Source: a virus (taxonomy: Duplodnaviria; Heunggongvirae; Uroviricota; Caudoviricetes). From it: a stretch of DNA of 64,000 bases. Both the position numbers and the translations under genes were made by a program. The notes beneath the pieces were generated by a model. The model ran no database searches. It saw nothing but the letters and a program-made list of their open reading frames with translations, and was not told where the DNA came from. Numbering within the stretch: the first letter of the stretch is position 1; each line of letters starts with the position of its first letter. Of the stretch, positions 1 through 64,000 are shown piece by piece. The stretch lies in IMG/VR virus record IMGVR_UViG_3300031420_000399. One strand, 5' to 3'.

Positions 1-91
1 TCTTCGGATCCGTCGCCGCTTTGTCGTTGGGACAGCAGTCAGATGTTAGAGTCGATCTAGCCCACGAGGGACAGAAGAGAGCTGAACACGG

Positions 92-556
92 ATGGCCCAA
101 GAGATGAGTCGAACCGAAAGGCTCCTAGCGAGCCGGAAGGAGCGCCGCAGAAAGCGCTGGAGCAGGCTCCAGGGCGTGCTCATCCTTCTTCTTGTGATCG
201 TCCTTCCTACGGCGGTTTTCGGCGTAGTTCCTTGGGCCATGGGCACCTACGACAGCAGCCATCACCACACCATCGAATGCTCTGTCACCAAGGTCTATGC
301 TGAATCGACTTCGACTCGCTCTGGCAGGGGTGTAGGAGCCTCGGGTCGTCAGATAGTCTTCGCCACGAGCGACTGTGGAGGTCACATCCTTCTCACCAAT
401 GGAGTCTACTGGGACAATGTGAAGGAGCTCGCCGCCTCACTGAAGCCAGGTCGCTACGAGTTCACTGTCGGAGACTCCGAGTGGAAACTCGCTCCGATCT
501 ACAAGGTCTTCAGGGTCTCCCCATCGGCCCAGAAGTACAGCTACCTGGGCCTCTGA
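92..556 (+). CDS. hypothetical membrane-anchored protein (basic N-terminus, one TM helix, beta-rich domain; DUF3592-like architecture)
   Basis: 154-aa ORF; hydrophobic helix LILLLVIVLPTAVFGVV after an RKERRRKR stretch; high GC3. Confidence 0.5.
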   Translation: MAQEMSRTERLLASRKERRRKRWSRLQGVLILLLVIVLPTAVFGVVPWAMGTYDSSHHHTIECSVTKVYAESTSTRSGRGVGASGRQIVFATSDCGGHILLTNGVYWDNVKELAASLKPGRYEFTVGDSEWKLAPIYKVFRVSPSAQKYSYLGL

Positions 557-642
557 TCCAACAGCTATGCGGAGCTGAGACCCTTGGCCTGTGGCTTTGG
601 TAACTTTACCAAGGGCCTCGACACGCCGATCTCCTACTCGAG

Positions 643-672
643 TTGCGCCTTTTGCTGATGCTGTGATAGAGT
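643..672 (+). promoter_or_regulatory. promoter (family): TTGCGC-18-tgaTAGAGT
   Basis: drives the sRNA-like unit; no ORF follows. Confidence 0.5.
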
Positions 673-686
673 GTTCTTGCAGGCAC

Positions 687-747
687 CTTGAGGTGGCTAC
701 TTTTATTTGGAAAACGATCGCTGTCTCGCCTTCCCTGCACTTGAACG
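687..747 (+). repeat. 60-nt direct repeat copy A (CCTTGAGGTGGCTACT...GTCTCGCCTTCCCTG), about 80 percent identical to copy B
   Basis: 15-nt identical core CTTGAGGTGGCTACT at 687-701 and 955-969, then similar tails. Confidence 0.6.
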
Positions 748-790
748 CCCCGGACTCAGACCATCGAGTCCGGGGCTTCTCCCATTTTCG
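748..790 (+). terminator. intrinsic terminator: 10-bp stem CCCCGGACTC/GAGTCCGGGG, loop agaccatc, tail cttctcccatttt
   Basis: ends the sRNA-like unit. Confidence 0.55.
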
Positions 791-807
791 GGTAGCTGGG
801 GTCTCTC

Positions 808-884
808 ATCAACCCAGGAGGGTTGATAGCGGCTAAATCAACCCAGGAGCGTTGATAGTCTGAGATCAATCTCCTAGCATTGAT
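808..884 (+). promoter_or_regulatory. three adjacent imperfect palindromes with ATCAA...TTGAT half-sites (candidate operator cluster)
   Basis: ATCAACCCaggagGGTTGATAG (808-829), ATCAACCCaggagCGTTGATAG (838-859), ATCAATctcctagcATTGAT (865-884); 25-100 nt upstream of promoter B. Confidence 0.5.
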
Positions 885-908
885 TCGGCCGTAGTCGGCG
901 ATTCCCCA

Positions 909-938
909 TTGACAGCTGCCTGCATCCCATGTTAGGGT
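909..938 (+). promoter_or_regulatory. promoter: TTGACA-18-tgtTAGGGT for the TerD-domain gene
   Basis: perfect -35; extended -10. Confidence 0.55.
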
Positions 939-954
939 GGATTCTGTCAGGCCC

Positions 955-1013
955 CTTGAGGTGGCTACTCACTCCTTATTGAACCCGCCGTCTCGCCTTT
1001 CCTGACCTTAGCT
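955..1013 (+). repeat. 60-nt direct repeat copy B forming the 5' leader of the TerD-domain gene
   Basis: lies between promoter B (909-938) and ATG 1040. Confidence 0.6.
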
Positions 1014-1039
1014 TTTTACCCGAAGGGAAACACCACCAC

Positions 1040-3184
1040 ATGGCTACCATTTCAGCCGCCCTCCGTCAGTCCGCTCTCCGTCGCGGCATCCTCGTCGAGA
1101 ACTTCTCCGGGAACAGCCCCGCCAGTGAGGTCGTGCGCTACGCCGCCGTCCTCGAGCTCGCCAACCTGGGCTTCCTCGTGCAGCCCGGTGACCTCAACGG
1201 CTTCTCGGCGGGCGCTTTGAGCTCCGCCATCGACAGCGCCCGCAAGATCATCGGCGCCGATCGGGACATGACCCCGATCTACCCGGGCTTCCCGAAGCAG
1301 GTCGAGGAGCTCTCCACGCTGCAGCTCCTCATGGAGCAGATCCTCCACTACTGGACTGCAGGCGCCTTCCTTCCGAACCACCCCGCAGAGGTCCGCGAGG
1401 GGCTGCCGCTGGAGGACATGCTGCGCAGTGGCCGGAAGCTCCAGCTCCTGTCCGCGGATGTCGCCCTGGAGCGACTCCTCAGCGAGCTCGTCAAGGCTCC
1501 CGTTGCGCTCTCCTCGGATGACCGGGAGCTCCTCACCGAGCTCACCAAGGCGGTCTACGGCGAGAACTTCCACCGGACCATCAGTACCTCTGACCTCGTG
1601 CGCAGCTCCACCAACGGTGAGAACATCCAGGTCTTCGCCGAGGCACTCCGGGATCATGCCAGCACGCTTGTCCACAGCCGGGATGACTACTTCTCTGCGC
1701 TGACCTTCGGTGTCCGCAACAGCGATCACCTCCTGCGGCTGATCCTGTCCTTCTACGGCGCTCCCGCAGCAGACCGCTGGGTCGAGAACTACGAGCTCGC
1801 CGTGGGCACTCTGGCCGACCGGCACTTCCGGGCAGTTCGTTTCTCGAGCGTTCCTCGCTACCAGCGTCAGCTCATCGTGGACGCCCTGGGTAAGCTCACC
1901 GAGGGTTACCGGGCCGACCGGCTCGTGACCCGTCAGAACCTCTGGCGCCGCGTCTTCAAGGGCCTCCACCCCTACGACCTGAAGCTCACGGTTGAGTCGA
2001 AGCGGGCTCTGGACATCGTCCACAGCAACATCGACTACCGGACCCTGAACTCGACCATCGAGCAGGCCCTGGAGGACCGGAAGGTCTCCGAGGCCGTAGA
2101 GCTCCTCGCTGAGCACCAGCCGGGTAATCTCCTCCGGCGCCTCGTGGCCATCCTTCGGCTCACCAAGAAGAAGGCAGACGCCAAGGTCCTCGCGAAGCGA
2201 GTTGCTGAGGTCGGCTCCAGGGCTACGCTCTCCACGCTGATCTCCTCCTACAACGGCGTCCTCGGCGCCAACGATGAGCACGCTCGGGTGAACCGGGTTG
2301 CGGGGCTCAACAACACGATGCTCGATCGAGGTGCCGTCGAGAAGATCGACGCGAACTTCCAGGCTGAGGTCCTCGAGGCTCTGGACCAGGCAATCATCGC
2401 TGCCCTCAAGGCAAAGGGAGCTCCTGTTGCGCCCGTAGGTGTCCTGGGAGACGCATCTGTGCCCCTGGTTCGCCGGGATGCTGCGAGCTCGGATCGAATC
2501 CTCGACCGGGGCGCTGAGCTCGGCCTCGTGGGTGAGGGCGATGTGCTCCGGCTCTTCGGCCACTGGAACAACAACATGGACCAGGGAAGCTACATGGACA
2601 TCGGAGCCGTCGTCCTCGACGAGGACTTCAACGAGATCTCCGTGAGCACCTGGAACTCCTGGAACTACGCCCGGAACTGGAGCACCTACTCCGGCGACAA
2701 GCTGGTCTACCCCGGAGACTCGGCAGCTGAGTTCGTGGATGTGAAGATCGAGGCGCTCAAGCAGAACCTCAAGGGTGCTCGCTGGGTAGCCATGACCGTG
2801 CAGTCCTGGGCCGGTTGGCCCATGGCAGATGTGGACTTCATCGCTGGAGCCATGCTCCGGCAGAAGGCCGGCGATCAGAAGGGTGAGGTCTTTGACGCTC
2901 GCTCCGTGACCACCGCCTTCAAGCCCACCACGAAGTCCACGCAGTCCGTGCCCTTCGCCGTGAACCTGGAGACGGGTAAGATCGTCTGGCTCGACTCTTC
3001 CAACGGTTCCACGGGTTCGGGTAACTCTGCCTCCAACGATGGCACTGTCGGCTCCATCGTCTACGACGAGGCTGCCCGGCCGAAGCTCTCCATGGGGCGC
3101 CTCGCCGAGCTCTGGGCCTCCGCCCACGGTGTCGAGACGGTTCAGGAGCCCGTAGACCGAGACGCAATCCTCGGACTTCTGTAG
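1040..3184 (+). CDS. large protein with C-terminal TerD-like domain (N-terminal 500 aa unassigned)
   Basis: 714-aa ORF; C-terminal block (LFGHWNNN, DIGAVVLDEDFNEI, YSGDKLVYPGDSAAEFVDVKIEAL, ARWVAMTVQSW) follows the TerD motif order; promoter 909-938 upstream. Confidence 0.7.
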   Translation: MATISAALRQSALRRGILVENFSGNSPASEVVRYAAVLELANLGFLVQPGDLNGFSAGALSSAIDSARKIIGADRDMTPIYPGFPKQVEELSTLQLLMEQILHYWTAGAFLPNHPAEVREGLPLEDMLRSGRKLQLLSADVALERLLSELVKAPVALSSDDRELLTELTKAVYGENFHRTISTSDLVRSSTNGENIQVFAEALRDHASTLVHSRDDYFSALTFGVRNSDHLLRLILSFYGAPAADRWVENYELAVGTLADRHFRAVRFSSVPRYQRQLIVDALGKLTEGYRADRLVTRQNLWRRVFKGLHPYDLKLTVESKRALDIVHSNIDYRTLNSTIEQALEDRKVSEAVELLAEHQPGNLLRRLVAILRLTKKKADAKVLAKRVAEVGSRATLSTLISSYNGVLGANDEHARVNRVAGLNNTMLDRGAVEKIDANFQAEVLEALDQAIIAALKAKGAPVAPVGVLGDASVPLVRRDAASSDRILDRGAELGLVGEGDVLRLFGHWNNNMDQGSYMDIGAVVLDEDFNEISVSTWNSWNYARNWSTYSGDKLVYPGDSAAEFVDVKIEALKQNLKGARWVAMTVQSWAGWPMADVDFIAGAMLRQKAGDQKGEVFDARSVTTAFKPTTKSTQSVPFAVNLETGKIVWLDSSNGSTGSGNSASNDGTVGSIVYDEAARPKLSMGRLAELWASAHGVETVQEPVDRDAILGLL

Positions 3185-3188
3185 GATC

Positions 3189-3225
3189 AGGCCGGCGGCA
3201 AACTGAAGTCAGCTGCCGCCGGCCT
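3189..3225 (+). terminator. 12-bp perfect hairpin AGGCCGGCGGCA/TGCCGCCGGCCT (no U-tract) after the TerD-domain gene
   Basis: inverted repeat. Confidence 0.4.
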
Positions 3226-3237
3226 CACAGTCCTACC

Positions 3238-3819
3238 ATGGCCATCACCGAAGACCTAGGGAAAGCTACCACTATGACCGTTCGACAGTCACTGCGCTTC
3301 AGCACCGTTCTCGGGGATTGGTCCGACGATGGCCACGGAAAGACTCGTACGGTCGAGGTCGAGGTCTTCACTGATGACGACTCCGTGGAGCTCACAGCTG
3401 ATCTCATCCAGGAGAACTACGCTGCCAACGCTGCCAGGCTCGGCTTCAGCCTCGGTGCGCTATGGGAGGAATACGAGCAGTCCTCGATCTTCGCAGCGCA
3501 TGCTCAGGCAATTCAGCGGGAGCTCGGCGCGCTCTACTATGGGGACAGCTCCCTCATCGCGAAGCACCCAGATGTGGCTATCTTCAACATCGAAGAGCTC
3601 CCCAAGGGTACGAAGTTCGGCTTCGGTGCATTCCATCTTCAAGAAGGGTGGAACGGCGACTTTGCCCTCGACGAGGAGCTCAATCTGGTGCTCTTCATCA
3701 TCCTGCAGGGAATTGCGAGAGTCGGCTGGAAGAAAGTCGATCCTGCGCCTCTCCTCTTTGGCGGTTACAGCGCTCTCGTGGAGCCCCGTCAACATGTGGG
3801 CTACGGGCTGTTCTACTGA
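3238..3819 (+). CDS. hypothetical protein (193 aa)
   Basis: ORF follows the hairpin at 3189-3225; overlapping alternative-frame ORFs are low-complexity. Confidence 0.55.
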   Translation: MAITEDLGKATTMTVRQSLRFSTVLGDWSDDGHGKTRTVEVEVFTDDDSVELTADLIQENYAANAARLGFSLGALWEEYEQSSIFAAHAQAIQRELGALYYGDSSLIAKHPDVAIFNIEELPKGTKFGFGAFHLQEGWNGDFALDEELNLVLFIILQGIARVGWKKVDPAPLLFGGYSALVEPRQHVGYGLFY

Positions 3820-4178
3820 TGGGCATCACAGAAGAGCAGATTGCTGAGGCCGTCAGAGGCCATGTGCACTACAGCTTCCTAGAGATTGCGAGCAACCTTG
3901 CCACCATTCTCACAGGTATAGTCGCGCTTTTCGCACCTCTAGCGCTGATCATCGGATTCGGCGCCCTCATGGTCTACCTGATTTCACCTCAGAGGGGACT
4001 CCTCCCTCTATTCTTCACCACCCTGATCGGCTCAGCACTACTCTACGGTGTGCTCCTCCTCGGAGCCCTCGGCTCCCTGGGGCTCTGGTGCGGCCTTGGA
4101 CTCTTGGCAGCGAGCTACCCGATCCTCAAGCGCATCGCCCGTCGCCGGGCAGAGAGAAGGATCACCGCTTCTGCATGA
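3819..4178 (+). CDS. small membrane protein (about 119 aa, 3 predicted TM helices)
   Basis: ATG overlaps upstream stop (TGATG); hydrophobic segments LATILTGIVALFAPLALIIGFGALMVYLI and SALLYGVLLLGALGSLGLWCGLGLLAA. Confidence 0.5.
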   Translation: MGITEEQIAEAVRGHVHYSFLEIASNLATILTGIVALFAPLALIIGFGALMVYLISPQRGLLPLFFTTLIGSALLYGVLLLGALGSLGLWCGLGLLAASYPILKRIARRRAERRITASA

Positions 4179-4185
4179 GTGGTGG

Positions 4186-4213
4186 TTGCGGATTTCTGGC
4201 TTCCATGTAGGAT
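4186..4213 (+). promoter_or_regulatory. promoter: TTGCGG-16-tgTAGGAT, leaderless ATG 4221
   Basis: 7 nt from -10 to ATG. Confidence 0.6.
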
Positions 4214-4220
4214 CGGATCC

Positions 4221-4619
4221 ATGGAACAGATCGAAGCATTCCTCGAGGGCCTTCTGGGTTCCCTGAGCTCAGTCCCCGGCCTTGAGGCTGCTGGCTCCGT
4301 CGCGCTCTTTCTCACCGCTGCTGTTGCGCTGATTTCCAAGCTGGCTATCTACGCAGTTCCCGTCTACATCTTCGGGAAGATGATGCGCCGGCCGAAGTTC
4401 GAGCCCCGGAAGATCATCACGGTCATCCTGTTAGGAGCTGTCACTCCCGTGGTCTTCGGCTTCCTCGCACAGCTCGGCCCCTACATCAACTTCGGCTTCT
4501 GGTCCGGAGCGCTCGTCGGCACTCCCTGGTACTACTTCTTCTTCCGGCCCCGGCTCATTCGTCGCTACGCTAAGCGCGCTGCTCGCAGTGCCGGCCGTAC
4601 TGTTGCGAAGCTTCGCTGA
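4221..4619 (+). CDS. membrane protein (132 aa)
   Basis: ATG 7 nt after -10 TAGGAT (4208-4213), implying a leaderless start; multiple hydrophobic helices. Confidence 0.55.
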   Translation: MEQIEAFLEGLLGSLSSVPGLEAAGSVALFLTAAVALISKLAIYAVPVYIFGKMMRRPKFEPRKIITVILLGAVTPVVFGFLAQLGPYINFGFWSGALVGTPWYYFFFRPRLIRRYAKRAARSAGRTVAKLR

Positions 4620-4631
4620 TCGGTGTAAGGT
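4603..4631 (+). promoter_or_regulatory. promoter: TTGCGA-17-tgTAAGGT, leaderless ATG 4638
   Basis: -35 lies inside the 3' end of the upstream gene. Confidence 0.55.
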
Positions 4632-4637
4632 CAAACC

Positions 4638-5117
4638 ATGAACAGCTTCCAGTACCCCGCCGCAGTGGCAGGCCGCGCAGAGCTCCTCAAGTTCTCCTAT
4701 GTGGCCCTCGCCATCGGTGCAGCTGAGCTCGCCCCCGAGCTCGCGGCCCTGGAGTCCATCCTCGGCGATGACTACGAAGAGCTGACCCGCAACCGACGGC
4801 TTCGGGACGGTGGCTCCGACTTTCACGCCACCATCGTGCTCCCCAAGGAGTTCAGGACGCTCCGCAAGAGCGCATCTGGTGGTCGCATCGAGATCCCTTC
4901 GAAGGAGCTCGAACTGGAGATCCTCGGCATCGGCACCGCAATTAGCGAGGCGTCCCAGACCTGGTTCGCCATCGCCCGCTCTGAGGCCGTTGTTGCCTAC
5001 CGGAAGCGCCTGGGGCTCCCCTCCCACGATCTCCACATCACCCTGGCCTTCGAGGCCGCAGGCGATGTCCATGGTGTCCCCAAGGATGCCAGCACCCTTC
5101 TGACCACCACCCGCTAG
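4638..5117 (+). CDS. hypothetical protein (159 aa)
   Basis: leaderless ATG 6 nt after tgTAAGGT (4626-4631). Confidence 0.6.
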   Translation: MNSFQYPAAVAGRAELLKFSYVALAIGAAELAPELAALESILGDDYEELTRNRRLRDGGSDFHATIVLPKEFRTLRKSASGGRIEIPSKELELEILGIGTAISEASQTWFAIARSEAVVAYRKRLGLPSHDLHITLAFEAAGDVHGVPKDASTLLTTTR

Positions 5118-5136
5118 TAGAGAGACACCACCTCCC

Positions 5137-5415
5137 ATGGCTGAGAACACCGCAACCACCGAATCCGCTGAGATCGACGCAGCCGTCGAGCTCCGTCCGA
5201 TCACCAAGGAAGCCCGAGAGCGCCTGGAGAAAGGTCTCTACGACTACCTCGGCGAGGAGATCTACACCTGTGGTCGAGTCCATGAGGCCTGGAGCTTTGG
5301 GACCATGGGTCTCGATGACTTCTCTCTGGCCCGGGAGGACGACGATGTGCTCGACAGCCTCGTGGAGGTCGCCCTGGAGGCTCTGGGCTTCGATCCCCAG
5401 TCGGGCCGCGAGTAG
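5137..5415 (+). CDS. hypothetical acidic protein (92 aa)
   Basis: ORF starts 16 nt after the upstream stop; probably co-transcribed. Confidence 0.45.
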   Translation: MAENTATTESAEIDAAVELRPITKEARERLEKGLYDYLGEEIYTCGRVHEAWSFGTMGLDDFSLAREDDDVLDSLVEVALEALGFDPQSGRE

Positions 5416-5466
5416 GAACTTCGACCTTCAGCTCCAGTACCGAGCGCAGCTCTTCCTTCGGAGTGG

Positions 5467-5496
5467 TTGCGCTTTCGTGCTCCATGGATGTAGGAT
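5467..5496 (+). promoter_or_regulatory. promoter: TTGCGC-18-tgTAGGAT, leaderless ATG 5503
   Basis: 6 nt gap. Confidence 0.6.
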
Positions 5497-5502
5497 TCTC
5501 CC

Positions 5503-6213
5503 ATGACCAACAAGCGCATCCGCAGCACAAAGCGAACCATCGACAAGCTCGGCGTTGCCTTCGCCTCGATCATGGTGATCGGCCTCGTTCTCAGTGGCTG
5601 TTCCATGGAGAACGGCGGAGACGCCAAGTCCACTGCCACCACCGATGTCGCGGACTCCCAGTCGGTGCTCAAGAAGCTCGAATCTGCTGACATCATCGAG
5701 GCAAAGAAGGCAGTCTTCAGCTTCGGAGACAAGTGGACGATCACTGCTGACGGCGAGGAGATCGGCGAGATCAAGGGTCAGCCGATTTACTCCATCGGTG
5801 ATACCTACTCCCTGTTCTCTCCGGCCGGTAACCTCGTTGCCAGTGAGGCGGAGGGCTTCCGGGTTGTCAACCACAGCGCGGGGCTTTACGACTACAACAA
5901 CAAGAAGCGCGGTGAGATCCAGGAGCAGTTCTCCATGTTCCTCGCTGAGTACAAGATCAAGGACGCCGAGGACAAGACCGTCGGCACGGCGAAGCAGAAG
6001 TTCAGCCTCACCATGAACTTCGACCTCGAGGGCAAGCATGGGGACGCCGAGTACACGATCTCCAAGGCCGCCTTCTCCATGGGTTCCAAGGTCACCATCG
6101 AGGCCCAGAGCAAGGATCGCTCGGTGGATGCTGTGGATGCACTCTGGCTCGCAGTGATCGCCTCTGAGGTAGAGGACGCCAAGAGCGACGACAGCAACAA
6201 GAAAAACCGCTAG
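5503..6213 (+). CDS. lipoprotein (236 aa)
   Basis: signal peptide ending in lipobox LSGC; leaderless ATG 6 nt after tgTAGGAT (5491-5496). Confidence 0.65.
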   Translation: MTNKRIRSTKRTIDKLGVAFASIMVIGLVLSGCSMENGGDAKSTATTDVADSQSVLKKLESADIIEAKKAVFSFGDKWTITADGEEIGEIKGQPIYSIGDTYSLFSPAGNLVASEAEGFRVVNHSAGLYDYNNKKRGEIQEQFSMFLAEYKIKDAEDKTVGTAKQKFSLTMNFDLEGKHGDAEYTISKAAFSMGSKVTIEAQSKDRSVDAVDALWLAVIASEVEDAKSDDSNKKNR

Positions 6214-6237
6214 CTCGAAGCGACTTCTTCAGTTCGG

Positions 6238-6266
6238 TTGACAGCTCCACACTCTGGGCATAGGAT
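6238..6266 (+). promoter_or_regulatory. promoter: TTGACA-17-TAGGAT, leadered (ATG 6311)
   Basis: consensus hexamers. Confidence 0.55.
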
Positions 6267-6310
6267 CATTCCACACCACATCTTCACCGCAGACTGAAAG
6301 CAGGTTTCCC

Positions 6311-6769
6311 ATGGACATGGACCTCAGCAAGCTCAACCCCGTCGGCTTCACGGACCACGGCAATCCGGACCCGGAGTACCACTTCGACGGGATCCGCCAG
6401 GACCTCCCGGAGTTCCAGGTCGAGACCTCGGAGATCGCCCGGGAGATCGTCGGGCTCTTCGGTCAGGCTGTCGAGAACGGTTCGCCCGTTGCTGTCGCCG
6501 CCGGTCAGGCCTACAGCCGCAACGCCATCCTCTGCGTCAACCCTATCGGCACCACGGCCCGCAACACGGCCTATGGTCGGGCCAACGATGATCTGCTCCT
6601 GCAGGTCACCGTCCGCGTGGACTACCGGGACGCCAAGGGCTTCCTCGACGGCGTCGAGGGTCGCCGGCTCGAGGCTGCCAAGATCCTCGCAGAGCTGGAG
6701 ATCGCGGAGCTCGAGCGCCGGCGTGACGAAGCGACTGCTCGACTCGAGGAGCTCAAGGGTCGGAGCTGA
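6311..6769 (+). CDS. hypothetical protein with C-terminal coiled coil (152 aa)
   Basis: ORF after the TTGACA/TAGGAT promoter (6238-6266); strong terminator 6789-6830 downstream. Confidence 0.6.
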   Translation: MDMDLSKLNPVGFTDHGNPDPEYHFDGIRQDLPEFQVETSEIAREIVGLFGQAVENGSPVAVAAGQAYSRNAILCVNPIGTTARNTAYGRANDDLLLQVTVRVDYRDAKGFLDGVEGRRLEAAKILAELEIAELERRRDEATARLEELKGRS

Positions 6770-6788
6770 GGGCCAACTTCCCCTCTAG

Positions 6789-6830
6789 AAGCAGTGCTTT
6801 CGCAACACGATGCGAAAGCACTGCTTTCCT
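6789..6830 (+). terminator. terminator: 16-bp perfect stem AAGCAGTGCTTTCGCA/TGCGAAAGCACTGCTT, loop acacga
   Basis: after gene 6311-6769. Confidence 0.6.
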
Positions 6831-6861
6831 CATGATGGGCCAAGGAGTGGCCGAAATCACA

Positions 6862-6900
6862 GCCTAGAGATCAACAGCTGTCGACCCTCTAGCCTGCGCG
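6862..6900 (+). repeat. hairpin-family element e1: GCCTAGAG-loop-CTCTAGCC-TGCGCG
   Basis: shares GCTAGAG/CTCTAGC arms, a CAGCTG-containing loop and a TGCGCG flank with 29737-29775 and 51522-51564. Confidence 0.45.
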
Positions 6901-6979
6901 CTCAGCTTCGTCAGCAGCGACTTTCAGGGCCGGTGGATTCCTCCGATTCGGAGGCTCAGCTTCGACCTTAGGAGCTGAG

Positions 6980-7008
6980 TTGCCAAAGCTGCCCTTTGGG
7001 AGTATAGT
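6980..7008 (+). promoter_or_regulatory. promoter: TTGCCA-17-TATAGT (ATG 7047)
   Basis: spacing and hexamers. Confidence 0.5.
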
Positions 7009-7046
7009 TGTCCCCAACACCACTCTCTCCCCCAGAAAGATTCCCC

Positions 7047-7367
7047 ATGGTATTCAATCAGGCTCCGAAGGCTCCTGTCGGCTTCAGTGCTGGAGCTCCA
7101 GCCTTCCGGCCCGGCGTGGTCATCCTCGCAGTGATCTTCGTTTTGCTGCTAGCTGGCGGCATCCTGACGGGGCTTAAGTTCCAGTCCATCAACGCCGAAC
7201 AGGAAGCTCAGCTCAGAGAAGCCCAGAGCGCAGAAACTGCTCAAAAGGCCCAGCAGGACTCTGAGATCATCGGGCTTCGGGACGCCGATCAGAAGCTCGC
7301 AGAAGCCCGGGATAAGAACCGAGACATCGAGCAGCGGCTCACCAACCAGGACGGATTCCTCAAGTGA
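7047..7367 (+). CDS. membrane-anchored coiled-coil protein (106 aa)
   Basis: ATG 7047 in frame with track ORF 7008; the track's TTG start lies inside the -10 TATAGT (7003-7008). Confidence 0.5.
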   Translation: MVFNQAPKAPVGFSAGAPAFRPGVVILAVIFVLLLAGGILTGLKFQSINAEQEAQLREAQSAETAQKAQQDSEIIGLRDADQKLAEARDKNRDIEQRLTNQDGFLK

Positions 7368-8311
7368 ATCGGGGACTGAAGATCACAGCGGCCATCGTTC
7401 TGGCAGCCTCCCTGGGCTTCGGAGCCTACGAAGCCTACTCGGCTCAGCTCGTCGGTGTTCAGCTCTCACAGGTCAAGAAGCGCACCGCTGACAGCGCTGT
7501 TGCCTTCGGCGGCTGGCAGGCCACCGGCAAGGACACCCAGAAGGCCCTCGAGGAAGAAGAGGCCCGAACAAAGTCACTCCAGGATGCATCCACTGCCCGC
7601 TCGGAGTTCGACACCGCGCTCGAATCGGTCAAGGGAGAGCTCAACGCTGCATCTGGTAGGGCTGACATTTCGGCCGAACAGCAGAGGATCATCGCTGCCC
7701 AGAAGCAGGCCATCGATCACTACTCTGACGCGGGTGTGATCCGTGCTCAGGTTGCCGAGCTCAACGCCGTTGCAAGCGAGCTCAAGGCCAAGAGCGGGGG
7801 AGCCGACCGTAAGGCTGCTCCCGCTTCCAGCGTTGTCACAGCTGCAGACAAGCCTTCAGCTCCTATCTCAGCCCCGCGCCAGGTGGCCGCTCCAGCTACC
7901 CCAGCTGCGCCTCCTGCGCCCGTGGATTGGCTGGCCGACATGCGTGCACGGCTCACGGCTGTCGGCGGTGGGTCTGCGCACCTGGAGGAGTTCGATGGCA
8001 ACTGCAGTGGCGTTCGGGCTGTCGCCTGCTCCTTCCCCGGCGGGCTCATCAAGGTGTCCAGTGAGATCTCATCCTGGTCGTCGGCGGCAAAGGATACCGT
8101 CCTGGTCCACGAGCTCGCCCATCAGCAGCAGTTCCCCATCATGGACCAGATCAAGGCGTCGGCCGGCTATCAGTCGCTCTTTCAGAGCAATGTCGAGCTC
8201 CTGGCAAACTGCATGGCCACCGCCAGGGGCTACACCGCCCACGGAGTGAGCTGCTCTCAGCCCCAGGTCGAGTGGGCTCGCTCGATCTGGAACGGCGTGG
8301 TTCCCGGCTGA
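7364..8311 (+). CDS. membrane-anchored Ala/Pro-rich protein with HEXXH zincin-like motif (HELAHQQQ; DUF4157-like)
   Basis: GTG start overlaps upstream stop (GTGA); N-terminal TM helix; C-terminal Cys-containing domain with VLVHELAHQQQ. Confidence 0.5.
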   Translation: MNRGLKITAAIVLAASLGFGAYEAYSAQLVGVQLSQVKKRTADSAVAFGGWQATGKDTQKALEEEEARTKSLQDASTARSEFDTALESVKGELNAASGRADISAEQQRIIAAQKQAIDHYSDAGVIRAQVAELNAVASELKAKSGGADRKAAPASSVVTAADKPSAPISAPRQVAAPATPAAPPAPVDWLADMRARLTAVGGGSAHLEEFDGNCSGVRAVACSFPGGLIKVSSEISSWSSAAKDTVLVHELAHQQQFPIMDQIKASAGYQSLFQSNVELLANCMATARGYTAHGVSCSQPQVEWARSIWNGVVPG

Positions 8312-8362
8312 TCTTCAGCCCTCAGACTTTCTACCCAACCCATTCACAGAAAAGAGAGATCC

Positions 8363-8668
8363 ATGGCTGCATTGGACATCATGGTCAATGAGACCGCAGA
8401 AGACGCTGGAGTTTCACCGGAGGTGGTTCGCTCTGCCCTGGCCAAGGGGATCAGCTTTGTCCCCGAGGGAGTGAAGCTCACCAAGGACAACCTGCGACCT
8501 GCGCTCGATGCAACCCGTGCCCTCGGCGATGCCGTTAGCCCCGAAGAGCACCGAGTCTTGGATACCCTGAGCCGGGAGCTCGACTCCATGGGTCGCCTCA
8601 AGTCCCTCGCTGTCTTCGCTGTCATCAACTCGAGCATCGGCGATCTTCGCGCTCAGCTCAAGGGCTAA
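8363..8668 (+). CDS. hypothetical protein (101 aa)
   Basis: ORF preceded by AG-rich stretch aaagagagatccATG. Confidence 0.5.
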   Translation: MAALDIMVNETAEDAGVSPEVVRSALAKGISFVPEGVKLTKDNLRPALDATRALGDAVSPEEHRVLDTLSRELDSMGRLKSLAVFAVINSSIGDLRAQLKG

Positions 8669-8720
8669 TACCGTTCTACAGCGATAGTCGGACCCAACGA
8701 CTCTCGAAAGGAAGGTCCTC

Positions 8721-9029
8721 ATGGACGACGACTTCGTACAGGAGCTCTCTAAGCTCAACTTCAAGCTCACCAGGCAGGTCGGCAAGACCCTGAGCATCGC
8801 AACCAACTGGGAGTCCTCGGCTCGGAGCTACAGCGCGCTCCAGGGTGGCATCCTAGAGTACTTCCTCCTCAACATGCAGTCGAGGAAGCTCGATCTTCGG
8901 ATCTCCGGTGTGACCCTCGCCACCATCGACCTCAACGATCCCGATCTTCCCGTGAAGCTCTCGGCCCCGAAGGCCGACGGCTCAGGAACTGAGATCTTCA
9001 TCGATGGCAAGGCAGCCGAAGAGCGCTAG
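8721..9029 (+). CDS. hypothetical protein (102 aa)
   Basis: Shine-Dalgarno GAAAGGAAGG 6 nt upstream of ATG. Confidence 0.55.
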   Translation: MDDDFVQELSKLNFKLTRQVGKTLSIATNWESSARSYSALQGGILEYFLLNMQSRKLDLRISGVTLATIDLNDPDLPVKLSAPKADGSGTEIFIDGKAAEER

Positions 9030-9046
9030 TCGAGCGGTAAGTTCTC

Positions 9047-9082
9047 GGGCCCCGGTTGCAGCTTCGGTTGCAATCGGGGCCC
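9047..9082 (+). terminator. 14-bp hairpin GGGCCCCGGTTGCA/TGCAATCGGGGCCC (one G-U) overlapping the -35 of the next promoter
   Basis: after gene 8721-9029. Confidence 0.45.
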
Positions 9083-9096
9083 TCTTCGTGTATGGT
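9068..9096 (+). promoter_or_regulatory. promoter: TTGCAA-17-tgTATGGT for the paralog-array operon (ATG 9106)
   Basis: -35 embedded in hairpin 9047-9082. Confidence 0.55.
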
Positions 9097-9105
9097 TTTA
9101 AGTGA

Positions 9106-9681
9106 ATGGACCACACCACGACAGAAAGAGGCTCCATGGACACCGCAGAAATTCGGGCCGAAAGCATCTGGTCTCAGCTCAAGCAGGATGCCGTCGGAAG
9201 CCGCCAGACCAACCCGGTCCGTCAGCTCGCCAGGCTCATCGATCAGGCCGCCGTGGTTCGCACCGCGGGCGCAGCCGGCGCCGACCAGGACTTCGCGGAT
9301 GTGGGGTTCTTCCAGGTCTCTGCGGTCGACCCGGAGGATGGCCGAGAGCTCGTCACCGCCACCGAGCTCACAGAGGCTGTGGGCCTTGCCCTCGAGTTCG
9401 GCCACGGTGAGTTCTCCGATCTTTCTCTGGAGCGCCTCCAGGGAGGCCCTTCCTACATCGAACTCGGCGCCTGGATCGGAGATCAGGGCCGTGCCATCAA
9501 GCTCATCGGCCTCGGTGGGGCGCTCGGGCTCTGGGATGTCATCACTCCCCAGACCCTGGGCGTCACCGGCGACGAGGCAGGCAAGCTCATGGGGATGGGT
9601 ATGCTCTTCCCCGCCCCCAAGGCTGAATCTCCTCTGGCCTTCTGGTTCGAAGCCCGTTCGACGGCTGGTGAAACCAAGTGA
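9106..9681 (+). CDS. hypothetical protein (191 aa), first gene of the paralog-array operon
   Basis: near-leaderless ATG after tgTATGGT (9091-9096). Confidence 0.55.
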   Translation: MDHTTTERGSMDTAEIRAESIWSQLKQDAVGSRQTNPVRQLARLIDQAAVVRTAGAAGADQDFADVGFFQVSAVDPEDGRELVTATELTEAVGLALEFGHGEFSDLSLERLQGGPSYIELGAWIGDQGRAIKLIGLGGALGLWDVITPQTLGVTGDEAGKLMGMGMLFPAPKAESPLAFWFEARSTAGETK

Positions 9682-9971
9682 TCGGCGTGGTCGAACAGAA
9701 CGAGAAGCCACTGGAGAACTTCGACAGCGCGAAGGAGCTCTATCTTGCTCTCCGGGAGCACATCGGCAAGATCGTCTCCATCCGCCGTCGAGTCACCGAA
9801 CGCTCCGGCGTCCTTTGTCGGGTCAAGTACGACCGCGAAGACGATGCGGTGACCTTCAGCCTCGGTTCGGACATGATGCTCGAGGTCAACAAGCTCCATC
9901 GGATCGAAGTCAACATCGATGGCACCTGGAAGCTCATCAACCCCGGCCACCCGAACAATCTGGAGCTCTGA
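9678..9971 (+). CDS. small paralog-family protein P1 (97 aa)
   Basis: GTG start overlaps upstream stop (GTGA); begins MIGV like P3 and P5. Confidence 0.55.
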   Translation: MIGVVEQNEKPLENFDSAKELYLALREHIGKIVSIRRRVTERSGVLCRVKYDREDDAVTFSLGSDMMLEVNKLHRIEVNIDGTWKLINPGHPNNLEL

Positions 9972-9978
9972 CCACAGA

Positions 9979-10350
9979 ATGATCTCCCTGAACGAAGAGG
10001 AGCAGTTTCTCATCAGCTCCCAGCGAGATGTAACCCTGCTCCTTGAACCCTACTACGGCCGGGTGATCAAGGTCGAGCGACTCCACAGGGAAAGCAGCAG
10101 GCTGATCTCGAACCTCTACATCGGTCGCATCGAGTTCCTTTCCCACCTTGGGAAAGAAGCTCAGGTGGGCGTGAAGAGCTACAGCCTGTCTACGATCAGG
10201 CTCACCGGCTACAACGAGGATCTCTGGATCTGGCCTCCGCAGAGCCGCATCTCTCTGCTCCAGGAAGATCTCGGTCAGTGGAAGGTCATCTACCAGGGCG
10301 AAAAGTGGGAAGACACCCATCCAGAGCTCGCGAAGAAGGAAAGCGCATGA
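9979..10350 (+). CDS. small paralog-family protein P2 (123 aa)
   Basis: C-terminal motif QEDLGQWKVIYQGEKW shared with P3, P4, P5. Confidence 0.55.
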   Translation: MISLNEEEQFLISSQRDVTLLLEPYYGRVIKVERLHRESSRLISNLYIGRIEFLSHLGKEAQVGVKSYSLSTIRLTGYNEDLWIWPPQSRISLLQEDLGQWKVIYQGEKWEDTHPELAKKESA

Positions 10351-10781
10351 TCGGCGTCAGCGAAGACCAGGAAGCTCAAGTCAAGGCCAACCTCGACGAG
10401 CTCCACCGCAGTATCCTCGGATTCTACGGCCGTGTGCTTCAGGTGAGAACCAGGCGTCTGGACTTCGACTACGGCTACAGCTACGACGGCTACGCTGACG
10501 ATCCCAGCTATGTGGACCACATCTACGAGAACAGCTCCGGCAAGATCGTGGGCGTGAATCTCAGTAGCCGGTATCGTACGGGCACATCCCAGGACTTGGC
10601 CACCGCAGAGCTTCGCTACAAGTTCCTCGAAGTCATCCTCGAGGGTGGCCAGAAGCTCTCGGTGGAGCTCGATTCCAGCGAGCTCTCGGTGCTCCAGGAA
10701 GATACGGGCCAGTGGAAGCTGGTCCATCGGGGCAACGGTTGGAAAGAGCCGTCCACCAACGACAAGAAGGACACACAGTGA
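10347..10781 (+). CDS. small paralog-family protein P3 (144 aa)
   Basis: ATGA overlap with P2; motif QEDTGQWKLVHRGNGW. Confidence 0.6.
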   Translation: MIGVSEDQEAQVKANLDELHRSILGFYGRVLQVRTRRLDFDYGYSYDGYADDPSYVDHIYENSSGKIVGVNLSSRYRTGTSQDLATAELRYKFLEVILEGGQKLSVELDSSELSVLQEDTGQWKLVHRGNGWKEPSTNDKKDTQ

Positions 10782-11224
10782 TCGACCTCGACCAGCAGAG
10801 CTCAGAGGGAGTTTTCAGCGAGAGCTCCAACTTGCAGGATGTCTATCGGATGTTCACGGGCTACTACGGTAGGACCCTGAAGGTCAGCTCCTCTAGCGCT
10901 CGAACAGAGTATGGCTACCTCACGGAGGAAGTGAAGAAGAGGAACCCCAGAGATCTCATGAGAAGCGTCGAGGAAGTCGTAGCAACTCTGACTGAGATCC
11001 AGCTCGTAGCCCGGGGCAATAGCGGCTTCGGTGGCTCTTCTCCTCGCCGGATCCCCGGCGCAGTTAAGCTCGGCCTTCGGAATCGGGAGCCCCTCGATGT
11101 GCTCTCATCCGGCAATCGCATCGAGGTATTCCAGGAAGACATTGGCCAGTGGAAGCTCCTGTTCCAGGGGAGCGCCTGGTCCGACTACAGCGATGCTGGA
11201 ATCTATCGAGGAGGTAGACTGTGA
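10778..11224 (+). CDS. small paralog-family protein P4 (148 aa)
   Basis: GTGA overlap; motif QEDIGQWKLLFQGSAW. Confidence 0.55.
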   Translation: MIDLDQQSSEGVFSESSNLQDVYRMFTGYYGRTLKVSSSSARTEYGYLTEEVKKRNPRDLMRSVEEVVATLTEIQLVARGNSGFGGSSPRRIPGAVKLGLRNREPLDVLSSGNRIEVFQEDIGQWKLLFQGSAWSDYSDAGIYRGGRL

Positions 11225-11541
11225 TCGGCGTGGCCGAAGAGAAGGTGGAGATCGAGAGTAGCTCCAAGCCCAGGCGAGTCCATCGGCTGCTGGAGCTGCA
11301 AATCGGCCGTATTCTGCGCTTTGAGCTCGACGACAGGAGCTGGGGAGTCTCCGTGACCAGTGGGAAGCTCCTTGGAGTTTCGCTCAGCGGAGATGACATC
11401 GAGCTCAAGATCAGGGGCTTCGACCGCATCGAGTACGATCCTGAAGAGTACTCGGCCCAGATTTCAGTGTTCCAGAAGGACACCGGCAAGTGGAAGAAGA
11501 TCTACAGGAGCAAGGGCTGGGAGAAGGGACTCGGACTGTGA
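11221..11541 (+). CDS. small paralog-family protein P5 (106 aa)
   Basis: GTGA overlap; MIGV start; motif QKDTGKWKKIYRSKGW. Confidence 0.6.
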   Translation: MIGVAEEKVEIESSSKPRRVHRLLELQIGRILRFELDDRSWGVSVTSGKLLGVSLSGDDIELKIRGFDRIEYDPEEYSAQISVFQKDTGKWKKIYRSKGWEKGLGL

Positions 11542-11918
11542 TTGCGATCTCAAACGATAGCTCCATCGCTACGACAGCGGGCTCGAAGCGCGAGCTCAGG
11601 GACTGGCTGGCTCCCTGCTTCGATCGGCTGGTCAGGGTGAGCTACATCGCCAGCAAGGAACATGAACCCATCGTCATCAAGCAGCGCACCGGACGCATGG
11701 CCGAGCTGCGCTACATCGGTGGCTACAGCTCCCAGATGGTCTACAGCGACGAGCTCAGCAAGCTCAGCCTCCGCTTCAGAGGTGAGGAGTCAGCCGATGA
11801 GCTCCTCATCGTGGAGTCAGATACGGTTGAGATCTTCCAGGAAGACAGTTCATCCTGGAAAATGCTCCACTGCTCTCCTCGCATCGGGGAGCTCATCCTG
11901 AAGGGGTTCGAGCTGTGA
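11538..11918 (+). CDS. small paralog-family protein P6 (126 aa)
   Basis: GTGA overlap; motif FQEDSSSWKMLHC. Confidence 0.5.
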   Translation: MIAISNDSSIATTAGSKRELRDWLAPCFDRLVRVSYIASKEHEPIVIKQRTGRMAELRYIGGYSSQMVYSDELSKLSLRFRGEESADELLIVESDTVEIFQEDSSSWKMLHCSPRIGELILKGFEL

Positions 11919-12301
11919 TCTCAGTCGAAGAGGTAGGAACCGAACCCAATCAGAGGCCATCAGGACGGAGGGCTTCGAGCATCCCCGAGCTTCGCACCCT
12001 GCTCTTCGCGCTGGGCTACAGTGTCCATGTGGTGACGACGGGCCAGCGGGGCTGGGAGAGCGGCAGTAAGATCGAGCACATCGGCACCCTTACAGGCGCT
12101 CGCAGTAATCCCGTCGGCCGCTCAGGCTCCAATGATGTGCTCATCTATCTCACCCTGACGATGGGCTCTGCGAGCTCAATCGAGCTGGAACTCAGAGAGG
12201 GCGATCAGATCACCATCGCTGGCTTCACTCGAGTCCTCCACAGAGACATGCAGCCACTCAACCAGAAGACAGCTAAGATCGCACTGAGCATCGTTCCCTG
12301 A
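11915..12301 (+). CDS. small protein P7 (128 aa), last gene of coupled array
   Basis: GTGA overlap; begins MISV; more divergent C-terminus. Confidence 0.5.
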   Translation: MISVEEVGTEPNQRPSGRRASSIPELRTLLFALGYSVHVVTTGQRGWESGSKIEHIGTLTGARSNPVGRSGSNDVLIYLTLTMGSASSIELELREGDQITIAGFTRVLHRDMQPLNQKTAKIALSIVP

Positions 12302-12309
12302 TCTGGGGA

Positions 12310-12338
12310 TTGCGGTTTGCGCTCTCCCGATGTAGGAT
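12310..12338 (+). promoter_or_regulatory. promoter: TTGCGG-17-tgTAGGAT (ATG 12379)
   Basis: family consensus. Confidence 0.55.
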
Positions 12339-12378
12339 CGAATCGATACCAGTAGGACAACTCAAAGATCGGAATCCG

Positions 12379-12654
12379 ATGAACAAGCGCACCCTCTCTG
12401 TAGCAGCCGGTGCCATCCTAGTCACCCTGGGCCTCACTGGCTGTTCAGCCGGCTCCGCCAACGGTGGATCCACAGACCCTGAGATCAACGCTCAGCTCAC
12501 GCCCTCCACCCACTACAGCTTCGTCCAGGAGCTCCAGGATGGCCGTAAGGTGCTCTGTGTCTGGGCAAAGGATGGCTACGGCGGAGGGCTTTCCTGTGAC
12601 TGGGACTCCATCTCCACCAAGGGCGACAAGAAGGAGGCCACCGATGGCGAATGA
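12379..12654 (+). CDS. small lipoprotein (91 aa)
   Basis: signal peptide with lipobox LTGC; the track's TTG start at 12310 lies in the -35 of promoter 12310-12338. Confidence 0.6.
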   Translation: MNKRTLSVAAGAILVTLGLTGCSAGSANGGSTDPEINAQLTPSTHYSFVQELQDGRKVLCVWAKDGYGGGLSCDWDSISTKGDKKEATDGE

Positions 12655-13438
12655 GCAGAAGCTCGCAGAGCTGCAGTCAGTCCGATCGGAGCTCAAGGAG
12701 CTCAAAGCAATTCCCTACCCTCCCAAGGGTAGCCCAGAGCTTCAGTCTCACAACGACGAGCTCCGCAGGCTCATGGAGCTCTCCTGGAAGCTGGAGAAGG
12801 AGGCCTACTTCAGCCTTGAGCTCCCCGAAGAGCTGGAGCTCGAGGACTTCTCCCTCGAAGAGCTCCTGGAGCTCGAAAGCCAGATCAGCGCTCGAGAGCT
12901 CAGGGCGATTCAGGATCCCCTGGATGACCCTGCGGAAGAGACGCTTCGAGCTGCCCGGGCAAAGGCGCTCCGGGAGCAGCTTCAGGCTGTCAGCAAGCAG
13001 GTTGCAGCCGTTCGTAGGCGCGACTTCGATCCTCAGCCCGGCGAAGCTCCTGGCTATGAGGAACGGGGCTACAGTGCCGCTCCGGGCTTTGTCAAGTCCA
13101 ATCCTGCCAACAATGACTTCTATGTGGAGCAGTTCAAGGATGATCCCTGGTACCCCGCCATCAAGCACGCCCACGAGCAGCTCTCTGGGTTGATCCCGGG
13201 CTACAACATCTCTCAGATCAAGGAGAAATTCGGCGGCCTGCGCTACTACATCAGCTACCCCGAGGAGTATCCCGCCAACCCGGAGAACTACGACTGGAAG
13301 TCCCCCGAAGAGCTCCGCCGCAGGGCAGCTGCGATTATTACCTGGGCCGAGGGCTGGGTTGACGGCTATGAGCACGCACAGCGTGAGCTCCGAGCCAAGG
13401 CTGATGCCGAATCCGAAGGAGAGACTGAAGATGACTGA
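12644..13438 (+). CDS. acidic coiled-coil protein (264 aa)
   Basis: SD AAGGAGG 6 nt upstream of ATG 12644, inside the end of the upstream gene. Confidence 0.6.
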   Translation: MANEQKLAELQSVRSELKELKAIPYPPKGSPELQSHNDELRRLMELSWKLEKEAYFSLELPEELELEDFSLEELLELESQISARELRAIQDPLDDPAEETLRAARAKALREQLQAVSKQVAAVRRRDFDPQPGEAPGYEERGYSAAPGFVKSNPANNDFYVEQFKDDPWYPAIKHAHEQLSGLIPGYNISQIKEKFGGLRYYISYPEEYPANPENYDWKSPEELRRRAAAIITWAEGWVDGYEHAQRELRAKADAESEGETEDD

Positions 13439-13814
13439 AGTGGTGCGAACGCCGATCCTCAACGCCACGGGTAAGCCCGTAGAGCGCATCCTCGCCATGG
13501 TCGATGATCGGGGACTGGTCTCCGCCTCTGTGCACCTGGGCAACTACCGCTTCGATGAGACCCGGGTGCTCTTTCAGGCGAAGGCTGGAGTTCACTACCA
13601 GCTCGCCCCCGAGCCTCTCGGCGACGAAGCAGTTCCCATGATCGGGCTCCTCTGGGACGAGGAGAAGGCCGAGGCAGTGTTCAGCAGAGGAGAAGTTGCT
13701 CCCTGGGTTCACTGCGCCCTTGAGCCGGACGGCGGCTACCTAGCTGAGCTTGAGATCGATGGAGGTTTCACCGTCATGGGGGTGGGGGCCAATCGGTCCT
13801 CTTCGGGAGCATGA
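13431..13814 (+). CDS. hypothetical protein (127 aa)
   Basis: ATG overlaps upstream stop (ATGACTGA); SD GGAGAG. Confidence 0.5.
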   Translation: MTEVVRTPILNATGKPVERILAMVDDRGLVSASVHLGNYRFDETRVLFQAKAGVHYQLAPEPLGDEAVPMIGLLWDEEKAEAVFSRGEVAPWVHCALEPDGGYLAELEIDGGFTVMGVGANRSSSGA

Positions 13815-14149
13815 CAGTAGTTCGCTATCCCCGGCGGGACCTGATGGTGCTCAGAGTCGAGGGCTCTTCTCCTGAGTCGGTGCTGAGCTTCCTTCGGCTC
13901 AACAGCCCCCATAAGCACTACGAGATCATCGCCGAGCCCAGCTCCGAACACGCGACTCTTCGAGTACAGAACAGCTTGGATCGAGGTACGATCATCGGCC
14001 TTCTTCCCTCCACCGTGATCGTCCGGGACCTGGATAAGAGCGATGTGGAGTTCGTCTACAGCGCAGAGCGACTCCTTGAGCTCGGCATCAACAGCCAGAT
14101 CCTCGATGAGCTCATAGAGGCCCAGCGGAAGATCGAAGGCAGAAACTGA
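13811..14149 (+). CDS. hypothetical protein (112 aa)
   Basis: ATGA overlap with upstream gene. Confidence 0.5.
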   Translation: MTVVRYPRRDLMVLRVEGSSPESVLSFLRLNSPHKHYEIIAEPSSEHATLRVQNSLDRGTIIGLLPSTVIVRDLDKSDVEFVYSAERLLELGINSQILDELIEAQRKIEGRN

Positions 14150-14421
14150 TGGCGGCTTTCAGCAAGGAGCGAAGCTACTCCGACCGGGCTGGCAGGAGCC
14201 TCGTGCTCAGGAGCGAGAGGGATGTGGCCCCAGATGGCCGGTGGGTCATCGGACTCAGACTCTACGAGAAGCGGCTATTCGGTAAGAGGCTGATCGACAG
14301 CAGAGACTTCAAGAAGTCAAAGCAGTGGCCTTCTTCTGCCATCGGGCTCCTACAGGCCCAGGAAGAGCTCGATCTCCTCAGGGACGCGGGCGTGGAGATC
14401 GAACTCACTAGCCTGATCTGA
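14149..14421 (+). CDS. hypothetical protein (90 aa)
   Basis: TGATG overlap with upstream gene. Confidence 0.45.
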   Translation: MAAFSKERSYSDRAGRSLVLRSERDVAPDGRWVIGLRLYEKRLFGKRLIDSRDFKKSKQWPSSAIGLLQAQEELDLLRDAGVEIELTSLI

Positions 14422-14518
14422 TTTCTCACCTCCTCCGGATAGCAGCCCGCCTAATCGATAGTGGCCACATCGACTGAGGTCGAAGTCTTACTCACTTCAC
14501 AGCGGAGCGTAGTGGCCC

Positions 14519-15877
14519 ATGGTCAAAAGCAACAGTAAAATCCTCGCAGTAGCACTCTGTGCAGTTACCCTCGGAGGATTGGCCATCGTCCCCAGTGCGT
14601 CGGCCTCAGACATCCTCGGTAGCAGCTTCATGGTCAAGGCCACGAACAAGCAGGAGAACCAGTTCTTCGGTATCCGCGGCTACAAGGCCCCGGGCAAGGG
14701 CGATGGTAGCGGAAGTGGCTCAGGATCCACACCCGGCGGCGGCACAGGGGATACCCCGGGCGGATCTGGTGGGAGTACTGGTGGCACTTCGCCTGGCGGA
14801 GGATCGGGTGGCACCGTAGGTGATACGGGCGATGGCTCAGATCCCAGCGGGCTTCCATACACTGGAGATCAGGGAGCAACCCGGGCGAACACCACAGCCG
14901 GCTACTGGAGTAGCATGGCCTACGGCGCTGGCAAGTACCTCGCAGTGAGCTACATCGGCGATAGCACTTTGAGCTCAACCGATGAGGGCAAGAGCTGGAA
15001 GACCGATCCTCTTCCCTCGGGCAACTGGAACGGGGTCGCCTTCGGCAACGGACGGTTCGTAGCTGTCGCTCAGGCCGAGAGCGGAGATCCAGCAGTCGGC
15101 GGCCAGATCGCCACATCAACGGACGGGGTTAGCTGGACAGTCAGGAGAACTCCTGGCTACAGCTATCAGAGCGTAGCCTACGCAAACGGTATCTTCGTGG
15201 CAGTGGGCAATGACTCCAGCCAGGCAGTGATCCAGACCTCCACGGATGGTTCGGGATGGACTGACAGGAGCCTCCCCACCGGCTTCATCGACAGTAGCCA
15301 CGAGGGCACCATGATCCTTGCCCGGGTTCAGTTTGTGAATGGTCAGTTCTATGCTGAAAGCGGGCTCGGCCTCGACCCGAACGATGGTCAGTACTCCCGG
15401 AGTGCGCTCCTCATCAGGTCCACTGACGGCAAGAGCTGGAGCACTACCAAGGCCCTTCCTGGCACCTCAGCCGGTTGGACCATGATCGGCAACGGCATCA
15501 CCAGCTACAGCCGGGACAAGATCGTCAAGACATCCTCGGGGCTCATCCACACGGCTCTGTCATTGGACGGAAACGGTTCTGATTTCTTCAGATCCACCGA
15601 CGGCGGTAACAGCTGGACCAAGTTCACGCCGACTGGTCTTCCGGCGATGGTGACTCCACAGTTCGCTTCGGGCAACACGATCTTCGCTTACTCTCCGGTG
15701 GAAGACAACATCCAGTTCTACAGCTCCACTGATGGAGGCTACAGCTGGAACCAGGTGGTTGATGGCTATCTGACGAGCGGATTCGGCTTCCGCAATGAGT
15801 TCGCCAGCGCTACCCACGGCAACTGCACCGTGTCGATTCCCATGGCTAGCTCTTCGGCTTTCCGCTACTGCAGCTGA
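14519..15877 (+). CDS. secreted BNR/Asp-box repeat protein (sialidase-like beta-propeller), 452 aa
   Basis: signal peptide; Gly/Ser/Thr-rich linker; at least 6 Asp-box motifs (STDGVSW, STDGSGW, STDGKSW, STDGGNSW, STDGGYSW, TDEGKSW). Confidence 0.7.
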   Translation: MVKSNSKILAVALCAVTLGGLAIVPSASASDILGSSFMVKATNKQENQFFGIRGYKAPGKGDGSGSGSGSTPGGGTGDTPGGSGGSTGGTSPGGGSGGTVGDTGDGSDPSGLPYTGDQGATRANTTAGYWSSMAYGAGKYLAVSYIGDSTLSSTDEGKSWKTDPLPSGNWNGVAFGNGRFVAVAQAESGDPAVGGQIATSTDGVSWTVRRTPGYSYQSVAYANGIFVAVGNDSSQAVIQTSTDGSGWTDRSLPTGFIDSSHEGTMILARVQFVNGQFYAESGLGLDPNDGQYSRSALLIRSTDGKSWSTTKALPGTSAGWTMIGNGITSYSRDKIVKTSSGLIHTALSLDGNGSDFFRSTDGGNSWTKFTPTGLPAMVTPQFASGNTIFAYSPVEDNIQFYSSTDGGYSWNQVVDGYLTSGFGFRNEFASATHGNCTVSIPMASSSAFRYCS

Positions 15878-15912
15878 GATTTCAGCGGGCTGAGGAAATT
15901 TTTGGGGATCGG

Positions 15913-15940
15913 TTGCGCTTCGATAGAAAGCGTGTACAGT
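15913..15940 (+). promoter_or_regulatory. promoter: TTGCGC-16-tgTACAGT (ATG 15996)
   Basis: family consensus. Confidence 0.5.
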
Positions 15941-15995
15941 AGTGCTCACACCACAACCTCGGAGCTCACCACTCCACTGCTCAAAGGATTTCATC

Positions 15996-16163
15996 ATGGC
16001 TGCCAAGAACAAGGCCCCCAAGTACCGCGGCATCGAGAACCACAAGTACGCCGTTGAGATGCACGGCCTCCGCTCCTCCGGTGCTGCGGGCACCCACAGC
16101 AACAAGCCCAACCGTCAGCGCACCCGGGCCACCGCGAAGAAGTTCGCCATCAGCCAGGGCTGA
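15996..16163 (+). CDS. small basic protein (55 aa)
   Basis: SD AAAGGA upstream; promoter 15913-15940; perfect terminator 16179-16223 downstream. Confidence 0.5.
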   Translation: MAAKNKAPKYRGIENHKYAVEMHGLRSSGAAGTHSNKPNRQRTRATAKKFAISQG

Positions 16164-16178
16164 GCGCTCCTGACCACA

Positions 16179-16223
16179 GGGACTGCCGCCAGATTCACGC
16201 GATCTGGCGGCAGTCCCGTTTTC
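16179..16223 (+). terminator. intrinsic terminator: 16-bp perfect stem GGGACTGCCGCCAGAT/ATCTGGCGGCAGTCCC plus GTTTTC
   Basis: after gene 15996-16163. Confidence 0.75.
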
Positions 16224-16323
16224 ATATGAGCTTCCGGTGAGCTCCTTGTGGGCTCCTGCACTTCGTTACCATCTCGATATGGAAGCAGGCAATCAAAAGA
16301 GCAGCAATAGCCAGGAGAGACCT

Positions 16324-16884
16324 ATGGGAAAGAGAGCGCAGAGAGCGACCGGAATCACGGTCTCAGCCCTCGCAGTGGCCATGCTCATCAGCGGGTTCAC
16401 TCCCGGCGGAGGATCGCTGAACGACTTCTCGATCAGCTCAGATGACGGAACGATCCAGGAAGATGCGGCTCCCCGTGCCTACAATGAGCTCACTTCAACC
16501 CGTGGCATCGGTAAGCCTGAAGCTCACTCCGATAGCACCATGAGCTCCGATCCCTGGGAAACAGCTGCTAGAGCTCCAGGTCGATCAGTCGCCAGGGATT
16601 CTCATGGGAGCTACTACCTAGCAGACCAGCTCCTCCTTCGGACACAGAAGGGCGTAGAGCCAAAGGCCTTGATCTCTGAGCTCCCTCCCGGGAATCTGCA
16701 TATAGCTGCCAGCGACGGAGCGCACCGGGAGTACCGGGTACTCCTCCCTGAGGCCCTTTCGAAGACGGAGCTCCAGACGGTCGCAAGTGGCTGGGAAGCC
16801 CATCCATCAGTAGAGAGCGCCAAGATCATCGAGCTCGCCCCGCTGAGGGACTCTGATCTCATCGGCGATGGATCATCGGCCTAA
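16324..16884 (+). CDS. secreted protein (186 aa)
   Basis: SD GGAGAG; N-terminal signal-like segment ITVSALAVAMLISGF. Confidence 0.55.
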   Translation: MGKRAQRATGITVSALAVAMLISGFTPGGGSLNDFSISSDDGTIQEDAAPRAYNELTSTRGIGKPEAHSDSTMSSDPWETAARAPGRSVARDSHGSYYLADQLLLRTQKGVEPKALISELPPGNLHIAASDGAHREYRVLLPEALSKTELQTVASGWEAHPSVESAKIIELAPLRDSDLIGDGSSA

Positions 16885-16984
16885 GGGCTCAACTGCGCTT
16901 AGGAAGGCAGCTGAGGGCAGTAGCCTCAGAGTAGGCTGCTCGCAGGAGGCTCCCTCTTCAATTTCTGCGGCGAAATCGATGAAG

Positions 16985-17012
16985 TTGCGCTTATGTCACA
17001 TAGTTTTAGGAT
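16985..17012 (+). promoter_or_regulatory. promoter: TTGCGC-16-TAGGAT upstream of secreted paralog S1
   Basis: about 70-nt leader to TTG 17090. Confidence 0.5.
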
Positions 17013-17089
17013 GAAAATGGTCAATCATCAATGTGAATGTGTGATATGGGCATCTATCTACTTTCGTACTTCCTCTTGGAGCCACCACC

Positions 17090-18244
17090 TTGAACAGAAA
17101 GTCCCCTCACGCGCACAAGGTCATCATCGGTGCCCTCGGCGTGGCCATCGTCCTTCCCTTCCTCATCTCTCCGGCCTCAGCAGCTTTCGACAGCGGAACC
17201 TTCCTTGTCCACGCTCAGGATCAGGCTCAGCCCAAGTTCCACGAGGCCTACGCGGGGATCAAGGGGACCAAGTCCGGTGATACTGGTGGCACACCTGGCA
17301 CACCTGGCGGCGACACTGGGGACAGCTCAGCTACACTTGCAACCTACACGGCTGGATCGCTCAGCCTCAAGATCACTCAGGCCATGCTCGACTTCTCCGC
17401 GGCCAATGTGAAGGCACAGGAAGAGGGTCGTACCGAAGATATTAAGACCGATCCCTCCGGCTGGCAGACGATCTGGTTCTACGACAATGATTCGGGCGAT
17501 GCTACTCAGTCGATGCCTGCAGCTGACGCTTCCAGCATCGACATGATCTTTAGCAGGGAATCTACAAAGCCCAGCCCTGACTCCCTCTACAATCGTATCA
17601 GCAACAACATGGTTGCTCAGTACAACCAGTCCCCAGGAAGTAATTCGATGACCGACGGAAGGGTCGCTCCGAAGGCTGACAATCTCTATGCCTATAAGAA
17701 GGCGGCAAGTGGTTACAGCAATGAGCTCAAGGAAGGCCGATACATCTCTGAGGATGGTAAGCTCGTAGCTGTTGAAGTTGACGGCACCGGTGACGGGAAC
17801 TACCAGATCAACAGGAAGACATCTCCTACAGATGCGACTCCAGTCCCAAGTGACACTAAGCCCTACGATCTCATCCTCTCGAACCGTGGAGTTGAGTCCT
17901 TGAGCATTAGACTCAAGGCCACCACAGATGGCTACGATCAGCTGTGGATTCAGGGAAATGGCACTCAGATCCGCTTCGGCAAGTATGCTAGCGTAGGCCC
18001 CTACGGCATCAATGTAGACGATGCCGTGAGGCGGCATGGCCCTGTCTCACTGAACCTTGACGGCGATGGTAACATCACCAGCTTCCTCTACGCTGACGCT
18101 GATGGTCAGAATCAGTATGTGGGAGATGAAGGAGCTACTTACACAGTAGCTGACTACAACTCGATCACCGGCCAGGACTGGGATGGTAGCTACCCCAAGC
18201 TCTCCGATTTCGACACCGACAAGCCCTTCGAGCCCAAGGGTTAA
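17090..18244 (+). CDS. secreted paralog-family protein S1 (384 aa)
   Basis: TTG start (TTGAACAG); signal peptide cleavage site PASAAFD; Gly/Thr/Pro linker; C-terminal motif YNSITGQDWDGSYPK...PFEPKG. Confidence 0.65.
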   Translation: MNRKSPHAHKVIIGALGVAIVLPFLISPASAAFDSGTFLVHAQDQAQPKFHEAYAGIKGTKSGDTGGTPGTPGGDTGDSSATLATYTAGSLSLKITQAMLDFSAANVKAQEEGRTEDIKTDPSGWQTIWFYDNDSGDATQSMPAADASSIDMIFSRESTKPSPDSLYNRISNNMVAQYNQSPGSNSMTDGRVAPKADNLYAYKKAASGYSNELKEGRYISEDGKLVAVEVDGTGDGNYQINRKTSPTDATPVPSDTKPYDLILSNRGVESLSIRLKATTDGYDQLWIQGNGTQIRFGKYASVGPYGINVDDAVRRHGPVSLNLDGDGNITSFLYADADGQNQYVGDEGATYTVADYNSITGQDWDGSYPKLSDFDTDKPFEPKG

Positions 18245-18260
18245 TTTCTTCCGGGCTATT

Positions 18261-18315
18261 GCAAAGGAGCATGTGAGCTCGTTCAATCGCTCACATGCTC
18301 CTTTGCTGTTTCGTG
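18261..18315 (+). terminator. terminator: 18-bp perfect stem GCAAAGGAGCATGTGAGC/GCTCACATGCTCCTTTGC, tail tgtttcg
   Basis: between S1 and S2. Confidence 0.65.
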
Positions 18316-18368
18316 ATATGGCTGTTCAAGTTCGCCTAACCAGCATCCGTTTCGATCAGGAGATCCAC

Positions 18369-19508
18369 TTGAACAGCAATCAGGGTAGATCCAGGCTCAT
18401 CGCTCTCACAGTGGGCTGTGCACTCGCAGTCCCCCTCCTTACTCTGCCCGCTTCAGGGGCCGTCTCAGATGGCAAGTTCAAGGTCCACGCTTGGAATTTG
18501 GACACGCCTAAGATCGAAGCCTATGCCGGAAACAGTGGCACCGGAAGTGACGCCGGTGGAAATCCTGGTGGTGGAACAACAGATCCCGATCCGGGAGAGG
18601 CCCTCGCTTCCTTTAGGAGTGGCCCACTGAGCATCACCGTGACAGACGATATGCTTGCCTTCTCTGAAGCCAACAGAAAAGCCCAGGAGGAGGGTCGTAC
18701 CGAAGACATCAGGACCCACTCCGATGGCTGGCAGACCATCTGGAGCTACGATGCGACCTCTGGTTCGATCGTCCCTGGGCTGCCAGACAAGAACACCATC
18801 TTAGTGGTCCTAGCAAAGAATTCTCTCCAGCCATCGCCCGGGGACGCCGTCAATGGCACCGGTGGGCAGATCACGGCTGTTTACCTGAAAAATGCGGATG
18901 ACTGGTACAGCATTTCAGATTACAGGAAGACTCCTAGCCCCGGCGTGAGCTACTACTATGCTGTCTCTGGAAATTACTACGGCGAGAGTCGCTACTTCTC
19001 CGAAGACGGAACGCTCGTTGGGGTCAATGTGGCCCATCAGAACGACGGCTCCATGACGGTCAATCGCCAGGACGATCCCACCAAGTTTACGAGCTACCCC
19101 AAGAGTAACTCTAAGCCCTATTCCATCAGATTCGAAGATGGACAGCCGACTGACATGAACATTCTGCTCAAAGATTCGAGCAAGGGCTACAATCAGATCC
19201 AGGTCCAGAAGACAGATTCTAGTATGTTCAATATATACTACAGGAACTACAAGGGCCAAACGCCAGATGGCCAAAATGACATGGACTATGGAACGAGGAC
19301 CGATGGCCCTGTTAGCCTGATCATCGATGGGTCAACTGGGAAGATCGCCAATTCTGGATATCGAGACAAAAATGGGAACATGCAGAGCACGGGTGCGCTC
19401 AGCGGCGTCGCCGAGTACAATCAGGTGACAGGCCAGAGCTGGGATGGGAAGTACCCGAAGTACTCAGACTTCGACATAAGCATTCCCTTCGAGCCCACAA
19501 AGCCATAG
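18369..19508 (+). CDS. secreted paralog-family protein S2 (379 aa)
   Basis: TTG start in the same TTGAACAG context as S1, with SD AGGAGA; C-terminal YNQVTGQSWDGKYPK...PFEPTKP; track ORF 18183 extends upstream across the terminator. Confidence 0.6.
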   Translation: MNSNQGRSRLIALTVGCALAVPLLTLPASGAVSDGKFKVHAWNLDTPKIEAYAGNSGTGSDAGGNPGGGTTDPDPGEALASFRSGPLSITVTDDMLAFSEANRKAQEEGRTEDIRTHSDGWQTIWSYDATSGSIVPGLPDKNTILVVLAKNSLQPSPGDAVNGTGGQITAVYLKNADDWYSISDYRKTPSPGVSYYYAVSGNYYGESRYFSEDGTLVGVNVAHQNDGSMTVNRQDDPTKFTSYPKSNSKPYSIRFEDGQPTDMNILLKDSSKGYNQIQVQKTDSSMFNIYYRNYKGQTPDGQNDMDYGTRTDGPVSLIIDGSTGKIANSGYRDKNGNMQSTGALSGVAEYNQVTGQSWDGKYPKYSDFDISIPFEPTKP

Positions 19509-19519
19509 AGCCTGTCAAG

Positions 19520-19571
19520 CTCGCCGCTTGATTGTGCTAAAGTTGGAACTCCTGCACAATCAAGCGGCGAG
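19520..19571 (+). terminator. 18-bp perfect hairpin CTCGCCGCTTGATTGTGC/GCACAATCAAGCGGCGAG with 16-nt loop, no U-tract
   Basis: between S2 and S3. Confidence 0.45.
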
Positions 19572-19714
19572 GGGTCAGCGTCCCTAAGTAGGGGGAACTA
19601 CCCTGGTCTGTGGTTCTGGCTGAGCTCATCTAGTAGGAAATTGCTATCCCAGATCACGATGCTTCAAGCTACATTGCGATATGGAAGCTGGTATCTACAT
19701 GTAGGAGCATCAAG

Positions 19715-20824
19715 TTGGAAAAGTTCTCTCAGCGCACAAAGCTCGTCTGCTCTCTGGTCGGTGTAGCTTTAGCTGTTCCTCTTCTAGTTGCCCCAGCCTC
19801 TGCCGCCCTAGATGGCGGTCATTTCTATATCCATGCTCAAGACTTTGACAGTCCTAAGCCCCACGAAGCCACCGCTGGACTCGGCGGTTTCAAGGCAGAT
19901 GAAGGCTCTGAGGGCACTGCTCCGGCTGTCACTCTAGCTGACTACAGTTTCGGCCCTATGAAGCTCACTGTTACCGACGCCATGGTGAACTTCGACAAGG
20001 ACAATCGCGCCGCATCCTCACCTACTACCACAGCTGATGGATGGCAGGGGCTCTACAACTTTAATTCCGCGACAAGCCCCAATGTAGTACCAGGTTGGCC
20101 TACGGACGGCTCGAAGCCGAGCCAGTTCTACCTGACCTCTGGACTCACCACCCCAAATCGAACAGCTGCCTATCCAGAAGGTGTGATAGCCTACGCGAAG
20201 TCCTATGACACAAGCTACACGGCAATGGATTCGAGGAATCCGAGCGCAGGTAAGGCCTTCTATTACTACTGGTCTAAGGCTTTCAGCTCGACGAGTACTG
20301 ACAGCTTCACTGAAGGTCGCTACGAGCAAATCGATGGAAGCCTAGCTGCCACTAGGGTCGGAACTCAGAGTGGGGGCGTGAGTGTCAACCGCTACGAGTC
20401 TGCCAACAGTGGTAAGCCAGCTCTGAGCGACAGCTACCCTAGCACTGTTAGCGTCTCCACCGACGGCAACCGCACTGCCGTTATGACTTTCAAGAAGACC
20501 ATCGACGGATACAACTACGCCAACTACAGAAAGAATGCCGACGGTTCTGGCAACATATCCTATTCCTACTGGAATGGAGCGATGTCGAGCTACGGAACCA
20601 TCACCGGAGTCGGTGCCCCATCCCGTACGAACGGCCCCACGGCCGTCCAGTGGGACAGTAGTGGAAACATCGTCGGACTGAGCTCTCCGGGGAAGACCAT
20701 CACCGCTCCTTTTACGGCAGATCATTACAATGAGATCACGGGCCAGAACTGGGATGGTTCTTACCTGAAGCCTGCTGATGTTAAGCTCGATGCACCATTC
20801 GAGCCTACGAAGGCTACCAGGTAG
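19715..20824 (+). CDS. secreted paralog-family protein S3 (369 aa)
   Basis: TTG start with SD GTAGGAG; signal peptide ...PASAALD; C-terminal YNEITGQNWDGSYLK...PFEPTKATR. Confidence 0.65.
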   Translation: MEKFSQRTKLVCSLVGVALAVPLLVAPASAALDGGHFYIHAQDFDSPKPHEATAGLGGFKADEGSEGTAPAVTLADYSFGPMKLTVTDAMVNFDKDNRAASSPTTTADGWQGLYNFNSATSPNVVPGWPTDGSKPSQFYLTSGLTTPNRTAAYPEGVIAYAKSYDTSYTAMDSRNPSAGKAFYYYWSKAFSSTSTDSFTEGRYEQIDGSLAATRVGTQSGGVSVNRYESANSGKPALSDSYPSTVSVSTDGNRTAVMTFKKTIDGYNYANYRKNADGSGNISYSYWNGAMSSYGTITGVGAPSRTNGPTAVQWDSSGNIVGLSSPGKTITAPFTADHYNEITGQNWDGSYLKPADVKLDAPFEPTKATR

Positions 20825-20921
20825 CTTCTCATAGGTGCGACTTAAGTTGAACCACTGATTAGTATTTCAGCTTCCTAGGGTACGATACGGTTGCAAAGTT
20901 AAACCATTCAAGGAGTAGGAC

Positions 20922-22142
20922 TTGGTTAGATTCTCAAACCGGGACAAAACTGTTGCCGGTGCACTCGGAATCCTAGCTGTGGGAGCTGTGCTCTTCAGCC
21001 TTCCCGCGTCTGCCGGAACCGGTGGCGATAGTTTCTTCGTTCACTCTCAGAGTGGCGTGGCTACTGCTAAAACCTTCGACGGCTACGCTCCGCGAATGCC
21101 CAAGGATGGATCGACTTCGCAGCCCGGTGGGAATAGCGGAGGTTCGGATCCGGGTAGCGGTAATACAGCCAACCCTACTCCAAGCCCTACGGGTGCTCCA
21201 ACGACACAGCCCACTCAAGCTCCAGCCCCCGATCCAGTTGCTCTGGCCGGCTACAAGTGTGGACCCATGAGCCTCTCGGTTACCGATGCCATGCTGCAGC
21301 ATGACCGGGACAATCGGGCCCTCGTCACGGCTGGAAAACCCGATCAGGTACGCTCAGGCTCTGAAGGCTGGCAGTCCATGGTTCACAGTCTCACAGGGCA
21401 GTCGTCGGTCATCGAGGGCGCCCCAGCAGACAGCAACGCTGCTAGGCTCTCCCTACTTCGGCTGAGCTCGACCATGAGCCCTTCGGATAGTAGCGCGCTC
21501 TTCAGTAGCACGATTGCCTCACTGAATAACACTACTTCAGCTTGTGACATCTTCGATGCCCGCATCCCACAGCTTGCTGGCAACGACTACAGATACCAGT
21601 GGAGTGGTACGAGCACCTACAGTGAGTCTCGCTACATCAACGAGGGAGGTTCCCTCAAGGGTGTCACCGTCAGTAAGAACAATGGATCGACCACCGTGGA
21701 TCGTGTCGTCCCAGGTTCTCTTCAGCCCATCGTCAGCGACACGCTACCCTACAGCTACCAGTCGAGTTCCACTCGAGACTACGCGAGCATTGCCTACGCC
21801 ACCACTACCGATGGCTACAACGGTGGAACCTACACTCTGAATCCCGATGGTTCCGGCACCATTCAGTACTTTTACTGGGACCAGAAGAGCTACTCTGCCA
21901 CAGGAACACCTACCGGTCTTTTGACTGCTAAGCGACTTCTCGGCCCTACACGGATCACCTTCGATTCTTCCAGTATTACTGGACTACGCTACGCCGACAG
22001 CAATGGAGTCGAGCGGTCCCTCACCTCTCCTTACACTGTGGCTCATTACAACCAGGTTACCGGCCAGAACTGGGATGGCAAGTACACCAAGTTCGGTGGA
22101 GTCAGTAAAACTATCCCCTTCATTCCAAAGGCTAACCGGTAG
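20922..22142 (+). CDS. secreted paralog-family protein S4 (406 aa)
   Basis: TTG start with SD AAGGAG; signal peptide ...PASAGTG; Pro/Thr-rich linker; C-terminal YNQVTGQNWDGKYTK...PFIPKANR. Confidence 0.65.
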   Translation: MVRFSNRDKTVAGALGILAVGAVLFSLPASAGTGGDSFFVHSQSGVATAKTFDGYAPRMPKDGSTSQPGGNSGGSDPGSGNTANPTPSPTGAPTTQPTQAPAPDPVALAGYKCGPMSLSVTDAMLQHDRDNRALVTAGKPDQVRSGSEGWQSMVHSLTGQSSVIEGAPADSNAARLSLLRLSSTMSPSDSSALFSSTIASLNNTTSACDIFDARIPQLAGNDYRYQWSGTSTYSESRYINEGGSLKGVTVSKNNGSTTVDRVVPGSLQPIVSDTLPYSYQSSSTRDYASIAYATTTDGYNGGTYTLNPDGSGTIQYFYWDQKSYSATGTPTGLLTAKRLLGPTRITFDSSSITGLRYADSNGVERSLTSPYTVAHYNQVTGQNWDGKYTKFGGVSKTIPFIPKANR

Positions 22143-22148
22143 TTCCTG

Positions 22149-22177
22149 TTGCCTTCTGAGCACTACTGCGTTAGAGT
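22149..22177 (+). promoter_or_regulatory. promoter: TTGCCT-17-TAGAGT, leaderless ATG 22185
   Basis: 7 nt gap. Confidence 0.55.
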
Positions 22178-22184
22178 TGTCTTC

Positions 22185-22676
22185 ATGACAAATACTCCAA
22201 CGGTGTCCGCAGGCGCCGAAGCCCTCGCTGACAGATTCAAGGCCCTCCTCGCAGTCGGAGGTAACGGTGCTGTAGAGGCTGATCTTCCCAATGGTACCCC
22301 TCGCCGAGGGGTACTCGTGGGTCCCATCAAGACCTGGTGGGGACGCATCGACTCCCCTGAGTACGCGGCCTACGATGCCTGGCGCGAACTCGTTCGGGCC
22401 GAGCTGATCCACAACGGCTGCCTGATCTACTCACCCCACCGGGCCTGGTCGGGTGGCTGGCACGAGTCGGCACAGCGAGTCAACGACATGGCCATCATCG
22501 AGTCGGATTTCATCGTGGCCATCACTCCTCCTGATGTTGACGCAGTGGGTACGGCCGCAGAGGTCGCCACCGCAGAGGCCAACGGTGTGGCCGTGATCTA
22601 CGCTCCTCCGGGTGGACTCGATGAGATCGAGAAGCTCCTCGCAGATGTTCGACAGGTTCCCCGTCGAAACAGCTGA
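22185..22676 (+). CDS. nucleoside 2-deoxyribosyltransferase-like (Rossmann-like) protein, 163 aa
   Basis: leaderless ATG 7 nt after TAGAGT (22172-22177); block ESDFIVAITPPDVDAVGTAAEVATAEANGVAVIY resembles the NDT-family active-site region. Confidence 0.5.
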   Translation: MTNTPTVSAGAEALADRFKALLAVGGNGAVEADLPNGTPRRGVLVGPIKTWWGRIDSPEYAAYDAWRELVRAELIHNGCLIYSPHRAWSGGWHESAQRVNDMAIIESDFIVAITPPDVDAVGTAAEVATAEANGVAVIYAPPGGLDEIEKLLADVRQVPRRNS

Positions 22677-22695
22677 CAAAACTTTGGCCGTGGAG

Positions 22696-22725
22696 TTGAC
22701 ATCTGTAGCTCCTCGGTCATAGGAT
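22696..22725 (+). promoter_or_regulatory. promoter: TTGACA-18-TAGGAT, leaderless ATG 22732
   Basis: 6 nt gap. Confidence 0.6.
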
Positions 22726-22731
22726 AGAACC

Positions 22732-23019
22732 ATGACGAACACCGCAACCTCCACCGCTCTCATCAACGACTCGACTCGTACCAAGAGTGCTGCCTTCATC
22801 GCTCGCAAGCTCCAGGCTGCTGAGCGATCCATCCGCGAAGCTCGCGCTTCGATCCAGGAGGCCATCAACTTCACCGAGTCCAACGAGAACGAGCCGGAGC
22901 TCAAGACCTCCACCATGAAGGCGCTCATCGGCTCCCTGGACATCACCTCGACTCCCCTGGGCATGGAGGTTCGAACCTGGGAGCAGAACACCGCGGCCCG
23001 TCGCTCCAACCAGCGCTGA
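22732..23019 (+). CDS. hypothetical protein (95 aa)
   Basis: leaderless ATG 6 nt after TAGGAT (22720-22725), -35 TTGACA. Confidence 0.55.
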   Translation: MTNTATSTALINDSTRTKSAAFIARKLQAAERSIREARASIQEAINFTESNENEPELKTSTMKALIGSLDITSTPLGMEVRTWEQNTAARRSNQR

Positions 23020-23104
23020 TCCACACCGCTCTCAACCGGGGAGCGTCGCCGCGACCAGCGTTTAGGTTCTGCTCAAATCTGCTAAAAATTTTTCGCCTCT
23101 CGAT

Positions 23105-23134
23105 TTGACATCGCTCAGCTCCTCGGTATACGAT
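23105..23134 (+). promoter_or_regulatory. promoter: TTGACA-18-TACGAT with AT-rich upstream (aaaaattttt) (ATG 23189)
   Basis: perfect -35 and UP-like A5T5 tract. Confidence 0.55.
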
Positions 23135-23188
23135 TACCTCATCACCGCAACACACCACCGTCCACCGCCACCACGAAGGAAACGAAGC

Positions 23189-24340
23189 ATGTCGATCTAC
23201 ACCGACTTCGCGGATCGCCTCGACGAAGAGAAGCTCGAGCGCCGCGCTGGCACTCGCAAGGGGACGCTGATCCTCGCCTCCAACGAAGGTGGCAACCCCC
23301 TCCTCGGCATCCAGTACTCCTGCGACTTCCGCTACGAGGAAGAGGCGGGATCCGGCAACATGGCCGAGATCTTCACTCGTACCGGTGCTGCCAACAACTT
23401 CTTCTCCCAGGAATACCTCCTCAAGGAGGACAACAAGGGACTCCTCGAGGGCGTCCAGCAGATCGACCTCGTCATCGAGACGGATCAGCTCGTCGGCTTC
23501 GCCGCTTCGTCCCGAATCTACGACATCCAGCGAGAGCTTGCCTCGGGGCTCAGCCAGGCTCGCAAGGGTGACGAATGGGACAGCGGTAAGACTCAGCTCG
23601 GCTGGAAGTTCAATCGCAACACTGTCCCTGAGCTCAAGGCCCTGGCCAAGAGCCGCGGACTCAAGGGTTACTCCAAGCTCAAGCGCGAGGATCTCGTTCG
23701 AGCCATCGTGGGCTTCGACACGGCACAGACCGAGCAGGAGCCCACCGAGCGCTACACTCAGTCCGGCGGCTTCCACAACGGCGAGGTCCTGGTCTTCGAG
23801 AAGCTCCCCGGACTCTTCACCGAAGTCCTCGAGAAGCTTGTAGAGGCGGCCAAGGCCGGTCAGCTCGTCGTCGGCTCAGGTGGCGGAGGCCCCTTCGGTT
23901 CCGGATTCAGCTTCTTCGACGCCCGTGACCTCACCGATGAGGCCAAGGCGAAGATCACCGACTACAACAGCTGGTACCAGCGACAGCGCGAGGCTCTCAA
24001 GCCCGTCGCCGAGGTCGTGAAAGCCGGGCCCATGGGAGGCGCCTACTCCCTGGGCCATCGGATCATCTCCGGCGAGAACGGCGAGGCGCGCTACTGGCTC
24101 AACGGCTATAGCGTGCGGATGCCCAACGGCCGCAGCGCGCAGCCCTCCGGCTACTACACGCTCCAGGAGTTCCTCGATGAGAAGTACATGGAGGATGCTC
24201 GAATCAGTTCGGACAAGAGCTTCAAGCGCTACAACCAACAGGGCAACACTCGCCCGGCAGTGCTCAGCGATGACGAGGCAGAAGCCGAGCTCAAGTCCCG
24301 CGGTCTTCGCTGGGCCTCGAAGCCCATGGCGGATGACTGA
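23189..24340 (+). CDS. protein with internal Rho_N/SAP-like motif (383 aa)
   Basis: SD GAAGGAAA; motif VPELKALAKSRGLKGYSKLKREDLVRAIVGF; track TTG start 23105 lies in the -35 TTGACA. Confidence 0.55.
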   Translation: MSIYTDFADRLDEEKLERRAGTRKGTLILASNEGGNPLLGIQYSCDFRYEEEAGSGNMAEIFTRTGAANNFFSQEYLLKEDNKGLLEGVQQIDLVIETDQLVGFAASSRIYDIQRELASGLSQARKGDEWDSGKTQLGWKFNRNTVPELKALAKSRGLKGYSKLKREDLVRAIVGFDTAQTEQEPTERYTQSGGFHNGEVLVFEKLPGLFTEVLEKLVEAAKAGQLVVGSGGGGPFGSGFSFFDARDLTDEAKAKITDYNSWYQRQREALKPVAEVVKAGPMGGAYSLGHRIISGENGEARYWLNGYSVRMPNGRSAQPSGYYTLQEFLDEKYMEDARISSDKSFKRYNQQGNTRPAVLSDDEAEAELKSRGLRWASKPMADD

Positions 24341-24363
24341 TCAGCTGATCACAGCATGATCCC

Positions 24364-24408
24364 AGGGGCCTGAATAACTCAGGCTGTTCAGGCCCCTCCT
24401 AAAACTTT
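24364..24408 (+). terminator. 11-bp stem AGGGGCCTGAA/TTCAGGCCCCT with nested inner pairing, A/T-rich tail
   Basis: after gene 23189-24340. Confidence 0.5.
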
Positions 24409-24442
24409 ACAGAGACTGGGATTCCGGGTCGAGCGGCCCGGT

Positions 24443-24629
24443 GGATGTGGTGTTCAATCGCCGCTCCCCGGAATCCCATCATACGAGGCGACGACATGCG
24501 GAGTGGTGTCCGTTGTCGCCTCTGGGTGAGATGAGTCCCTCGCACGGATGTGGTGTTCAGCGAGGTGAGGCCCTCCCCACATGGGGCGGTTCCGAGAACG
24601 GATGTGGTGTTCTCTCTCGGAACCGCCCC
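24443..24629 (+). repeat. iteron-like cluster: GGATGTGGTGTTC x3 (24443, 24546, 24600), degenerate GGAGTGGTGTCC (24500), and two hairpins
   Basis: the third repeat lies in the loop of a 15-bp perfect stem GGGGCGGTTCCGAGA/TCTCGGAACCGCCCC (24583-24629); 8-bp stem GAGGCGAC/GTCGCCTC (24485-24522) encloses the degenerate copy. Confidence 0.55.
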
Positions 24630-24658
24630 ACTTCTTTGCACCCTGTGAGTAAGGACAC

Positions 24659-25039
24659 ATGAAGTCTGCCCGATATGGGCTCACCATGAAGGACACCGCC
24701 ACAATCACCACGCTGCCCCGCCATCCCCATCGCGGCTACCAGCGCTATCGAGAGTGGATACAGGAAAGACATCCCTGGCTTCAGATAGCCAACAAGATCC
24801 TCATCGCCATCGCAGGTGTGGTGGTCATAGCCGTGGGCATCGTCCTCATCCCCCTCCCCGGACCGGGCTGGCTCATCGTCTTCTTCGGGCTCTCGATCCT
24901 CGGCCTCGAGTTTCCTCCCATCCAGCGCTTCACCCGCTGGATTCTCGACAGGCTGAAGCCGCTCTGGAGAGCTGTTCAGCGTAGGCTTCCAGCACGCTTC
25001 AGTCGCTCTAGAGTTGTGCAGCCCTCAGAGCCTCGCTGA
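24659..25039 (+). CDS. PGPGW-motif transmembrane protein (126 aa)
   Basis: motif LIPLPGPGWLIVFFGL between two hydrophobic helices; SD AAGGA. Confidence 0.65.
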   Translation: MKSARYGLTMKDTATITTLPRHPHRGYQRYREWIQERHPWLQIANKILIAIAGVVVIAVGIVLIPLPGPGWLIVFFGLSILGLEFPPIQRFTRWILDRLKPLWRAVQRRLPARFSRSRVVQPSEPR

Positions 25040-25176
25040 GCCCCTAGGTTTTCTGCTTGAACATGCTCACGGTTGCAGCGTCTCGCCGCCTTAGGATACA
25101 TCCTTCGGCCAGTCAGTAGTGGCTCAGCCCTGTAGCTGTTAGAACATGGTTCATAGACTCCAGCAAAGGAAGCACC

Positions 25177-25875
25177 ATGGCTCAGAAGCGCATCCACCTC
25201 TCTCCCCAGGGACCATCCGATTGTGGAGCGACTGTCGGCAACTGTCCATATGCTGAAGATGGCCATTTTCTCAGCCTTTCAGGAGCTGAGAATGCCTTCG
25301 AGGAGAAGATGGGCGGATCGCTACCAGCTCCAGCGAAGCGAAGCATCGGAGACCTATTCCGAAGGCGTCAGCCTGAAGTCACTCAACAGCCCAGGGAACT
25401 TCCACCTCTTCGACTCCATCTCGACTTCGACACGGTAGCGGTTCGGGACGGGGATCTTAGCAACCCGAGGGTTCGCCACTACCTTGTCAACGGTCTTTGC
25501 GGCGATCTCGCCATGGCAATCCAGGAGAAGCAGGGCGGTCGAGTGTTCTTTGCCGTGGATGAGCAGCTTCCACCTGGTGTTACCCTTGAGTCAGCTGCCG
25601 AGAGGGGCGAGCTCGGAGACCATGTGGCCCACGCCTTCGTAGAGAGCCGGGAACATCCAGGCATGTTCCTCGACGCCTATGGAGTCAAGAGTGCGGAGGA
25701 CATTGAGGGGTACTACGGCACGAGCGTCCGAGAGGTCTCTCCTGAGATCCTTTCCCACTATGGTAGTGGACCTCGAGGCACTCGTGGCACCCACGATCTC
25801 TCGAACTTTGCAGATGCGGCCATCGCTCTGGATCGAGAGGGTCGATTCTACGATTACGAGGGAGAGGGCTATTGA
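25177..25875 (+). CDS. hypothetical protein, tandem paralog A (232 aa)
   Basis: SD AAAGGAAG; shares HLSPQGPSDCGATVGNCPY and LCGDLAMAI blocks with the next gene. Confidence 0.6.
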   Translation: MAQKRIHLSPQGPSDCGATVGNCPYAEDGHFLSLSGAENAFEEKMGGSLPAPAKRSIGDLFRRRQPEVTQQPRELPPLRLHLDFDTVAVRDGDLSNPRVRHYLVNGLCGDLAMAIQEKQGGRVFFAVDEQLPPGVTLESAAERGELGDHVAHAFVESREHPGMFLDAYGVKSAEDIEGYYGTSVREVSPEILSHYGSGPRGTRGTHDLSNFADAAIALDREGRFYDYEGEGY

Positions 25876-26537
25876 TGGCTGCGGGACAGCTCCACCTTAG
25901 TCCCGCGGGTCCAGCACCCTGCGGTGTCACCACCGGTAACTGTCCCTACGAGGATGGCGGCCACTACGATGATGTTGCACAGGCAGAGGCCGCCTACGCG
26001 GAGAGTCAGGGAGGCAGTCTGCCTGTAGCGATCCAGCGGAAGATCACTCTGGGTAGCAATCTGGGGAGCTTCGAGGTTACGGATGGAGATCTCAGCGATC
26101 CCGCAGCCCGGGCCGCTCTCAGCACCGGACTTTGCGGTGATCTTGCGCTCGCAGTTCATAGGAAGACTCGTGGCGCTCCCTACTTTCTCTCCTACAGCTT
26201 CGACAGCCCAGAGGCTCTGGCAGAGGCCTTCGCCCGTGAGCCCAATGTGATCTTCACCTCGGCCCATGTGGTCCTCGAATCACCCACCCGGTCTGGCTCG
26301 TTCCTTGACGGTAACGGTCAGCAGGACCTAGAGTCCCTGGAGGAGGTCTACGAGGACGCTGTTCCCGTCAGAGGCACTCCAGAGATGCTTCAGTACTTTG
26401 CTGACTCCGGTTCAGCTGATCGGCTCGGCAACTTCGCGGACAGCGCGCTTGAGCTTGACCGCAGTGGTGATCGATACGACTCCGAGCTCGACGGACTTAG
26501 CTGGGACGACGAGGACGAAGATGAGGATTCCTTCTAG
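25872..26537 (+). CDS. hypothetical protein, tandem paralog B (221 aa)
   Basis: ATGA overlap with paralog A; blocks HLSPAGPAPCGVTTGNCPY and LCGDLALAV. Confidence 0.6.
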   Translation: MMAAGQLHLSPAGPAPCGVTTGNCPYEDGGHYDDVAQAEAAYAESQGGSLPVAIQRKITLGSNLGSFEVTDGDLSDPAARAALSTGLCGDLALAVHRKTRGAPYFLSYSFDSPEALAEAFAREPNVIFTSAHVVLESPTRSGSFLDGNGQQDLESLEEVYEDAVPVRGTPEMLQYFADSGSADRLGNFADSALELDRSGDRYDSELDGLSWDDEDEDEDSF

Positions 26538-26547
26538 CCATAGACCG

Positions 26548-26576
26548 TTGCGGATCGATGGGCTTTCATGTAGCAT
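26548..26576 (+). promoter_or_regulatory. promoter: TTGCGG-17-tgTAGCAT, leaderless ATG 26583
   Basis: 6 nt gap. Confidence 0.6.
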
Positions 26577-26582
26577 CGAAAC

Positions 26583-27860
26583 ATGAACGCAGCACTGACC
26601 ACAGATGAGCTCTGGACTAGCGATTTCCCCGGCCTCTCGGGCGCCGCCCTGGAGCTCGCCCGGAAGGTCCCTCGGAGCAAGGGTAAGGGCTTCTCGCAGC
26701 ACTGGGCGGAGCGCTTCTCTGAAGTGATCTCCGCTCGAGGCGTTGCCGTCGAGGCTCCCACGCCCGAATCTGCGCTCAAGATCTCTGCGATCCGGTCTCG
26801 GGGTTCCTGGTTCTTCGACGGGGCTCGTGTTGCCGCCGATGAGTTCAGCGACCACGGTTTCACCGCTGAGCCAGGCGTGATCTACGCTCAGCTTCACACT
26901 CGCCAGGGTGGAGGCAACCGGGACTGCTACTGCGACACGGACACCGACAGCGGCGAGCACGAGGAATTCTGCCTCGCTGTCAACAACGATGCGCTCCAGT
27001 CCCACCCGGACTACATCCTCGACTACGACGACAGCTTCGACAGCACCTACGCGAACTTCATCTTCAAGACCTCGCTCACCTCGGAGGACCTGAAGAGCTT
27101 CGGATTGCTCGCCGGACAGGCGAAGCTGGTTCACGATGAGCAGTTCATCCTCGAGGAGATCAACGGCCTGAAGCGCGCTCCCTGGAGCATCCTCATCGGC
27201 TCCGCCAACGCTGGCCTCCTTGAGAAGCTCCCCGCAACAAAGCGAGAGCTTGAGTCCGTTCGTCGGACGACCGACCCCGCAGCCCTGAGCTACGCAGAGC
27301 AGCTCCTCTCGACCGCGAGCACGCTCCTCTCGGGTGGCACCGCGGACGCTGAGAAGCTCTACGGGAAGGACGCTCGATTGATCCCCCAGAAGCTCGGCGT
27401 CTACAGCTGGAACTACGGTCTCCTGCGCATCCTCGATCTCTTCGTGAGCGTTTCGAAGCACAACGGGGAACTCACAGAGGTGCAGGCACGCTTCGATCAG
27501 GCCTCTGAGCTTCCCGAGGGTTCTGCCCTCTGGGACTATCTCCTGAAGGATCGGGGCACCGGCAGCTACACCACCACCGAGAAGGTCGGTCGCCGAAACA
27601 CTCAGGTTCGGAAGACCTTCGAACGCGGCAGCCTCCTTGGCTCTGAGCTCAGGAGCGCTCAGGATCGGGTGGACAGTCAGATCAAGGACCTCGCTCGCTA
27701 CATCGGCGAAGTTCAGACTCGTAGGGATGCGCTCGCCGAAGCTCAGGCCAAGGTCGATGCGCTCACGGTGGAGATCGTTGATCTCGAGGGTCAGCGCTGG
27801 TCTGCTGGATGGCCTGGCCGCACTCAGGCACCAGAGGCCCCGGCCGAAGCGGAGCTGTGA
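26583..27860 (+). CDS. hypothetical protein (425 aa), C-terminal coiled coil
   Basis: leaderless ATG 6 nt after tgTAGCAT (26571-26576), -35 TTGCGG. Confidence 0.6.
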   Translation: MNAALTTDELWTSDFPGLSGAALELARKVPRSKGKGFSQHWAERFSEVISARGVAVEAPTPESALKISAIRSRGSWFFDGARVAADEFSDHGFTAEPGVIYAQLHTRQGGGNRDCYCDTDTDSGEHEEFCLAVNNDALQSHPDYILDYDDSFDSTYANFIFKTSLTSEDLKSFGLLAGQAKLVHDEQFILEEINGLKRAPWSILIGSANAGLLEKLPATKRELESVRRTTDPAALSYAEQLLSTASTLLSGGTADAEKLYGKDARLIPQKLGVYSWNYGLLRILDLFVSVSKHNGELTEVQARFDQASELPEGSALWDYLLKDRGTGSYTTTEKVGRRNTQVRKTFERGSLLGSELRSAQDRVDSQIKDLARYIGEVQTRRDALAEAQAKVDALTVEIVDLEGQRWSAGWPGRTQAPEAPAEAEL

Positions 27861-27936
27861 GCAGATGATCCTTCTCTCTGAAATCCAGCCGACAGCGGCG
27901 CAGACTCTGTCGAGCTCAGTGACCCAGCGAGAGCCC

Positions 27937-28272
27937 ATGGCCGCTGAGCTCGACGAGTATGCCGATGCCTACTTCCTCTCGAATCACGCTAACCAGCTGC
28001 AGTCCATTCACAGGGAGCTCAAGAGCTTCTCCTGGATCATCAGCCCCCTCATAGCGACAGCAGGTGCGGTCGTGGGCAGTTTCTGTTCGGCAGTACTGCC
28101 GATCGGGGATGATCCAGCTCTGATCGGCGGAGGAGTCGTGCTCGGAGTAGTCGGCGCCTTGGGCTTCAATCTTGATCTGATTCGCCGAGGTAGGAGAGCT
28201 GCTGAGGCTCGAGCTCGCTACGAAGTCCTCGAGGCAGAGCTCTTTCCCGAAACCAAGGAGATCAGCGCATGA
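27937..28272 (+). CDS. small membrane protein (111 aa)
   Basis: in-frame ATG with SD GAGAG; two hydrophobic helices. Confidence 0.5.
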   Translation: MAAELDEYADAYFLSNHANQLQSIHRELKSFSWIISPLIATAGAVVGSFCSAVLPIGDDPALIGGGVVLGVVGALGFNLDLIRRGRRAAEARARYEVLEAELFPETKEISA

Positions 28273-28859
28273 CCGTACGCAGTCCCTATGGTAAGTCCAA
28301 GGTTCCAGTGAAGCTCGCCGATCTTGCCGGGTTCCGCAGCGAGATCACGGAGCGCCGAAGGACCCTGGTGCCCGTAAAGAGCCACCTCAACATGACGCCC
28401 AAGGCGCTCCAGAAGATCGAAGAAGGTTCCGATCTTCGAGCTCCCATGGTGGAGCGCTATCTCAGCCTCATCGGCCACAGTGGCTCGGTGGTGCTGAAGC
28501 GCGGTACTCAGAAGTTCGGCGGCGAGATTCCCATCGGCAAGCTCTCCGAGGCAGCCGTGCTCGCAGTGAAGTCAGATGCCATGCCCAATCGGGATGTGGC
28601 CAGAGAGCTCGGCAAGGGTCAGGACTACTTCTCCCTGAAGGAGACTCAGCCCTCCCTGGAGTTCGCCGTTGAGATTCTTCAGTTCCTTGGCTATGAGGTT
28701 CGCTTCCGGCTCTACAGCCACGGGATCACCGAGGAGATGGAGCAGAACCTTGCTGAGAAGCGAGGTAAGCTCGGCCTCAAGGCGGTAGGCGCCGAAGCTA
28801 CTCCAGTGAGCGCACAGCAGCTTCAGGCCCAGGAGGCCTTCGCCGCGCTCTTCGAGTGA
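28269..28859 (+). CDS. putative helix-turn-helix DNA-binding protein (196 aa)
   Basis: ATGA overlap; segment MTPKALQKIEEGSDLRAPMVERYLSL resembles an XRE-type HTH. Confidence 0.45.
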   Translation: MTVRSPYGKSKVPVKLADLAGFRSEITERRRTLVPVKSHLNMTPKALQKIEEGSDLRAPMVERYLSLIGHSGSVVLKRGTQKFGGEIPIGKLSEAAVLAVKSDAMPNRDVARELGKGQDYFSLKETQPSLEFAVEILQFLGYEVRFRLYSHGITEEMEQNLAEKRGKLGLKAVGAEATPVSAQQLQAQEAFAALFE

Positions 28860-28939
28860 GCCATAGAGCGGACTTGCAGTGCGCTCGTAGACGATAGGTT
28901 CTCAGAGGACCGACTGAAAGCTTCAATCGAGGAGAGACC

Positions 28940-29614
28940 ATGGATCTTCAGCACTTCTACGCAGATGCGAACAGCGCCCCCTTTGCTGGCTTCGACTCTG
29001 AGTCTTATCCAGTACGCCTTCAGCAGCGACGAGTTGGTAGCCTGGATCTTCGATCCGGTGAGGTCGGTGCGGCCGATCCTCTTACCACCGACGAGCACTT
29101 CCTTCGCTTCGCAGTTCCAGAGCACGAGGGGCCTGCATGGGTCTTTGCCACACAGGTAGATGTCTCGGTTCTTCAGGATGAGAGCCACAAGCGCATTGCC
29201 TACCTGTCTGTGGTCTTCTCCCGGGATGAGCCCACCGACATTCTGCCTGCAATTCCCGTCGGCCACGATCGATCCGAACTCTCCGAGGGCCACGCCTTTG
29301 GCATCGGTGTGGATGCTGGTACGGTGGGCTTCTTCGACTCAGATGAGATGTTGAGCTACCTCAGTGCCATCGATGAGGACAGGCAGGAGGAGTTCCGAGA
29401 GGACTGGATCGACGAGCTCTACGGTGAGAGCGAAACTGCCTCTGAGTTCGGCCGGGTAACCTTCCCCCTTGGAGATGGCCCTCGAGATGGGGAGGGTGTG
29501 CTCTTGCTATCCAACTCAGGCTGGGGTGACGGATTCTATCCGGTCTACCAGACAGTGGGCGCCCGGGGTCGAATCCTCGGCTACCACATCGACCTTCAGG
29601 TGGTCGGAGAGTGA
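28940..29614 (+). CDS. DUF4241-like protein (224 aa)
   Basis: SD GGAGAG; C-terminal SNSGWGDGFYPVY motif. Confidence 0.5.
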   Translation: MDLQHFYADANSAPFAGFDSESYPVRLQQRRVGSLDLRSGEVGAADPLTTDEHFLRFAVPEHEGPAWVFATQVDVSVLQDESHKRIAYLSVVFSRDEPTDILPAIPVGHDRSELSEGHAFGIGVDAGTVGFFDSDEMLSYLSAIDEDRQEEFREDWIDELYGESETASEFGRVTFPLGDGPRDGEGVLLLSNSGWGDGFYPVYQTVGARGRILGYHIDLQVVGE

Positions 29615-29736
29615 CTCAGGTCGCTTAGCTGCAAGCTGTTTTCCACGGCGTCTTTTCTTCAGCTACCGCACGAGCCGCATCGTGTATCAGAAACTGCCAT
29701 CCTGAGAAAAGTGCCGGCTCAACCATGGGATCGACA

Positions 29737-29775
29737 GGCTAGAGCATCGCTACTCCTTGTGCTCTAGCCTGCGCG
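29737..29775 (+). repeat. hairpin-family element e2: GGCTAGAGCA-loop-TGCTCTAGCC-TGCGCG
   Basis: perfect 10-bp stem; the 3' flank CTCTAGCCTGCGCG(T/C)TCAG matches e1. Confidence 0.45.
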
Positions 29776-29857
29776 TTCAGGTTGCGAAATCAGCCCGTCT
29801 CTCCGGTCCAAAAATCGATCGGGCCGATCCTTTGAATCTGCATTCTGGGCTCATAGT

Positions 29858-29885
29858 TGTGAAAGCCTAGCTGTCCATGTAGGAT
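29858..29885 (+). promoter_or_regulatory. promoter: TTGTGA-16-tgTAGGAT, leaderless ATG 29892
   Basis: 6 nt gap. Confidence 0.55.
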
Positions 29886-29891
29886 CGTCTC

Positions 29892-31397
29892 ATGGCATCA
29901 CGACAGAGTTCTCGCTACGACCTACCCCACGGCTCCAAGCCCAACCGAGGGCGCATCCTGCTCTCCATCGGAGCTTCCCTCCTGCTCTCCATCGTCCTCA
30001 CGGTGGGCTTCAACGCCTTCAGTGCGAGCTTTGCCGGAGCCTCCGGCCTGAGTGGGCAGCCAGTTGCCGCATCTGCTGAGCCCAACGGACTCGTGGATGT
30101 GGTCTTCGACGGCGCAGAGGTGATCAGCTCCGAGGATCGACTCGCCATCAACGCGGCTGCTCGAACGATCTTCGAGGACTATGGTGTGGCCATCTCCGTG
30201 GGCACCACCAACAGCACCGGTGGCAAGTCCATCGAGGATTGGGCCAAGGAGCAGGCGGAAGCCCACGGCGGCGGATCGGCTGAGCTCAACAACGGACTCT
30301 TCTATGGCATCGACATGGGATCCCGGCAGTACTCGGTGGTCAAGGGCACGGGCTACGCCAGCATTCCGGACAGTGAGCTCGACTCCATCCTGGCAAGCTC
30401 CTTCGTGCCGCAGCTGAAAGAGGGCCACTACGCAGATGCTGTCATCGAGTCCGCCAAGGCCTTCGGTGAGCGCGCCAAGAACGGTCCCGCTCAGCCTCAG
30501 GAATCCTCTACCGGCTTCAGCGATGAGCAGCTCCAGGGCATCGGCGCCTTCTTCAAGTACGCTGGTATCGCCGTGGGTGGAGGGATCGTCCTCTTCGGCG
30601 GCGCTTTCCTCATCCGTCGTCAGCTCCGCATCCGCTACGAGCAGGAGCAGGAAGCCCTACGAGCTGAGGCTGCTCGCGTCAAGAGAGAGAAGGAGAACCG
30701 GCGCATCGATGCTGTACTCTCCCTGAAGGAAGGTCAGTGGAAGGAGTTCGCCAAGCTCCCCAACGAGGAAGCGCGTATCACCTGGCTCAAGGAGAAAAGT
30801 GTCTACAGCAAGGCCTTCCTTGGGGAGTACGACTGGGAAGACGAGTCACTCCTCGAGGCCAACATCATCGACTACCACTTCAGTGAGCTCCAGGACTGGC
30901 ACCACCCATCTTCCGCCGCCTTCGACAGCTCGAGCTCTGTGAATCAGCAGCTCAAGGAGACAGCGGAACGCCGGAAGCGCGAGGAAAAGGCCCGGGTCGC
31001 CGCAGAGAAGAAGCGCGCAGAGGAGGAGCTCGTTCGCAGGGGCGCCAAGAGCTTCTGGAAGGGGCTTTCTAAGTCCGAGCGGGCTGAGTACTCGAAGCTG
31101 AAGTCTGACCGGGAGCGCAGGGATTGGACCACTCGCAGGACCCTCCAGGATGCCTCTGACTACAGCCGCCGGCAGGATGGATCCAACTTCTTCGGGCTCA
31201 ACCCTGTCTTGGCCATCGCCGCCCTCACGGGGCTTGCCCAGAGCGACGAGCGCTCGAGCCGGAGTTCTTCCTCGAGCTCATCCTATGGCTCATCTTCCTC
31301 GTCGTCCACGAACTACAGTGGCTCATCGAGCTACGACTCTTCGAGCATGTTCGGAGGCGGAAGCTTCGATGGAGGCAGCTCCAGCGGGAGCTTCTGA
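29892..31397 (+). CDS. TPM-domain membrane protein with coiled coil and Gly/Ser-rich tail (501 aa)
   Basis: leaderless ATG 6 nt after tgTAGGAT (29880-29885); TM helix, TPM-like region, second TM helix, coiled coil, SSSSSSSYGSSSSS...GGGSFDGGSSSGSF tail. Confidence 0.65.
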   Translation: MASRQSSRYDLPHGSKPNRGRILLSIGASLLLSIVLTVGFNAFSASFAGASGLSGQPVAASAEPNGLVDVVFDGAEVISSEDRLAINAAARTIFEDYGVAISVGTTNSTGGKSIEDWAKEQAEAHGGGSAELNNGLFYGIDMGSRQYSVVKGTGYASIPDSELDSILASSFVPQLKEGHYADAVIESAKAFGERAKNGPAQPQESSTGFSDEQLQGIGAFFKYAGIAVGGGIVLFGGAFLIRRQLRIRYEQEQEALRAEAARVKREKENRRIDAVLSLKEGQWKEFAKLPNEEARITWLKEKSVYSKAFLGEYDWEDESLLEANIIDYHFSELQDWHHPSSAAFDSSSSVNQQLKETAERRKREEKARVAAEKKRAEEELVRRGAKSFWKGLSKSERAEYSKLKSDRERRDWTTRRTLQDASDYSRRQDGSNFFGLNPVLAIAALTGLAQSDERSSRSSSSSSSYGSSSSSSTNYSGSSSYDSSSMFGGGSFDGGSSSGSF

Positions 31398-31437
31398 GCA
31401 CTAGACTTGCAGCCTGGAAGAGAGGATCCCGGAGAAG

Positions 31438-31466
31438 TTGACAGGGTGCTCTCCTCCATGTAAGGT
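31438..31466 (+). promoter_or_regulatory. promoter: TTGACA-17-tgTAAGGT (ATG 31511)
   Basis: perfect -35. Confidence 0.6.
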
Positions 31467-31510
31467 TTCTACTACATCGTTCACCACACCCTAGAAAGGG
31501 AATTCCCACC

Positions 31511-32563
31511 ATGGGTTCTGTCATCGGAGTGATTTTCCTCCTCGTCCTCGTCTTCGGAGGTCTTGTGACCTTCGCCACCCTCTCCAAGAAGCGTCGGGCC
31601 ACCGACAAGGAGATCGCTGAGGGTCGCAAGCTCGTCGACAGCGGCCGCCGGGGCTACGACGCCGAGCCGAAGCTCACGGATGGTGCCATCAAGCGCCTTC
31701 AGATGAGCTCCTCGATCTACAACGGTAGCCGCTGGGCCGCCCTCGGCGTTGCGGTCCTCGCGCTGATCATCGCTGTCACCATGTCCACGACCACCGTCTC
31801 GGCCAAGAATGTCGGCGTGGCCGTCAACTTCGGCAAGGTCTCGCAGCAGACCCTGAGCCCGGGCCTCCACTTCAAGGCTCCCTGGACCAAGGTCATCGAG
31901 ATCGACGGCACCATCCAGACCGACCAGTACGCTGGCGACAGCTGCATCAAGGTCACCATCGGCGACGGTAGCCAGGCCTGTGCGAAGATCACCAACCGCT
32001 GGCAGATCAACCCGGAGAACGCCGCCTCGATCTACGAGCAGCACCGTTCGGATGACCCGACTCAGTCCTTCCGGGCCGCCACCATCAGCACGCAGCTCGA
32101 GCAGGCCATCAGCGAGACCCTGGGTAAGTACAACCCGATCTCGAACCTGAAGGTCGTCGGCGGTTCCGATGACGCCACCCAGGTCTCCTTCGTTCCCGAC
32201 TACGACAAGCTGTCGAAGGAGATCGAGGACAACATGAAGGCCCGCCTCGATAAGGCTGACCAGGCTGAGATCGTGGGCATCACCTTCTCCCACCTGGACC
32301 TCTCGGACAACACCCAGAAGAAGATCAACGACTACATCGCCGCTGTCGGTGAGACCCGGATCGCCCTCCAGCAGAAGGAGACCGCTGCTGCTCAGGCTGC
32401 TGCCAACAAGGAGCTCTCCGCCTCGGTGAGCAACGACCCCAATGTGCTCGTCTCGCGCTGCCTCGACATCCTCAAGGACTCGTCGCAGAATGGCTACAAG
32501 CTCCCCGCGGGCTTCAGCTGCTGGCCTGGCGACAACGGCACCATCGTGGTCCCCAAGGGCTAA
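31511..32563 (+). CDS. SPFH/band-7 family protein (350 aa)
   Basis: N-terminal TM helix plus SPFH-like core; TTGACA/tgTAAGGT promoter 31438-31466; SD GAAAGGGAA; terminator 32586-32623. Confidence 0.7.
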   Translation: MGSVIGVIFLLVLVFGGLVTFATLSKKRRATDKEIAEGRKLVDSGRRGYDAEPKLTDGAIKRLQMSSSIYNGSRWAALGVAVLALIIAVTMSTTTVSAKNVGVAVNFGKVSQQTLSPGLHFKAPWTKVIEIDGTIQTDQYAGDSCIKVTIGDGSQACAKITNRWQINPENAASIYEQHRSDDPTQSFRAATISTQLEQAISETLGKYNPISNLKVVGGSDDATQVSFVPDYDKLSKEIEDNMKARLDKADQAEIVGITFSHLDLSDNTQKKINDYIAAVGETRIALQQKETAAAQAAANKELSASVSNDPNVLVSRCLDILKDSSQNGYKLPAGFSCWPGDNGTIVVPKG

Positions 32564-32585
32564 GCCTCACGGCTAATCCCTCCAA

Positions 32586-32623
32586 GGGCTCCCCAACCTT
32601 CGGGTTGGGGAGCCCTTCCCATT
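32586..32623 (+). terminator. intrinsic terminator: 13-bp perfect stem GGGCTCCCCAACC/GGTTGGGGAGCCC, tetraloop ttcg, tail ttcccatt
   Basis: after SPFH gene. Confidence 0.7.
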
Positions 32624-32671
32624 GGCTAGGCTGCACCAGTAGAAGTCGTTGCCGAAATGTGCTCTCAGGAG

Positions 32672-32701
32672 TTGCCAGATGCCCACCTAAGGGCATAGAA
32701 T
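32672..32701 (+). promoter_or_regulatory. promoter: TTGCCA-18-TAGAAT, leaderless ATG 32709
   Basis: 7 nt gap. Confidence 0.55.
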
Positions 32702-32708
32702 AGCTCCC

Positions 32709-33002
32709 ATGAACAACTCACAGTCGAGCCGCAGAGCTCACCTCACCGCGGCAGCAAAGGCGCTCAGCGGCAACTTCGGAGCCCGAATCCACACCCAGGG
32801 CTACATCCTTCGGGGTCTCAAGCAGTTCAGCTACAACGGGACGACCCTCGACCTTGTGGTTCAGGCCACCAGGGCCGGAGCTCAGGTTGGAGACATCCTG
32901 GTCACTCCTGGAATCGGCGGCCACACCAACCGCTGGGAGCTTGTCTCCAAGGGCGGCGGAGAGCGCACCATCGGAGGTACCTGGGCACAGCGGAAGCACT
33001 GA
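32709..33002 (+). CDS. hypothetical protein (97 aa)
   Basis: leaderless ATG 7 nt after TAGAAT (32696-32701), -35 TTGCCA. Confidence 0.55.
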   Translation: MNNSQSSRRAHLTAAAKALSGNFGARIHTQGYILRGLKQFSYNGTTLDLVVQATRAGAQVGDILVTPGIGGHTNRWELVSKGGGERTIGGTWAQRKH

Positions 33003-33041
33003 CCACCTCACCTATCCGAAGAGGAGCCTCGCAGCCAAGGG

Positions 33042-33070
33042 TTGCGGGGCTCCTTTCCTGTGTGTACGAT
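33042..33070 (+). promoter_or_regulatory. promoter: TTGCGG-17-tgTACGAT, leaderless ATG 33077
   Basis: 6 nt gap. Confidence 0.55.
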
Positions 33071-33076
33071 GATCCC

Positions 33077-33379
33077 ATGGACACCGCAGCTAAGGCCACC
33101 GCACCCACGAAATCCCCCGCCGATCTTCCGACCACCCACAAGAAAGCTGAGTACGCCCACTTCGACGCAATCGATGCTGTCAACACGGCCATCGACGGCG
33201 CCCTGGCTGAGGCTGAGCACCGGATCCTCCTGGGCACCCTGGATGCAGCTGACATCATCGGCTTCCTTCGCGTGGAGCTCGGCCGAGAGGATGCCCGGGG
33301 GCCCCACTACACCGCTCCGGGCCTGGCTGACTTCCAGGAGCCCATGGATCGGCTCCTGAGCTTCGTGGAGGTGAACTGA
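33077..33379 (+). CDS. hypothetical protein (100 aa)
   Basis: leaderless ATG 6 nt after tgTACGAT (33065-33070); the track's GTG start 33062 lies in the -10. Confidence 0.5.
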   Translation: MDTAAKATAPTKSPADLPTTHKKAEYAHFDAIDAVNTAIDGALAEAEHRILLGTLDAADIIGFLRVELGREDARGPHYTAPGLADFQEPMDRLLSFVEVN

Positions 33380-33381
33380 CC

Positions 33382-34284
33382 ATGGTGGAGCGCATCGCAA
33401 CTGCCAAGAGCATCACCGACGAGGCAGATCGGCTCCTCTCGCAGATTCCAGCTGAACTCCAGGCAGAATTCAAGCTCGAGGAGAAGCGCGGGGAGATCAT
33501 CGAAGGCCTCAAAGCCCAGCTCACGGATCCCCTCAAGGCCGTTGAGCACTACATCAACCGCATCGCTCGAGCAGGTAAGAACCCCACAGCCAAGGGTTCC
33601 CTGGAATGGAATGAGAACACCGCTCTTCGGCGACTCACCTTCCAGTACACCTACATGCTCATGGGGCTGCGGATCATCGCAGAGGGCAAGCACTCTTGCT
33701 CAAAGCACGGGCCGGTCTATGCTGGCAACTCCAAGGGCAAGGGTAGCGAGCTCTTCACCCCTGAGGTCTTTGCTGCCAATGCTCTTGAGTCTGCGGACAC
33801 CATGAACATGGAGCGCATGCTTCCCGACGGCACGAGCAGCGAGGCAGATCTCAGCGATCTCGCCACGCTCGACGCCGAACTCCAGCGAATCGTCATGGGC
33901 ACTCAGGCCATGGCCGATGTAGAACTTGACAGCGAAGAGGCCCGGCAGGTACTCCCCCTCATCAAGAGCCTTCTCAAGGAAAAGGTACTCAAGAGCTCCG
34001 ATCCCGCTGAGTACATCGAAGCTCGTATCGACAGCCGCTACAAGATCGACATGCGTAAGCGAACCATCAACATCCCCAAGGGCTCGAAGGATGATGCTGC
34101 CTTCTACCTGGCTCACCGGGTTCGCACAGCTCGAGCTCACCTGGAGACCCTGGCCCAGGGTACGCTGCCCTGCATCCACGAGGAGCGCTATGCTGGCGGT
34201 AGCAAGCTCTTCACCACTCAAGAGTTTGCGGAGTCCGCGCTCAATTCCATTGAGTCCCGGATGCTCCGGGAGTTCAAGATCTGA
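33382..34284 (+). CDS. internal-repeat protein (300 aa), paralog of 34401
   Basis: SD GGAGGTGA; repeated module CSKHGPVYAGNSKGKGSELFTPEVFAANAL / ERYAGGSKLFTTQEFAESAL. Confidence 0.6.
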   Translation: MVERIATAKSITDEADRLLSQIPAELQAEFKLEEKRGEIIEGLKAQLTDPLKAVEHYINRIARAGKNPTAKGSLEWNENTALRRLTFQYTYMLMGLRIIAEGKHSCSKHGPVYAGNSKGKGSELFTPEVFAANALESADTMNMERMLPDGTSSEADLSDLATLDAELQRIVMGTQAMADVELDSEEARQVLPLIKSLLKEKVLKSSDPAEYIEARIDSRYKIDMRKRTINIPKGSKDDAAFYLAHRVRTARAHLETLAQGTLPCIHEERYAGGSKLFTTQEFAESALNSIESRMLREFKI

Positions 34285-34301
34285 GATCAGCTCCACGGTC
34301 C

Positions 34302-34339
34302 TTCTGGCCCAGTAGCCAACCATCGCTACTGGGCCAGAA
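34302..34339 (+). terminator. 15-bp perfect hairpin TTCTGGCCCAGTAGC/GCTACTGGGCCAGAA (no U-tract)
   Basis: after gene 33382-34284. Confidence 0.5.
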
Positions 34340-34364
34340 ATCTGCCTGCGGTGGATTGCAGCTG

Positions 34365-34393
34365 TTGTGGACCATGGATCCATGGTGTAACAT
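34365..34393 (+). promoter_or_regulatory. promoter: TTGTGG-17-tgTAACAT, leaderless ATG 34401
   Basis: 7 nt gap. Confidence 0.5.
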
Positions 34394-34400
34394 CGGCGCT

Positions 34401-35096
34401 ATGGACATCACCGTAGAGCCCGCCACCTGGGCCGCTGAGAAGATCGCCACCCAGAAGAGCATTCAGGTCGAGGTCGATCAGATGCTCGAGCGAACCCCGG
34501 ATCCTGAGATCCAGAGGCTCATCTCCACCGGGCTGCGCACTCGACTCATCGATGAGCTTCAGCTGCCCTACCAGGCGATCCTCCACTACCTCTTCCGCCA
34601 CTACTCCGGCGAGGGCGGTGAGCTGTCTCCGAAGGCGCTCAAGAAGAACCCCGAGGCCCTGGCGCTCAACGAGCTCCGCAAGGCCTACCAGGACCTCGGA
34701 GGTGCCCTCTCCACGATTGTTAGCGCTTCTCCGAGCCTTCCGCTCTCCTGCAATAAGCACGGTTCGATCTACGCTGGTGGTGTGGAGGATGAGGGCAACC
34801 GGATCTTCAGCCCTCAGGACCTTGCGGCCAACGGGCTCAAGGCTGCTGATGGTCACGGGCTCAACAGTGAGCTCAAGGGGGACTTGGCCGCCATCCCCGG
34901 GTCCATCAGTGAGGCAGCTCAGCTCCTCTCTGAGCAGGTTCGGATCGCCAAGTCCGCGCTGACGACCATCGTCGGTAGTGAGCTTTCCTGCGAGCACGAG
35001 CGCATTCAGGGTGTCCCTACTCCTAACGAAGTCGCCATCGAGGCCCAGCGATCCATCGACGGGCTGAAGCTCACAGGAAGCCCCATCGCTGACTGA
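34401..35096 (+). CDS. internal-repeat protein (231 aa), paralog of 33382
   Basis: leaderless ATG 7 nt after tgTAACAT (34388-34393); module CNKHGSIYAGGVEDEGNRIFSPQDLAANGL. Confidence 0.6.
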   Translation: MDITVEPATWAAEKIATQKSIQVEVDQMLERTPDPEIQRLISTGLRTRLIDELQLPYQAILHYLFRHYSGEGGELSPKALKKNPEALALNELRKAYQDLGGALSTIVSASPSLPLSCNKHGSIYAGGVEDEGNRIFSPQDLAANGLKAADGHGLNSELKGDLAAIPGSISEAAQLLSEQVRIAKSALTTIVGSELSCEHERIQGVPTPNEVAIEAQRSIDGLKLTGSPIAD

Positions 35097-35131
35097 TCGA
35101 TCTCAAGTAGATCAAGCTGTTAGGAGCTTGC

Positions 35132-35160
35132 TTGAAACTGCAGCATTTAGAGCCTACAGT
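35132..35160 (+). promoter_or_regulatory. promoter: TTGAAA-17-TACAGT upstream of the DUF3592-like triplet
   Basis: spacing and hexamers. Confidence 0.4.
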
Positions 35161-35251
35161 GTGATAGTATTGCCTCGTGGACCAGGCTCCTCAGAGGCCC
35201 ATGGTAGAGAGTGAATGACTCCCACCTTCAGAGCTCTTAAAGGAAAAACCC

Positions 35252-35659
35252 TTGGAAATCCTCGCCATCGTCCTCGGCTTCGCACTGATCTTTGCTGCCG
35301 GAGGACTCGCCCTCTACTACGGTCGTAGGAGAAACCACTTCAGGCAGTGCTGCCAGGGAACTATGGCCCGTGTCGTGGATGTCCGTAAGAAGGATAGCTC
35401 CATTGACAGCGACTGGCCCGACTACAAGCTCACCGTTGTCTACAATGTGGGCGTGGATGAGCACCAGGGTAACCTCTCGGTGAGCTACTGGACCATGCGG
35501 TCCCACTTCCCGGTGCTCCTCGAGCCCGGTGCTCGCGGTGAGCGAACCTCCATTCCCATCGTCGTGGACCCCGACCACCCTCGGCGCATCGCTCTGAACT
35601 CTCGCTTCGTTCAGACCTCCGACTCAGAGTCGCCCCGAAGCACAGCTCCAGTAAGCTAG
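35252..35659 (+). CDS. DUF3592-like membrane-anchored protein (135 aa)
   Basis: TTG start; N-terminal TM helix then beta domain with DSDWPDYKLTVVYNV...SYWTMRSHFP. Confidence 0.5.
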   Translation: MEILAIVLGFALIFAAGGLALYYGRRRNHFRQCCQGTMARVVDVRKKDSSIDSDWPDYKLTVVYNVGVDEHQGNLSVSYWTMRSHFPVLLEPGARGERTSIPIVVDPDHPRRIALNSRFVQTSDSESPRSTAPVS

Positions 35660-35716
35660 GCCTTCGCCTGGACCATAGCCCAGCAGCTGATCGCAGCTCT
35701 AGAGAGAAATAGACAC

Positions 35717-36085
35717 ATGGACATCCTCGGCTGGATCTTCGCTGGACTGGTGATCCTCGGATTTCTGATCGCTGGAGCAGTCAAGCTGTCCTACAGGCTC
35801 AGGGGCCCAGTGCTCAAAGCTCCCCGGCAGATCTACGCTTCGATTGAGCTGATTCAAGCCATTCCGACACCGGACAAGAGCTGGCCGGAGTACATGCTGA
35901 ATCTTTCCTATGAGGTGAACGGCAAGCACTTCACTCGAAGGCTCGTCCTTCAGCAGGCTGACTTCGAACGGCTCCTACCGCCCCTGGCAATCGGGCAGAA
36001 GCTCGAAGGAACAGTCACTGTGCCCCTTCTCGTTGACTTCTACCGGGGTAGCCAGGTCATCCTCGATCCTCGCTGGTCGGCCTGA
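35717..36085 (+). CDS. DUF3592-like membrane-anchored protein (122 aa)
   Basis: SD GAGAGAAA; TM helix then SWPEYMLNLSYEVNGKHF. Confidence 0.55.
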   Translation: MDILGWIFAGLVILGFLIAGAVKLSYRLRGPVLKAPRQIYASIELIQAIPTPDKSWPEYMLNLSYEVNGKHFTRRLVLQQADFERLLPPLAIGQKLEGTVTVPLLVDFYRGSQVILDPRWSA

Positions 36086-36128
36086 ACCGATAGTAGGCTC
36101 TAGCAGCCACCGAGAGAAAGGCCCGACC

Positions 36129-36575
36129 GTGAACAATGCAGCTTCCTACATCTTCTTGGGCCTCGTCGTGGTGTTCTGTGTCGGCCTAGCGCTGACCCTT
36201 GTGCTTGTCCGGCAGCGCAGGCAGAACGATCTCGAGACCAACGGTCTTCGAAGTGAGGCGGAGGTTGTCTCAATCGGTCGAGACAACTCCAAAGGTGGCG
36301 AAGTGAGCTTCCCTGATTTCCAGCTCTGGGTTCGCCATGGTTCACCTGAAGATAGCCACATGGGCTGGCTTTCCATGAGCTACTGGACCGTGCGAACCAA
36401 CTTCCCCGAGCTCATCGAAGCCTCCAGGCGGCTGCAGCAAGAGAGCAAGAATCTCGACCGTCAGTTTGCTGCTATCCCCATCCTCGTGGATCCGGAAAAC
36501 CCTGAGTCCTTTACAGTGGACTACGGCAGGGTTCAGAAGAAGCGCGGTGGATTCGCAAGGCTCAACGAAGGATAG
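36129..36575 (+). CDS. DUF3592-like membrane-anchored protein (148 aa)
   Basis: GTG with SD GAGAGAAAGG 8 nt upstream; TM helix then FPDFQLWVRHGSPEDSHMGWLSMSYWTVRTNFP. Confidence 0.5.
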   Translation: MNNAASYIFLGLVVVFCVGLALTLVLVRQRRQNDLETNGLRSEAEVVSIGRDNSKGGEVSFPDFQLWVRHGSPEDSHMGWLSMSYWTVRTNFPELIEASRRLQQESKNLDRQFAAIPILVDPENPESFTVDYGRVQKKRGGFARLNEG

Positions 36576-36582
36576 GAACATC

Positions 36583-37167
36583 ATGAGAAAGCAGCTTCAG
36601 GCGGCACTGAAAGCGGGGCTCAAGCGCCCCCTGAGCAGGAGGCTCGATCTTCGCAGTGCCCGGGAGTTCTACGACGAGCTCGACATCGAGCTCCCACGGC
36701 TACTTCGGCCAAGCGACTTCACCGATTTCCACCGGAAGCTCGCAGATCGGAGCAGGCGGTCCTTCCGAAGCTGGCGCAAGGCCTCGCAGCAGACTTTGGC
36801 CCACCGGCTCCACTACAACACACTGGAGACACTCCTTGCCAACGGCTGGCGGGAGGACATTCAGCAGGTTCTGGACAGCGCCCGATGTCAGCTTCAGCTC
36901 GCCGAAACGGTGGAGGCTGAGATCGATCGGATTCGGATCCGTCAGCGCAAGGCAGAGAGCGTTTCCCTCGATCTTTACAGGCTCTACGCATCCGAGCGAA
37001 CAGAGGCAGACTACCAGGCCCTCGAATCGGCGATCCAGGCAGCCAGGCACCAGATCGGCTTCACGGATAGCTACTACCCCGACTCCAAGAGACCAACGGA
37101 CGAGTGGTTCTACTCGGATCTTCGTCAGGAACCTAGTGTAGATGGAACTTTGGGGAGCACTGACTAG
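36583..37167 (+). CDS. basic hypothetical protein (194 aa)
   Basis: SD GAAGGATAGGAA; Arg-rich. Confidence 0.55.
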   Translation: MRKQLQAALKAGLKRPLSRRLDLRSAREFYDELDIELPRLLRPSDFTDFHRKLADRSRRSFRSWRKASQQTLAHRLHYNTLETLLANGWREDIQQVLDSARCQLQLAETVEAEIDRIRIRQRKAESVSLDLYRLYASERTEADYQALESAIQAARHQIGFTDSYYPDSKRPTDEWFYSDLRQEPSVDGTLGSTD

Positions 37168-37176
37168 CTCCTGCAG

Positions 37177-37205
37177 TTGACAGGATGACCGCATCCGCGT
37201 AGGAT
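37177..37205 (+). promoter_or_regulatory. promoter: TTGACA-17-TAGGAT, leaderless ATG 37212
   Basis: perfect -35; 6 nt gap. Confidence 0.65.
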
Positions 37206-37211
37206 CCTCCC

Positions 37212-37679
37212 ATGGACACCACAGTCAAGCCTTCCCTCTCGGACATCGACGCTCCCAACCCGATCCTCCCCATCCTCCAGGACATCGGCGAGATCTTTGG
37301 CCTCCTCGGTGAGAACTTCGATCCGACCCGGAGCATCCACTACTTCGACGCCTTCCGGGCCGTTCAGCAGGACGATCTCGAGGTCGCTCGCATCCGCTTC
37401 GAGAGCGCCATCCGAGAGTGGCAGAAGGAGTGGCTGAAGCTCGCGGCCATGGAGTCCTCCAAGAAGAAGCCAGCTCCCAGCGCCATCGCTGAGCAAGAGC
37501 GCATTGAGGAGAGCTACCACCGGACCTACTACGAGACCCGGGAGGATTTCCTCATCGCCCGTGGTAAGGAAGAGCTCATGCGAGTCGTCCCTGAGATGTT
37601 CCTCGATGAGGAGGCTCGATCCTTCACCGTTTCGGCCATCCGCCGGGTGCGGGCATACCTCGGGCTCAACTGGAACTGA
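37212..37679 (+). CDS. hypothetical protein (155 aa)
   Basis: leaderless ATG 6 nt after TAGGAT (37200-37205), perfect -35 TTGACA. Confidence 0.6.
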   Translation: MDTTVKPSLSDIDAPNPILPILQDIGEIFGLLGENFDPTRSIHYFDAFRAVQQDDLEVARIRFESAIREWQKEWLKLAAMESSKKKPAPSAIAEQERIEESYHRTYYETREDFLIARGKEELMRVVPEMFLDEEARSFTVSAIRRVRAYLGLNWN

Positions 37680-37741
37680 ACAGAACACAACGGCAGAAGC
37701 TGTTCTAAGAGTCAAAATTGGCCAACCGAAAGGCAGTAGCA

Positions 37742-37993
37742 ATGGCAGACCACTCGAAGCCTAAGGTCAAGGTGACCATACTCCCCGATGATCGCTGGGA
37801 ACAGGGTCTCGACCACGATGAGCGCTCTGAGGCTCTCTACAGATTCCTCGCCGAATACGACAGCAAATTCGCTGACGACTCCATGGGCCTTTCCAGCGGT
37901 GGGGACGGAGACAGTGGGGAGGCCCTCATGTACCTCCTCGACGAGTACTTCGCTGCAATCGACAGCGAGAAGAAGGAGAACGAAGATGGATGA
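37742..37993 (+). CDS. acidic hypothetical protein (83 aa)
   Basis: in-frame ATG within track ORF 37718. Confidence 0.5.
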   Translation: MADHSKPKVKVTILPDDRWEQGLDHDERSEALYRFLAEYDSKFADDSMGLSSGGDGDSGEALMYLLDEYFAAIDSEKKENEDG

Positions 37994-38372
37994 GCTGAAC
38001 GAGAACGAGCAGCCCGTGAGCGATGATTCCCGAAACGAGCTCTTGAAGTTCGTCACCGAGGGTAAGCCCAAGGATGAGGCCATCGCCGAGGCGCTGTCGC
38101 TGATCCTGAGCTTCGGCCAGATCGACGGAGACCATCACAAGACCTGGGCCATCGACCAGGTTGTCCGAAAGCTCGCCGGTGAGAAGTACCAGGACTTCGT
38201 TGACTTCTACGAGGTCGGTGACATCGAGGGTATGGATCTCTCGGATCCTGCTGCTGTCGCCAAGGCCCACCAGATCGGTAGCGGAGACTACTACAGCGAT
38301 GACTTCACGCAGGAGGAGATCCAGCGAGTCGAAGCAGGCTACTACAGCTGGGATGATGGGATCGCTCCCTGA
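37986..38372 (+). CDS. acidic hypothetical protein (128 aa)
   Basis: SD AAGGAGAA; start overlaps upstream gene by 8 nt. Confidence 0.55.
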   Translation: MDELNENEQPVSDDSRNELLKFVTEGKPKDEAIAEALSLILSFGQIDGDHHKTWAIDQVVRKLAGEKYQDFVDFYEVGDIEGMDLSDPAAVAKAHQIGSGDYYSDDFTQEEIQRVEAGYYSWDDGIAP

Positions 38373-38511
38373 CCTCCTAAGCCTCCGAGTCTGTAAATCG
38401 ACACATGCTCACCGGAAGGCGCTCCAGTTCGCTCTAGCGGGCAGCTGGGGCGCCTTCTGTCGATGGTAGGAACCATGATCTCAGTGGTCGAGAAGGACCA
38501 TGTGACTCTAG

Positions 38512-38540
38512 TCGCGGAAGCTTCTCCCATCGTGTATGAT
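38512..38540 (+). promoter_or_regulatory. promoter: TCGCGG-17-tgTATGAT (ATG 38592, DUF808)
   Basis: one-mismatch -35. Confidence 0.45.
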
Positions 38541-38591
38541 CGGACTTGAGCGATCTGTGCTCTCACCACTTCCACCACACTGAAGGAAATC

Positions 38592-39539
38592 ATGCCCTCG
38601 GGATTCTTTGCCCTCCTCGACGACATCGCCGTGCTCGCCAAGGGTGCTGCTGCCAGCATCGATGATGTGGCACTGGGTGCTGCCCGGACTTCCATGAAGA
38701 CCACCGGCGTCATCATCGATGATGTGGCTGTCGCTCCCTCGCTTGTCACCGGCCTGTCGCCGAAGCGCGAGCTCCCCGTGATCTGGAAGATCACCAAGGG
38801 TAGCCTCCGCAACAAGATCTTCTTCGTGATCCCGCTTCTCATGGTTCTCTCCTGGCTCCTGCCGGCAGCGCTACCCTACCTCCTCGTGGTGGGTGGAACC
38901 TACCTGGCCTTCGAGGGCGCCGAGAAGTTCCTCGTGATGGTCCATCTCCTCAAGGAGCACAAGGAGGCCAAGCTCGCCGCCAGGAGCGCAGATGAGCTCG
39001 AGAAGAAGATGGTCAACAGCGCCGTTACCACCGACCTGGTGCTCTCAACTGAGATCATGCTGATCTCCCTGGCGTCCATCGACATCGACAACTGGATCAG
39101 CCGGCTCCTCATGCTCATCATCGTGGGCGTGGCGCTCACTGTCCTCGTCTACGGGATCGTGGGCCTCCTCATCAAGATCGATGACATCGGCCTCCACCTC
39201 GCCCGCCGGGAGAAGCGAGGAGTCCGGCTCTTCGGCCTAGGGCTCCTGCAGTCCATGCCCGTGGTCTTCACGGTGCTCAGCGTGGTGGGCACCTTCGCCA
39301 TGCTCTGGGTCGGCGGCCACCTCGTCTGGAAGTCCCTGGGAGACATCGGCATCGAGCCCTTCTCTCACAGCCTCCACTGGATCGAGGATACGCTCCACCA
39401 CTCAGGCGCTTTCCTGGCCTGGCTCGGTGAGACCGCAGCCTCCACCGCCTTCGGCATCCTCTGGGGAACCATCGTCTTCCTCCCGATCCACTTCATCGGT
39501 GAGGCAATTGCGAAGCGCAAGGGTGAAAGCACTCACTGA
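38592..39539 (+). CDS. DUF808 (YedI-like) membrane protein (315 aa)
   Basis: N-terminus MPSGFFALLDDIAVLAKGAAASIDDVA matches the DUF808 N-terminal signature; SD GAAGGAAA; promoter 38512-38540. Confidence 0.65.
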   Translation: MPSGFFALLDDIAVLAKGAAASIDDVALGAARTSMKTTGVIIDDVAVAPSLVTGLSPKRELPVIWKITKGSLRNKIFFVIPLLMVLSWLLPAALPYLLVVGGTYLAFEGAEKFLVMVHLLKEHKEAKLAARSADELEKKMVNSAVTTDLVLSTEIMLISLASIDIDNWISRLLMLIIVGVALTVLVYGIVGLLIKIDDIGLHLARREKRGVRLFGLGLLQSMPVVFTVLSVVGTFAMLWVGGHLVWKSLGDIGIEPFSHSLHWIEDTLHHSGAFLAWLGETAASTAFGILWGTIVFLPIHFIGEAIAKRKGESTH

Positions 39540-39605
39540 GCGAACCAGCTTGATAGTCTGAACACACCTGTAGACGGATAGCAGAGCCGAGAGGGAGTAG
39601 GAGCC

Positions 39606-39917
39606 ATGACCACACCAGACATGAAGCCCGGACTGAACTTCGGCAAGGGTCCTGGAGCTCCCAATCCCTTCCGGGCGACCTTCTTCATCCTCGGCTTCGT
39701 CTTCATCATCCTGGGCATCACCAGCAATCCAGTCTTCTTTGGCTCTGGGATCATCTTCGTGATCCTGGGCTTCAGCCTGAAGGATGGGGATGGCAAGGGT
39801 CCGGATGGAAGCTCTGGCCGCCACCCCAAGGACGATGACGGCTGGTCCCGGGATCAGATGGACCAGAGCGATTCAGACGGCAATCCTCGACCCAGTCCGG
39901 GCTCGGAGAACTCTTAA
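39606..39917 (+). CDS. small membrane protein (103 aa)
   Basis: SD GGGAGTAGGAG; two TM helices. Confidence 0.5.
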   Translation: MTTPDMKPGLNFGKGPGAPNPFRATFFILGFVFIILGITSNPVFFGSGIIFVILGFSLKDGDGKGPDGSSGRHPKDDDGWSRDQMDQSDSDGNPRPSPGSENS

Positions 39918-39927
39918 TCTTCAGCTG

Positions 39928-39956
39928 TTGCGCAGGGCTGAAAGCATGTGTATGGT
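39928..39956 (+). promoter_or_regulatory. promoter: TTGCGC-17-tgTATGGT, leaderless ATG 39964
   Basis: 7 nt gap. Confidence 0.6.
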
Positions 39957-39963
39957 GGCGTCC

Positions 39964-40233
39964 ATGAACACCACCACATCTCCGAAGCCGGACCGCACTC
40001 AGAGCATGAGATCCCTGAAGACTGCAGGCCTCTTCCTGTTGCTCTCCGGTCTCTTCGTGTATCTCTACATCTTCTCGGCGGAATCTTCGTTCGGGTTTGT
40101 CTGGATCATCGCTGCGGTAGTTCAGCTCATCTGCGCTGGGCTTCAGCTCAACCTCGTCCGCATTCAGCGCAAGTCCGAGAACCTGTCGACCAAGGCTGAT
40201 GCCCTGGCCGCCCTGGCCTCCTCAAACAATTGA
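39964..40233 (+). CDS. small membrane protein (89 aa), MNT-start paralog
   Basis: leaderless ATG 7 nt after tgTATGGT (39951-39956). Confidence 0.5.
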   Translation: MNTTTSPKPDRTQSMRSLKTAGLFLLLSGLFVYLYIFSAESSFGFVWIIAAVVQLICAGLQLNLVRIQRKSENLSTKADALAALASSNN

Positions 40234-40256
40234 ACCAGAGAGAACGCTCCTTCGCC

Positions 40257-40541
40257 ATGAACACCAACACCATCTCCAAGCGCGACCGCATCGGCAACTT
40301 CATCCTCCGGATCCCCTACTGGGTCCACGCCACCTCCTTCGTTTTCCTCGCGCTCGTTCAGATCGTCTGCGGCTTCGGCGACGGCCAGTGGATGATCTCG
40401 GCTCCTCTCGCCGGGCTCTTCCTCTTCCTGGCCTTCGTGCTCTTCTCCTTCCAGCGAGCCGAAGGCAATCGCCGGAAGCTCCGTCGGCCGCAGCTGAGCC
40501 GCTCCACCGAGGTTGAGATCTCGAGCCGATGGGCACGCTGA
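40257..40541 (+). CDS. small membrane protein (94 aa), MNT-start paralog
   Basis: begins MNTNTISKRDR, compared with MNTTTSPKPDR in the upstream gene. Confidence 0.5.
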   Translation: MNTNTISKRDRIGNFILRIPYWVHATSFVFLALVQIVCGFGDGQWMISAPLAGLFLFLAFVLFSFQRAEGNRRKLRRPQLSRSTEVEISSRWAR

Positions 40542-40903
40542 CCCTGAAGCTCGGCTCCATGGGTGCTGATGGTGGACTTCACTACTGGCTCCTCGACGGG
40601 GATGAGGCTCGAGCCTACGCAAAGATCTACGAGCGCAGTGAGGCCTCCGGCACGGTCATCGAGCTCTGCGACATCGAAACCCGCAAGGGCTTCCGCAACC
40701 GGGGCTATGCTGCTGAGATCCTCGAGCGGCTCGCCAGCGGCTATGGAGTGGATCAGGTCTGCCACGGTGGATCCTACACTGAGCTCGGCCAGCGCCACAT
40801 CGCTTCCCGGGTCAAGCGCATCGGCCGCCCCGCGGGGAGCCCGCTCTCCATCCCCCTGAACTTCGTCGCCGATTGGGACTCCCTCTCTCCTCTCTACCCC
40901 TGA
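40529..40903 (+). CDS. GNAT-like acetyltransferase (124 aa)
   Basis: IELCDIETRKGFRNRGYAAEILERL resembles GNAT motif A; start overlaps upstream gene. Confidence 0.4.
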   Translation: MGTLTLKLGSMGADGGLHYWLLDGDEARAYAKIYERSEASGTVIELCDIETRKGFRNRGYAAEILERLASGYGVDQVCHGGSYTELGQRHIASRVKRIGRPAGSPLSIPLNFVADWDSLSPLYP

Positions 40904-40938
40904 GCTCAGTAACTTTTCGGCCGAGAGGGGCTAGGTGG

Positions 40939-40967
40939 TTGCACAGGGAGCGAAGAGGGTGTAGTGT
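40939..40967 (+). promoter_or_regulatory. promoter: TTGCAC-17-tgTAGTGT, leaderless ATG 40974
   Basis: 6 nt gap. Confidence 0.55.
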
Positions 40968-40973
40968 TCTTCC

Positions 40974-41390
40974 ATGACCACCGCCAGCATCGCCAGCTTC
41001 CAGCCTGAGCTTCCCCTTTTCGAGGGTGACGAGCAGAAGGCCGAGGAAATCCTCGAGCTTACCGTTGCGGAGCAGATCCGCCGGGGCATCGAAGAGGGGC
41101 TGCGCTCCCTGGCCGTGGACACCGCCAAGCTCCTGGAAGCAGATGCTGAGCGCGTTCGGAGCTGGCTCCGCAGCGAGTTCGGCACTCGACAGGCCTCCGC
41201 TTACTGGCTTCGGGATGGAAAGCTCCTCACTGACCCCAACCTCGCCACTTCCTCCATCCTCGATCGCGCCATCAACCACACCATCGCCGTGGGCGATTCA
41301 GAGGGTGGCTACGACCAGCTCATCGTCGGTTCGAAGCTCCTTCTGCACTTCGAGGAGGAGCTCAAGTACCAGCGGGCTCAGTGCGGCTGA
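40974..41390 (+). CDS. hypothetical protein (138 aa)
   Basis: leaderless ATG 6 nt after tgTAGTGT (40962-40967), -35 TTGCAC. Confidence 0.55.
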   Translation: MTTASIASFQPELPLFEGDEQKAEEILELTVAEQIRRGIEEGLRSLAVDTAKLLEADAERVRSWLRSEFGTRQASAYWLRDGKLLTDPNLATSSILDRAINHTIAVGDSEGGYDQLIVGSKLLLHFEEELKYQRAQCG

Positions 41391-41487
41391 CTCGAAGATC
41401 TAGATCTACAGCGGCTGCGATAGGTAGCCGTACCACCGAGAATTGCTTGAGAGCAATCGAATACCCTTTGGACCTGAGGAGAGAACC

Positions 41488-42174
41488 ATGGCCGAAGCAG
41501 AGAACCCCAAGCCCAAGAATCGCAGGGGTGCAATTCTAGCCATCATCGGAGGCTCTGTCGCCGGGCTGATCCTCCTGGCAGCTGCTGGTTCAGCCGGCCT
41601 CGCACTGGGCTATCACGCGGGCTTCAGGGCCGGAACTTCAGAGGCTCGGGGAAACACCGATTCCTTCTGGCCCCGTCCAGGTGACCGTCCGAGTCACGGT
41701 CAAAAGCGCAGCCCAGTGGGCGAGTGGCGCGGAGCCATCAAGGGCGGAGAGGCTGACGCGGTCAGGCTGACTCTCAGCGCCGGCGGGCAGGCATCTGGCA
41801 ACGATGGCTGCAACAGCGGTGGTGCTCCCTGGGAGCTCAAGGACAATCAGATTCACTTCGGGAGCTTCACCAGCACCAAGATGTTCTGCGAGGGAGTGGA
41901 CAGCTACCTCTTCGATGCTCAGACAGCAAAGGTCTCCAAGGATGGAGTTACCCTGAAGCTCTTCGGTGAAAAGGCCAAGCCCCTCGGTGAGCTCCACCGC
42001 TCGTCGGGCAATGGAGGCATCGTTCCTCCCACCGGAGCCCCAGACCCGCGACCTTCTTTTGGTCCCAATCCTTCCCGGGGCTTCGATGAGAAGCAGCGCC
42101 TCGAAGATGGCTTCAAGTTCAGAAAGTACGAGGATGGCATGAGAGAGCGGCTTCAGCGCGAGAACGGAAATTGA
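41488..42174 (+). CDS. membrane-anchored META/HslJ-like domain protein (229 aa)
   Basis: SD GAGGAGAGAA; TM helix; NDGCNSGGAPWELKDNQIHFGSFTSTKMFCEG fits a META-domain pattern. Confidence 0.5.
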   Translation: MAEAENPKPKNRRGAILAIIGGSVAGLILLAAAGSAGLALGYHAGFRAGTSEARGNTDSFWPRPGDRPSHGQKRSPVGEWRGAIKGGEADAVRLTLSAGGQASGNDGCNSGGAPWELKDNQIHFGSFTSTKMFCEGVDSYLFDAQTAKVSKDGVTLKLFGEKAKPLGELHRSSGNGGIVPPTGAPDPRPSFGPNPSRGFDEKQRLEDGFKFRKYEDGMRERLQRENGN

Positions 42175-42175
42175 A

Positions 42176-42514
42176 ATGATGTATCCAGCATACCAGAACT
42201 CTCAGTCTACCGGAGCTGCTGCGCTCCATCAGGCAGCACCCGAGGGAGTCTGGGCACTTGCTGTGATCTCACTCCTCATCCTCTTCAGCTTTGCTGCTGT
42301 GGCTCTGGCGATCTACAGGAACACCGAGCGGGGAACATTGGGCAGGGCTTCCAGGAGAGTGCCTCCGATTCCCATGGCCATGGGCTTCGACGCTCGGCTT
42401 ACTCCCGATGATCGGCTCCGGGAAGTCAGCTGGCTCGAATCCATGATGGAGGCACCTGCTCGTCAGATCCCGGGGAGAAGGAGTACCCAGGAAAGCGACA
42501 CCTCCGAGGGCTAG
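42176..42514 (+). CDS. small membrane protein (112 aa)
   Basis: starts 2 nt after upstream stop; one TM helix. Confidence 0.45.
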   Translation: MMYPAYQNSQSTGAAALHQAAPEGVWALAVISLLILFSFAAVALAIYRNTERGTLGRASRRVPPIPMAMGFDARLTPDDRLREVSWLESMMEAPARQIPGRRSTQESDTSEG

Positions 42515-42533
42515 AACTGATTCTGGCTGAGCG

Positions 42534-42562
42534 TTGCGCAGGCCTCTGAGAGGGTGTATGGT
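42534..42562 (+). promoter_or_regulatory. promoter: TTGCGC-17-tgTATGGT (ATG 42616; trio + AAA unit)
   Basis: family consensus. Confidence 0.55.
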
Positions 42563-42615
42563 GGACCTACACCACACACCTGGATCTCTGATCCCCTCGC
42601 CGAAAGGTCGCCACC

Positions 42616-42882
42616 ATGGCCATCAATCCGGAGAACTACAAGAACCTCTCCATCGAGGAGATCCACGGCATCCAGAAGGTCTACATCGAGGACTACCTTC
42701 AGGCCAAGCTCGGCGTGGAAATCGCTGCTGAGGTCTACAATTCCGGCCAGACCAACAGCAAGCCCGCTCTGGCAGTGGTGAAGTCCTCTATCAAGCGGAA
42801 GCTCGCCATCCTCGAGGACATCAATGCCCTCGGTCGGATCCTCGACGAGCGCGACGGCACCATCTCCACTTCGGTCAACTGA
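42616..42882 (+). CDS. hypothetical protein (88 aa)
   Basis: TTGCGC/tgTATGGT promoter 42534-42562; SD GAAAGG. Confidence 0.55.
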   Translation: MAINPENYKNLSIEEIHGIQKVYIEDYLQAKLGVEIAAEVYNSGQTNSKPALAVVKSSIKRKLAILEDINALGRILDERDGTISTSVN

Positions 42883-42894
42883 GAGAAGAAGATC

Positions 42895-43476
42895 ATGGCA
42901 GAGACCACCCTGGCCCAGCGACAGGCCGCAGATACCGACTTCAACGACCTCGTTCTCTCCTACTCCGGCTACGGCGCAGATGAGCTCCAGGCGTTCTTCT
43001 CCGGTGAGCTTGAGAAGCTTCGGGAGGTGAGCATTCGAGAGCGGCTTTTCATCGACGGCCACGATCTCTTCCTGACCTCCGAGGTTCGGGAGGCTCGAAC
43101 GCTCGGCCAGGAGCGCTACGACACGCTCCAGCGCATCAACGCCCTGGGCTGGTGCCTCGGCCGACCCCGAACCGGAGCTGCCAACGCTGCTGCCGCCGAG
43201 CAGTACGCTCCCGAGGGTGAGATCCTCGGCTTCTTCGTGACCCACTACGCCCTCATGGCGGATCTCGCTCTGGAGCTCAACAGAGAAGCTCGTCTCGACG
43301 ACTTCTGGGATGAGCTCGACACAGAGGGTGAGCTCATCCTCAACTTCCAAGCAGAATCGGTGGGCTACTACGAGGAACTCCAGCGTTCGGCATCCTTCCG
43401 CCAGGATTCGCTCACCCGCATCCTCGCCCTGGACATGCTCATGGCTCAGCGAGCTGAAGAAGAGGAAGGAAACTGA
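42895..43476 (+). CDS. paralog-trio protein A (193 aa)
   Basis: SD GAGAGAAG; motifs QRINALGWCLGRPRTGAAN and GYYEELQ. Confidence 0.6.
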   Translation: MAETTLAQRQAADTDFNDLVLSYSGYGADELQAFFSGELEKLREVSIRERLFIDGHDLFLTSEVREARTLGQERYDTLQRINALGWCLGRPRTGAANAAAAEQYAPEGEILGFFVTHYALMADLALELNREARLDDFWDELDTEGELILNFQAESVGYYEELQRSASFRQDSLTRILALDMLMAQRAEEEEGN

Positions 43477-43478
43477 TC

Positions 43479-44048
43479 ATGGTTCGGCAGATCCTGGGCT
43501 CCACTCGGAGCTTCGATGAGCTCATCCTCGAGTACACGGGCATGGAGGACCACGAGCGCATCGCTTTCCTTCGCCGTCAGGTCCTGGGGCTGAAGATGCT
43601 CAGCAAGAACGAGCGCCAGTACATGGAAGAAGAAGACCCTGAGGACCCCGAGTACTACGGCTGGCTCCTCTCCCTGGTTCAGCAGCGGAAGGATGTGCTG
43701 CAGCGGATCAACGCGCTCAACTGGCTCCTCGGCATTCCTCGCACTGGCGCCGCTAACCTTGCGGCTCAGGAAGAGGCAGAGGCGCTCGAGGATCGGATCG
43801 GTCTTCACACGAGCTTCTACTCATCCTTCGATCTCCGAACTGTCAGGAACACCAAGCTGGCTCGAGTCTTTGACTTCCTTCAGGTCCTCGACGAGGAGCT
43901 CGAGTTCACCACGGTGAACCCCTCGGACACTCCAGGCTACTACGAGGAGCTCGAACACTTCGCACTCCAGAGCATCGGAGCCCTCAACCGGATCATCGCT
44001 GCCCAGCGTGTGATCGACCAGCGCGAAGCGCAGGAGGAGAAGAACTGA
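43479..44048 (+). CDS. paralog-trio protein B (189 aa)
   Basis: SD GAGGAAGGAAAC; motifs QRINALNWLLGIPRTGAAN and GYYEELE. Confidence 0.6.
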   Translation: MVRQILGSTRSFDELILEYTGMEDHERIAFLRRQVLGLKMLSKNERQYMEEEDPEDPEYYGWLLSLVQQRKDVLQRINALNWLLGIPRTGAANLAAQEEAEALEDRIGLHTSFYSSFDLRTVRNTKLARVFDFLQVLDEELEFTTVNPSDTPGYYEELEHFALQSIGALNRIIAAQRVIDQREAQEEKN

Positions 44049-44049
44049 C

Positions 44050-44403
44050 ATGGCCATCGCAGCAGCACTCCGTGACCTGGTTAGCGCCCACGAGTTCGAT
44101 CTGAAGGAGCTGAGCTACCAGATCTTCCTCTTCGATGACACCCGAGCAACCAAGCGTGTCGAGCTCATCGAGGAGCTCGCCTCCATCGCTGAGACCGAGA
44201 TCCGGCTCCTTGCAACGCAGGATGAGACACTCGGCGTCTACGGTCCCGACGGGGATGTCCTGGGCTACTACGAGGCCCTGGAACTCGTTGCTCGCAGTAA
44301 GGTCGAGGTGCTCATGCAGCTCAATGCCCTGGATTCGGCTCAGGATAAGACCGACCGGCGCCGGAAGGCAGCTGCTCAAGCCCTGGCGGAGTCGGAGTAC
44401 TGA
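44050..44403 (+). CDS. paralog-trio protein C (117 aa, shorter)
   Basis: SD GGAGGAGAAG; GYYEALELVARSKVEVLMQLNALD. Confidence 0.55.
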   Translation: MAIAAALRDLVSAHEFDLKELSYQIFLFDDTRATKRVELIEELASIAETEIRLLATQDETLGVYGPDGDVLGYYEALELVARSKVEVLMQLNALDSAQDKTDRRRKAAAQALAESEY

Positions 44404-44460
44404 GCCCCCGGTGGCTCCACAGCATCGGTAGTAGCACGATCCTTCGAGGATCGAAAGCTG

Positions 44461-44489
44461 TTGCTAGGGCTGTTCCCGTGGTGTATGGT
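44461..44489 (+). promoter_or_regulatory. promoter: TTGCTA-17-tgTATGGT upstream of the AAA ATPase
   Basis: about 60-nt leader to GTG 44549. Confidence 0.5.
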
Positions 44490-44548
44490 GGATCTTGACA
44501 CCACCCATCAGACAGGAACCTCCATCCTGTCCACAGGAAGAGACTTCA

Positions 44549-45904
44549 GTGACAGACCAGATCCTCCCCGACGACTTCGATCCGAAGGTCCTCGAGCTCG
44601 CTCAGTCCCTCAGCAAGGAAGAGCTCGAGCAGGCCGTCGGCATGAACTTCGGCCAGGTGCTCCTCGGCAACCGGGAAGCCCACCGGGACACCTACAACAG
44701 CGTGGATGGCTTCCTCAAGTCCATCCTCTTCGGGATGATCCCCGAGGACACCGGAGAGCAGCTTCCCGAGAACTTCCAGAAGGCCATGGACACGCTCCGG
44801 ATGGTGGGCCACGATCCCGATGAGTTCGACACCCACATCTGGAAGAGCCGGGTCTACGAGCGCTTTGTGAAGTCCAACGACTGGCAGGTCTTCCCGGAGG
44901 TTGACTGGTCAGAATCCTACCGCTCCGTGGACACCGGCCACTATGTGCCCGCCCTGAAGGGCTACCAGCACCGCTACTTCCTCAACGAGGAGCTCAACAT
45001 CCTCGTCAAGTACGAGATCGGCTACGGCGGAGTAGTGGAGCTGGAGATCTATGGCGATGTGAACCAGGATGAGATCGACGAGCTCATCAACACCGTGGCC
45101 AACTATGTGGTGCTCCCTGACCCCTACGACGGTCGGATCGTTCGGCTCCACATGGACGAAGACGACAAGCTTCAGGTCAAGACCATGGAGCTCAACCTCG
45201 GCAAGATCAGCGGCTACGCTCCCGATGTGGAAGCAGCCATCGGATGGATGAGCTCCATCGCAGACGAGGAAGTTCGCAGCGAGCTCAAGGCCCACGGGCT
45301 GCCTGCCCGGGCTGGTATGCTCCTCCAGGGCCCTCCTGGCTCTGGCAAGACCACACTGGCTCGCCGGGTCGCTCGAGACCTCGCCGGAGAGACCACCGTA
45401 GTCTACCCCACGCCCGAGGTTTCCATCGAGAAGATCTTCGAGTTCGCTGACCGCTACGAACCCGTGCTCATCGTCCTTGAGGATGTGGAGTCCTTCTTCG
45501 GAGAGCGCGGCGAGAGCGACTTCAGCTCCTTCCTCAACGAGCTCGACGGGCTCGACCAGGAGGGTGGCAAGATGATCCTCGCCACCACCAACGATGCCTC
45601 TGAGTTCGATGATGCGGTGACTCGACCCGGCCGGCTCGAGCGCAGCGTCGTCATCGCAGATGTGCAGCCCGGCGCCCACCTGGAGATGGTGAAGAATCGA
45701 CTCCCGAAGGAATCAGAGGCCAACCTGGAATCTCTCCTTGGAGTGATCCGAGAGAAGTGCGAAGTTGCCAAGAAGATCATCACCCCTGCCGTGATCGATT
45801 CCCTGGCTCGCCACGCCATCATGCTCCGGCTCAGCGGCGATGGGCTCCTGAAGTACTCCCGCGAGACTTGGGTGCCCTACTACGAGACGGAGTCTCACAT
45901 CTGA
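44549..45904 (+). CDS. classical AAA-family ATPase with unassigned 230-aa N-terminal domain (451 aa)
   Basis: Walker A GPPGSGKT; second region of homology TNDASEFDDAVTRPGRLERSVVI; GTG with SD AGGAAGAGA; track TTG start 44495 lies just after the -10. Confidence 0.8.
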   Translation: MTDQILPDDFDPKVLELAQSLSKEELEQAVGMNFGQVLLGNREAHRDTYNSVDGFLKSILFGMIPEDTGEQLPENFQKAMDTLRMVGHDPDEFDTHIWKSRVYERFVKSNDWQVFPEVDWSESYRSVDTGHYVPALKGYQHRYFLNEELNILVKYEIGYGGVVELEIYGDVNQDEIDELINTVANYVVLPDPYDGRIVRLHMDEDDKLQVKTMELNLGKISGYAPDVEAAIGWMSSIADEEVRSELKAHGLPARAGMLLQGPPGSGKTTLARRVARDLAGETTVVYPTPEVSIEKIFEFADRYEPVLIVLEDVESFFGERGESDFSSFLNELDGLDQEGGKMILATTNDASEFDDAVTRPGRLERSVVIADVQPGAHLEMVKNRLPKESEANLESLLGVIREKCEVAKKIITPAVIDSLARHAIMLRLSGDGLLKYSRETWVPYYETESHI

Positions 45905-45952
45905 GCCCGGCGGCGATAGCATAGGCTGAGACCGATGGAGAGGGGAGAGCGC

Positions 45953-47059
45953 ATGGCACACGACCACGCTCTCCCCTCTTCGGCTTCAGCCTCCGGAGGG
46001 CTCCTGAGATTTCGGCTCGGAGCTGTTCTCGTTCTTGCGCTGGGAGCCTTTTCAGCTCAGCTCATCGGCGCGCTACTCACCGGATCCATCGCACTGCTGG
46101 CTGAATCTGTCCACATGTTCGTGGACCTCATCGGGCTACTCATTGCTTTCTCAGCTGCCCTGCTCCCCAGGAGTGTCAGCGAGACTAGTCGCAGCAGAGT
46201 TGGAGCGGTCTCTGCGCTCGTCCAGTCCACGCTCCTTGTGGGAGTTGGACTCTACGCGCTGATCCACGGTGTCCAGGGGCTGATCATGCCTCACACCATC
46301 GGCGGAAAGTACATGCTCTTCTTCGCGGGTGCTGGGCTCCTGGCAAATCTAGCCTGTGTGGTCATCCTTTCGGGGAGTAGAAAAGCCAATCTGAACTTCA
46401 GGGCTGCCTTCCTCGAGGTCCTCAGCGATGCCCTGGGCTCGCTTTTGGTGATCGGCGCAGGCATCGTGGTTCTCACCAGCGGTTTCTACTACGCCGACTC
46501 CATCGCTGCGCTGGGCCTCTCCTGTCTGATGGTGCCGCGGGGCATCAGGATCCTTCGGCTAGCCCTCCGGGAACTGCGACCAGTAGGTAGGCTCGTAGTT
46601 CCCACAGCCCTCATGCTCCTGGTTTCGGTCCTTGCTGGCCTAGGGCTATCCCAGATCCATCGTCAGATTTTCCCGCCACATCTCGACCTTCCGGTCTCAG
46701 CAGTCGACGGCTATAGCTGGAGGCAGGAAGCAGGCGGCAAGCTCACCTTCGACCGGAAACGCGAGATCGCCGTCCTCTCCGACGGCTGCAGCACAGCCCG
46801 GGCAGCCTATGGCCAAGAGTACGGTGGCGTGGACATCGGCACCTTCTATCTCAACATGCCAGCGGGCTGTAAGCAAGAGATCGCTATCTCCATCCTCCGA
46901 GATACGCGAACTGCCTACTACTCCGATGACTTCAAGACGCTCTACTTCTACGACTCTGCCGACAAGATCCTAGCTCGCTTTGAGTCTCCAGCCCGCAGCT
47001 CTGATCAGGATGTGCTCAACTTCTGGACGCCTGCTCTCAAGCTACTCTTCGAGCTCTAG
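45953..47059 (+). CDS. cation diffusion facilitator (CDF)-type membrane transporter with atypical C-terminal domain
   Basis: TM core with ALLAESVHMFVDLIGLLIAF and AFLEVLSDALGSLLVIGAGI; SD GGAGAGGGGAGAG before ATG 45953. Confidence 0.55.
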   Translation: MAHDHALPSSASASGGLLRFRLGAVLVLALGAFSAQLIGALLTGSIALLAESVHMFVDLIGLLIAFSAALLPRSVSETSRSRVGAVSALVQSTLLVGVGLYALIHGVQGLIMPHTIGGKYMLFFAGAGLLANLACVVILSGSRKANLNFRAAFLEVLSDALGSLLVIGAGIVVLTSGFYYADSIAALGLSCLMVPRGIRILRLALRELRPVGRLVVPTALMLLVSVLAGLGLSQIHRQIFPPHLDLPVSAVDGYSWRQEAGGKLTFDRKREIAVLSDGCSTARAAYGQEYGGVDIGTFYLNMPAGCKQEIAISILRDTRTAYYSDDFKTLYFYDSADKILARFESPARSSDQDVLNFWTPALKLLFEL

Positions 47060-47078
47060 AGCCTTTTTAGCCTTTCGG

Positions 47079-47108
47079 TTGCATTTTCATCAGCGACCAT
47101 GTTACGGT
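47079..47108 (+). promoter_or_regulatory. promoter: TTGCAT-18-tgtTACGGT (ATG 47192)
   Basis: spacing and hexamers. Confidence 0.45.
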
Positions 47109-47191
47109 TGAAATCCATCGATCGGAATCTCCGGTCAGGAACTCACCTTGAGTCCCACCGATAGGAATAGCCGAAACCGAGAGGACCAATC

Positions 47192-47437
47192 ATGGCCACC
47201 ACACCCAAGAACGAAGAGAAGCTCGCAGAGTTCGAGGAAGCGCTCCGAGAGCTCGGAGAGAGCCTCAGCCCCGCCGACATCTCCAGCTCGATCCACACCC
47301 TGCGAAGCTCGAAGCTTGAGGATGCAGCCCGGGCGGCGATCTACCTCGAGAGGCTCCACCAGAACGACCGCAACGCCGACTGGGACGGCCTCCTCCCCGT
47401 GGATGCCTATCTCGAGACCCTGCGGGAAGAGATCTAA
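47192..47437 (+). CDS. hypothetical protein (81 aa)
   Basis: SD GAGAGGA; promoter 47079-47108. Confidence 0.55.
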   Translation: MATTPKNEEKLAEFEEALRELGESLSPADISSSIHTLRSSKLEDAARAAIYLERLHQNDRNADWDGLLPVDAYLETLREEI

Positions 47438-47584
47438 GCACCCGATCGGACTGCACCGGGGTCCTGAGGTCATAGCTCGCAGTCTAAGACGGTCGTAGTG
47501 GCCGACGGCTGTTCCTCACATTAGAGAGCTATCTGTCGAAGAGAGACGCCGGGAGCAATTTCCGGCCGATGCTAAGGAGCACCC

Positions 47585-48958
47585 ATGGGAGACGGACCCG
47601 GCTACAACCCCTACCGCAAGGCCAACGGGGAGTTCGCCTCCCGGGAGGAGATCGGCGACATCGGTGATCGAGTCTCAAGCGATCTCACAGCTGCCCGGCA
47701 GGATGGGAACGAACGACTCGCCGCTGAGATCGAGGGCTACGCCATGGAGAAGCTCCCCGAAACAGAGCTCGGAAGAGGGCTCCTCGAGGCTCGCTACGGA
47801 AACACGGCCACTGCTCGAAAGGCCGATCTGTCTCACTCGAAGCTCGGAGTCAGAGAGCTTCAGAAGCTCGCCAAGGACACGGACGACTCGGAGCTGCAGC
47901 TCGAAATCGCCCGCCGCGGCAATAGCGCCGCTCGAAAGAACCTGGCGCGCAACGCTTCGGCCACACCAGGTGCGCTTTCCCTCGCCTACAGCTCAACCGA
48001 TGATGACGGAGTTCGCCGTGAGATCGCAGCGAATCTTTCTAGCGACCTCGAACCTATGGACCCTGCCCACGCAGCCCACGGCATCGGTGAGGCAGTTCGG
48101 CTATCCACCCAGGGATCTACTCGAGAGCTCCGGGAGCGCTCTAAGCGCCGGGCAGAGGCACTTCAGTCGGCTGCATGGATCGATGACAGCACGGTTCGGG
48201 CTCTCAGGGATCGCTGGGAAGCTCAGAACGGTGAGAGCAAGGGACTCTACCGCTCCGAGGACCCCGCAGTACATCGGATCATGGCAAATCCAGCCAACCA
48301 GGTCTCAGAAGATCTTGCACTGGAGTACGCCCAGAGCAGTCCTCTTGCAGCAAGTGTCGCCCTGGGCTCCGGCAAGATCAGCTCTGAGCGCCTCAATGAG
48401 CTCCCTCCGAGCTCTGCTCGATTCTCGAAGATCACAGATGAGGAGCTCCTCAGGGAGGGTGCTGCTCTAGCAAGCCGTGGCCACTGGGACCGGGTAGAGG
48501 TCGATACTGCCTGGGGAAGAGAGGATCCGATCGGCCGGCCGGGCCGGGAGATTGCCCAGAGCATCATTGAAAACCCCCAGACGCCTCCCGATGCGCTCGC
48601 ACGCTTTGCTGGCAATGGCCGGGCTGATCAGCTTGCGCTGTACCGCCACCCCAATACCACAGAGGAACTGAAGTCAAGCCTTCGGAACTCCAGCCCAGTG
48701 GTTCGCTCTGAGCTTCGCATCGAGAAGGCCCAGGGAACCAGAGAGCGCAGTGAGCTCAGGAACGAGCTCATCGTATCCGGCGGTCAGACCGATACCCGCC
48801 GGGGCTACCACAGCGCTGACTACGCCCTGGACAGGGAGAAGATCGAAGCCTACAGGCTCACCGATCGGGATGTCGAGCGACTCATGGGCAGCGGAGTTGG
48901 CTACAAGTACGATCCAGAGACCGGTCGCTATGGAGGTAGCTACGACAGCGGTGACTGA
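47585..48958 (+). CDS. LRV/HEAT-like repeat protein with conserved N-terminal module (457 aa)
   Basis: SD AAGGAG; N-terminus GYNPYRKANGEFASREEIG shared with 53034; repeated VR...NP...L segments. Confidence 0.6.
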   Translation: MGDGPGYNPYRKANGEFASREEIGDIGDRVSSDLTAARQDGNERLAAEIEGYAMEKLPETELGRGLLEARYGNTATARKADLSHSKLGVRELQKLAKDTDDSELQLEIARRGNSAARKNLARNASATPGALSLAYSSTDDDGVRREIAANLSSDLEPMDPAHAAHGIGEAVRLSTQGSTRELRERSKRRAEALQSAAWIDDSTVRALRDRWEAQNGESKGLYRSEDPAVHRIMANPANQVSEDLALEYAQSSPLAASVALGSGKISSERLNELPPSSARFSKITDEELLREGAALASRGHWDRVEVDTAWGREDPIGRPGREIAQSIIENPQTPPDALARFAGNGRADQLALYRHPNTTEELKSSLRNSSPVVRSELRIEKAQGTRERSELRNELIVSGGQTDTRRGYHSADYALDREKIEAYRLTDRDVERLMGSGVGYKYDPETGRYGGSYDSGD

Positions 48959-49011
48959 TCCTGCCCGTACACAGAATCGGACCAAGTGGTTCACTTCTGT
49001 GCACAAGTTAC

Positions 49012-49065
49012 AGCAACGGCCCTGAGCTCCGGAGAGGAAATCTCAGGGCCGTTGCTCTTTGCTCG
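49012..49065 (+). terminator. terminator: 15-bp perfect stem AGCAACGGCCCTGAG/CTCAGGGCCGTTGCT, tail ctttgctcg
   Basis: after gene 47585-48958. Confidence 0.6.
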
Positions 49066-49080
49066 ATAGTCATGTAGCAT
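49052..49080 (+). promoter_or_regulatory. promoter: TTGCTC-17-tgTAGCAT (ATG 49138)
   Basis: -35 sits in the 3' arm of terminator 49012-49056. Confidence 0.5.
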
Positions 49081-49137
49081 TGATCTCAGTAGTTTAGTGC
49101 TCCACCACACATCCACCAACCAGAAGAAGGCTGTCCA

Positions 49138-49638
49138 ATGGCTATCCATTCGGCCACGGTACTCAACCCTGAGAGCAACCGGCCCAACATCAGGCTGTCC
49201 TCCGGTCAGACCGTGCTCAACTTCCACGCAGAGGGAGATTGCTTCGGCGACATCTGCCCCGTCCACAGCCCCACGGAGCACAGTCTCCGAGAGCTTCCCC
49301 TCGCCTTCACCGGTAACCACATGGTTCGAATCATCCCCGATGTCGAGACCGACGAGGTCTACGGCTTCCACTTCGATGAGTACTCGGCAAGCCCCGTTCC
49401 TGTGGCCATCGATCCTGACGACTACCTCTTCCGAGCTTCGGGCAAGGCCATCATCCGCAACTCTGGCTACTGCGCCTACTGCGAGGATCATGTGGTGAGC
49501 TACCATCGCCACGACTACAAGTCCTGCGCCTGTGGCCGGAGCGCAGTCGACGGTGGGACGAGCTACCTGCGTCGCTCAGGCAAGATCGTCGAGACATCCA
49601 TCGTCTTCTACGCTCCAGGTCACGGAGGTGAGCACTGA
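49138..49638 (+). CDS. cysteine-rich hypothetical protein (166 aa)
   Basis: SD GAAGAAGG; Cys pairs CFGDIC and CAYC...C.C; promoter 49052-49080. Confidence 0.55.
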   Translation: MAIHSATVLNPESNRPNIRLSSGQTVLNFHAEGDCFGDICPVHSPTEHSLRELPLAFTGNHMVRIIPDVETDEVYGFHFDEYSASPVPVAIDPDDYLFRASGKAIIRNSGYCAYCEDHVVSYHRHDYKSCACGRSAVDGGTSYLRRSGKIVETSIVFYAPGHGGEH

Positions 49639-50000
49639 TGGGAATCTTTTTCCTGTTCGCACTCATCGGCCTCGCTGCCTATCTCATGTACCGGCGAGGT
49701 CGGGGACCCGGTGAGCAGCCAACTGTCTGGCAGGACGCTCGCAGTCTTCTCCGCTACGCCTTCAAGGGTAGCAAGAATGGCCCTGAGAAAAGCTCTAGTC
49801 CACTCTCCAATCCTCCTTCGGCTGTCGGTGGAATCCCTCATCCTGCCCGTCCCCTCTACTGGGATCGCAATGGTCACCACCTCGAAGCTGATCACAGCCT
49901 CACCGACGATGACCGGGCTGAGGAGATCCTGAATCTCGATGAGCTCTGGCACAAGAGCGACGGCGCAGAACACGAGCACGAACCCCGGAAGGACAGCTGA
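49638..50000 (+). CDS. membrane-anchored hypothetical protein (120 aa)
   Basis: TGATG overlap; N-terminal TM helix. Confidence 0.5.
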   Translation: MGIFFLFALIGLAAYLMYRRGRGPGEQPTVWQDARSLLRYAFKGSKNGPEKSSSPLSNPPSAVGGIPHPARPLYWDRNGHHLEADHSLTDDDRAEEILNLDELWHKSDGAEHEHEPRKDS

Positions 50001-50003
50001 GGC

Positions 50004-50351
50004 ATGGGCAAACGCAGCCGGAATGAACAGAGGGAAGAGATCGCTCGCATCCTCCATGATGCGAACACTGGCAGCATCGTGCCCGACGAGAACGATCCTG
50101 TCCCCTATGCTAGGCTTGCAGAGGCTATCATCGATGCTGGCTTCGTGAGGCTTCCTGAGAGCGAGTGGGAGTACGGCTTTGGCCGCCGCAAGTGGCTCGG
50201 AGCCAAGCGACCCCACGCAACTCCCGCGCACTCACTGGAAGACGCCAGAGAAATGGTGGCCCTCTCCGGCGAACGGGACGATGAGGTGATCTCCCGGCGG
50301 AGAGCAGTCGGTTCCTGGGAGCTCTTCGAAGACCCCCGGAAGAGCAGCTGA
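50004..50351 (+). CDS. hypothetical protein (115 aa), paralog of 50351
   Basis: SD GGAAGGA; motif SEWEYGFGRR...RRRAVGSWELFEDP. Confidence 0.5.
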   Translation: MGKRSRNEQREEIARILHDANTGSIVPDENDPVPYARLAEAIIDAGFVRLPESEWEYGFGRRKWLGAKRPHATPAHSLEDAREMVALSGERDDEVISRRRAVGSWELFEDPRKSS

Positions 50352-50851
50352 TGGCCTCTATCGAGCAACCCGATGAGCGAGAAGAGCTCACTCGAGTGAT
50401 GGCAGACCTCGGTGGCTACGGTGGTGCTCAGGATCTGCCTGATGGTGCTGAGCAGCTCTACCCCTATTACCCGGAAGCTGATGTCGTCCTGGCTGCAGGT
50501 TTCCATCGGACAGAGCCGAGCCGGATGGCCGAAGATCTGATCTGGGAGGCCCTGGAGCCCTATCTCGAAGGGCCCATCCATCTCGATCTCAACAGCCGCC
50601 CTGACAACATCGCATTCGGTGAGATGGTAGAGGCAGTTGCTAGAGCAGTAGCCCGGCTTGAGCCTCTAGACTCGAGCTGGGAGTACGGGATCACTCGGCC
50701 GGCGATCTTCGAAGATCCTGATCTTCCGGGTTCAGCTACGGCGCTCCGAAGCCTGGAAGAGGCGCGCTCCCTGACTGGAGTGAGCCCTTCCGACGACCAC
50801 TTCATTGTCCGCCGCAGAAAAGCCGGACCCTGGGAGCGTTACGAGAGCTGA
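50351..50851 (+). CDS. hypothetical protein (166 aa), paralog of 50004
   Basis: TGATG overlap; motif SSWEYGITRP...RRRKAGPWERYE. Confidence 0.5.
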   Translation: MASIEQPDEREELTRVMADLGGYGGAQDLPDGAEQLYPYYPEADVVLAAGFHRTEPSRMAEDLIWEALEPYLEGPIHLDLNSRPDNIAFGEMVEAVARAVARLEPLDSSWEYGITRPAIFEDPDLPGSATALRSLEEARSLTGVSPSDDHFIVRRRKAGPWERYES

Positions 50852-50907
50852 GCTCTCCAGCAGCATACCAACCATTCTTCTTCAATCCAAAGAAAGTAGC
50901 AAGCCAC

Positions 50908-51432
50908 ATGACCACACGGGATGAGATCCTCGCACTGATCGATCCAATCAGGGAAGAAGCCCAGGGCGACCATGGAAATCTCTACGAGATCCATGGTAGC
51001 GGTATCCGAACTACCCTGGAGCCCCTGGCCGATCTCCTCGAGGCAACCGCAGGTAGCCATCCTGAGCTCGTTGAGCTCGTTGCGCTGAGCCTTCAGGGCG
51101 AAAATCACGACCGCCAGGACGAGCTTCGAGCACTCGTGGCCGAAAGAAGATCGAAGCAGGCAGAGGCTGATCTCCTCTGGCGCTGGTCCTGGAGCATGCG
51201 AGGCGGAGACCTAGAGTCTGTCTTCACTGCCAACCGATCTGAAGTCGAGGAGCTCTACGGTCAGGAGATCTACTTCGGTGAGGTGCTCGGCAAGCACTCG
51301 AATGTCTATGGCGTCCTAGAGTCAGAGGAGTTTGAGGTGCTCTCCGAGGATCCGCAGCTCGTCGAGCTCTTCCAGAAGCATGTGGGCTCCACGGGCCACA
51401 ACCCCCTCGACTACATCGAGGAAGAGGACTGA
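50908..51432 (+). CDS. acidic hypothetical protein (174 aa)
   Basis: ORF with terminator 51522-51568 downstream. Confidence 0.5.
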   Translation: MTTRDEILALIDPIREEAQGDHGNLYEIHGSGIRTTLEPLADLLEATAGSHPELVELVALSLQGENHDRQDELRALVAERRSKQAEADLLWRWSWSMRGGDLESVFTANRSEVEELYGQEIYFGEVLGKHSNVYGVLESEEFEVLSEDPQLVELFQKHVGSTGHNPLDYIEEED

Positions 51433-51521
51433 GAGCACCCTGCTTTCTGCTGTAGTTGGGGTGTAGCGCATCGTCACCCGGAACCGTATCTACTGAGGAA
51501 AGTCGGCTCTAGTTCCGTGAG

Positions 51522-51568
51522 ACGCAGCCTAGAGCATCGACAGCTATTGATCTCTAGGCTGCGTTTTC
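51522..51568 (+). terminator. intrinsic terminator: 13-bp perfect stem ACGCAGCCTAGAG/CTCTAGGCTGCGT plus TTTT (hairpin-family element e3)
   Basis: after gene 50908-51432. Confidence 0.7.
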
Positions 51569-51644
51569 AGCTGCGAAATTCCGACCTTGAGCTGAGACCG
51601 AAAATCGCTCGGTGGACGGGTGAGAGGATCAAGCTACGCTCCAG

Positions 51645-51673
51645 TTGCGCTTGACAATGTTCCCGTGTAGTAT
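51645..51673 (+). promoter_or_regulatory. promoter: TTGCGC-17-tgTAGTAT, leaderless ATG 51680 (SprT-like)
   Basis: 6 nt gap. Confidence 0.6.
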
Positions 51674-51679
51674 TGCCTC

Positions 51680-52435
51680 ATGGACACCACCAGCTCTCCC
51701 CGTAGAGGCACCTATTGGATCGCCAAGAGCCAGGAAGAGCGGCGACTCCAGGGGATCATCCTCGACACGCTCCGGGACCACGGTGCATCCGGTTGGACCG
51801 TGATCTTCGGTCGACAGACCGGGAGCATGGGCTACTGTAACTCTGGCACCCGGGAGATCTGCATCTCACGGCGGGTGCTCCTCAACGGCTGGGACCACGC
51901 GCTGGACACGGCACTCCATGAGGTTGCCCACGCTCTCACCACAGACGAGAAGTCGGCTCACGGACCTCGCTGGAAAGCGATGGCTCGAAGGCTTGGAGCT
52001 AGCCCATGGGCTAAGCAAGACTTCATCTTCGAAGACCGCAAGGGTGAACTCAAGACCGTCAAGACCAACTACGGTCCCGTCGAGATCCGGATCGGTGATG
52101 AGGTTGATGTTCAGTCGGACATCGGCAAGCTCCGCATCGTGGATGTCCGTCGGACTAAGTGCACGGCCAAGAGCGCACTGGGGAGCACCTACACCATCCC
52201 GGTGGACATCCTTCACCCGAACTACGGCACCAATCGAGTGCCCCTGAAGTCGATCACACTGAAGGACCTCCGGGGCAATCCCTTCACGATCACCCTCGGC
52301 CACACAATCTACAACCACCACGGCGTCGACTACACGGCCTGCTGGACCATCGGCAAGCGAGTGCTCTGCATCAGCGCCGATGGATCCCGGATCCGCGTGC
52401 ATGAGTCACTTTTCGCAGACAAGGACAACAGCTGA
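51680..52435 (+). CDS. SprT-like zinc metalloprotease domain protein (251 aa)
   Basis: leaderless ATG 6 nt after tgTAGTAT (51668-51673); HEVAHAL followed by HGPRWKAMARRLGA. Confidence 0.6.
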   Translation: MDTTSSPRRGTYWIAKSQEERRLQGIILDTLRDHGASGWTVIFGRQTGSMGYCNSGTREICISRRVLLNGWDHALDTALHEVAHALTTDEKSAHGPRWKAMARRLGASPWAKQDFIFEDRKGELKTVKTNYGPVEIRIGDEVDVQSDIGKLRIVDVRRTKCTAKSALGSTYTIPVDILHPNYGTNRVPLKSITLKDLRGNPFTITLGHTIYNHHGVDYTACWTIGKRVLCISADGSRIRVHESLFADKDNS

Positions 52436-52989
52436 TGACAACCTCTGGAGTAGTCTACTCTGATTTCGACGGAGTCTACAACATCCCCAAGCGAGAGGGA
52501 CTTTCCTCCGTGAAGGTCCAGACAGCTGGATCCAAGTTCTTCCGGGAAGAGACGATCGTTGCCTGGAACCGGGAGATCCTCGAGCTCCTCGGAGAGTTCC
52601 TGCAGCTCACGGGCTTTATCTTCGTCTGGCTCACCACCTGGAACGAGCACTCACTGATCAAGCGTGCAGCTAGCGGTATGGAGTTCGCCCACAGTGACCA
52701 CGCTCCGGCAGCGCTCAATCACGCCGCTAAGGGGAGTAAGGAGTGGACCGAGTGGAAGGCGCTTCACATCATCGAGGATCAGCGTCGCAATCCCCGGCCC
52801 TTCGTGTGGATCGATGACAAGGCTCCCCTCTTCTGGCGCGAGTTTGTAGAAGAGCACACAGATGCCCCATCGCTGATCATCACCACCGACTCCCACAGCG
52901 GACTCACCAAGGATGAGCTCCTCAAGATGGTGGACTGGTTCGAGACACTCAAGCGCCTAGAGGCTACCACCGGTTCAGCCTCCGATTAG
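52435..52989 (+). CDS. HAD-superfamily-like protein (HAD_SAK-like pattern), 184 aa
   Basis: TGATG overlap; motif I VYSDFDGV, FVWLTTWNEH, FVWIDDKAP. Confidence 0.5.
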   Translation: MTTSGVVYSDFDGVYNIPKREGLSSVKVQTAGSKFFREETIVAWNREILELLGEFLQLTGFIFVWLTTWNEHSLIKRAASGMEFAHSDHAPAALNHAAKGSKEWTEWKALHIIEDQRRNPRPFVWIDDKAPLFWREFVEEHTDAPSLIITTDSHSGLTKDELLKMVDWFETLKRLEATTGSASD

Positions 52990-53033
52990 AACTTTCCTCA
53001 GCTACAGATTCACCCGAGCAGGAGGAGCTAACC

Positions 53034-53831
53034 ATGGCCGAAGGATCAGGCTACAACCCCTATAGGAAGGCCAACGGTGAGTTTGCTTCGGCCTCTGAGC
53101 TGGGATCGGTGGAGGAAAAGGTTTCGGCAGATCTGACCGAAGCTCGAAACTCCGGCGATGCTGAGCGCGTTGCTCAGGTCGAGGAGTACGCTATGGACAA
53201 GGCCCCGAACTCCAAGCTCGGCAAGCAGCTCCTCGAGGAGCGCTACGGATCTACTCCGAGCAGCTCAAAAACTCCAAGCACCGAGGATCGCTACGAAGCT
53301 CTCCGCAGCGCCTACCGCGAAGCCACTCCTCCTGGGGATTTCAGCTACCAGGCTCAGATCGACCTCGGTCATTCGCTCAAGGCTCTCTCGGACAGTGAGT
53401 TCGATGCGCTCGCCAGCCACAACGGAGAGCAGCTCACATCGGGTCGAACCGGTCGAGCCTGGGACCAGGGTCTCGAGGGCGGCATTGGGACTGAGCGAAT
53501 CAGACGCAGCCATGCTGAGCGCTTCGCTGAACTCGAGTCGGATGGCTACGAGTACGATGGGCTCGGCAAGTATGTGAGCCCCGATAGGACTCGAACCTAC
53601 TTTGTTGCTCCCCGGGGCATGAACAGGGGACAGCTCGTAGTGCGAGAAAATGTCGGCACAGGCAGGATGACTCGTCTCGCTGCCCATGTGGACGGACCGA
53701 GCTCGCAGCCCGAAGGCTCAACCCGTGAGCGCCTCGAAGCTGCCGGCGTGAAGTATCCACTCGGCTGGAATGACATGGGATCCTCTGAGAAGGATCTCTG
53801 GGAAGAGCGTCAGCTCCGCAACCTGAGTTGA
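53034..53831 (+). CDS. protein sharing N-terminal module with 47585 (265 aa)
   Basis: SD AGGAGGAG; N-terminus GYNPYRKANGEFASASELG. Confidence 0.6.
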   Translation: MAEGSGYNPYRKANGEFASASELGSVEEKVSADLTEARNSGDAERVAQVEEYAMDKAPNSKLGKQLLEERYGSTPSSSKTPSTEDRYEALRSAYREATPPGDFSYQAQIDLGHSLKALSDSEFDALASHNGEQLTSGRTGRAWDQGLEGGIGTERIRRSHAERFAELESDGYEYDGLGKYVSPDRTRTYFVAPRGMNRGQLVVRENVGTGRMTRLAAHVDGPSSQPEGSTRERLEAAGVKYPLGWNDMGSSEKDLWEERQLRNLS

Positions 53832-53845
53832 CACTGGAGTGGCGG

Positions 53846-53874
53846 TTGCGGAAAACCCAGCGGCCGCGTAGGAT
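53846..53874 (+). promoter_or_regulatory. promoter: TTGCGG-17-TAGGAT (ATG 53916)
   Basis: family consensus. Confidence 0.55.
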
Positions 53875-53915
53875 GGGCTTTGACCACATCCGTAGACAGA
53901 CCGAAAGGTAGGCCC

Positions 53916-54203
53916 ATGGCCAACCAGTTCCAGCTCGTTGCCTCGCGGCTCTTCGAGCTCACCAAGATCTTTCGACACCACGGTGACAGCGAGACCCTGG
54001 GCTTCAAGCTCCTCGCAGTCGAGCCGGGGCTTCTGGATCTTCCGGGCTACGAGAACCGCATCGAGGAGCTTCGCTCCGAGTGGTACGACCTCACCGACGA
54101 GGATCTTCGGCTCCTCGATGAGTCCGAGTACATCTCCCTGCGACTCCTCGAAGAGCTCATCGCTCATGAGGACCGGAACCGCTCCGAAGGAGAGAAGCGA
54201 TGA
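53916..54203 (+). CDS. hypothetical protein (96 aa)
   Basis: SD GAAAGGTAGG; promoter 53846-53874; track TTG start 53880 lies after the -10. Confidence 0.5.
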   Translation: MANQFQLVASRLFELTKIFRHHGDSETLGFKLLAVEPGLLDLPGYENRIEELRSEWYDLTDEDLRLLDESEYISLRLLEELIAHEDRNRSEGEKR

Positions 54204-54628
54204 CCTACCGGAACGAGGCACGCTGTCTGCCCGAGAAGGTCGGACTGGCCGCAGAGGTTGACGCCATTCTGGCACAGCATGCCCGACCCAAGGTCCGGGA
54301 AGAGCCCGAGCGCTTCGAGCTCCCCACCGAGGTCGGCGTCTACCGGGCGACGAGTCCTGCCATCGGCGAGGAGCTGGTGCAGCTCGACGAGACCGGACAG
54401 TGGTGGCCTTACCCCTACATGTTCAGCGGCTGGCGAGCCAGTGAGCTCAGCATGTTCCAGTTCTCCGAGAAGCTCGAACTCGAGCTCGATGTGCCGGAGA
54501 TTCGCAACCCGGAGCTCCGGGATGCCATCGAGGAGTTCACGGCTCGGCTGAAGCTGAGCTTCCCCGAGGTCGGCCGGGAGCGGCTTGAAGCTTTCTCCCG
54601 GGAGTATATCTCCGAGCAGTACGAGTGA
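54200..54628 (+). CDS. hypothetical protein (142 aa)
   Basis: ATGA overlap with upstream gene. Confidence 0.5.
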   Translation: MTYRNEARCLPEKVGLAAEVDAILAQHARPKVREEPERFELPTEVGVYRATSPAIGEELVQLDETGQWWPYPYMFSGWRASELSMFQFSEKLELELDVPEIRNPELRDAIEEFTARLKLSFPEVGRERLEAFSREYISEQYE

Positions 54629-54633
54629 AGTGG

Positions 54634-54662
54634 TTGCGCTGAGAGTTTTCACGGTGTAGGTT
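54634..54662 (+). promoter_or_regulatory. promoter: TTGCGC-17-tgTAGGTT upstream of the Lsr2-like gene
   Basis: about 55-nt leader to TTG 54724. Confidence 0.55.
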
Positions 54663-54723
54663 CGATCCAACCGAACACCGCAGGGCGGCTCTCAGCGCTG
54701 CCTCCACTCAAGGAGATTCCATC

Positions 54724-55281
54724 TTGACCACCAAGACCGTCACCCTCGATGACATCACGGGCGAGATCATCGACCCGAAGCAGATCAACACCATCGAGCT
54801 CCGTGTGACCTCCGGTCCCTACGCTGGTGCCTCCGTGGAGCTCGACCTGAGCGCCAAGAGCTTCGAGTCGAAGATCATGGAGCTCCTCGACCACGGCGAT
54901 CTCGAGAAGATCCTGGCTGTGCCGAAGCCCGCTGCCGATGATCCGGTGAAGAAGGCTCGCCGGCCGCGCCACAACTACACCTACATCCACGAGGAGATTG
55001 AACCCGAGGACCTCGTTCCGGTGCTCGCCAACCACCGCATCCAGCTGGAGCGCCGCAACAGCGTGGCCATCGATGCTCGGCTCTACGCTTCGGTGATGAG
55101 CTCCCGCTCTTATCAGGTTAGGATCCGCCAGTCCTTCCGGCTGTCCAACATCACCGAGCTCCGTGACCAGCTCAACGCTGTCGCGCTGGATCTTGTCATC
55201 CACAAGACCTTCCGATCGGTCTCCAACGGAAAGGTCCTCGGTGTCTTCGGAGACATCTACGCAGTACCGAACTGGAAGTGA
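54724..55281 (+). CDS. Lsr2-like N-terminal domain protein (185 aa)
   Basis: TTG start with SD AAGGAG; MTTKTVTLDDITGEII...TIELRV...VELDLSAKSF parallels the Lsr2 dimerisation domain (MAKKVTVTLVDD...YEIDLS); basic stretch KKARRPRH. Confidence 0.5.
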   Translation: MTTKTVTLDDITGEIIDPKQINTIELRVTSGPYAGASVELDLSAKSFESKIMELLDHGDLEKILAVPKPAADDPVKKARRPRHNYTYIHEEIEPEDLVPVLANHRIQLERRNSVAIDARLYASVMSSRSYQVRIRQSFRLSNITELRDQLNAVALDLVIHKTFRSVSNGKVLGVFGDIYAVPNWK

Positions 55282-55345
55282 TCTGGCACTGAAGCTCAGC
55301 TTCTTCTAGAGAGCTCGACCGCTGCGGCGGCCGGGCTCTCTGCCG

Positions 55346-55374
55346 TTGCGCAGACTGTGTTCAGGGTGTATGGT
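55346..55374 (+). promoter_or_regulatory. promoter: TTGCGC-17-tgTATGGT (ATG 55419)
   Basis: family consensus. Confidence 0.55.
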
Positions 55375-55418
55375 TGATCTCACCGCACCACACCCGTCGC
55401 TCGAAGGAGTTTCACCCC

Positions 55419-56054
55419 ATGTCCTACCACTGGGAAAATACGATCTGGCAGTCCAAGGATGGGAGCTGGAACCGAGGCTTCTACCACCGGATCTCCGCGG
55501 CCGGTTCTCCCGGCAGCTGGAACGACGGGGACTACGACTCCGAGTGGGACGATGAGTTCGATGAGAGCTACTTCGACTACGCTCGCACCGGCTTCCGGAG
55601 CGAGCACGACGCGCTCCTCTGGGAGCCCGCCGGCAACCCCGGCAGCGCCAGCATCCTTTCCTATCGAGGCAACTCCAAGGAGTGCAAGGAGCTCGACCAG
55701 CTCGCTTTCTTCCACGCCCACCCGGAGGAGAAGGTCAAGCACGACCGGAAGGAATTCCTCAGGAAGAATCGGGAGCACTTCAAGGCACTCCATGCAGAGT
55801 GGACTCCCGAGAAGATCCGGGCCATCGGACGCTTCGACACAGTGATCGCCTCGGTCAAGGGCGACGACGAGGCCTACTCGCGCCTCGGCATGAACTACGA
55901 TCTTCGGGGTGTCCCCACCATCGAAGGTGACTGGTTCAAGCTCGAAGGTAAGCAGATCTACAACCTCAAGACCGACAAGTTCCACAAGCGTGTCCACAGC
56001 TTCGGCCGGCCCGCACCCGTCCAGCGAGCTGTCTACGGTCGCTACGGCTGGTAG
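55419..56054 (+). CDS. hypothetical protein (211 aa)
   Basis: SD GAAGGAG; promoter 55346-55374. Confidence 0.55.
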   Translation: MSYHWENTIWQSKDGSWNRGFYHRISAAGSPGSWNDGDYDSEWDDEFDESYFDYARTGFRSEHDALLWEPAGNPGSASILSYRGNSKECKELDQLAFFHAHPEEKVKHDRKEFLRKNREHFKALHAEWTPEKIRAIGRFDTVIASVKGDDEAYSRLGMNYDLRGVPTIEGDWFKLEGKQIYNLKTDKFHKRVHSFGRPAPVQRAVYGRYGW

Positions 56055-56095
56055 ATCGTTCTCTTAGCTCACTCATTCCCACAGAAGGTTTCACC

Positions 56096-56566
56096 ATGAG
56101 CGCACAGTTCTTCGGCCTCGCCTCGGCGGGCACTTCCGTCATCGCCATCAAGGGGACCATCAGGCTCTCGGGTATCCTGCTCCGGGAGTTCGAAGGTGCA
56201 GCTGGCGCCCTTTCGGCCGTTCAGATCGGCCGGATCGAGGTCCTCGCGGGCGAGTTCCCCGGCAACATCGATCAGGTCACCCTCAACGCCAACGGCTGGG
56301 ACATCTACCGGGAGGAAGTCGATGAGCTCCCTCCGCTCCCCGAATCCGGGGACTACGACCGATTTATCGAGGCACTCAACATCTTCCGGGCCGTGATCGT
56401 ATCTACAGGTGGCGAGTCAAGTGACCACTACTTCGCAGCCGAGCACGACACCATCTATGGAGGTGTCTCTCCCGATGACTGCACAGAAGCTCAGCTCCAG
56501 AGACTCGAGGAACTCGGCTGGTATCCCGATGGCTCTACCGGTTCGAGCTTCTACTACTTCACCTGA
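56096..56566 (+). CDS. hypothetical protein (156 aa)
   Basis: SD AGAAGG. Confidence 0.55.
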   Translation: MSAQFFGLASAGTSVIAIKGTIRLSGILLREFEGAAGALSAVQIGRIEVLAGEFPGNIDQVTLNANGWDIYREEVDELPPLPESGDYDRFIEALNIFRAVIVSTGGESSDHYFAAEHDTIYGGVSPDDCTEAQLQRLEELGWYPDGSTGSSFYYFT

Positions 56567-56624
56567 TCCGTCGACCACCAAACAGATGTTAGCCGGACAA
56601 CCCGTCCGAGAAAGTAGGTTCACC

Positions 56625-56726
56625 ATGGCCAAGAAGCGTATCGGTGGAGCACCTCGCTCCCTTGTGATCTTCATGGCAGCTCTCGCGCTCGCCGCCCTCG
56701 TCATGGGCATGGTCTCAGGGTTCTGA
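56625..56726 (+). CDS. possible 33-aa hydrophobic peptide
   Basis: ATG 5 nt after TAGGTT (56614-56619); MAKKRIGGAPRSLVIFMAALALAALVMGMVSGF; very short, weak support. Confidence 0.3.
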   Translation: MAKKRIGGAPRSLVIFMAALALAALVMGMVSGF

Positions 56727-56781
56727 GGCCTCGAGAGGGCTCTAGCCCTCACAGCAGCCGATAGTAGGCTGTCTACACCTA

Positions 56782-57903
56782 TTGAATTTGGAGCTCCTCC
56801 CCTTGGCAGCAAAGAACCTCTCAGTCTACAGCGAGCTCCTGGGCCGCGTAAAGACCGAAGGTCTCCTCACGAAGACACCTTCCTTCTACATCCGATCCTT
56901 CGTCATCATCACTCTCCTCTCCCTGGCAACATGGGCAGGCATCATCCTCCTGGGACTCACTCTCTCGGGGCCGATGGCCCTTCTCATTCTCCCGCTGATC
57001 GTCTTCCAGGGGATACTCACAGCTCAGTACGCATTCATTGCCCACGAGCTCGCTCACAACCAGGTCTTCGAGAGCAACCGGGCCAACACCTGGGTCGGGA
57101 TGGTCATGGCCAATCTCTTCGCGGGGCTCTCCTACGGTTTCTGGCTGCAGAAGCACAATCGCCATCACGGCAAGCCCAACATGATCGACGGCGATCCTGA
57201 CATCAAGCTCAGAGTGCTGGCCTTCTCTACCGAGCAGAAATTTGAGAAGCCTTCGGCTGAGCGCATGCTGACTCGCAATCAGGGCTGGCTTTTCCCGATC
57301 CTCGTGTTCCTGACGAGCTTCGATCTCCTCCTTGACTCCTTCAAGAGCCTCGGCCGAAAGACCGGCCGTGGGGCCGAGCACCGCTTCCTCGAGGGAGCCA
57401 TGCTCGTGGTTCGACTTCTCACTCCCATCGCAGTCTACCTGATCTTCCTGCCCCTCTGGGTCGCACCGATCGCCTGGCTCATCTACATGCTGTCCTTCGG
57501 ATTCTTCCTCGGCACCGCCTTCGCTGTGAATCACATCGGCATGCCTCTGGTCGAGAAGAGCTCTCGGATCGGCTTCCTAGAGCGTCAGATCCTGACTTCC
57601 CGGAACATCACTCCGAGCCCGCTGAAAGATGTGCTCATGGGTGGGCTCAACTACCAGATCGAGCACCACCTCTTCCCATCGATGTCCCGGCCCCAGCTCG
57701 CTCGAGTCAGGCCGATGGTCAAGGAGTTCTGCCGGGAGAAGGGCATCGCCTACCGGGAGATGGATCTTTTCAAGGGCTTCGGTGAGGTCATCGGCTACCT
57801 CAACAGCATCGGCCTCTCTACCAGGCTCGACCCCTTTGTCTGCCCTCTGGTTGCTGAGTTCCGCCAGGGTGGGCTACCCGCGAAGGTGCTCGTTCGCGCC
57901 TGA
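56782..57903 (+). CDS. membrane fatty-acid desaturase family protein (373 aa)
   Basis: three His boxes HELAH, HNRHHGK, QIEHHLFP; multiple TM helices; TTG start. Confidence 0.75.
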   Translation: MNLELLPLAAKNLSVYSELLGRVKTEGLLTKTPSFYIRSFVIITLLSLATWAGIILLGLTLSGPMALLILPLIVFQGILTAQYAFIAHELAHNQVFESNRANTWVGMVMANLFAGLSYGFWLQKHNRHHGKPNMIDGDPDIKLRVLAFSTEQKFEKPSAERMLTRNQGWLFPILVFLTSFDLLLDSFKSLGRKTGRGAEHRFLEGAMLVVRLLTPIAVYLIFLPLWVAPIAWLIYMLSFGFFLGTAFAVNHIGMPLVEKSSRIGFLERQILTSRNITPSPLKDVLMGGLNYQIEHHLFPSMSRPQLARVRPMVKEFCREKGIAYREMDLFKGFGEVIGYLNSIGLSTRLDPFVCPLVAEFRQGGLPAKVLVRA

Positions 57904-57906
57904 GAA

Positions 57907-57935
57907 TTGACAGGGCTGGAATCAGTGGTTAGCAT
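57907..57935 (+). promoter_or_regulatory. promoter: TTGACA-17-TAGCAT upstream of the MazG-like gene
   Basis: perfect -35. Confidence 0.6.
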
Positions 57936-57982
57936 TGTGCTCCAACCACTCATCGCCACACCCATCGAGGAAAATCGAACCC

Positions 57983-58315
57983 ATGGCAGCAAAGAAGAAG
58001 GGCTTCCCACTGCTCAAGCTGCGTAGCAGGAAGCTCAACGGGTATCTGCACCGCTATGTGGATCTCCGTGGAGTTCGCTGGGGTCGCTACGCGAAGGTCA
58101 GCAAGCTCAAGGAAGAGTCCCGAGAGCTCATCGAGGCAGTAGCCGACTACGAGGCAGACCCCACTCCCCAGAAGCTAGAGCACCTGAAGGAAGAGGCCGC
58201 TGATGTGCTCTTCTGCGTGCTCGGAGTTTCCGAGAAGTACGGCTTCGATCTCCACGATGCGGTTGAGCACAAGATCTCCAAGGACACTGGCAGGAACACC
58301 GCCAAGAGCCACTGA
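57983..58315 (+). CDS. MazG-like nucleotide pyrophosphohydrolase (110 aa)
   Basis: SD GAGGAAAA; ESRELIEAV...EEAADVLFCVLGVSEKYGFDL core; TTGACA/TAGCAT promoter 57907-57935. Confidence 0.65.
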   Translation: MAAKKKGFPLLKLRSRKLNGYLHRYVDLRGVRWGRYAKVSKLKEESRELIEAVADYEADPTPQKLEHLKEEAADVLFCVLGVSEKYGFDLHDAVEHKISKDTGRNTAKSH

Positions 58316-58317
58316 GA

Positions 58318-58499
58318 GGCAGTAGCTGGCAGCCTAAGGTAGGCGCAGTGGCCCATCGAATGTTGACTCATCCCTAGGATTCTCCATCCCGAGCAGCCCA
58401 GTCGCAGAGTGCCTTGTTCAGCTGTCGCCTGAGGCGCTCGAAGGCTGTGGATTGGTCATCGAACCGAAGCAATCTAATCCTCCCTTAGGAGCCCAGCTA
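58318..58499 (+). repeat. long-range 13-nt inverted repeat GGCAGTAGCTGGG (58318-58330) / CCCAGCTACTGCC (58487-58499) bracketing about 155 nt of intergenic DNA
   Basis: exact reverse complements; interior contains smaller palindromes. Confidence 0.45.
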
Positions 58500-58561
58500 C
58501 TGCCTCTCAGGCACCGCTACCGTTCGATAGTGTGCTCCAATAGTCACAGCATCGAAGGGAA

Positions 58562-59125
58562 TTGCCAGTGGGTAAGAGAGTGGCTCAGCAGAAGCCAGGA
58601 GAGTCTCGCTTCATAGAGCTCAAGCGGATCGCTCCAAGGGCATTGACGATCTTCGGACTTCTGCTCCTTCTCATCGGGCTGATCGCTGTGCCCGCTGACC
58701 TGAAGACCTACAACCGGGACAATGAGCTTCGAGCCACTGGAGCAACGGCTACTGCAACCGTCGAGTCCGTGGACAGGGTCCACCACTCCGGACGCCGCTC
58801 TAGCTGGAACGAGTACATCCCTCTGCTTTCGGCTAGCATCGACGGGACAGAGCATGTCTTCAGAATGAGTGATTACTCCTCCAAGAGCTTCGGTACCTTT
58901 GCGCCGGGTCAGAAGCTCACTCTCATGTATGAGCAAGGAAACCCCTACCACCTGCCGGGGATCAAGAGCGATGGGGCCAGATCCGATCTTACTGGCAATC
59001 TCGTCAGGAACTCGATCGTGGGATCCATCGGCGCGCTCATGGTTCTCATCGGAGCCCCTATCTTGATCGTCAGATTCGCCAGACGACGCCGGGCGAAGCA
59101 GGCTAGTAGGGCCGATCTCGCCTGA
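58562..59125 (+). CDS. DUF3592-like two-TM membrane protein (about 187 aa)
   Basis: TM helix, beta domain (TATVESVDRVHHSGRR...DGTEHVF...APGQKLTLMYEQGNPYH), second TM helix; start could be TTG 58562 or GTG 58568. Confidence 0.55.
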   Translation: MPVGKRVAQQKPGESRFIELKRIAPRALTIFGLLLLLIGLIAVPADLKTYNRDNELRATGATATATVESVDRVHHSGRRSSWNEYIPLLSASIDGTEHVFRMSDYSSKSFGTFAPGQKLTLMYEQGNPYHLPGIKSDGARSDLTGNLVRNSIVGSIGALMVLIGAPILIVRFARRRRAKQASRADLA

Positions 59126-59245
59126 TTTTAGATTTTTCTCGGGATCCATCAGGTAGCACCGATCTGGGCCGATAGGTATATAGGAGGGCGCAAAAGCGTC
59201 CAGATCGTCGGTATAGCAACATCGAACACATCGAAATCGAACCAA

Positions 59246-60610
59246 ATGTGGCATGACCACAGCACGATTCGGTACGACGAACTCGAACCCGCCATGCCAA
59301 CGGTACCTGAATACGGAGACACCATGGAACAGAACGCCATCAGCTACGCTGCAGAGGTCGCCCAGCAGCCCCTTGAAGCTAGGCCTTCAGTGGAAAACGC
59401 CAAGCTGTTCAAGCTGATCTACAACGGCAGCCTGGATGAAGACCTCCTTCAGCGCGCAGTTGAGGATCGACCGATCTCTCAGAAGGCCAAGGACCAGTGG
59501 CACTGCTCTGGGATTCGGAAGCTCCTCAACGGAAGCCTCAACATGGGATCCAAGAACGATCTCGAAAAGGCTACTGCAATCTCAAGGAAGATCTCCCGGT
59601 TTATGATCGAGCAGCCCGAGAGCTTTGCTGCTCTCCCCGCCGCTGACCAGGAGGAGATCCGTAGGCTCCACATCAACACTGGCTCTAGGGAGTGGGTCAA
59701 CGAAGAGGAGCAGCTCCTTGCCCTGAAGATCGAGTCGAGCTCTGAGCTCCTGAGCGAGTTCGGCATGAACTTCAGCTCTACTCCCGCCCAAGAGCTCAAC
59801 CAGAATCTGACCGGCACCGAGATGGTGAACTTCAGCTGGGACAGCTGCGGCCACAGAGACTACCGGGCTGCCTACGCAATCAACACCGCCATCAACAAGA
59901 AGAAGTCGCCCTACTGTAGGGAGTGCTACACGCTCGACAACTCGCTGATCACCTGGTATCAGCTCAACGAAGACTTCCTCCTGAGCTCTCAGGTTGACAT
60001 CTCCCAGGTCTCCTCCGTGGACCTGCTAGCATCCGCCTACAGCAAGACGAAGATCAACATCGGCTATGGCTGCGGCCACAGGGAAAACACTACCTTCCAG
60101 TCCCTCAAGGACAAGGTGAAGCGCGCTCAGGAGCTCGGCCAGGAGACGATCAGCTGCAACGCCTGCAAGGTTCCCGACGGAACATTTGAGGTCGGCATCA
60201 GGATGGCCATTCAGCTCGCAACTGCCTTCGTTCCTGGAGTCACCATCGAGAAGCAGGTTGAGCTCGATGGGCTGAAGGGCAAGCCCTACGACATGCTCAT
60301 CAGGCTAGAGTCTGGTAAGCTCTACTTCATCGAGGTAGATGGAGGACTCCACTACAAGCCGTTCAACAGACTCGGCCAAGATGAATTTGACCGTAAGATC
60401 GAAGTCGATCGGGAGAAGACAGAAGCGATTCTAGCCCTGGGCCACGGTCTCATTCGGATCGACGAGCGCAACCACCGCGGCGAAGTCACTGAAGAGCTTG
60501 CAGCTGTGCTCAGTGCAGCGCTCCGAGGTACTCTGGGAAACTACACAGTGATCGGCGAAGAGTGCCCCGGAGCTCAGCTCGTCTCCGATGAGCGCAAGGG
60601 TTGGGCCTAG
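59246..60610 (+). CDS. Zn-ribbon protein with C-terminal DUF559/Vsr-like (PD-(D/E)XK) nuclease domain
   Basis: two CxxC...CxxC clusters; C-terminal MLIRLESGKLYFIEVDGGLHY...DRKIEVDREKTEAILALGHGLIRI fits the DUF559 pattern; start uncertain (ATG 59246, 59294 or 59324). Confidence 0.55.
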   Translation: MWHDHSTIRYDELEPAMPTVPEYGDTMEQNAISYAAEVAQQPLEARPSVENAKLFKLIYNGSLDEDLLQRAVEDRPISQKAKDQWHCSGIRKLLNGSLNMGSKNDLEKATAISRKISRFMIEQPESFAALPAADQEEIRRLHINTGSREWVNEEEQLLALKIESSSELLSEFGMNFSSTPAQELNQNLTGTEMVNFSWDSCGHRDYRAAYAINTAINKKKSPYCRECYTLDNSLITWYQLNEDFLLSSQVDISQVSSVDLLASAYSKTKINIGYGCGHRENTTFQSLKDKVKRAQELGQETISCNACKVPDGTFEVGIRMAIQLATAFVPGVTIEKQVELDGLKGKPYDMLIRLESGKLYFIEVDGGLHYKPFNRLGQDEFDRKIEVDREKTEAILALGHGLIRIDERNHRGEVTEELAAVLSAALRGTLGNYTVIGEECPGAQLVSDERKGWA

Positions 60611-61026
60611 AGGTCCTCGACCCACTCGATGAGCTTGTCTGCGATTTCGGCTACCTCGTCATCGTCGCTGAGCCCAATGCCCTGATCGCCGACGAGCTCA
60701 TTCCAGTAGTCTTCGTCGGTGGGATCGTAGAAGGCCACGGTTGCTTCGCTCTGGATGAGGAAGGGCCGCCAGCGAGCGAGGAACTGCTTCCGGGTCTGAA
60801 GCCCGTTGGCGTCGAGGATCTGACCGTCCTCGAGCTCAACTGCCATGTGGCACCACCAGTCGGTGTCCCGGCTCTCGACTGCGGCAATGAGCCTGCCAGT
60901 ACCTCGCAGGTGGAGCTCCCTGGCGAGCTTCCAGCAGTCGGAGGAGGTGAAGGTGTCGACCTCGTCCGTGGTGCAGGGCGAGACCTCGAGGAGGAGGTCC
61001 TGGTCGGTGGTGGTGATCCTACGCAT
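60607..61026 (-). CDS. hypothetical protein (139 aa), only minus-strand gene
   Basis: leaderless ATG (plus 61024-61026) 7 nt after a minus-strand tgTACAGT; stop codons overlap the convergent gene at CTAG. Confidence 0.5.
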   Translation of the reverse strand: MRRITTTDQDLLLEVSPCTTDEVDTFTSSDCWKLARELHLRGTGRLIAAVESRDTDWWCHMAVELEDGQILDANGLQTRKQFLARWRPFLIQSEATVAFYDPTDEDYWNELVGDQGIGLSDDDEVAEIADKLIEWVEDL

Positions 61027-61033
61027 GGGAGGA

Positions 61034-61062
61034 ACTGTACACACGGGAGAGCGAATCCGCAA
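61034..61062 (-). promoter_or_regulatory. promoter (minus strand): TTGCGG-17-tgTACAGT, leaderless minus-strand ATG at 61024-61026
   Basis: reverse complement of plus CCGCAA (61057-61062) and ACTGTACA (61034-61041); 7 nt gap. Confidence 0.55.
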
Positions 61063-61078
61063 CTCTTTCTTCAGCCCG

Positions 61079-61107
61079 TTGCGCAGCTGTAGATAGCCGT
61101 GTATGGT
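61079..61107 (+). promoter_or_regulatory. promoter: TTGCGC-17-tgTATGGT, leaderless ATG 61115 (divergent pair, + side)
   Basis: 7 nt gap. Confidence 0.6.
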
Positions 61108-61114
61108 GAGACCT

Positions 61115-61687
61115 ATGTATGATCCCACCAATGAGCAGGCACTGCTGAAGCTCGAGTCCGACATCAACGCCATCTACCAGGTCATCAAGAGCGGTCACGA
61201 CAGCGTGAACGAGGCCTGGGAGACCGCCCTGGCCACAGTTCGCGTGCTCGCAGCTCGCTGGAACCACATCCCTACCCGCAAGGCACTGAACTTCATGGAG
61301 ACCCTAGAGGATCTCATGGAGGAAGAGGAGCTCGATCGGCCCACCGCTCTCCAGAAGCTCGGGGAGGTCCGTGGCGAGCAGTTCGAGCTCCAGGGTGATC
61401 CCACCCTGAAGTTCACCACCATCGAGCACACCGCCAACGGGTCGGTGATCCGGAAGGATATCCTCAGCGCCAGCAAGCCCATCGTTCTGCGCATCGAGGG
61501 CAACAAGGACAGGGAGAAGCTCTACGAGGTCACCATCCGTAGGCAGACCAACCAGCACGGCTACCCAAGCAGCTTCTTCTTGAGCCCGGGACGAAAGCTG
61601 GAGGTCTCCGGCATGGAGAACGGCGAGACCATGCTCATCAACATCGATCCGGAGAGCTACGAGCTCGTCATCGAGCGCACTCGATAG
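61115..61687 (+). CDS. hypothetical protein (190 aa)
   Basis: leaderless ATG 7 nt after tgTATGGT (61102-61107); the track start 61103 lies inside the -10. Confidence 0.55.
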   Translation: MYDPTNEQALLKLESDINAIYQVIKSGHDSVNEAWETALATVRVLAARWNHIPTRKALNFMETLEDLMEEEELDRPTALQKLGEVRGEQFELQGDPTLKFTTIEHTANGSVIRKDILSASKPIVLRIEGNKDREKLYEVTIRRQTNQHGYPSSFFLSPGRKLEVSGMENGETMLINIDPESYELVIERTR

Positions 61688-61721
61688 GGTGAACTCAGTA
61701 CACTCACAGAAGGAACTGTAG

Positions 61722-62282
61722 ATGGAAGAGCAGACAGTACGAGATCGCACCCGGAGTGCGCTCATCGATGGCCTTCGGGCCACCAACCTCGTGGTCGTCC
61801 TGGGAGAGAGCCACATTCCCGGACAGCTCAAGGTCGATGAGCTCATGAGCTACCTCGAGAATGCCGGGGTGCTGGCGGCTGAAGAAGCACCGGAACCTGA
61901 AGGCACCGAGGTCGCCCTGGAGCTCAAGAGGACCTCCTACGCCATGCCTGAGCAGTATGAAGCATTCCTCGATGGCCGGCAGGTCGGTTACCTCCGGCTT
62001 CGCCACGGAACCTTTCGAGCCCACTACCCGGACCACATGGCCCCTCCTGTCTACATCGCTGAGACTATGGGCTCCGCATCCTTCGATGGCCGAGAGCGAG
62101 AGCAGCAGATCCGAGCAGCTCTCGTCGAGATCCTAAAGGCCGATGGGCTGGAGAATCCGATCCCGGGCTTCGACCTCCCCGAGCGTCACGATGAAGAGAT
62201 GATCGAGGAAGTCCGAGTTCTTATGGAGGATACCAGCTCGACTCTCCGAACCCGGCGCTCGAGGACCGGCCGGCACAGCTAA
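61722..62282 (+). CDS. hypothetical protein (186 aa)
   Basis: SD AGAAGGAA. Confidence 0.55.
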   Translation: MEEQTVRDRTRSALIDGLRATNLVVVLGESHIPGQLKVDELMSYLENAGVLAAEEAPEPEGTEVALELKRTSYAMPEQYEAFLDGRQVGYLRLRHGTFRAHYPDHMAPPVYIAETMGSASFDGREREQQIRAALVEILKADGLENPIPGFDLPERHDEEMIEEVRVLMEDTSSTLRTRRSRTGRHS

Positions 62283-62319
62283 GGTTTCAGTGAGATTCCT
62301 CAGAGATCACCCAGAACCT

Positions 62320-62898
62320 ATGGTGGAGCGGGAAAGCTCGTTTGCTTCTGCCGTCGAACAGGCGACTTCCCCTGTGGTAGATGCTGCGGCTTCGACAGCC
62401 CCAGAGGAGAGCACCGAGAGCCAGGCACAGGATGAAACGCCGAAGCCTAGAGGCATCTACTTCGGTCAGCTCCTTGCAGTGACTGGTTTCTGGTCAGGGG
62501 CAGCTCTCCTCCCCTGGCTCTCGGGAAACCCCGAGCCCATGTTCGGAGCTGTGCCAGCTGGGCTCTACGCGACGGTTGCACTCCCTTTCAGCCTCTACTT
62601 CGCTACCGTGGCGAACCCTCAGGTACCGATCACTTCTAGGCCATATGGCCTTGAGCGCATCGACCAGGATGGAAAGAGAACCGTCTACGGCCTCGCGCAA
62701 ATCCACCGAAGGATGACAGCCGAGGAAGAGGAAGCGCTCAGGGCTGGCAACGCAGCTGCTCAGCTCAAGCGACTTGCGAGGTTAGAGCTAGAGAGGTCCC
62801 AGCGGCGAGAGATGAGGGCGCTTCGAAAGCTGGAACGCGCTACCCGAAGAAAGCAGTCGCTCATGGCTAGGCTTTCTGAGCTCGAACAGAGGCGATAG
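62320..62898 (+). CDS. membrane protein with C-terminal coiled coil (192 aa)
   Basis: ATG 62320 (track GTG 62290 also possible); two TM helices then Arg/Glu-rich coiled coil. Confidence 0.5.
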   Translation: MVERESSFASAVEQATSPVVDAAASTAPEESTESQAQDETPKPRGIYFGQLLAVTGFWSGAALLPWLSGNPEPMFGAVPAGLYATVALPFSLYFATVANPQVPITSRPYGLERIDQDGKRTVYGLAQIHRRMTAEEEEALRAGNAAAQLKRLARLELERSQRREMRALRKLERATRRKQSLMARLSELEQRR

Positions 62899-62942
62899 TC
62901 CCAGAGCATCACGAACCGCAGACCTTCCCGGAGGTAGAGCCC

Positions 62943-63515
62943 ATGACTGACCCAGAGATCACCGAAAATAGCTCCTCGGAGCACCTCGAAGATGGAGTGC
63001 CTCCGAGGCCTCACTTCGGTCTCTCCAGGCGTGGTACAGTCGGGCTGATCATCGTCGCTGCACTTCTGGTTGGGGGTGCTGTCGGGCTGGTCAAGTGGAA
63101 CGAGAACCACAATGAGCTCCAGGCTGCACAGCGCTCAGAGGCGCTGGCTCAAGCCTGGAAGAAGGCTCAGCCCAAGAGGGCTCAGGGCGTCGACTTCGAG
63201 CTCAAGATCTCCAGTACCAGCGCTGCAGGCCATCCGGTGCTCGTCTTCGATCACAGTGGCAAGGTCACTGCCAAGGACAGCTGTTTTCAGGCTTCGAGCA
63301 AGTACATGGTCCTCAAGGATGGCAGCCTTGTGATCCGAGATCTCAGTGGAACTGATAGCGGAAATCGGGGAGACTGTGCCGGCAAGAGCATCAGCCCGAT
63401 CTTCCTCAGTAGCAAGGTGAGCTTCCAGGGCAAGGGCTGGACAGCCTACGGTCCAGATGAAAAGGCCCTAGTTGAGAATCTCAAGGAGATAGACTCAAAG
63501 GTGAAGACAGCCTGA
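62943..63515 (+). CDS. membrane-anchored protein, possibly META-like (190 aa)
   Basis: SD GGAGGTAGAG; N-terminal TM helix; two conserved Cys. Confidence 0.5.
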   Translation: MTDPEITENSSSEHLEDGVPPRPHFGLSRRGTVGLIIVAALLVGGAVGLVKWNENHNELQAAQRSEALAQAWKKAQPKRAQGVDFELKISSTSAAGHPVLVFDHSGKVTAKDSCFQASSKYMVLKDGSLVIRDLSGTDSGNRGDCAGKSISPIFLSSKVSFQGKGWTAYGPDEKALVENLKEIDSKVKTA

Positions 63516-63588
63516 GTCCAGGAGGTTTCAGCCCGACGGCTTCGGTAGGATGAACCCTGACAGACACTTAGCATTCGAGCACCGGGAG

Positions 63589-64000
63589 ATGGCCGTGGCA
63601 AAAGAGTACGGCGAGCGCATCGAGGTAGAATCCGAGCCTCTGAGCTCCAAGAGCCTCGGGAGCTTCGACTCAAGCGACTCCGAGGGCAACCTAGAGATCG
63701 TAACAGTCGAGGAACAGGTCTTTAGGACCAGCCTCCAGGGGACCAGCGCAGTGGGCTACAAGTTCAGCAGGGAACGGGTCGGCAAGCTCAAGAGCTCCAG
63801 CGCTCTGCGGCTGTTCAACAACTTCTTCTCCTTCCTCATCTGTGGCTTCGCCATCTACCTACTCCTCAACCCCAAGGTTGACCTGGGTCTGCCCAACATC
63901 GTCTACAGCCTTTCTGCCTTCGGCGTCTTCCTCTTCCTAACCTCCATCGAGAACAGGAAGCTCAGGAAGATCCTACTCCTCAAGAACAGCCACAAGGCAA
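63589..64000 (+). CDS. partial CDS (runs off window end), membrane protein
   Basis: ATG after TAGCAT (63569-63574); open frame to window end with hydrophobic segments; not in ORF track because there is no stop. Confidence 0.35.
   Translation, partial: MAVAKEYGERIEVESEPLSSKSLGSFDSSDSEGNLEIVTVEEQVFRTSLQGTSAVGYKFSRERVGKLKSSSALRLFNNFFSFLICGFAIYLLLNPKVDLGLPNIVYSLSAFGVFLFLTSIENRKLRKILLLKNSHKA

What the first reader, a model, noticed from the sequence alone, without database searches (positions are those of the whole stretch)
1..64000. One promoter consensus reused at least 35 times, about half driving leaderless genes
I located at least 35 sites fitting -35 TTGCGC/TTGCGG/TTGACA, a 17 +/- 1 nt spacer and -10 tgTAGGAT/tgTATGGT (TANNNT with TG immediately upstream), each positioned just before an ORF start. 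At 17 of them the start codon lies exactly 6-7 nt after the -10 hexamer, so the mRNA would begin at its start codon with no 5' UTR or Shine-Dalgarno sequence. This is a housekeeping-sigma-type motif, so the element appears to use host RNA polymerase from nearly identical promoters. That degree of uniformity is more typical of phage or plasmid regulons than of chromosomes.
Basis: seen in the sequence. Interest (0 to 1): 0.7.

Follow-up and report, generated by a model that had tools for sequence, protein, structure and literature searches.

The report
Dense actinobacterial-type promoters, half leaderless
A very large, uncultivated phage-like DNA element of a high-GC Gram-positive (actinobacterial) host carries about 36 near-consensus housekeeping-type promoters in 64 kb, and about half sit directly against a start codon, so the mRNA would have no leader; this is a known strategy used at unusual density, and a new structured RNA appears to be linked to it.

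Summary
TTGNNN-N16-18-TANNNT occurs 35 times on the + strand of the 8.6 kb of intergenic DNA. That compares with 5 on the - strand, 2.9 in shuffles and 4 inside 55 kb of genes. One more site drives the only - strand gene. Seventeen genes have TANNNT 6-7 nt before their ATG. Hexamers, spacing and the leaderless geometry recur upstream of orthologues in relatives with 70% and 41% protein identity, while the spacers diverge.

The motif (gTTGCGN, 17 nt, tgTAGGAT or tgTATGGT, then nG) matches the SigA/HrdB-type promoters of Actinomycetota. The best reading is host sigma-A RNA polymerase transcribing many short units, some bounded by hairpins.

"Nearly identical" is overstated, because only the hexamers are shared. 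Host RNA polymerase use and the 5' ends are inferred, not shown.

The element is a metagenomic contig family (149 kb, 193 kb or more) with no hallmark genes in the 82 kb I could read.

Two things were new. An ACACCAC motif sits at the predicted transcript 5' ends. A conserved, covarying four-hairpin RNA at 24.4 kb, absent from Rfam, has invariant loops antisense to that motif.

Verdict: a real feature and a new member of a known kind, of moderate interest.

The parts
643..672 (+). Promoter-like site: TTGCGC, 18 nt, TAGAGT. It is followed by a roughly 100-nt unit that ends at hairpin 747-776 (candidate small RNA).
852..880 (+). Weaker promoter-like site: TTGATA, 17 nt, TAGCAT.
909..938 (+). Promoter-like site: TTGACA, 18 nt, TAGGGT. 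Leadered; gene start at 1040.
4186..4213 (+). Promoter: TTGCGG, 16 nt, tgTAGGAT. Leaderless; ATG at 4221, 7 nt after the -10.
4603..4631 (+). Promoter: TTGCGA, 17 nt, tgTAAGGT. Leaderless; ATG at 4638.
5467..5496 (+). Promoter: TTGCGC, 18 nt, tgTAGGAT. Leaderless; ATG at 5503.
6238..6266 (+). Promoter: TTGACA, 17 nt, TAGGAT. Leadered; the predicted 5' end reads ACACCACATC; gene start at 6311.
6980..7008 (+). Promoter: TTGCCA, 17 nt, TATAGT. Leadered; gene start at 7047.
9068..9096 (+). Promoter: TTGCAA, 17 nt, tgTATGGT. Leadered; gene start at 9136. The -35 lies in the 3' arm of hairpin 9047-9082.
12310..12338 (+). Promoter: TTGCGG, 17 nt, tgTAGGAT. Leadered; gene start at 12379.
15913..15940 (+). 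Promoter: TTGCGC, 16 nt, tgTACAGT. Leadered; gene start at 15996.
16985..17012 (+). Promoter: TTGCGC, 16 nt, TAGGAT. Leadered; gene start at 17090.
22149..22177 (+). Promoter: TTGCCT, 17 nt, TAGAGT. Leaderless ATG at 22185. The public gene call at 22317 is probably too short.
22696..22725 (+). Promoter: TTGACA, 18 nt, TAGGAT. Leaderless; ATG at 22732.
23105..23134 (+). Promoter: TTGACA, 18 nt, TACGAT. It has a CA-rich leader. It would drive the gene at 23189 (Rho_N domain) and probably the structured RNA downstream.
26548..26576 (+). Promoter: TTGCGG, 17 nt, tgTAGCAT. Leaderless; ATG at 26583. Conserved upstream of the orthologues in L010 and L011.
29857..29885 (+). Promoter: TTGTGA, 17 nt, tgTAGGAT. 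Leaderless; ATG at 29892. Conserved in L010.
31438..31466 (+). Promoter: TTGACA, 17 nt, tgTAAGGT. Leadered; gene start at 31511.
32672..32701 (+). Promoter: TTGCCA, 18 nt, TAGAAT. Leaderless; ATG at 32709.
33042..33070 (+). Promoter: TTGCGG, 17 nt, tgTACGAT. Leaderless; ATG at 33077. The -35 lies in the 3' arm of hairpin 33020-33056.
34365..34393 (+). Promoter: TTGTGG, 17 nt, tgTAACAT. Leaderless ATG at 34401. The public gene call at 34374 starts inside the promoter.
37177..37205 (+). Promoter: TTGACA, 17 nt, TAGGAT. Leaderless; ATG at 37212.
38512..38540 (+). Promoter: TCGCGG, 17 nt, tgTATGAT. Leadered; gene start at 38592 (DUF808).
39928..39956 (+). Promoter: TTGCGC, 17 nt, tgTATGGT. Leaderless ATG at 39964. 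The public gene call at 39946 starts inside the promoter.
40939..40967 (+). Promoter: TTGCAC, 17 nt, tgTAGTGT. Leaderless; ATG at 40974.
42534..42562 (+). Promoter: TTGCGC, 17 nt, tgTATGGT. Leadered; the predicted 5' end reads ACACCACACACC; gene start at 42616.
44461..44489 (+). Promoter: TTGCTA, 17 nt, tgTATGGT. Leadered; drives the AAA ATPase gene at 44549. An in-frame TTG 5 nt after the -10 makes the start ambiguous.
45922..45927 (+). A -10-only site, TAGGCT, 7 nt before ATG 45935 (cation efflux gene). No recognisable -35.
47079..47108 (+). Promoter-like site: TTGCAT, 18 nt, TACGGT. Leadered; gene start at 47192.
49052..49080 (+). Promoter: TTGCTC, 17 nt, tgTAGCAT. Leadered; gene start at 49138.
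51645..51673 (+). Promoter: TTGCGC, 17 nt, tgTAGTAT. Leaderless; ATG at 51680 (SprT-like).
53846..53874 (+). Promoter: TTGCGG, 17 nt, TAGGAT. Leadered; gene start at 53916.
54634..54662 (+). Promoter: TTGCGC, 17 nt, tgTAGGTT. Leadered; gene start at 54724.
55346..55374 (+). Promoter: TTGCGC, 17 nt, tgTATGGT. Leadered; gene start at 55419.
57907..57935 (+). Promoter: TTGACA, 17 nt, TAGCAT. Leadered; gene start at 57983 (MazG).
61079..61107 (+). Promoter: TTGCGC, 17 nt, tgTATGGT. Leaderless; ATG at 61115. Divergent from the - strand promoter.
61034..61062 (-). The only strong - strand promoter: TTGCGG, 17 nt, tgTACAGT. It is leaderless for the only - strand gene (60607-61026; ATG at 61026, 7 nt after the -10).
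24401..24639 (+). Conserved structured RNA candidate with four stem-loops, each capped by GGA(U)GUGGUGUYC. The last hairpin plus CUUCUUU looks like a terminator. The loops are antisense to the ACACCAC 5' motif.
6788..6827 (+). Terminator-like hairpin (17-bp stem) 19 nt after a stop codon.
16179..16217 (+). Terminator-like hairpin (17-bp stem) followed by GTTTTC.
18261..18306 (+). Terminator-like hairpin (18-bp stem).
32584..32617 (+). Terminator-like hairpin (15-bp stem) between gene 31511-32563 and promoter 32672.
34302..34339 (+). Terminator-like hairpin (15-bp stem) just upstream of promoter 34365.

Best explanation
The sites are genuine sigma-70-family housekeeping-type promoters, of the SigA/HrdB type found in Actinomycetota. 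They lie on a very large, unidirectionally transcribed, phage-like mobile element known only from metagenomes.

How it most likely works:
- Host RNA polymerase with the primary sigma factor binds gTTGCGN (-35) and tgTANNNT (-10), 17 +/- 1 nt apart. It starts 7-8 nt after the -10, at an A preceded by C or T.
- This happens about every 1.8 kb, so the 64 kb is expressed as roughly 35-45 short units of 1-3 genes. Several units are bounded by strong hairpins placed 16-24 nt after stop codons.
- At 16-17 units the start nucleotide is the A of the ATG. The mRNA then has no 5' UTR and no Shine-Dalgarno sequence and would be translated by the leaderless route that is common in Actinobacteria.
- The other first genes have 32-95 nt leaders that end in a Shine-Dalgarno sequence.
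- Both classes tend to begin with a C/A-rich ACACCAC sequence.

Shown here: non-random occurrence, strand and position specificity, exact spacing to the ATG, and conservation of the hexamers and geometry (but not the spacers) in divergent relatives.

Inferred: which polymerase and sigma factor is used, the actual 5' ends, promoter strength and timing, and that the element is a phage.
For: Statistics:
- 18 strict matches against 0.25 expected.
- 35 intergenic + strand matches, against 5 on the - strand and 2.9 in shuffles, with only 4 inside genes.
- A clean gap in the PWM scores.
- 32 of 59 intergenic gaps of at least 40 nt carry a site.

Geometry:
- 17 genes have TANNNT 6-7 nt before the ATG. 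Only 21 of 795 ATG triplets have this.
- All 15 bipartite leaderless starts are ATG, whereas 15 of the 92 + strand genes overall start with GTG or TTG.
- At 4638, 5503, 26583, 29892, 37212, 40974 and 51680 this ATG is the first possible start codon of the ORF.
- Independent public gene calls place the starts at these ATGs.
- 59 of the 77 non-leaderless + strand genes have a Shine-Dalgarno-like match.

Conservation:
- The orthologue of gene 26583 keeps the promoter plus a leaderless ATG in L010 (70% amino-acid identity) and L011 (41%), with diverged spacers. The orthologue of gene 29892 does so in L010.
- L011 and the flanks L002 and L012 carry further sites.
- Across the related loci, TG-extended sites number 22 in the sense orientation and 1 antisense.

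Match to known SigA specificity:
- The optimal mycobacterial -35 is TTGCGA, in the pattern TTGCGA-N18+/-1-TANNNT, with a purine at +1 (PMC1616969).
- The window has 24 matches to TTGCGA-N16-18-TANNNT with at most one mismatch on the + strand.

Host phylum:
- The DUF808 gene's closest cellular relatives are Rothia, Brevibacterium, Corynebacterium and Propionibacteriaceae.
- The 714-aa protein is closest to proteins of Mycobacterium phage WXIN, Rhodococcus phage Weasels2 and Mycolicibacterium plasmids.

Precedent: SigA-like promoters giving leaderless mRNAs are described in Cluster O mycobacteriophages (PMC4351075).
Against: - There is no transcript data, so start sites and the leaderless status rest on sequence geometry.
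- The TG lies at -14/-13, one base closer to the hexamer than the TGn extended -10 described for mycobacteria and Streptomyces. Recognition may therefore differ in detail.
- The spacer optimum here is 17 nt, against 18 nt reported for mycobacteria.
- Only about 82 kb of an element of at least 149 kb was readable, so an element-encoded sigma factor cannot be excluded.
- The host is inferred only to phylum level.
- A generic scan based on the E. coli consensus sees few of these sites (7 against 3.5 expected in 20 kb), because TTGCGC and TAGGAT are poor matches to TTGACA and TATAAT.
- Some weaker sites (852, 909, 47079) may not be functional.
- At four sites (the promoters at 9068, 38512, 44461 and 53846) a GTG or TTG lies 5 nt after the -10, so the class is ambiguous.
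Confidence: 0.8

Rival explanations
1. The motif is read by a sigma-70-family factor encoded by the element itself, or by a host group-2 SigB-like factor, rather than by the host primary sigma. The uniform consensus would then be the signature of a private regulon.
For: The consensus is tighter than is typical of actinobacterial chromosomes. Only 3 perfect and 112 one-mismatch TTGCGA-N18-TANNNT sites were found in all M. tuberculosis 5' UTRs (PMC1616969). The TG is in a non-canonical register at -14/-13. There are two distinct -10/discriminator sub-types. Most of the element could not be inspected.
Against: No sigma factor or RNA polymerase gene was seen among the 93 window proteins or the flanks (and the precomputed Pfam hits). 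The hexamers fit the published primary-sigma specificity. Known phage-specific sigmas usually recognise clearly different motifs (own knowledge).
Confidence: 0.12
2. The promoters are real, but the 'leaderless' starts are annotation artefacts. Translation would begin at a downstream start codon, and the ATG next to the -10 would be incidental or part of the initial transcribed sequence.
For: No proteomic or ribosome-profiling data exist. Three public gene calls disagree with the leaderless ATG (22317, 34374, 39946). The orthologue of the TPM-domain gene in L011 appears to be leadered.
Against: ATG at exactly 6-7 nt occurs at 16 of about 36 sites, where about 0.8 would be expected by chance (the 0.8 is my own rough estimate from base composition). 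These ATGs open the long ORFs in frame, and at 7 sites they are the first possible start codon. The coding sequence is conserved from that ATG onward in L010. All are ATG, as leaderless translation prefers.
Confidence: 0.07
3. The sites are not promoters but copies of a dispersed repeat (a MITE-like element, a recombination or packaging signal, or an operator array), or they are a chance product of intergenic composition.
For: The sites are numerous, strand-biased and intergenic, as dispersed repeats and operator arrays such as the stoperators of Cluster A mycobacteriophages also are (own knowledge).
Against: Only two hexamers at a fixed spacing are conserved. The spacers and flanks are unrelated, which fits a bipartite protein-binding site and not copies of one element. 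Composition-matched shuffles and the opposite strand give 3-5 matches against 35. The exact register to the start codons is not expected of a repeat.
Confidence: 0.02

Closest known systems
SigA-like promoters with leaderless transcripts in mycobacteriophages (for example Cluster O: Corndog and relatives; PMC4351075)
   Same: These are host-type -35/-10 promoters placed in intergenic regions of an actinobacterial virus. [quoted passage not shown] Terminator hairpins delimit the units.
   Different: Cluster O phages have 8-9 such promoters per genome of roughly 70 kb (genome size from my own knowledge), in both directions. Here there are about 36 in 64 kb, all but one in one direction, with a much tighter consensus including the -35. 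The element is at least 149-193 kb and shows no DNA similarity to any sequenced phage.
Mycobacterial/actinobacterial primary-sigma promoter consensus (TTGCGA-N18+/-1-TANNNT, extended -10 TGn, purine +1; PMC1616969) and Streptomyces HrdB (TTGAC-like -35, TGNNANNNT; PMC12809767)
   Same: The -35 is TTGCG(N) or TTGACA. The -10 is TANNNT, with the TAGGAT and TAGRRT flavours. There is a TG upstream of the -10, an A at the predicted +1 preceded by a pyrimidine, and a G two bases after the hexamer.
   Different: The TG abuts the hexamer (TGTANNNT, positions -14/-13) instead of TGnTANNNT. The preferred spacer is 17 nt, not 18. The -35 is far better conserved than in chromosomal promoter sets.
Leaderless mRNAs of Actinobacteria
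   Same: The -10 element lies 6-7 nt upstream of an AUG that is both the transcription and the translation start. There is no Shine-Dalgarno sequence, and the start codon is always AUG.
   Different: About 45% of the promoter-proximal genes are leaderless here. From my own knowledge, roughly one quarter to one third of genes with a mapped transcription start are leaderless in mycobacteria, corynebacteria and Streptomyces. The leaderless genes also share a nucleotide-level start, ATG-[GA]AC-ACC-AC, across unrelated proteins.
Phage promoter regulons read by phage polymerases (for example the 17 T7-type promoters)
   Same: Many copies of one consensus, all co-oriented, drive short units across a viral genome.
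   Different: T7-type promoters are a contiguous conserved block of about 20 bp read by a single-subunit polymerase (own knowledge). Here the conservation is bipartite, with an unconserved 17-nt spacer, which is the hallmark of sigma-70-type recognition.
Multi-hairpin regulatory RNAs (CsrB/RsmZ-type sponges; actinobacterial 6C RNA). This comparison concerns the RNA noticed at 24.4 kb.
   Same: Several stem-loops display the same short conserved loop sequence on covarying stems.
   Different: The loops (GGAUGUGGUGUUC) are not GGA protein-binding mimics or C-rich loops. They are the antisense of a motif found at the 5' ends of the element's own mRNAs. There is no Rfam match.

Membership tests
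Sigma-70-family primary-sigma (SigA/HrdB-type) promoters | Two hexamers (-35 TTGNNN, -10 TANNNT) separated by 16-18 nt with an unconserved spacer | tested here: met
   35 + strand intergenic matches against 2.9 in shuffles. Spacer 17 nt at 25 sites, 18 nt at 7 and 16 nt at 3. The spacer sequences are unrelated.
Sigma-70-family primary-sigma (SigA/HrdB-type) promoters | Located upstream of genes and co-oriented with them; rare inside genes and on the antisense strand | tested here: met
   35 intergenic sites against 4 intragenic on the + strand, and 5 intergenic on the - strand. The single strong - strand site precedes the single - strand gene.
Sigma-70-family primary-sigma (SigA/HrdB-type) promoters | The -35 matches the specificity determined for actinobacterial RNA polymerase (TTGCGA optimum) | tested here: met
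   TTGCG[ACG] at 16 of 35 sites and TTGACA at 7 of 35. There are 24 + strand matches to TTGCGA-N16-18-TANNNT with at most one mismatch (PMC1616969).
Sigma-70-family primary-sigma (SigA/HrdB-type) promoters | Extended -10 TGn at -15/-14 | tested here: not met
   A TG is present at 21 of 35 sites, but it lies directly adjacent to the hexamer (-14/-13), one base off the canonical register.
Sigma-70-family primary-sigma (SigA/HrdB-type) promoters | Transcription initiates 6-8 nt downstream of the -10 and depends on the primary-sigma holoenzyme | not testable with these tools
   There is no RNA data or host. Only the sequence is consistent, with an A preceded by C or T at the expected position.
Leaderless mRNAs (Actinobacteria type) | The start codon coincides with the predicted +1 (the -10 lies 6-7 nt upstream) | tested here: met
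   17 genes (16 on +, 1 on -). Only 21 of 795 ATG triplets have this feature.
Leaderless mRNAs (Actinobacteria type) | AUG start codon and no room for a Shine-Dalgarno sequence on the transcript | tested here: met
   15 of 15 bipartite leaderless starts are ATG. The upstream 6-7 nt is the discriminator.
Leaderless mRNAs (Actinobacteria type) | A mapped 5' triphosphate end at the A of AUG, and translation from it | not testable with these tools
   This requires dRNA-seq or 5'-RACE together with reporter or proteomic data.
Operator/stoperator-type dispersed repressor sites of actinophages (considered) | One contiguous conserved sequence of about 13 bp, repeated | tested here: not met
   The conservation is bipartite. 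No contiguous block of 13 bp or more is shared by the sites.
Tailed phage genome (identity of the element) | Hallmark genes (terminase, portal, major capsid, tail) on the same molecule | tested here: inconclusive
   None were found among 93 window proteins or in the flanks. 23 PHROG families were hit, all accessory or of unknown function. The rest of the element (at least 149-193 kb) was not readable.
Any Rfam RNA family (for the 24.4-kb structured RNA) | A score at or above a family's gathering threshold | tested here: not met
   There were no hits at gathering threshold in the window. The best E-value hits in the region are chance-level.

The most novel reading that the evidence does not exclude
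The promoter array may be one half of a two-layer control system peculiar to a family of giant actinobacterial phage-like elements, whose contigs reach 346 kb and possibly 674 kb. Most transcripts, leadered and leaderless alike, would begin with a shared (GA)ACACCAC(AUCC) tag written into the initial transcribed sequence. A conserved multi-hairpin RNA of about 235 nt, located at 24.4 kb and probably the 3' end of the Rho_N-domain gene's transcript, presents four copies of the exact antisense sequence in its loops. That RNA could base-pair with the 5' ends of dozens of the element's mRNAs. At leaderless ones it would cover the AUG itself, and so could set their translation or stability globally.
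Probability: 0.15. Interest if true: 0.8.

Novelty: new member of a known kind. Interest (0 to 1): 0.45.

Why it matters
The window gives a clean, internally replicated set of about 36 strong-looking promoters for an uncultivated actinobacterial host. It includes about 16 natural leaderless units and about 19 leadered ones that share the same core. This is a ready-made parts list for testing what makes actinobacterial sigma-A promoters strong: a well-conserved -35, a TG at -14/-13, and a G two bases after the -10. It also allows a direct comparison of how leaderless and leadered messages are handled.

It also shows that a very large mobile element (149-193 kb or more) can apparently rely on host-type promoters throughout a long accessory arm, whereas many jumbo phages bring their own polymerase (own knowledge).

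The associated ACACCAC 5' tag and the covarying four-hairpin RNA with antisense loops are not in Rfam. If they are functionally linked, they would be a new kind of global post-transcriptional control in a virus-like element.

Tried and rejected
- Iterating the PWM at a low threshold (8 bits) drifted into generic NNGAT-like sequences and lost the strand bias. I discarded it and kept the model that converged at 13 bits or more.
- The built-in scan based on the E. coli consensus found only 7 sites in the first 20 kb, against 3.5 expected, because TTGCGC and TAGGAT score poorly against TTGACA and TATAAT. Its T-tail terminator rule was at background (14 against 12.3). I did not use it further and ran my own hairpin search instead.
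- Megablast of 44 kb of the window against 50,697 phage records gave no match.
- Relatives were not found in IMG/VR, either by protein or by RNA pattern.
- A tblastn of ten concatenated proteins against the phage records returned essentially only AAA-ATPase hits.
- Pfam and PHROG scans of large and regulatory-position proteins, including the divergent pair at 61 kb, gave no hallmark or regulator assignment.
- Sample accessions were not found in the paper library.
- Literal motif strings did not lead to any paper describing this consensus.
- Half of the metagenome hits to the RNA loop pattern were unrelated tandem repeats or coding sequence and were set aside (L096, L097, L100-L102, L104, L106-L108).
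- I considered stoperator-like or SAS-like dispersed operators and T7-type promoters and rejected them, because the conservation is bipartite.
- Walking along the source contig was not possible, because only proteins encoded in the window may be looked up.

Full report
WHAT THE WINDOW IS

The window is 59-61% G+C and has no tRNA genes. Nearly all long ORFs lie on the + strand. It is identical to metagenome contigs: JGI 3300031417 Ga0308170_10000120 (149,352 bp) and three ENA ERZ27247433 contigs. Proteins of the window are also recorded on a 193-kb contig and on one in the 0.2-1 Mb size class.

The gene calls stored with those records give 93 genes, of which 92 are on the + strand. Coding density is 87%.

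There is no nucleotide similarity to any of 50,697 phage records, and there are no relatives in IMG/VR. Few proteins have a Pfam domain. Those found are TPM, Band_7, DUF808, an AAA ATPase, cation efflux, fatty-acid desaturase, SprT-like, MazG, 2H-SAK, HAD_SAK_2, Rho_N and PGPGW. About 20 proteins hit 23 PHROG families, none of them structural or replicative.

The 714-aa protein is most similar to proteins of Mycobacterium phage WXIN (45%), Rhodococcus phage Weasels2 and Mycolicibacterium plasmids. The DUF808 gene's nearest cellular relatives, at up to 50% identity, are in Rothia, Brevibacterium, Corynebacterium and Propionibacteriaceae.

I therefore treat the window as an accessory arm of a very large phage-like mobile element of an actinobacterial host. 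The phylum is reasonably supported. 'Phage' is not proven.

CHECKING THE OBSERVATION

The strict pattern TTGCN{16,18}TGTANNNT has 18 matches, 17 of them on the + strand. Dinucleotide shuffles give 0.25 +/- 0.52.

The permissive pattern TTGNNN-N16-18-TANNNT matches 35 times on the + strand of the 8,572 nt of intergenic DNA. It matches 5 times on the - strand of the same DNA, and 2.9 +/- 1.7 times in 500 shuffles of those same sequences. It matches only 4 times wholly inside the 55.4 kb of genes on the + strand.

A two-block PWM separates 25 + strand sites and one - strand site (at least 16 bits) from everything else (12.5 bits or less).

Anchoring on the -10 alone removes the ascertainment of the -35. 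Of 25 TGTANNNT on the + strand, 20 have TTG at 17 +/- 1 nt upstream and a 21st has TCGCGG. On the - strand the figure is 1 of 23.

The composition of the 35 sites is as follows:
- -35: TTGCGC 10, TTGACA 7, TTGCGG 5, and 12 other hexamers (13 sites).
- -10: TAGGAT 9, TATGGT 6, TAGCAT 4, and 13 others.
- TG immediately upstream of the -10 at 21 sites.
- Spacer 17 nt at 25 sites, 18 nt at 7 and 16 nt at 3.

Additional conserved positions are a G before the TTG (31 of 35), a G two bases after the hexamer (23 of 35), and C or T at the fifth and sixth positions after it.

The one strong - strand site (61034-61062) sits 7 nt before the ATG of the only - strand gene. It is divergent from the + promoter at 61079.

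LEADERLESS GEOMETRY

One of them (45935) has no recognisable -35.

Only 21 of the 795 ATG triplets on the + strand have such a hexamer, and 16 of those are gene starts. All 15 bipartite leaderless starts are ATG, whereas 15 of the 92 + strand genes use GTG or TTG overall.

At seven of them (4638, 5503, 26583, 29892, 37212, 40974, 51680) the ATG is the first possible start of the ORF. The public gene calls, made independently, use these ATGs in all but three cases. Two of those calls (34374, 39946) start inside the promoter, and one (22317) is probably too short.

The other promoter-proximal genes have predicted leaders of 32-95 nt. Fifty-nine of the 77 non-leaderless + strand genes have a Shine-Dalgarno-like match.

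Four sites have a GTG or TTG 5 nt after the -10 and are ambiguous. These are the promoters at 9068, 38512, 44461 and 53846, whose -10 hexamers start at 9091, 38535, 44484 and 53869.

CONSERVATION ELSEWHERE

The motif continues outside the window. There are six more sites, five of them leaderless, in the 9 kb upstream (L002), and three more in the 10 kb downstream (L012).

Two syntenic relatives were recovered through the 425-aa protein: L010 (70% identity) and L011 (41%). The promoter and the abutting ATG are kept upstream of that gene's orthologue in both, while the spacers differ:
- window: TTGCGG-17-tgTAGCAT-CGAAAC-ATG
- L010: TTGCGC-17-tgTAGGAT-CAGAACT-ATG
- L011: TTGCTT-17-taTAGGAT-AGGACT-ATG

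The TPM-domain gene keeps its promoter and leaderless ATG in L010. In L011 it has a promoter but appears to be leadered.

Over all related loci, TG-extended sites number 22 in the gene orientation and 1 in the opposite orientation. Conservation of the hexamers, the spacing and the register, but not the spacer sequence, is what a protein-recognition site under selection looks like. It argues against a dispersed repeat.

WHAT IT IS AND HOW IT WORKS

The anatomy is that of a primary-sigma promoter. Agarwal and Tyagi derived TTGCGA as the optimal -35 for mycobacterial RNA polymerase. They searched for TTGCGA-N18+/-1-TANNNT in M. tuberculosis 5' UTRs and found only 3 perfect and 112 one-mismatch sites in the whole genome (PMC1616969). 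The same kind of search with N16-18 gives 24 hits on the + strand of this 64-kb window. The promoters here are thus unusually close to the optimum and unusually dense.

TAGGAT-like -10 hexamers and TTGAC-like -35 elements also fit the Streptomyces HrdB consensus.

The most likely mechanism is that host sigma-A holoenzyme initiates at an A 7-8 nt after the -10, roughly every 1.8 kb (median spacing 1.5 kb). Strong perfect hairpins of 13-18 bp lie 16-24 nt after stop codons at 6788, 9047, 16179, 18261, 24364, 32584, 33020 and 34302. At 9047 and 33020 the 3' arm of the hairpin contains the next -35. The units therefore seem to be insulated and tightly packed.

Thirty-two of the 59 intergenic gaps of at least 40 nt have a main-type promoter.

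Two deviations remain unexplained:
- The TG is flush against the hexamer (-14/-13) rather than in the TGn register.
- The preferred spacer is 17 nt rather than 18 nt.

Two sub-types are visible, caTGTAGGATCG and ggTGTATGGTGGACCT. They could reflect shared ancestry or different regulation.

RIVALS

- An element-encoded or alternative sigma-70-family factor cannot be excluded, because most of the element is unread. Nothing sigma-like was seen in the 82 kb.
- Mis-annotated starts are unlikely, given the exact register, the use of ATG only and the conservation.
- Chance or a dispersed repeat is excluded by the controls above.

ACACCAC is the most frequent 7-mer in intergenic DNA. Allowing one mismatch, it is about 10 times denser in the 40 nt after the -10 than elsewhere on the + strand (17 per kb against 1.6 per kb), and it is 0.84 per kb on the - strand. 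Nineteen of 35 promoters have it. Eleven of the 15 exact copies lie 7-18 nt after a -10.

In leadered units the predicted transcript starts with A-CACCAC. In leaderless ones the coding sequence starts with ATG-[GA]AC-ACC-AC, which encodes M-D/N-T-T in unrelated proteins.

The intergenic region 24341-24658 contains the reverse complement, GGATGTGGTGTTC, three times, plus one variant. Each copy sits in the apical part of a hairpin. The 261-nt stretch folds at -129 kcal/mol, with z = -5.8 against shuffles.

The same array lies at the syntenic position, after the Rho_N-domain gene, in L010 and L011. It also occurs in seven further metagenome loci, including contigs of 346 kb and 674 kb.

An RNAalifold consensus of eight distinct sequences has 69 base pairs. 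Twenty-six of these show compensatory double changes, while the loop 13-mers are invariant. The last hairpin is followed by CUUCUUU, like a terminator. No Rfam family matches.

The loop sequence is predicted to pair better with the 35 nt downstream of the promoters than with random windows. The median is -13.5 against -8.8 kcal/mol (Mann-Whitney p = 2e-7), and shuffled loops reach the observed mean in 2 of 200 trials. That test is not independent of the motif enrichment itself.

Whether this RNA pairs with the mRNA 5' ends, whether both bind a common factor, or whether the resemblance is incidental is open. I give the antisense-regulator reading about 15%. A simpler reading of ACACCAC is that it is an unstructured, G-poor initial transcribed and translated sequence that favours promoter escape or ribosome loading. 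This rests on my own knowledge that CA-rich sequences downstream of start codons enhance translation of leadered and leaderless mRNAs in E. coli.

COMPARISON WITH WHAT IS KNOWN, AND VERDICT

SigA-like promoters, some giving leaderless mRNAs, are already described in mycobacteriophages. Cluster O phages have 8-9 per genome (PMC4351075). Leaderless expression is a well-known trait of Actinobacteria.

The finding is therefore a new member of a known kind. It is distinguished by its density, its uniform direction, the tightness of the consensus including the -35, the high share of leaderless units, and the size and novelty of the carrier element.

A housekeeping-sigma-type motif is supported. Host polymerase use is plausible but untested. 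'Nearly identical' is overstated.

Interest is moderate (0.45). It is raised mainly by the 5' tag and the unreported structured RNA that seems tied to it.

Noticed in passing
window 24401-24639 (+); homologues in L010 6100-6340, L011 6990-7215, L094, L095, L098, L099, L103, L105, L109: A conserved RNA candidate of about 235 nt with four stem-loops, each capped by an invariant GGA(U)GUGGUGUYC. The fold has z = -5.8 against shuffles. Of 69 consensus pairs across 8 sequences, 26 show compensatory changes. There is no Rfam match. It lies after the Rho_N-domain gene and ends in a terminator-like hairpin. Some carrier contigs are 346 kb and 674 kb.
   Followed up: yes
window, 7-18 nt after the -10 of 19 of 35 promoters (for example 6267-6285, 15941-15960, 37206-37225, 39957-39980, 42563-42580): An ACACCAC motif lies at the predicted 5' ends of transcripts. 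It is about 10-fold enriched relative to the rest of the + strand. Leaderless genes share ATG-[GA]AC-ACC-AC (M-D/N-T-T). It is the reverse complement of the loop sequence of the 24.4-kb RNA.
   Followed up: partly
window 8683, 14457, 35163, 36089, 39552, 56760, 58526, 62894 (+): (C)GATAGT occurs 13 times on the + strand and 2 times on the - strand. Eight copies lie 38-89 nt upstream of gene starts, seven of them in intergenic gaps that lack the main promoter type and one (62894) in the last codons of the preceding gene. This may be a second, -10-only promoter class (GATAGT has A at position 2 and T at position 6) with no recognisable -35.
   Followed up: partly
window 643-800 and 909-1039 (+): Two paralogous units of about 100 nt each follow a promoter. 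They share CAGGCNCCTTGAGGTGGCTACT ... CGCNGTCTCGCCTTNCCTG. The first ends at hairpin 747-776 plus a T-rich tail (candidate small RNA). The second runs into the 714-aa gene as its 5' leader. There is no Rfam match.
   Followed up: partly
window 60607-61115: This is the only divergent arrangement in the 82 kb read. A 139-aa gene on the - strand and a 190-aa gene on the + strand are both leaderless, driven by back-to-back promoters whose -35 hexamers are 16 bp apart (edge to edge). This could be a regulatory switch. Neither protein has a Pfam domain.
   Followed up: partly
window 9047-9082 and 33020-33056: Terminator-like hairpins whose 3' arm contains the -35 hexamer of the next promoter. The end of one unit and the start of the next therefore overlap physically.
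   Followed up: no
window 6870-6900, 29735-29770, 51535-51570: A similar inverted-repeat block, (C)CTAGAG(C)ATC...CTCTAG(G/C)CTGCGCG, recurs in three long intergenic regions upstream of promoters. I saw it by eye in the intergenic listing.
   Followed up: no
window 16000-24000: A stretch of lower G+C (55-58%) holds several genes of 290-450 aa (one with BNR-like repeats) and long intergenic gaps. It has few main-type promoters and no PHROG or Pfam assignment. Its composition differs from the rest of the window.
   Followed up: no
window 42175-42615, 20825-21266, 56567-56802: Long 'intergenic' gaps in the public gene calls contain uncalled ORF-like sequence (for example ATG at 42177 and at 56626). 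The gene list is therefore incomplete, and the intergenic length is slightly overestimated.
   Followed up: no

Follow-up and report, generated by a model that had tools for sequence, protein, structure and literature searches.

The window, the whole 64,000-nt stretch of DNA analysed here, is a one-direction array of short genes with a GC content of about 60%. A codon-usage gene call combined with the existing Prodigal annotation of identical contigs gives 94 genes, 93 on the plus strand and one on the minus, with two strand switches; the codon-usage call alone gives 97 plus-strand ORFs and one minus-strand ORF. These counts agree with the initial annotation, which placed about 95 genes on one strand and one on the other. 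The median protein is 155 aa long, coding density is 0.87 and the intergenic share is 12.9%. The tight packing previously described is evident, but the term 'pervasive' for overlaps of 1–8 nt is overstated because only 21 of the 93 junctions (23%) overlap; the shared stretch is 4 nt at ten of them, 1 nt at six and 8–13 nt at the others. Gaps of 1–7 nt occur at seven further junctions. In contigs identical to the window the array runs on for at least 9 kb upstream and at least 9.5 kb downstream, to a total of more than 82 kb, and the window with its flanks (~84 kb) holds 123 genes, 120 of which share one strand. The main coding features are as follows.

1..64000, +: one-direction array of 93 short genes plus one opposite (codon-usage and Prodigal gene calls)
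1040..3184, +: 714-aa protein, phrog_33734, akin to proteins with MXAN_6230/SCO0854 RING-domain or TerD-family annotations (profile and protein matches)
4638..5117, +: 2H phosphoesterase of the 'Swiss Army Knife' RNA-repair type, PF22547 (Pfam)
9979..11541, +: four paralogous genes in tandem, 106–148 aa, linked by 4-nt overlaps
14519..15877, +: 452 aa, secreted or anchored; linker rich in Gly/Ser, beta-propeller repeats of BNR/sortilin-like type (weak Pfam matches)
17090..22142, +: four tandem paralogs, ~370–400 aa, all hydrophobic over a segment at the N-terminus
23189..24340, +: 383-aa protein with a SAP/Rho_N-like DNA/RNA-binding motif
29892-31397, +: TPM-domain membrane protein
31511-32563, +: Band 7/SPFH protein, following the TPM-domain gene
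38592..39539, +: DUF808 integral membrane protein (Pfam E = 2e-103)
44549-45904, +: AAA+ ATPase, 451 aa
45953-47059, +: cation-diffusion-facilitator (CDF) transporter, following the ATPase
49138..49638, +: DUF7695 Cys/His-rich protein
50908..52989, +: trio of a 174-aa phrog_5848 protein, an SprT-like metalloprotease and a HAD_SAK_2 phosphatase
54724..55281, +: 'Lsr2-like' candidate (by-eye resemblance, N-terminus only)
56803-57903, +: fatty-acid desaturase, 38% identical to that of Microbacterium phage Min1
57983-58315, +: MazG-type pyrophosphohydrolase, following the desaturase
59246..60610, +: 454-aa protein with an HNH-endonuclease-type region, phrog_559
60607..61026, -: sole minus-strand gene, 139 aa, convergent with the HNH gene with a 4-nt overlap (gene calls)

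Approximately 75% of the 123 proteins have no family match. As the initial annotation noted, paralog-family and membrane proteins are prominent: eight tandem families account for 21 of the window genes, and 30 of the 94 proteins contain a transmembrane-like segment. The four paralogs at 17090..22142 occupy a lower-GC island (0.535–0.57) and have no match in Pfam or PHROG. The phrog_5848 family corresponds to the C-terminal domain of the 174-aa protein and is also found in Vibrio ICP1, Bacillus, Aeromonas and Pseudomonas phages, while the SprT-like metalloprotease is also found in T4-like Klebsiella phages. Just downstream of the window lie genes for an NAPRTase and an HNH_5 protein. The gene at 54724..55281 had been called Lsr2-like; neither Pfam, PDB and BLAST searches nor phmmer with Lsr2 queries support this identity, and its single-sequence AlphaFold model (pLDDT 34) is too low in confidence to use.

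Promoters and terminator-like hairpins

The uniform promoter consensus that had been described is borne out. The pattern TTGNNN-N16-19-TANNNT occurs at 33 intergenic sites, against 3.7 ± 1.8 in shuffled sequence (maximum 9 in 500 shuffles), and a stricter motif is found 28 times on the plus strand (26 of them intergenic) and twice on the minus. The consensus, TTGCGC/TTGACA-N17-TAGGAT, often with an extended TG, is of the actinobacterial SigA type, and these housekeeping-sigma-type promoters split the array into many small transcription units. At 11 sites, a third of the total, the -10 hexamer ends 6–7 nt before the start codon, a spacing that implies mRNAs without a leader. The promoters with this geometry, and that of the 714-aa gene, are listed below.

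909..1039, +: promoter TTGACA-N18-TAGGGT and ~100-nt leader of the 714-aa gene
4186..4213, +: leaderless-type promoter, -10 ending 6–7 nt before the start codon
5467-5496, 22696-22725, 26548-26576, 29857-29885, 32672-32701, +: same leaderless geometry
33042-33070, 37177-37205, 40939-40967, 51645-51673, 61079-61107, +: same leaderless geometry

Relatives of the window show strand ratios of 12:0, 7:0, 9:0 and 7:0 for the strict motif, and leaderless geometry is seen 9, 6 and 5 times in relatives. Between the 714-aa gene and its counterpart on the 674-kb relative the -35 box, -10 box and leader are conserved, whereas the spacer has diverged.

Many strong terminators had also been reported between genes. 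Approximately 12 long hairpins, with stems of 11–18 bp, do lie 15–25 nt past stop codons, but a generic stem-plus-T-tail scan of the window gives no excess over chance. Some of the hairpins share bases with the following -35 box.

9047..9082, +: terminator-like hairpin, 16-bp stem, 17 nt past a stop codon; its 3' arm includes the -35 box of the next promoter
747-776, 3190-3224, 6788-6827, 16179-16217, 18261-18306, 19520-19571, +: other hairpins after stop codons
24364-24397, 32584-32617, 33020-33056, 34302-34339, 55308-55341, +: other hairpins after stop codons

Gene families sought and relatives of the window

The window contains no tRNA gene, as previously stated, no Rfam family and no tandem repeats, including those of the Borg type. 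Across the ~84 kb of window and flanks none of the 123 genes is a housekeeping, rRNA, tRNA, translation, replication or central-metabolism gene, and the same holds for partition, conjugation, relaxase, type IV secretion, toxin–antitoxin, IS/transposase and integrase families. The chromosomal housekeeping genes that would have spoken against a mobile element are thus missing within 10 kb on either side, as are an attachment site, tRNA, integrase or host gene. The Pfam, PHROG and NCBIfam matches of the 123 proteins include no capsid, portal, terminase or conjugation gene, in line with the initial annotation; capsid, portal, terminase, tail and phage replication genes are likewise absent from the 20-kb samples of five relatives. 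Since the window and its 10-kb flanks yield neither a structural nor a packaging gene, the type of element is still, as before, a matter of inference.

The window sequence recurs in several metagenome assemblies, and its exact proteins are also found on contigs of 193,406 and 307,498 bp. Long contigs of the lineage include JGI Ga0308169_10000040 (346,375 bp) and Ga0308157_10000029 (673,773 bp). Collinear but divergent relatives on contigs of 346, 475 and 674 kb share the one-strand small-gene architecture and keep gene order despite fast divergence (32–96% amino-acid identity), and one sample series holds several co-existing variants. Each 20-kb sample from a relative, taken 51–72, 105–126 or 147–167 kb from contig ends, is entirely of the small-gene type. 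IMG/VR has no match to the window or its close relatives, GenBank phages offer nothing close, and no record of the phage collection or IMG/VR resembles the window in its DNA or, over several genes, in its proteins. Among 185,579 GTDB species genomes no close relative of the 714-aa gene is found.

The 714-aa protein is the most conserved of the lineage, with 54–55% identity in the 475- and 674-kb relatives. Its closest known homologue (45%) belongs to an Omegavirus mycobacteriophage, Mycobacterium phage WXIN; others are found in Rhodococcus phage Weasels2 (29%) and the Mycolicibacterium plasmid pTY66_01 (39%). Homologues on actinobacterial megaplasmids and Streptomyces replicons show that the gene is not phage-specific. 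In the relatives, the neighbours of an RNase_T gene, for which the nearest named cellular homologue is from Leifsonia (58% identity), encode a T4-type glucosyltransferase, a ParB-like nuclease, an M23/SH3 lysin and a 1113-aa protein that weakly resembles tail fibres, and the gene of an Ig-domain (Hoc-like) protein borders the small-gene array on its upstream side. The phage-type content also includes a weak SAM-lyase match. In the phage collection, 230 records match the phrog_5848 and SprT regions. A seven-protein query that includes them, run against plasmids in a collection of three times the size, finds at most 15 records beyond the 714-aa region, so that these families are far commoner in phages.

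Nature of the element

The view that the window belongs to a large virus or other mobile element is supported by the lack of housekeeping genes, the diverging collinear relatives and the GTDB result. An ordinary bacterial chromosome with unusually biased gene orientation would fit the Actinobacteria-typical GC, the host-type promoters and the few genes with cellular homologues, but is very unlikely given 0 of 123 housekeeping genes, ~75% of genes without a family match, a median protein of 155 aa, no tRNA or other RNA gene, and orthologues that differ so widely yet keep their order.

The best explanation, to which a probability of about 0.7 is given, is that the window is the accessory arm of a huge actinobacterial phage, transcribed by host RNA polymerase. 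The source is most likely a virus of very large size, as yet undescribed, that infects high-GC Gram-positive soil bacteria in soil-type metagenomes, with a genome that probably spans several hundred kb; contig sizes need not equal element size. The arm probably carries non-structural, early or host-takeover genes. An actinobacterial host is indicated by the consensus of the promoters, the leaderless starts and the GC of ~60%; the Leifsonia match of RNase_T and the homologues in Mycobacterium, Rhodococcus and Microbacterium phages also bear on this. The choice is narrowed towards a virus by phage-typical genes (HNH endonuclease, MazG, 2H-SAK, HAD_SAK and SprT-like, with NAPRTase and HNH_5 downstream), by families commoner in phages and by the contrast with pTY66_01.

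From the sequence we infer when the genes are expressed, that host polymerase transcribes them and that initiation is leaderless. The host enzyme, together with its primary sigma factor, would read the arm without a phage factor, giving leaderless and short-leader mRNAs that an actinobacterial host should translate well. The products would be mostly lineage-specific small proteins, a third of them membrane or secreted and several expanded as tandem paralogs, which may remodel the infected cell and its envelope. Counter-defence could involve the 2H and HAD RNA-repair domains, MazG, the SprT-like protease, the AAA+ ATPase and NAD salvage via the downstream NAPRTase, while the desaturase, Band 7 protein, CDF transporter and DUF808 protein may act in membrane physiology. 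Structural, packaging and replication genes would be located elsewhere on the genome.

Possible at rather long odds is that the window comes from a giant extrachromosomal element that is not a virus. This actinobacterial element, a megaplasmid or something of a new kind, would have plasmid-type replication and many accessory genes for membrane and stress functions as cargo. It would accommodate the very long contigs of the relatives, the 714-aa homologues on Mycolicibacterium (266–278 kb) and Streptomyces plasmids, and the cellular-type transporters and membrane proteins. That no virion gene occurs in the regions read, that IMG/VR has no match, that the 714-aa gene is not confined to phages and that the CDF transporter, DUF808, Band 7 and desaturase genes are ordinary cellular types also counts against a phage arm. 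However, ~84 kb without any of the plasmid maintenance, transfer or insertion families sought is unexpected for such an element, as is the lack of Borg-type repeats, and the lineage has HNH endonucleases, a T4-type glucosyltransferase, a lysin and an Ig-domain protein in addition to the phage-biased phrog_5848 and SprT families. The megaplasmid pTY66_01 (Mycolicibacterium sp. TY66, 267 kb) resembles the window in its 714-aa homologue and mostly hypothetical genes, but the 47 genes around this homologue are of mixed orientation with 17 strand switches, and it carries RES-Xre, HipA, PIN and Phd toxin–antitoxin genes, an IS607 TnpB and a substrate of type VII secretion, all absent from the window.

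Somewhat less probable still is an island in an actinobacterial chromosome, for example a degenerate giant prophage, with the long contigs being mostly host chromosome. The sequence read amounts to ~84 kb here and ~20 kb per relative, and contigs of 346–674 kb with host-type promoters would fit chromosome fragments. Against this stand the missing attachment site, integrase and host genes near the ends, the uniform small-gene samples at varied distances from contig ends, the GTDB result and the co-existing variants.

The nearest known systems include, besides pTY66_01, several kinds of phage. Jumbo phages from metagenomes (genomes >200 kb; Al-Shayeb et al., 2020, PMC7162821; comparative review PMC7824862) similarly give very long contigs of mostly unknown genes, with accessory NAD salvage, RNA repair and nucleotide detoxification, and the relatives of the window add DNA modification. 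The review names NAD salvage, RNA repair and DNA modification as adaptations typical of jumbo phages (PMC7824862). The DUF7695 protein weakly matches a 636-kb uncultured huge phage (LR756504). The window differs in the lack of DNA-level or multi-gene similarity to known phages, its probable high-GC actinobacterial host and the absence of tRNAs and hallmark genes in the regions read.

The early or host-takeover regions of T4 and T5 contain many small non-essential genes in one direction, which unmodified host RNA polymerase transcribes from strong promoters of the host consensus, with free-standing homing endonucleases scattered among them. The window differs in that its promoters are actinobacterial, a third of them leaderless, and its array is much longer. 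Cluster J mycobacteriophages (Omegavirus, e.g. WXIN, 115 kb) likewise infect an actinobacterial host and have a one-strand right arm of ~55 kb with very short genes, including the 700-aa homologue of the largest window protein, NAPRTase, MazG, RNA-repair enzymes and HNH endonucleases. However, one protein alone is detectably shared at E < 1e-4, the strict promoter motif has 0 sites in the 35 kb of arm sampled, and the element of the window appears several times larger. Weasels2 (135 kb) has no further gene match in the 13.8 kb around its 714-aa homologue, and differs in its GC of 0.40 and the many tRNAs of its array; the homologue is nevertheless again set in a one-strand small-gene array, near an HNH endonuclease and an RNA ligase.

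Organisation and content of the gene array

The GC content of the window is uniform at ~0.60, except that it drops in a single island at 16-22 kb. ORF calling by a codon-usage model with optimal tiling gave 98 ORFs, 97 of them on the plus strand. These were merged with the stored Prodigal calls of contigs identical to the window (0-1 mismatches), which agree, giving a map of 94 genes with 93 on the plus strand and one (60607-61026) on the minus strand. Neighbouring genes overlap at 21 of the 93 junctions, mostly by 4 or 1 nt, and are separated by gaps of only 1-7 nt at 7 further junctions. The median protein length is 155 aa and the coding density 0.87. A transmembrane-like segment is present in 30 of the 94 proteins, and 8 tandem paralog families take in 21 genes. 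The window contains no tRNA, Rfam family or tandem repeat. The strand bias and the overlapping junctions, together with the promoter enrichment described below, bear out the organisation that the initial annotation had claimed.

Family matches among the 123 proteins of the window and its flanks (10 kb on each side, taken from identical contigs) are limited to 29 for Pfam and 28 for PHROG. The main ones, with the largest gene, are as follows.

Features of the window and its flanks
8 kb upstream of the window: RNase_T/KapD-type exonuclease
1040-3184, plus strand: 714-aa gene, the largest and most conserved
In the window: 2H-SAK phosphoesterase and HAD_SAK_2 phosphatase (RNA-repair domains)
In the window: SprT-like protease
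In the window: MazG
In the window: fatty-acid desaturase
In the window: Band 7, TPM, DUF808, META, PGPGW and DUF4241 proteins
In the window: CDF transporter
In the window: AAA+ ATPase
In the window: DUF7695 protein
In the window: HNH endonuclease
7-9 kb downstream of the window: NAPRTase and a second HNH protein

No virion, packaging, replication, translation, conjugation or transposition family was found among the 123 proteins. The lack of capsid, portal and terminase genes noted earlier for the window holds among its family matches; a check of 10 kb on each side found no structural or terminase gene, and no major capsid, portal or large terminase protein was detected among the 123 proteins or in 20-kb samples of the relatives (collinear but diverged metagenome contigs, named here by size). 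Short genes, long same-strand runs, few family matches and the lack of cellular core genes make up a viral-type architecture, which agrees with the earlier assignment of the stretch to a large virus or other mobile element and not to a chromosome.

Several local features stand apart from this general pattern. The HNH-endonuclease-type gene and the sole minus-strand gene (59246-61026) are convergent with a 4-nt overlap, and the pair could have arisen by insertion or could move as a homing-endonuclease cassette. The lower-GC island (16000-22200, GC 0.535-0.57) contains four tandem paralogs of ~370-400 aa, all of which have a hydrophobic segment at the N-terminus and a linker rich in Gly, Thr and Pro. 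Neither Pfam nor PHROG matches any of the four, and they may be diversifying surface or secreted proteins. Two otherwise unlike proteins, of 457 aa (47585-48958) and 265 aa (53034-53831), have in common a 79-aa N-terminal module (54% identity) that contains GYNPYRKANGEFAS, which suggests domain shuffling within the array.

The gene at 54724-55278 had been described as Lsr2-like. Lsr2 (PF11774) consists of an N-terminal dimerisation domain and a C-terminal AT-hook-like DNA-binding domain, and is detectable by profile. The resemblance of the gene product to the Lsr2 N-terminus is by eye only and the description fails every sequence test: Pfam gave no match at E <= 0.1, a PDB search did not return Lsr2, BLAST gave E = 1.5, and phmmer and hmmsearch gave E > 0.2 over all six frames. 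A single-sequence AlphaFold model had a pLDDT of 34 and was unusable.

Promoters, leaders and hairpins

Words enriched in the intergenic DNA include GTTGCG, TAGGAT and TATGGT. The pattern TTGNNN-N16-19-TANNNT occurs 40 times on the plus strand of the window, and 33 of these sites fall within intergenic DNA, which makes up 12.9% of the window, compared with 3.7 +/- 1.8 in shuffled intergenic DNA. A stricter form of the promoter is found 28 times on the plus strand and twice on the minus strand. The consensus, TTGCGC/TTGACA-N17-(TG)TAGGAT/TATGGT, matches the primary-sigma consensus of Streptomyces and mycobacteria. Promoters of the SigA/HrdB type have a TTGAC(A/G)-like -35 box and a TA(G)NNT -10 box, 17-18 nt apart, and lie upstream of genes on the coding strand. 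At 11 sites the -10 hexamer ends 6-7 nt ahead of the start codon, the spacing typical of mRNAs that lack a leader, a common type in Actinobacteria. The promoter motif, the strand bias and the leaderless geometry are all repeated in the relatives. In pattern, enrichment, strand bias and conservation, the sites thus have the properties of actinobacterial primary-sigma (SigA/HrdB-type) promoters with leaderless placement, as predicted from sequence.

The promoter of the 714-aa gene retains both its -35 and -10 boxes in comparison with a relative, while the spacer has diverged. The ~100-nt leader of this gene (909-1039) is ~85% identical to that of the relative (19690-19806 of the sequence piece L025) and the proteins are only 55% identical, so that the leader is better conserved than the coding sequence. 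Its predicted fold is not better than that of shuffled sequence (z = -1.2). The leader may serve as a binding site for a protein or act as a regulatory RNA.

Intrinsic terminators consist of a GC-rich hairpin followed by a U-tract just past the stop codon. The window contains ~12 long hairpins with stems of 11-18 bp, located 15-25 nt past stop codons, and perfect stems of at least 13 bp are confined to intergenic DNA. These hairpins uphold in part the earlier statement that many strong terminators separate the genes, but most of them have no clear T-tract and a generic scan of the window for T-tailed terminators did no better than chance. Whole-segment folding energy is not discriminating at the GC content of the window. 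Several of the long hairpins include the -35 box of the next gene. At 9047-9095, 32584-32640 and 33020-33070 this takes the form of a compact terminator-promoter unit, the -35 hexamer of the next promoter being placed inside the 3' arm of a terminator-like hairpin.

Relatives of the element and of the 714-aa protein

The sequence is metagenomic, with identical stretches coming from JGI 3300031417 as well as from assemblies of ENA and Logan. The literature was searched with the identifiers of the sample and the contigs and gave no match. Proteins exactly matching those of the window lie on a contig of 193,406 bp, and the adjoining downstream NAPRTase gene on one of 307,498 bp. A search with RNase_T as the probe brought up relatives on contigs measuring 346,375, 475,499/475,513 and 673,773 bp, as well as on a number of shorter contigs. 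The 346-kb contig is JGI Ga0308169_10000040, the 475.5-kb one ENA ERZ27247443 k141_1824480 and the 674-kb one Ga0308157_10000029. Around RNase_T the relatives are collinear with the element and have the same one-strand architecture of small genes. Proteins on the 346-kb contig are 40-96% identical to those of the element, and proteins on the 674-kb contig 32-79%. Among the neighbours of RNase_T in the relatives looked up were further small genes or genes of nucleotide metabolism, with no hallmark gene. Just upstream of RNase_T, the 475-kb relative and a related contig encode a UDP-galactopyranose mutase, a ParB-like nuclease protein and a T4-type glucosyltransferase, together with an M23/SH3 lysin-like protein and a 1113-aa protein with weak tail-fibre similarity. 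The first three form a conserved trio (878-8873 of L011, from the 475-kb relative, and 4906-8805 of L085, a piece of another) that may be a DNA- or virion-glycosylation module. The only hint of a virion gene is at the upstream edge in the 346-kb relative, where the small-gene array starts directly after an Ig-domain protein with Hoc-like PHROG matches, represented by its C-terminus (L021 1-822); a structural module may border the array at this point.

The 124-kb SHEN23 scaffold_20 (L013) carries an RNase_T relative that is more distant (60% identity). Its neighbours lie on both strands and include a ResIII helicase of 933 aa, two N6/N4 DNA methyltransferases and enzymes that modify sugars. This appears to be a different large phage-like element.

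The 714-aa protein belongs to phrog_33734. Its best known homologue is in the Mycobacterium phage WXIN (Omegavirus/cluster J), with 45% identity over the full length, and weaker homologues occur in the Rhodococcus phage Weasels2 and in some jumbo phages. A Pfam search returned nothing; by eye the C-terminal part is TerD-like. The protein was dropped as a phage-specific marker because homologues also turned up on actinobacterial plasmids, where they are annotated as SCO0854 RING-domain or TerD family proteins. The TerD annotation is carried by homologues on Bacillus and Clostridium plasmids, and the SCO0854 RING-domain annotation by those in Streptomyces. TerD has been recorded in actinobacterial jumbo phages, and TerD-type proteins are among typical jumbo-phage adaptations, which also include NAD salvage, RNA repair and DNA modification (PMC7824862).

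Two comparisons, one of gene families and one of gene neighbourhoods, say more than the protein itself. The phrog_5848 domain and the SprT-like protein have matches in 230 phage records, against at most 15 records outside the 714-aa region when a query including both was run on a plasmid collection three times larger. Around the 714-aa homologue of the Mycolicibacterium plasmid pTY66_01 the genes are of mixed orientation (17 switches in 47 genes) and include toxin-antitoxin genes and an IS element, whereas that of WXIN is part of a series of small genes, 55 kb long and all on one strand, which also includes NAPRTase, MazG, HNH endonucleases and enzymes of RNA repair. It is the phage neighbourhood that the window resembles.

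Nature of the element

We consider it probable (roughly 0.7) that the window is the accessory arm, transcribed by the host polymerase, of a very large actinobacterial phage of an undescribed lineage. We infer its viral nature from the architecture and the types of gene present. The organisation of the window argues strongly against an ordinary chromosome and moderately against a plasmid. Jumbo phages have genomes of >200 kb; the contigs concerned measure 193,406 and 307,498 bp for the element itself and 346-674 kb for its relatives, although a contig may exceed the element. A more specific proposal is tentative, and we hold it at somewhat under even odds: an undescribed family of actinobacterial megaphages of ~350-670 kb, several times larger than the matched actinophages (115-135 kb), with an arm of at least 90 kb in which ~140 small, fast-diverging genes are all expressed via host SigA-type promoters, many of them leaderless; IMG/VR, GenBank phages and GTDB lack this family. 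A more unusual possibility is that the contigs represent a new kind of giant non-viral element with a phage-like gene architecture.

A conjugative or other megaplasmid would be expected to encode a replication initiator, partition proteins, and a relaxase or type IV secretion system, usually with toxin-antitoxin genes and IS elements, and no family of any of these kinds was found in the ~84 kb of window and flanks. Membership of Omegavirus/cluster J does not fit either, as there is no megablast match and WXIN is matched by only 1 of the 123 proteins. Borg-like giant archaeal elements have pervasive perfect tandem direct repeats, low GC and archaeal gene signals, and are ruled out by the lack of tandem repeats, the GC of 0.60 and the bacterial sigma-70-type promoters.

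For a phage arm of this kind, the sequence features suggest a scheme in which the array would hold genes for host takeover or the early phase of infection. SigA-type promoters would drive them, giving mRNAs with a short leader or none, hairpin terminators would separate the units, and the products may reshape the envelope of the cell and act against host defences. Some 100 unknown genes have distinct, predicted host-readable promoters, and proteins that take over the host, remodel its envelope or oppose its defences may be sought among them, for a host phylum that matters for antibiotics and disease. The long array, clean promoter consensus and many predicted leaderless starts also lend themselves to the study of how Actinobacteria transcribe genes and translate leaderless mRNAs. 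If the full contigs are phage genomes, the lineage is one of very large viruses that infect soil Actinobacteria, far exceeding the matched actinophages in size. The result is solid rather than startling, and would become notable if the contigs of 350-670 kb turn out to be complete genomes of phages.

No close match was found in IMG/VR, GenBank phages or GTDB species genomes. Exact 40-mers taken from the window were not found in IMG/VR, and when 50 kb of the window were compared with GenBank phages by megablast, the only match was a 45-nt desaturase motif. The absence from IMG/VR suggests that contigs, or fragments of contigs, made up mainly of accessory arms of this sort may go undetected by standard virus-detection pipelines. 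The MEGAHIT and JGI assemblies, which are independent, share two break points (~45091-45231 and ~61066-61206), with overlaps of 141 nt that equal the assembler k-mer size. Close to the breaks, the genes for the AAA+ ATPase and the desaturase occur in several near-identical variants, which together with the shared breaks points to co-existing strains in the samples.
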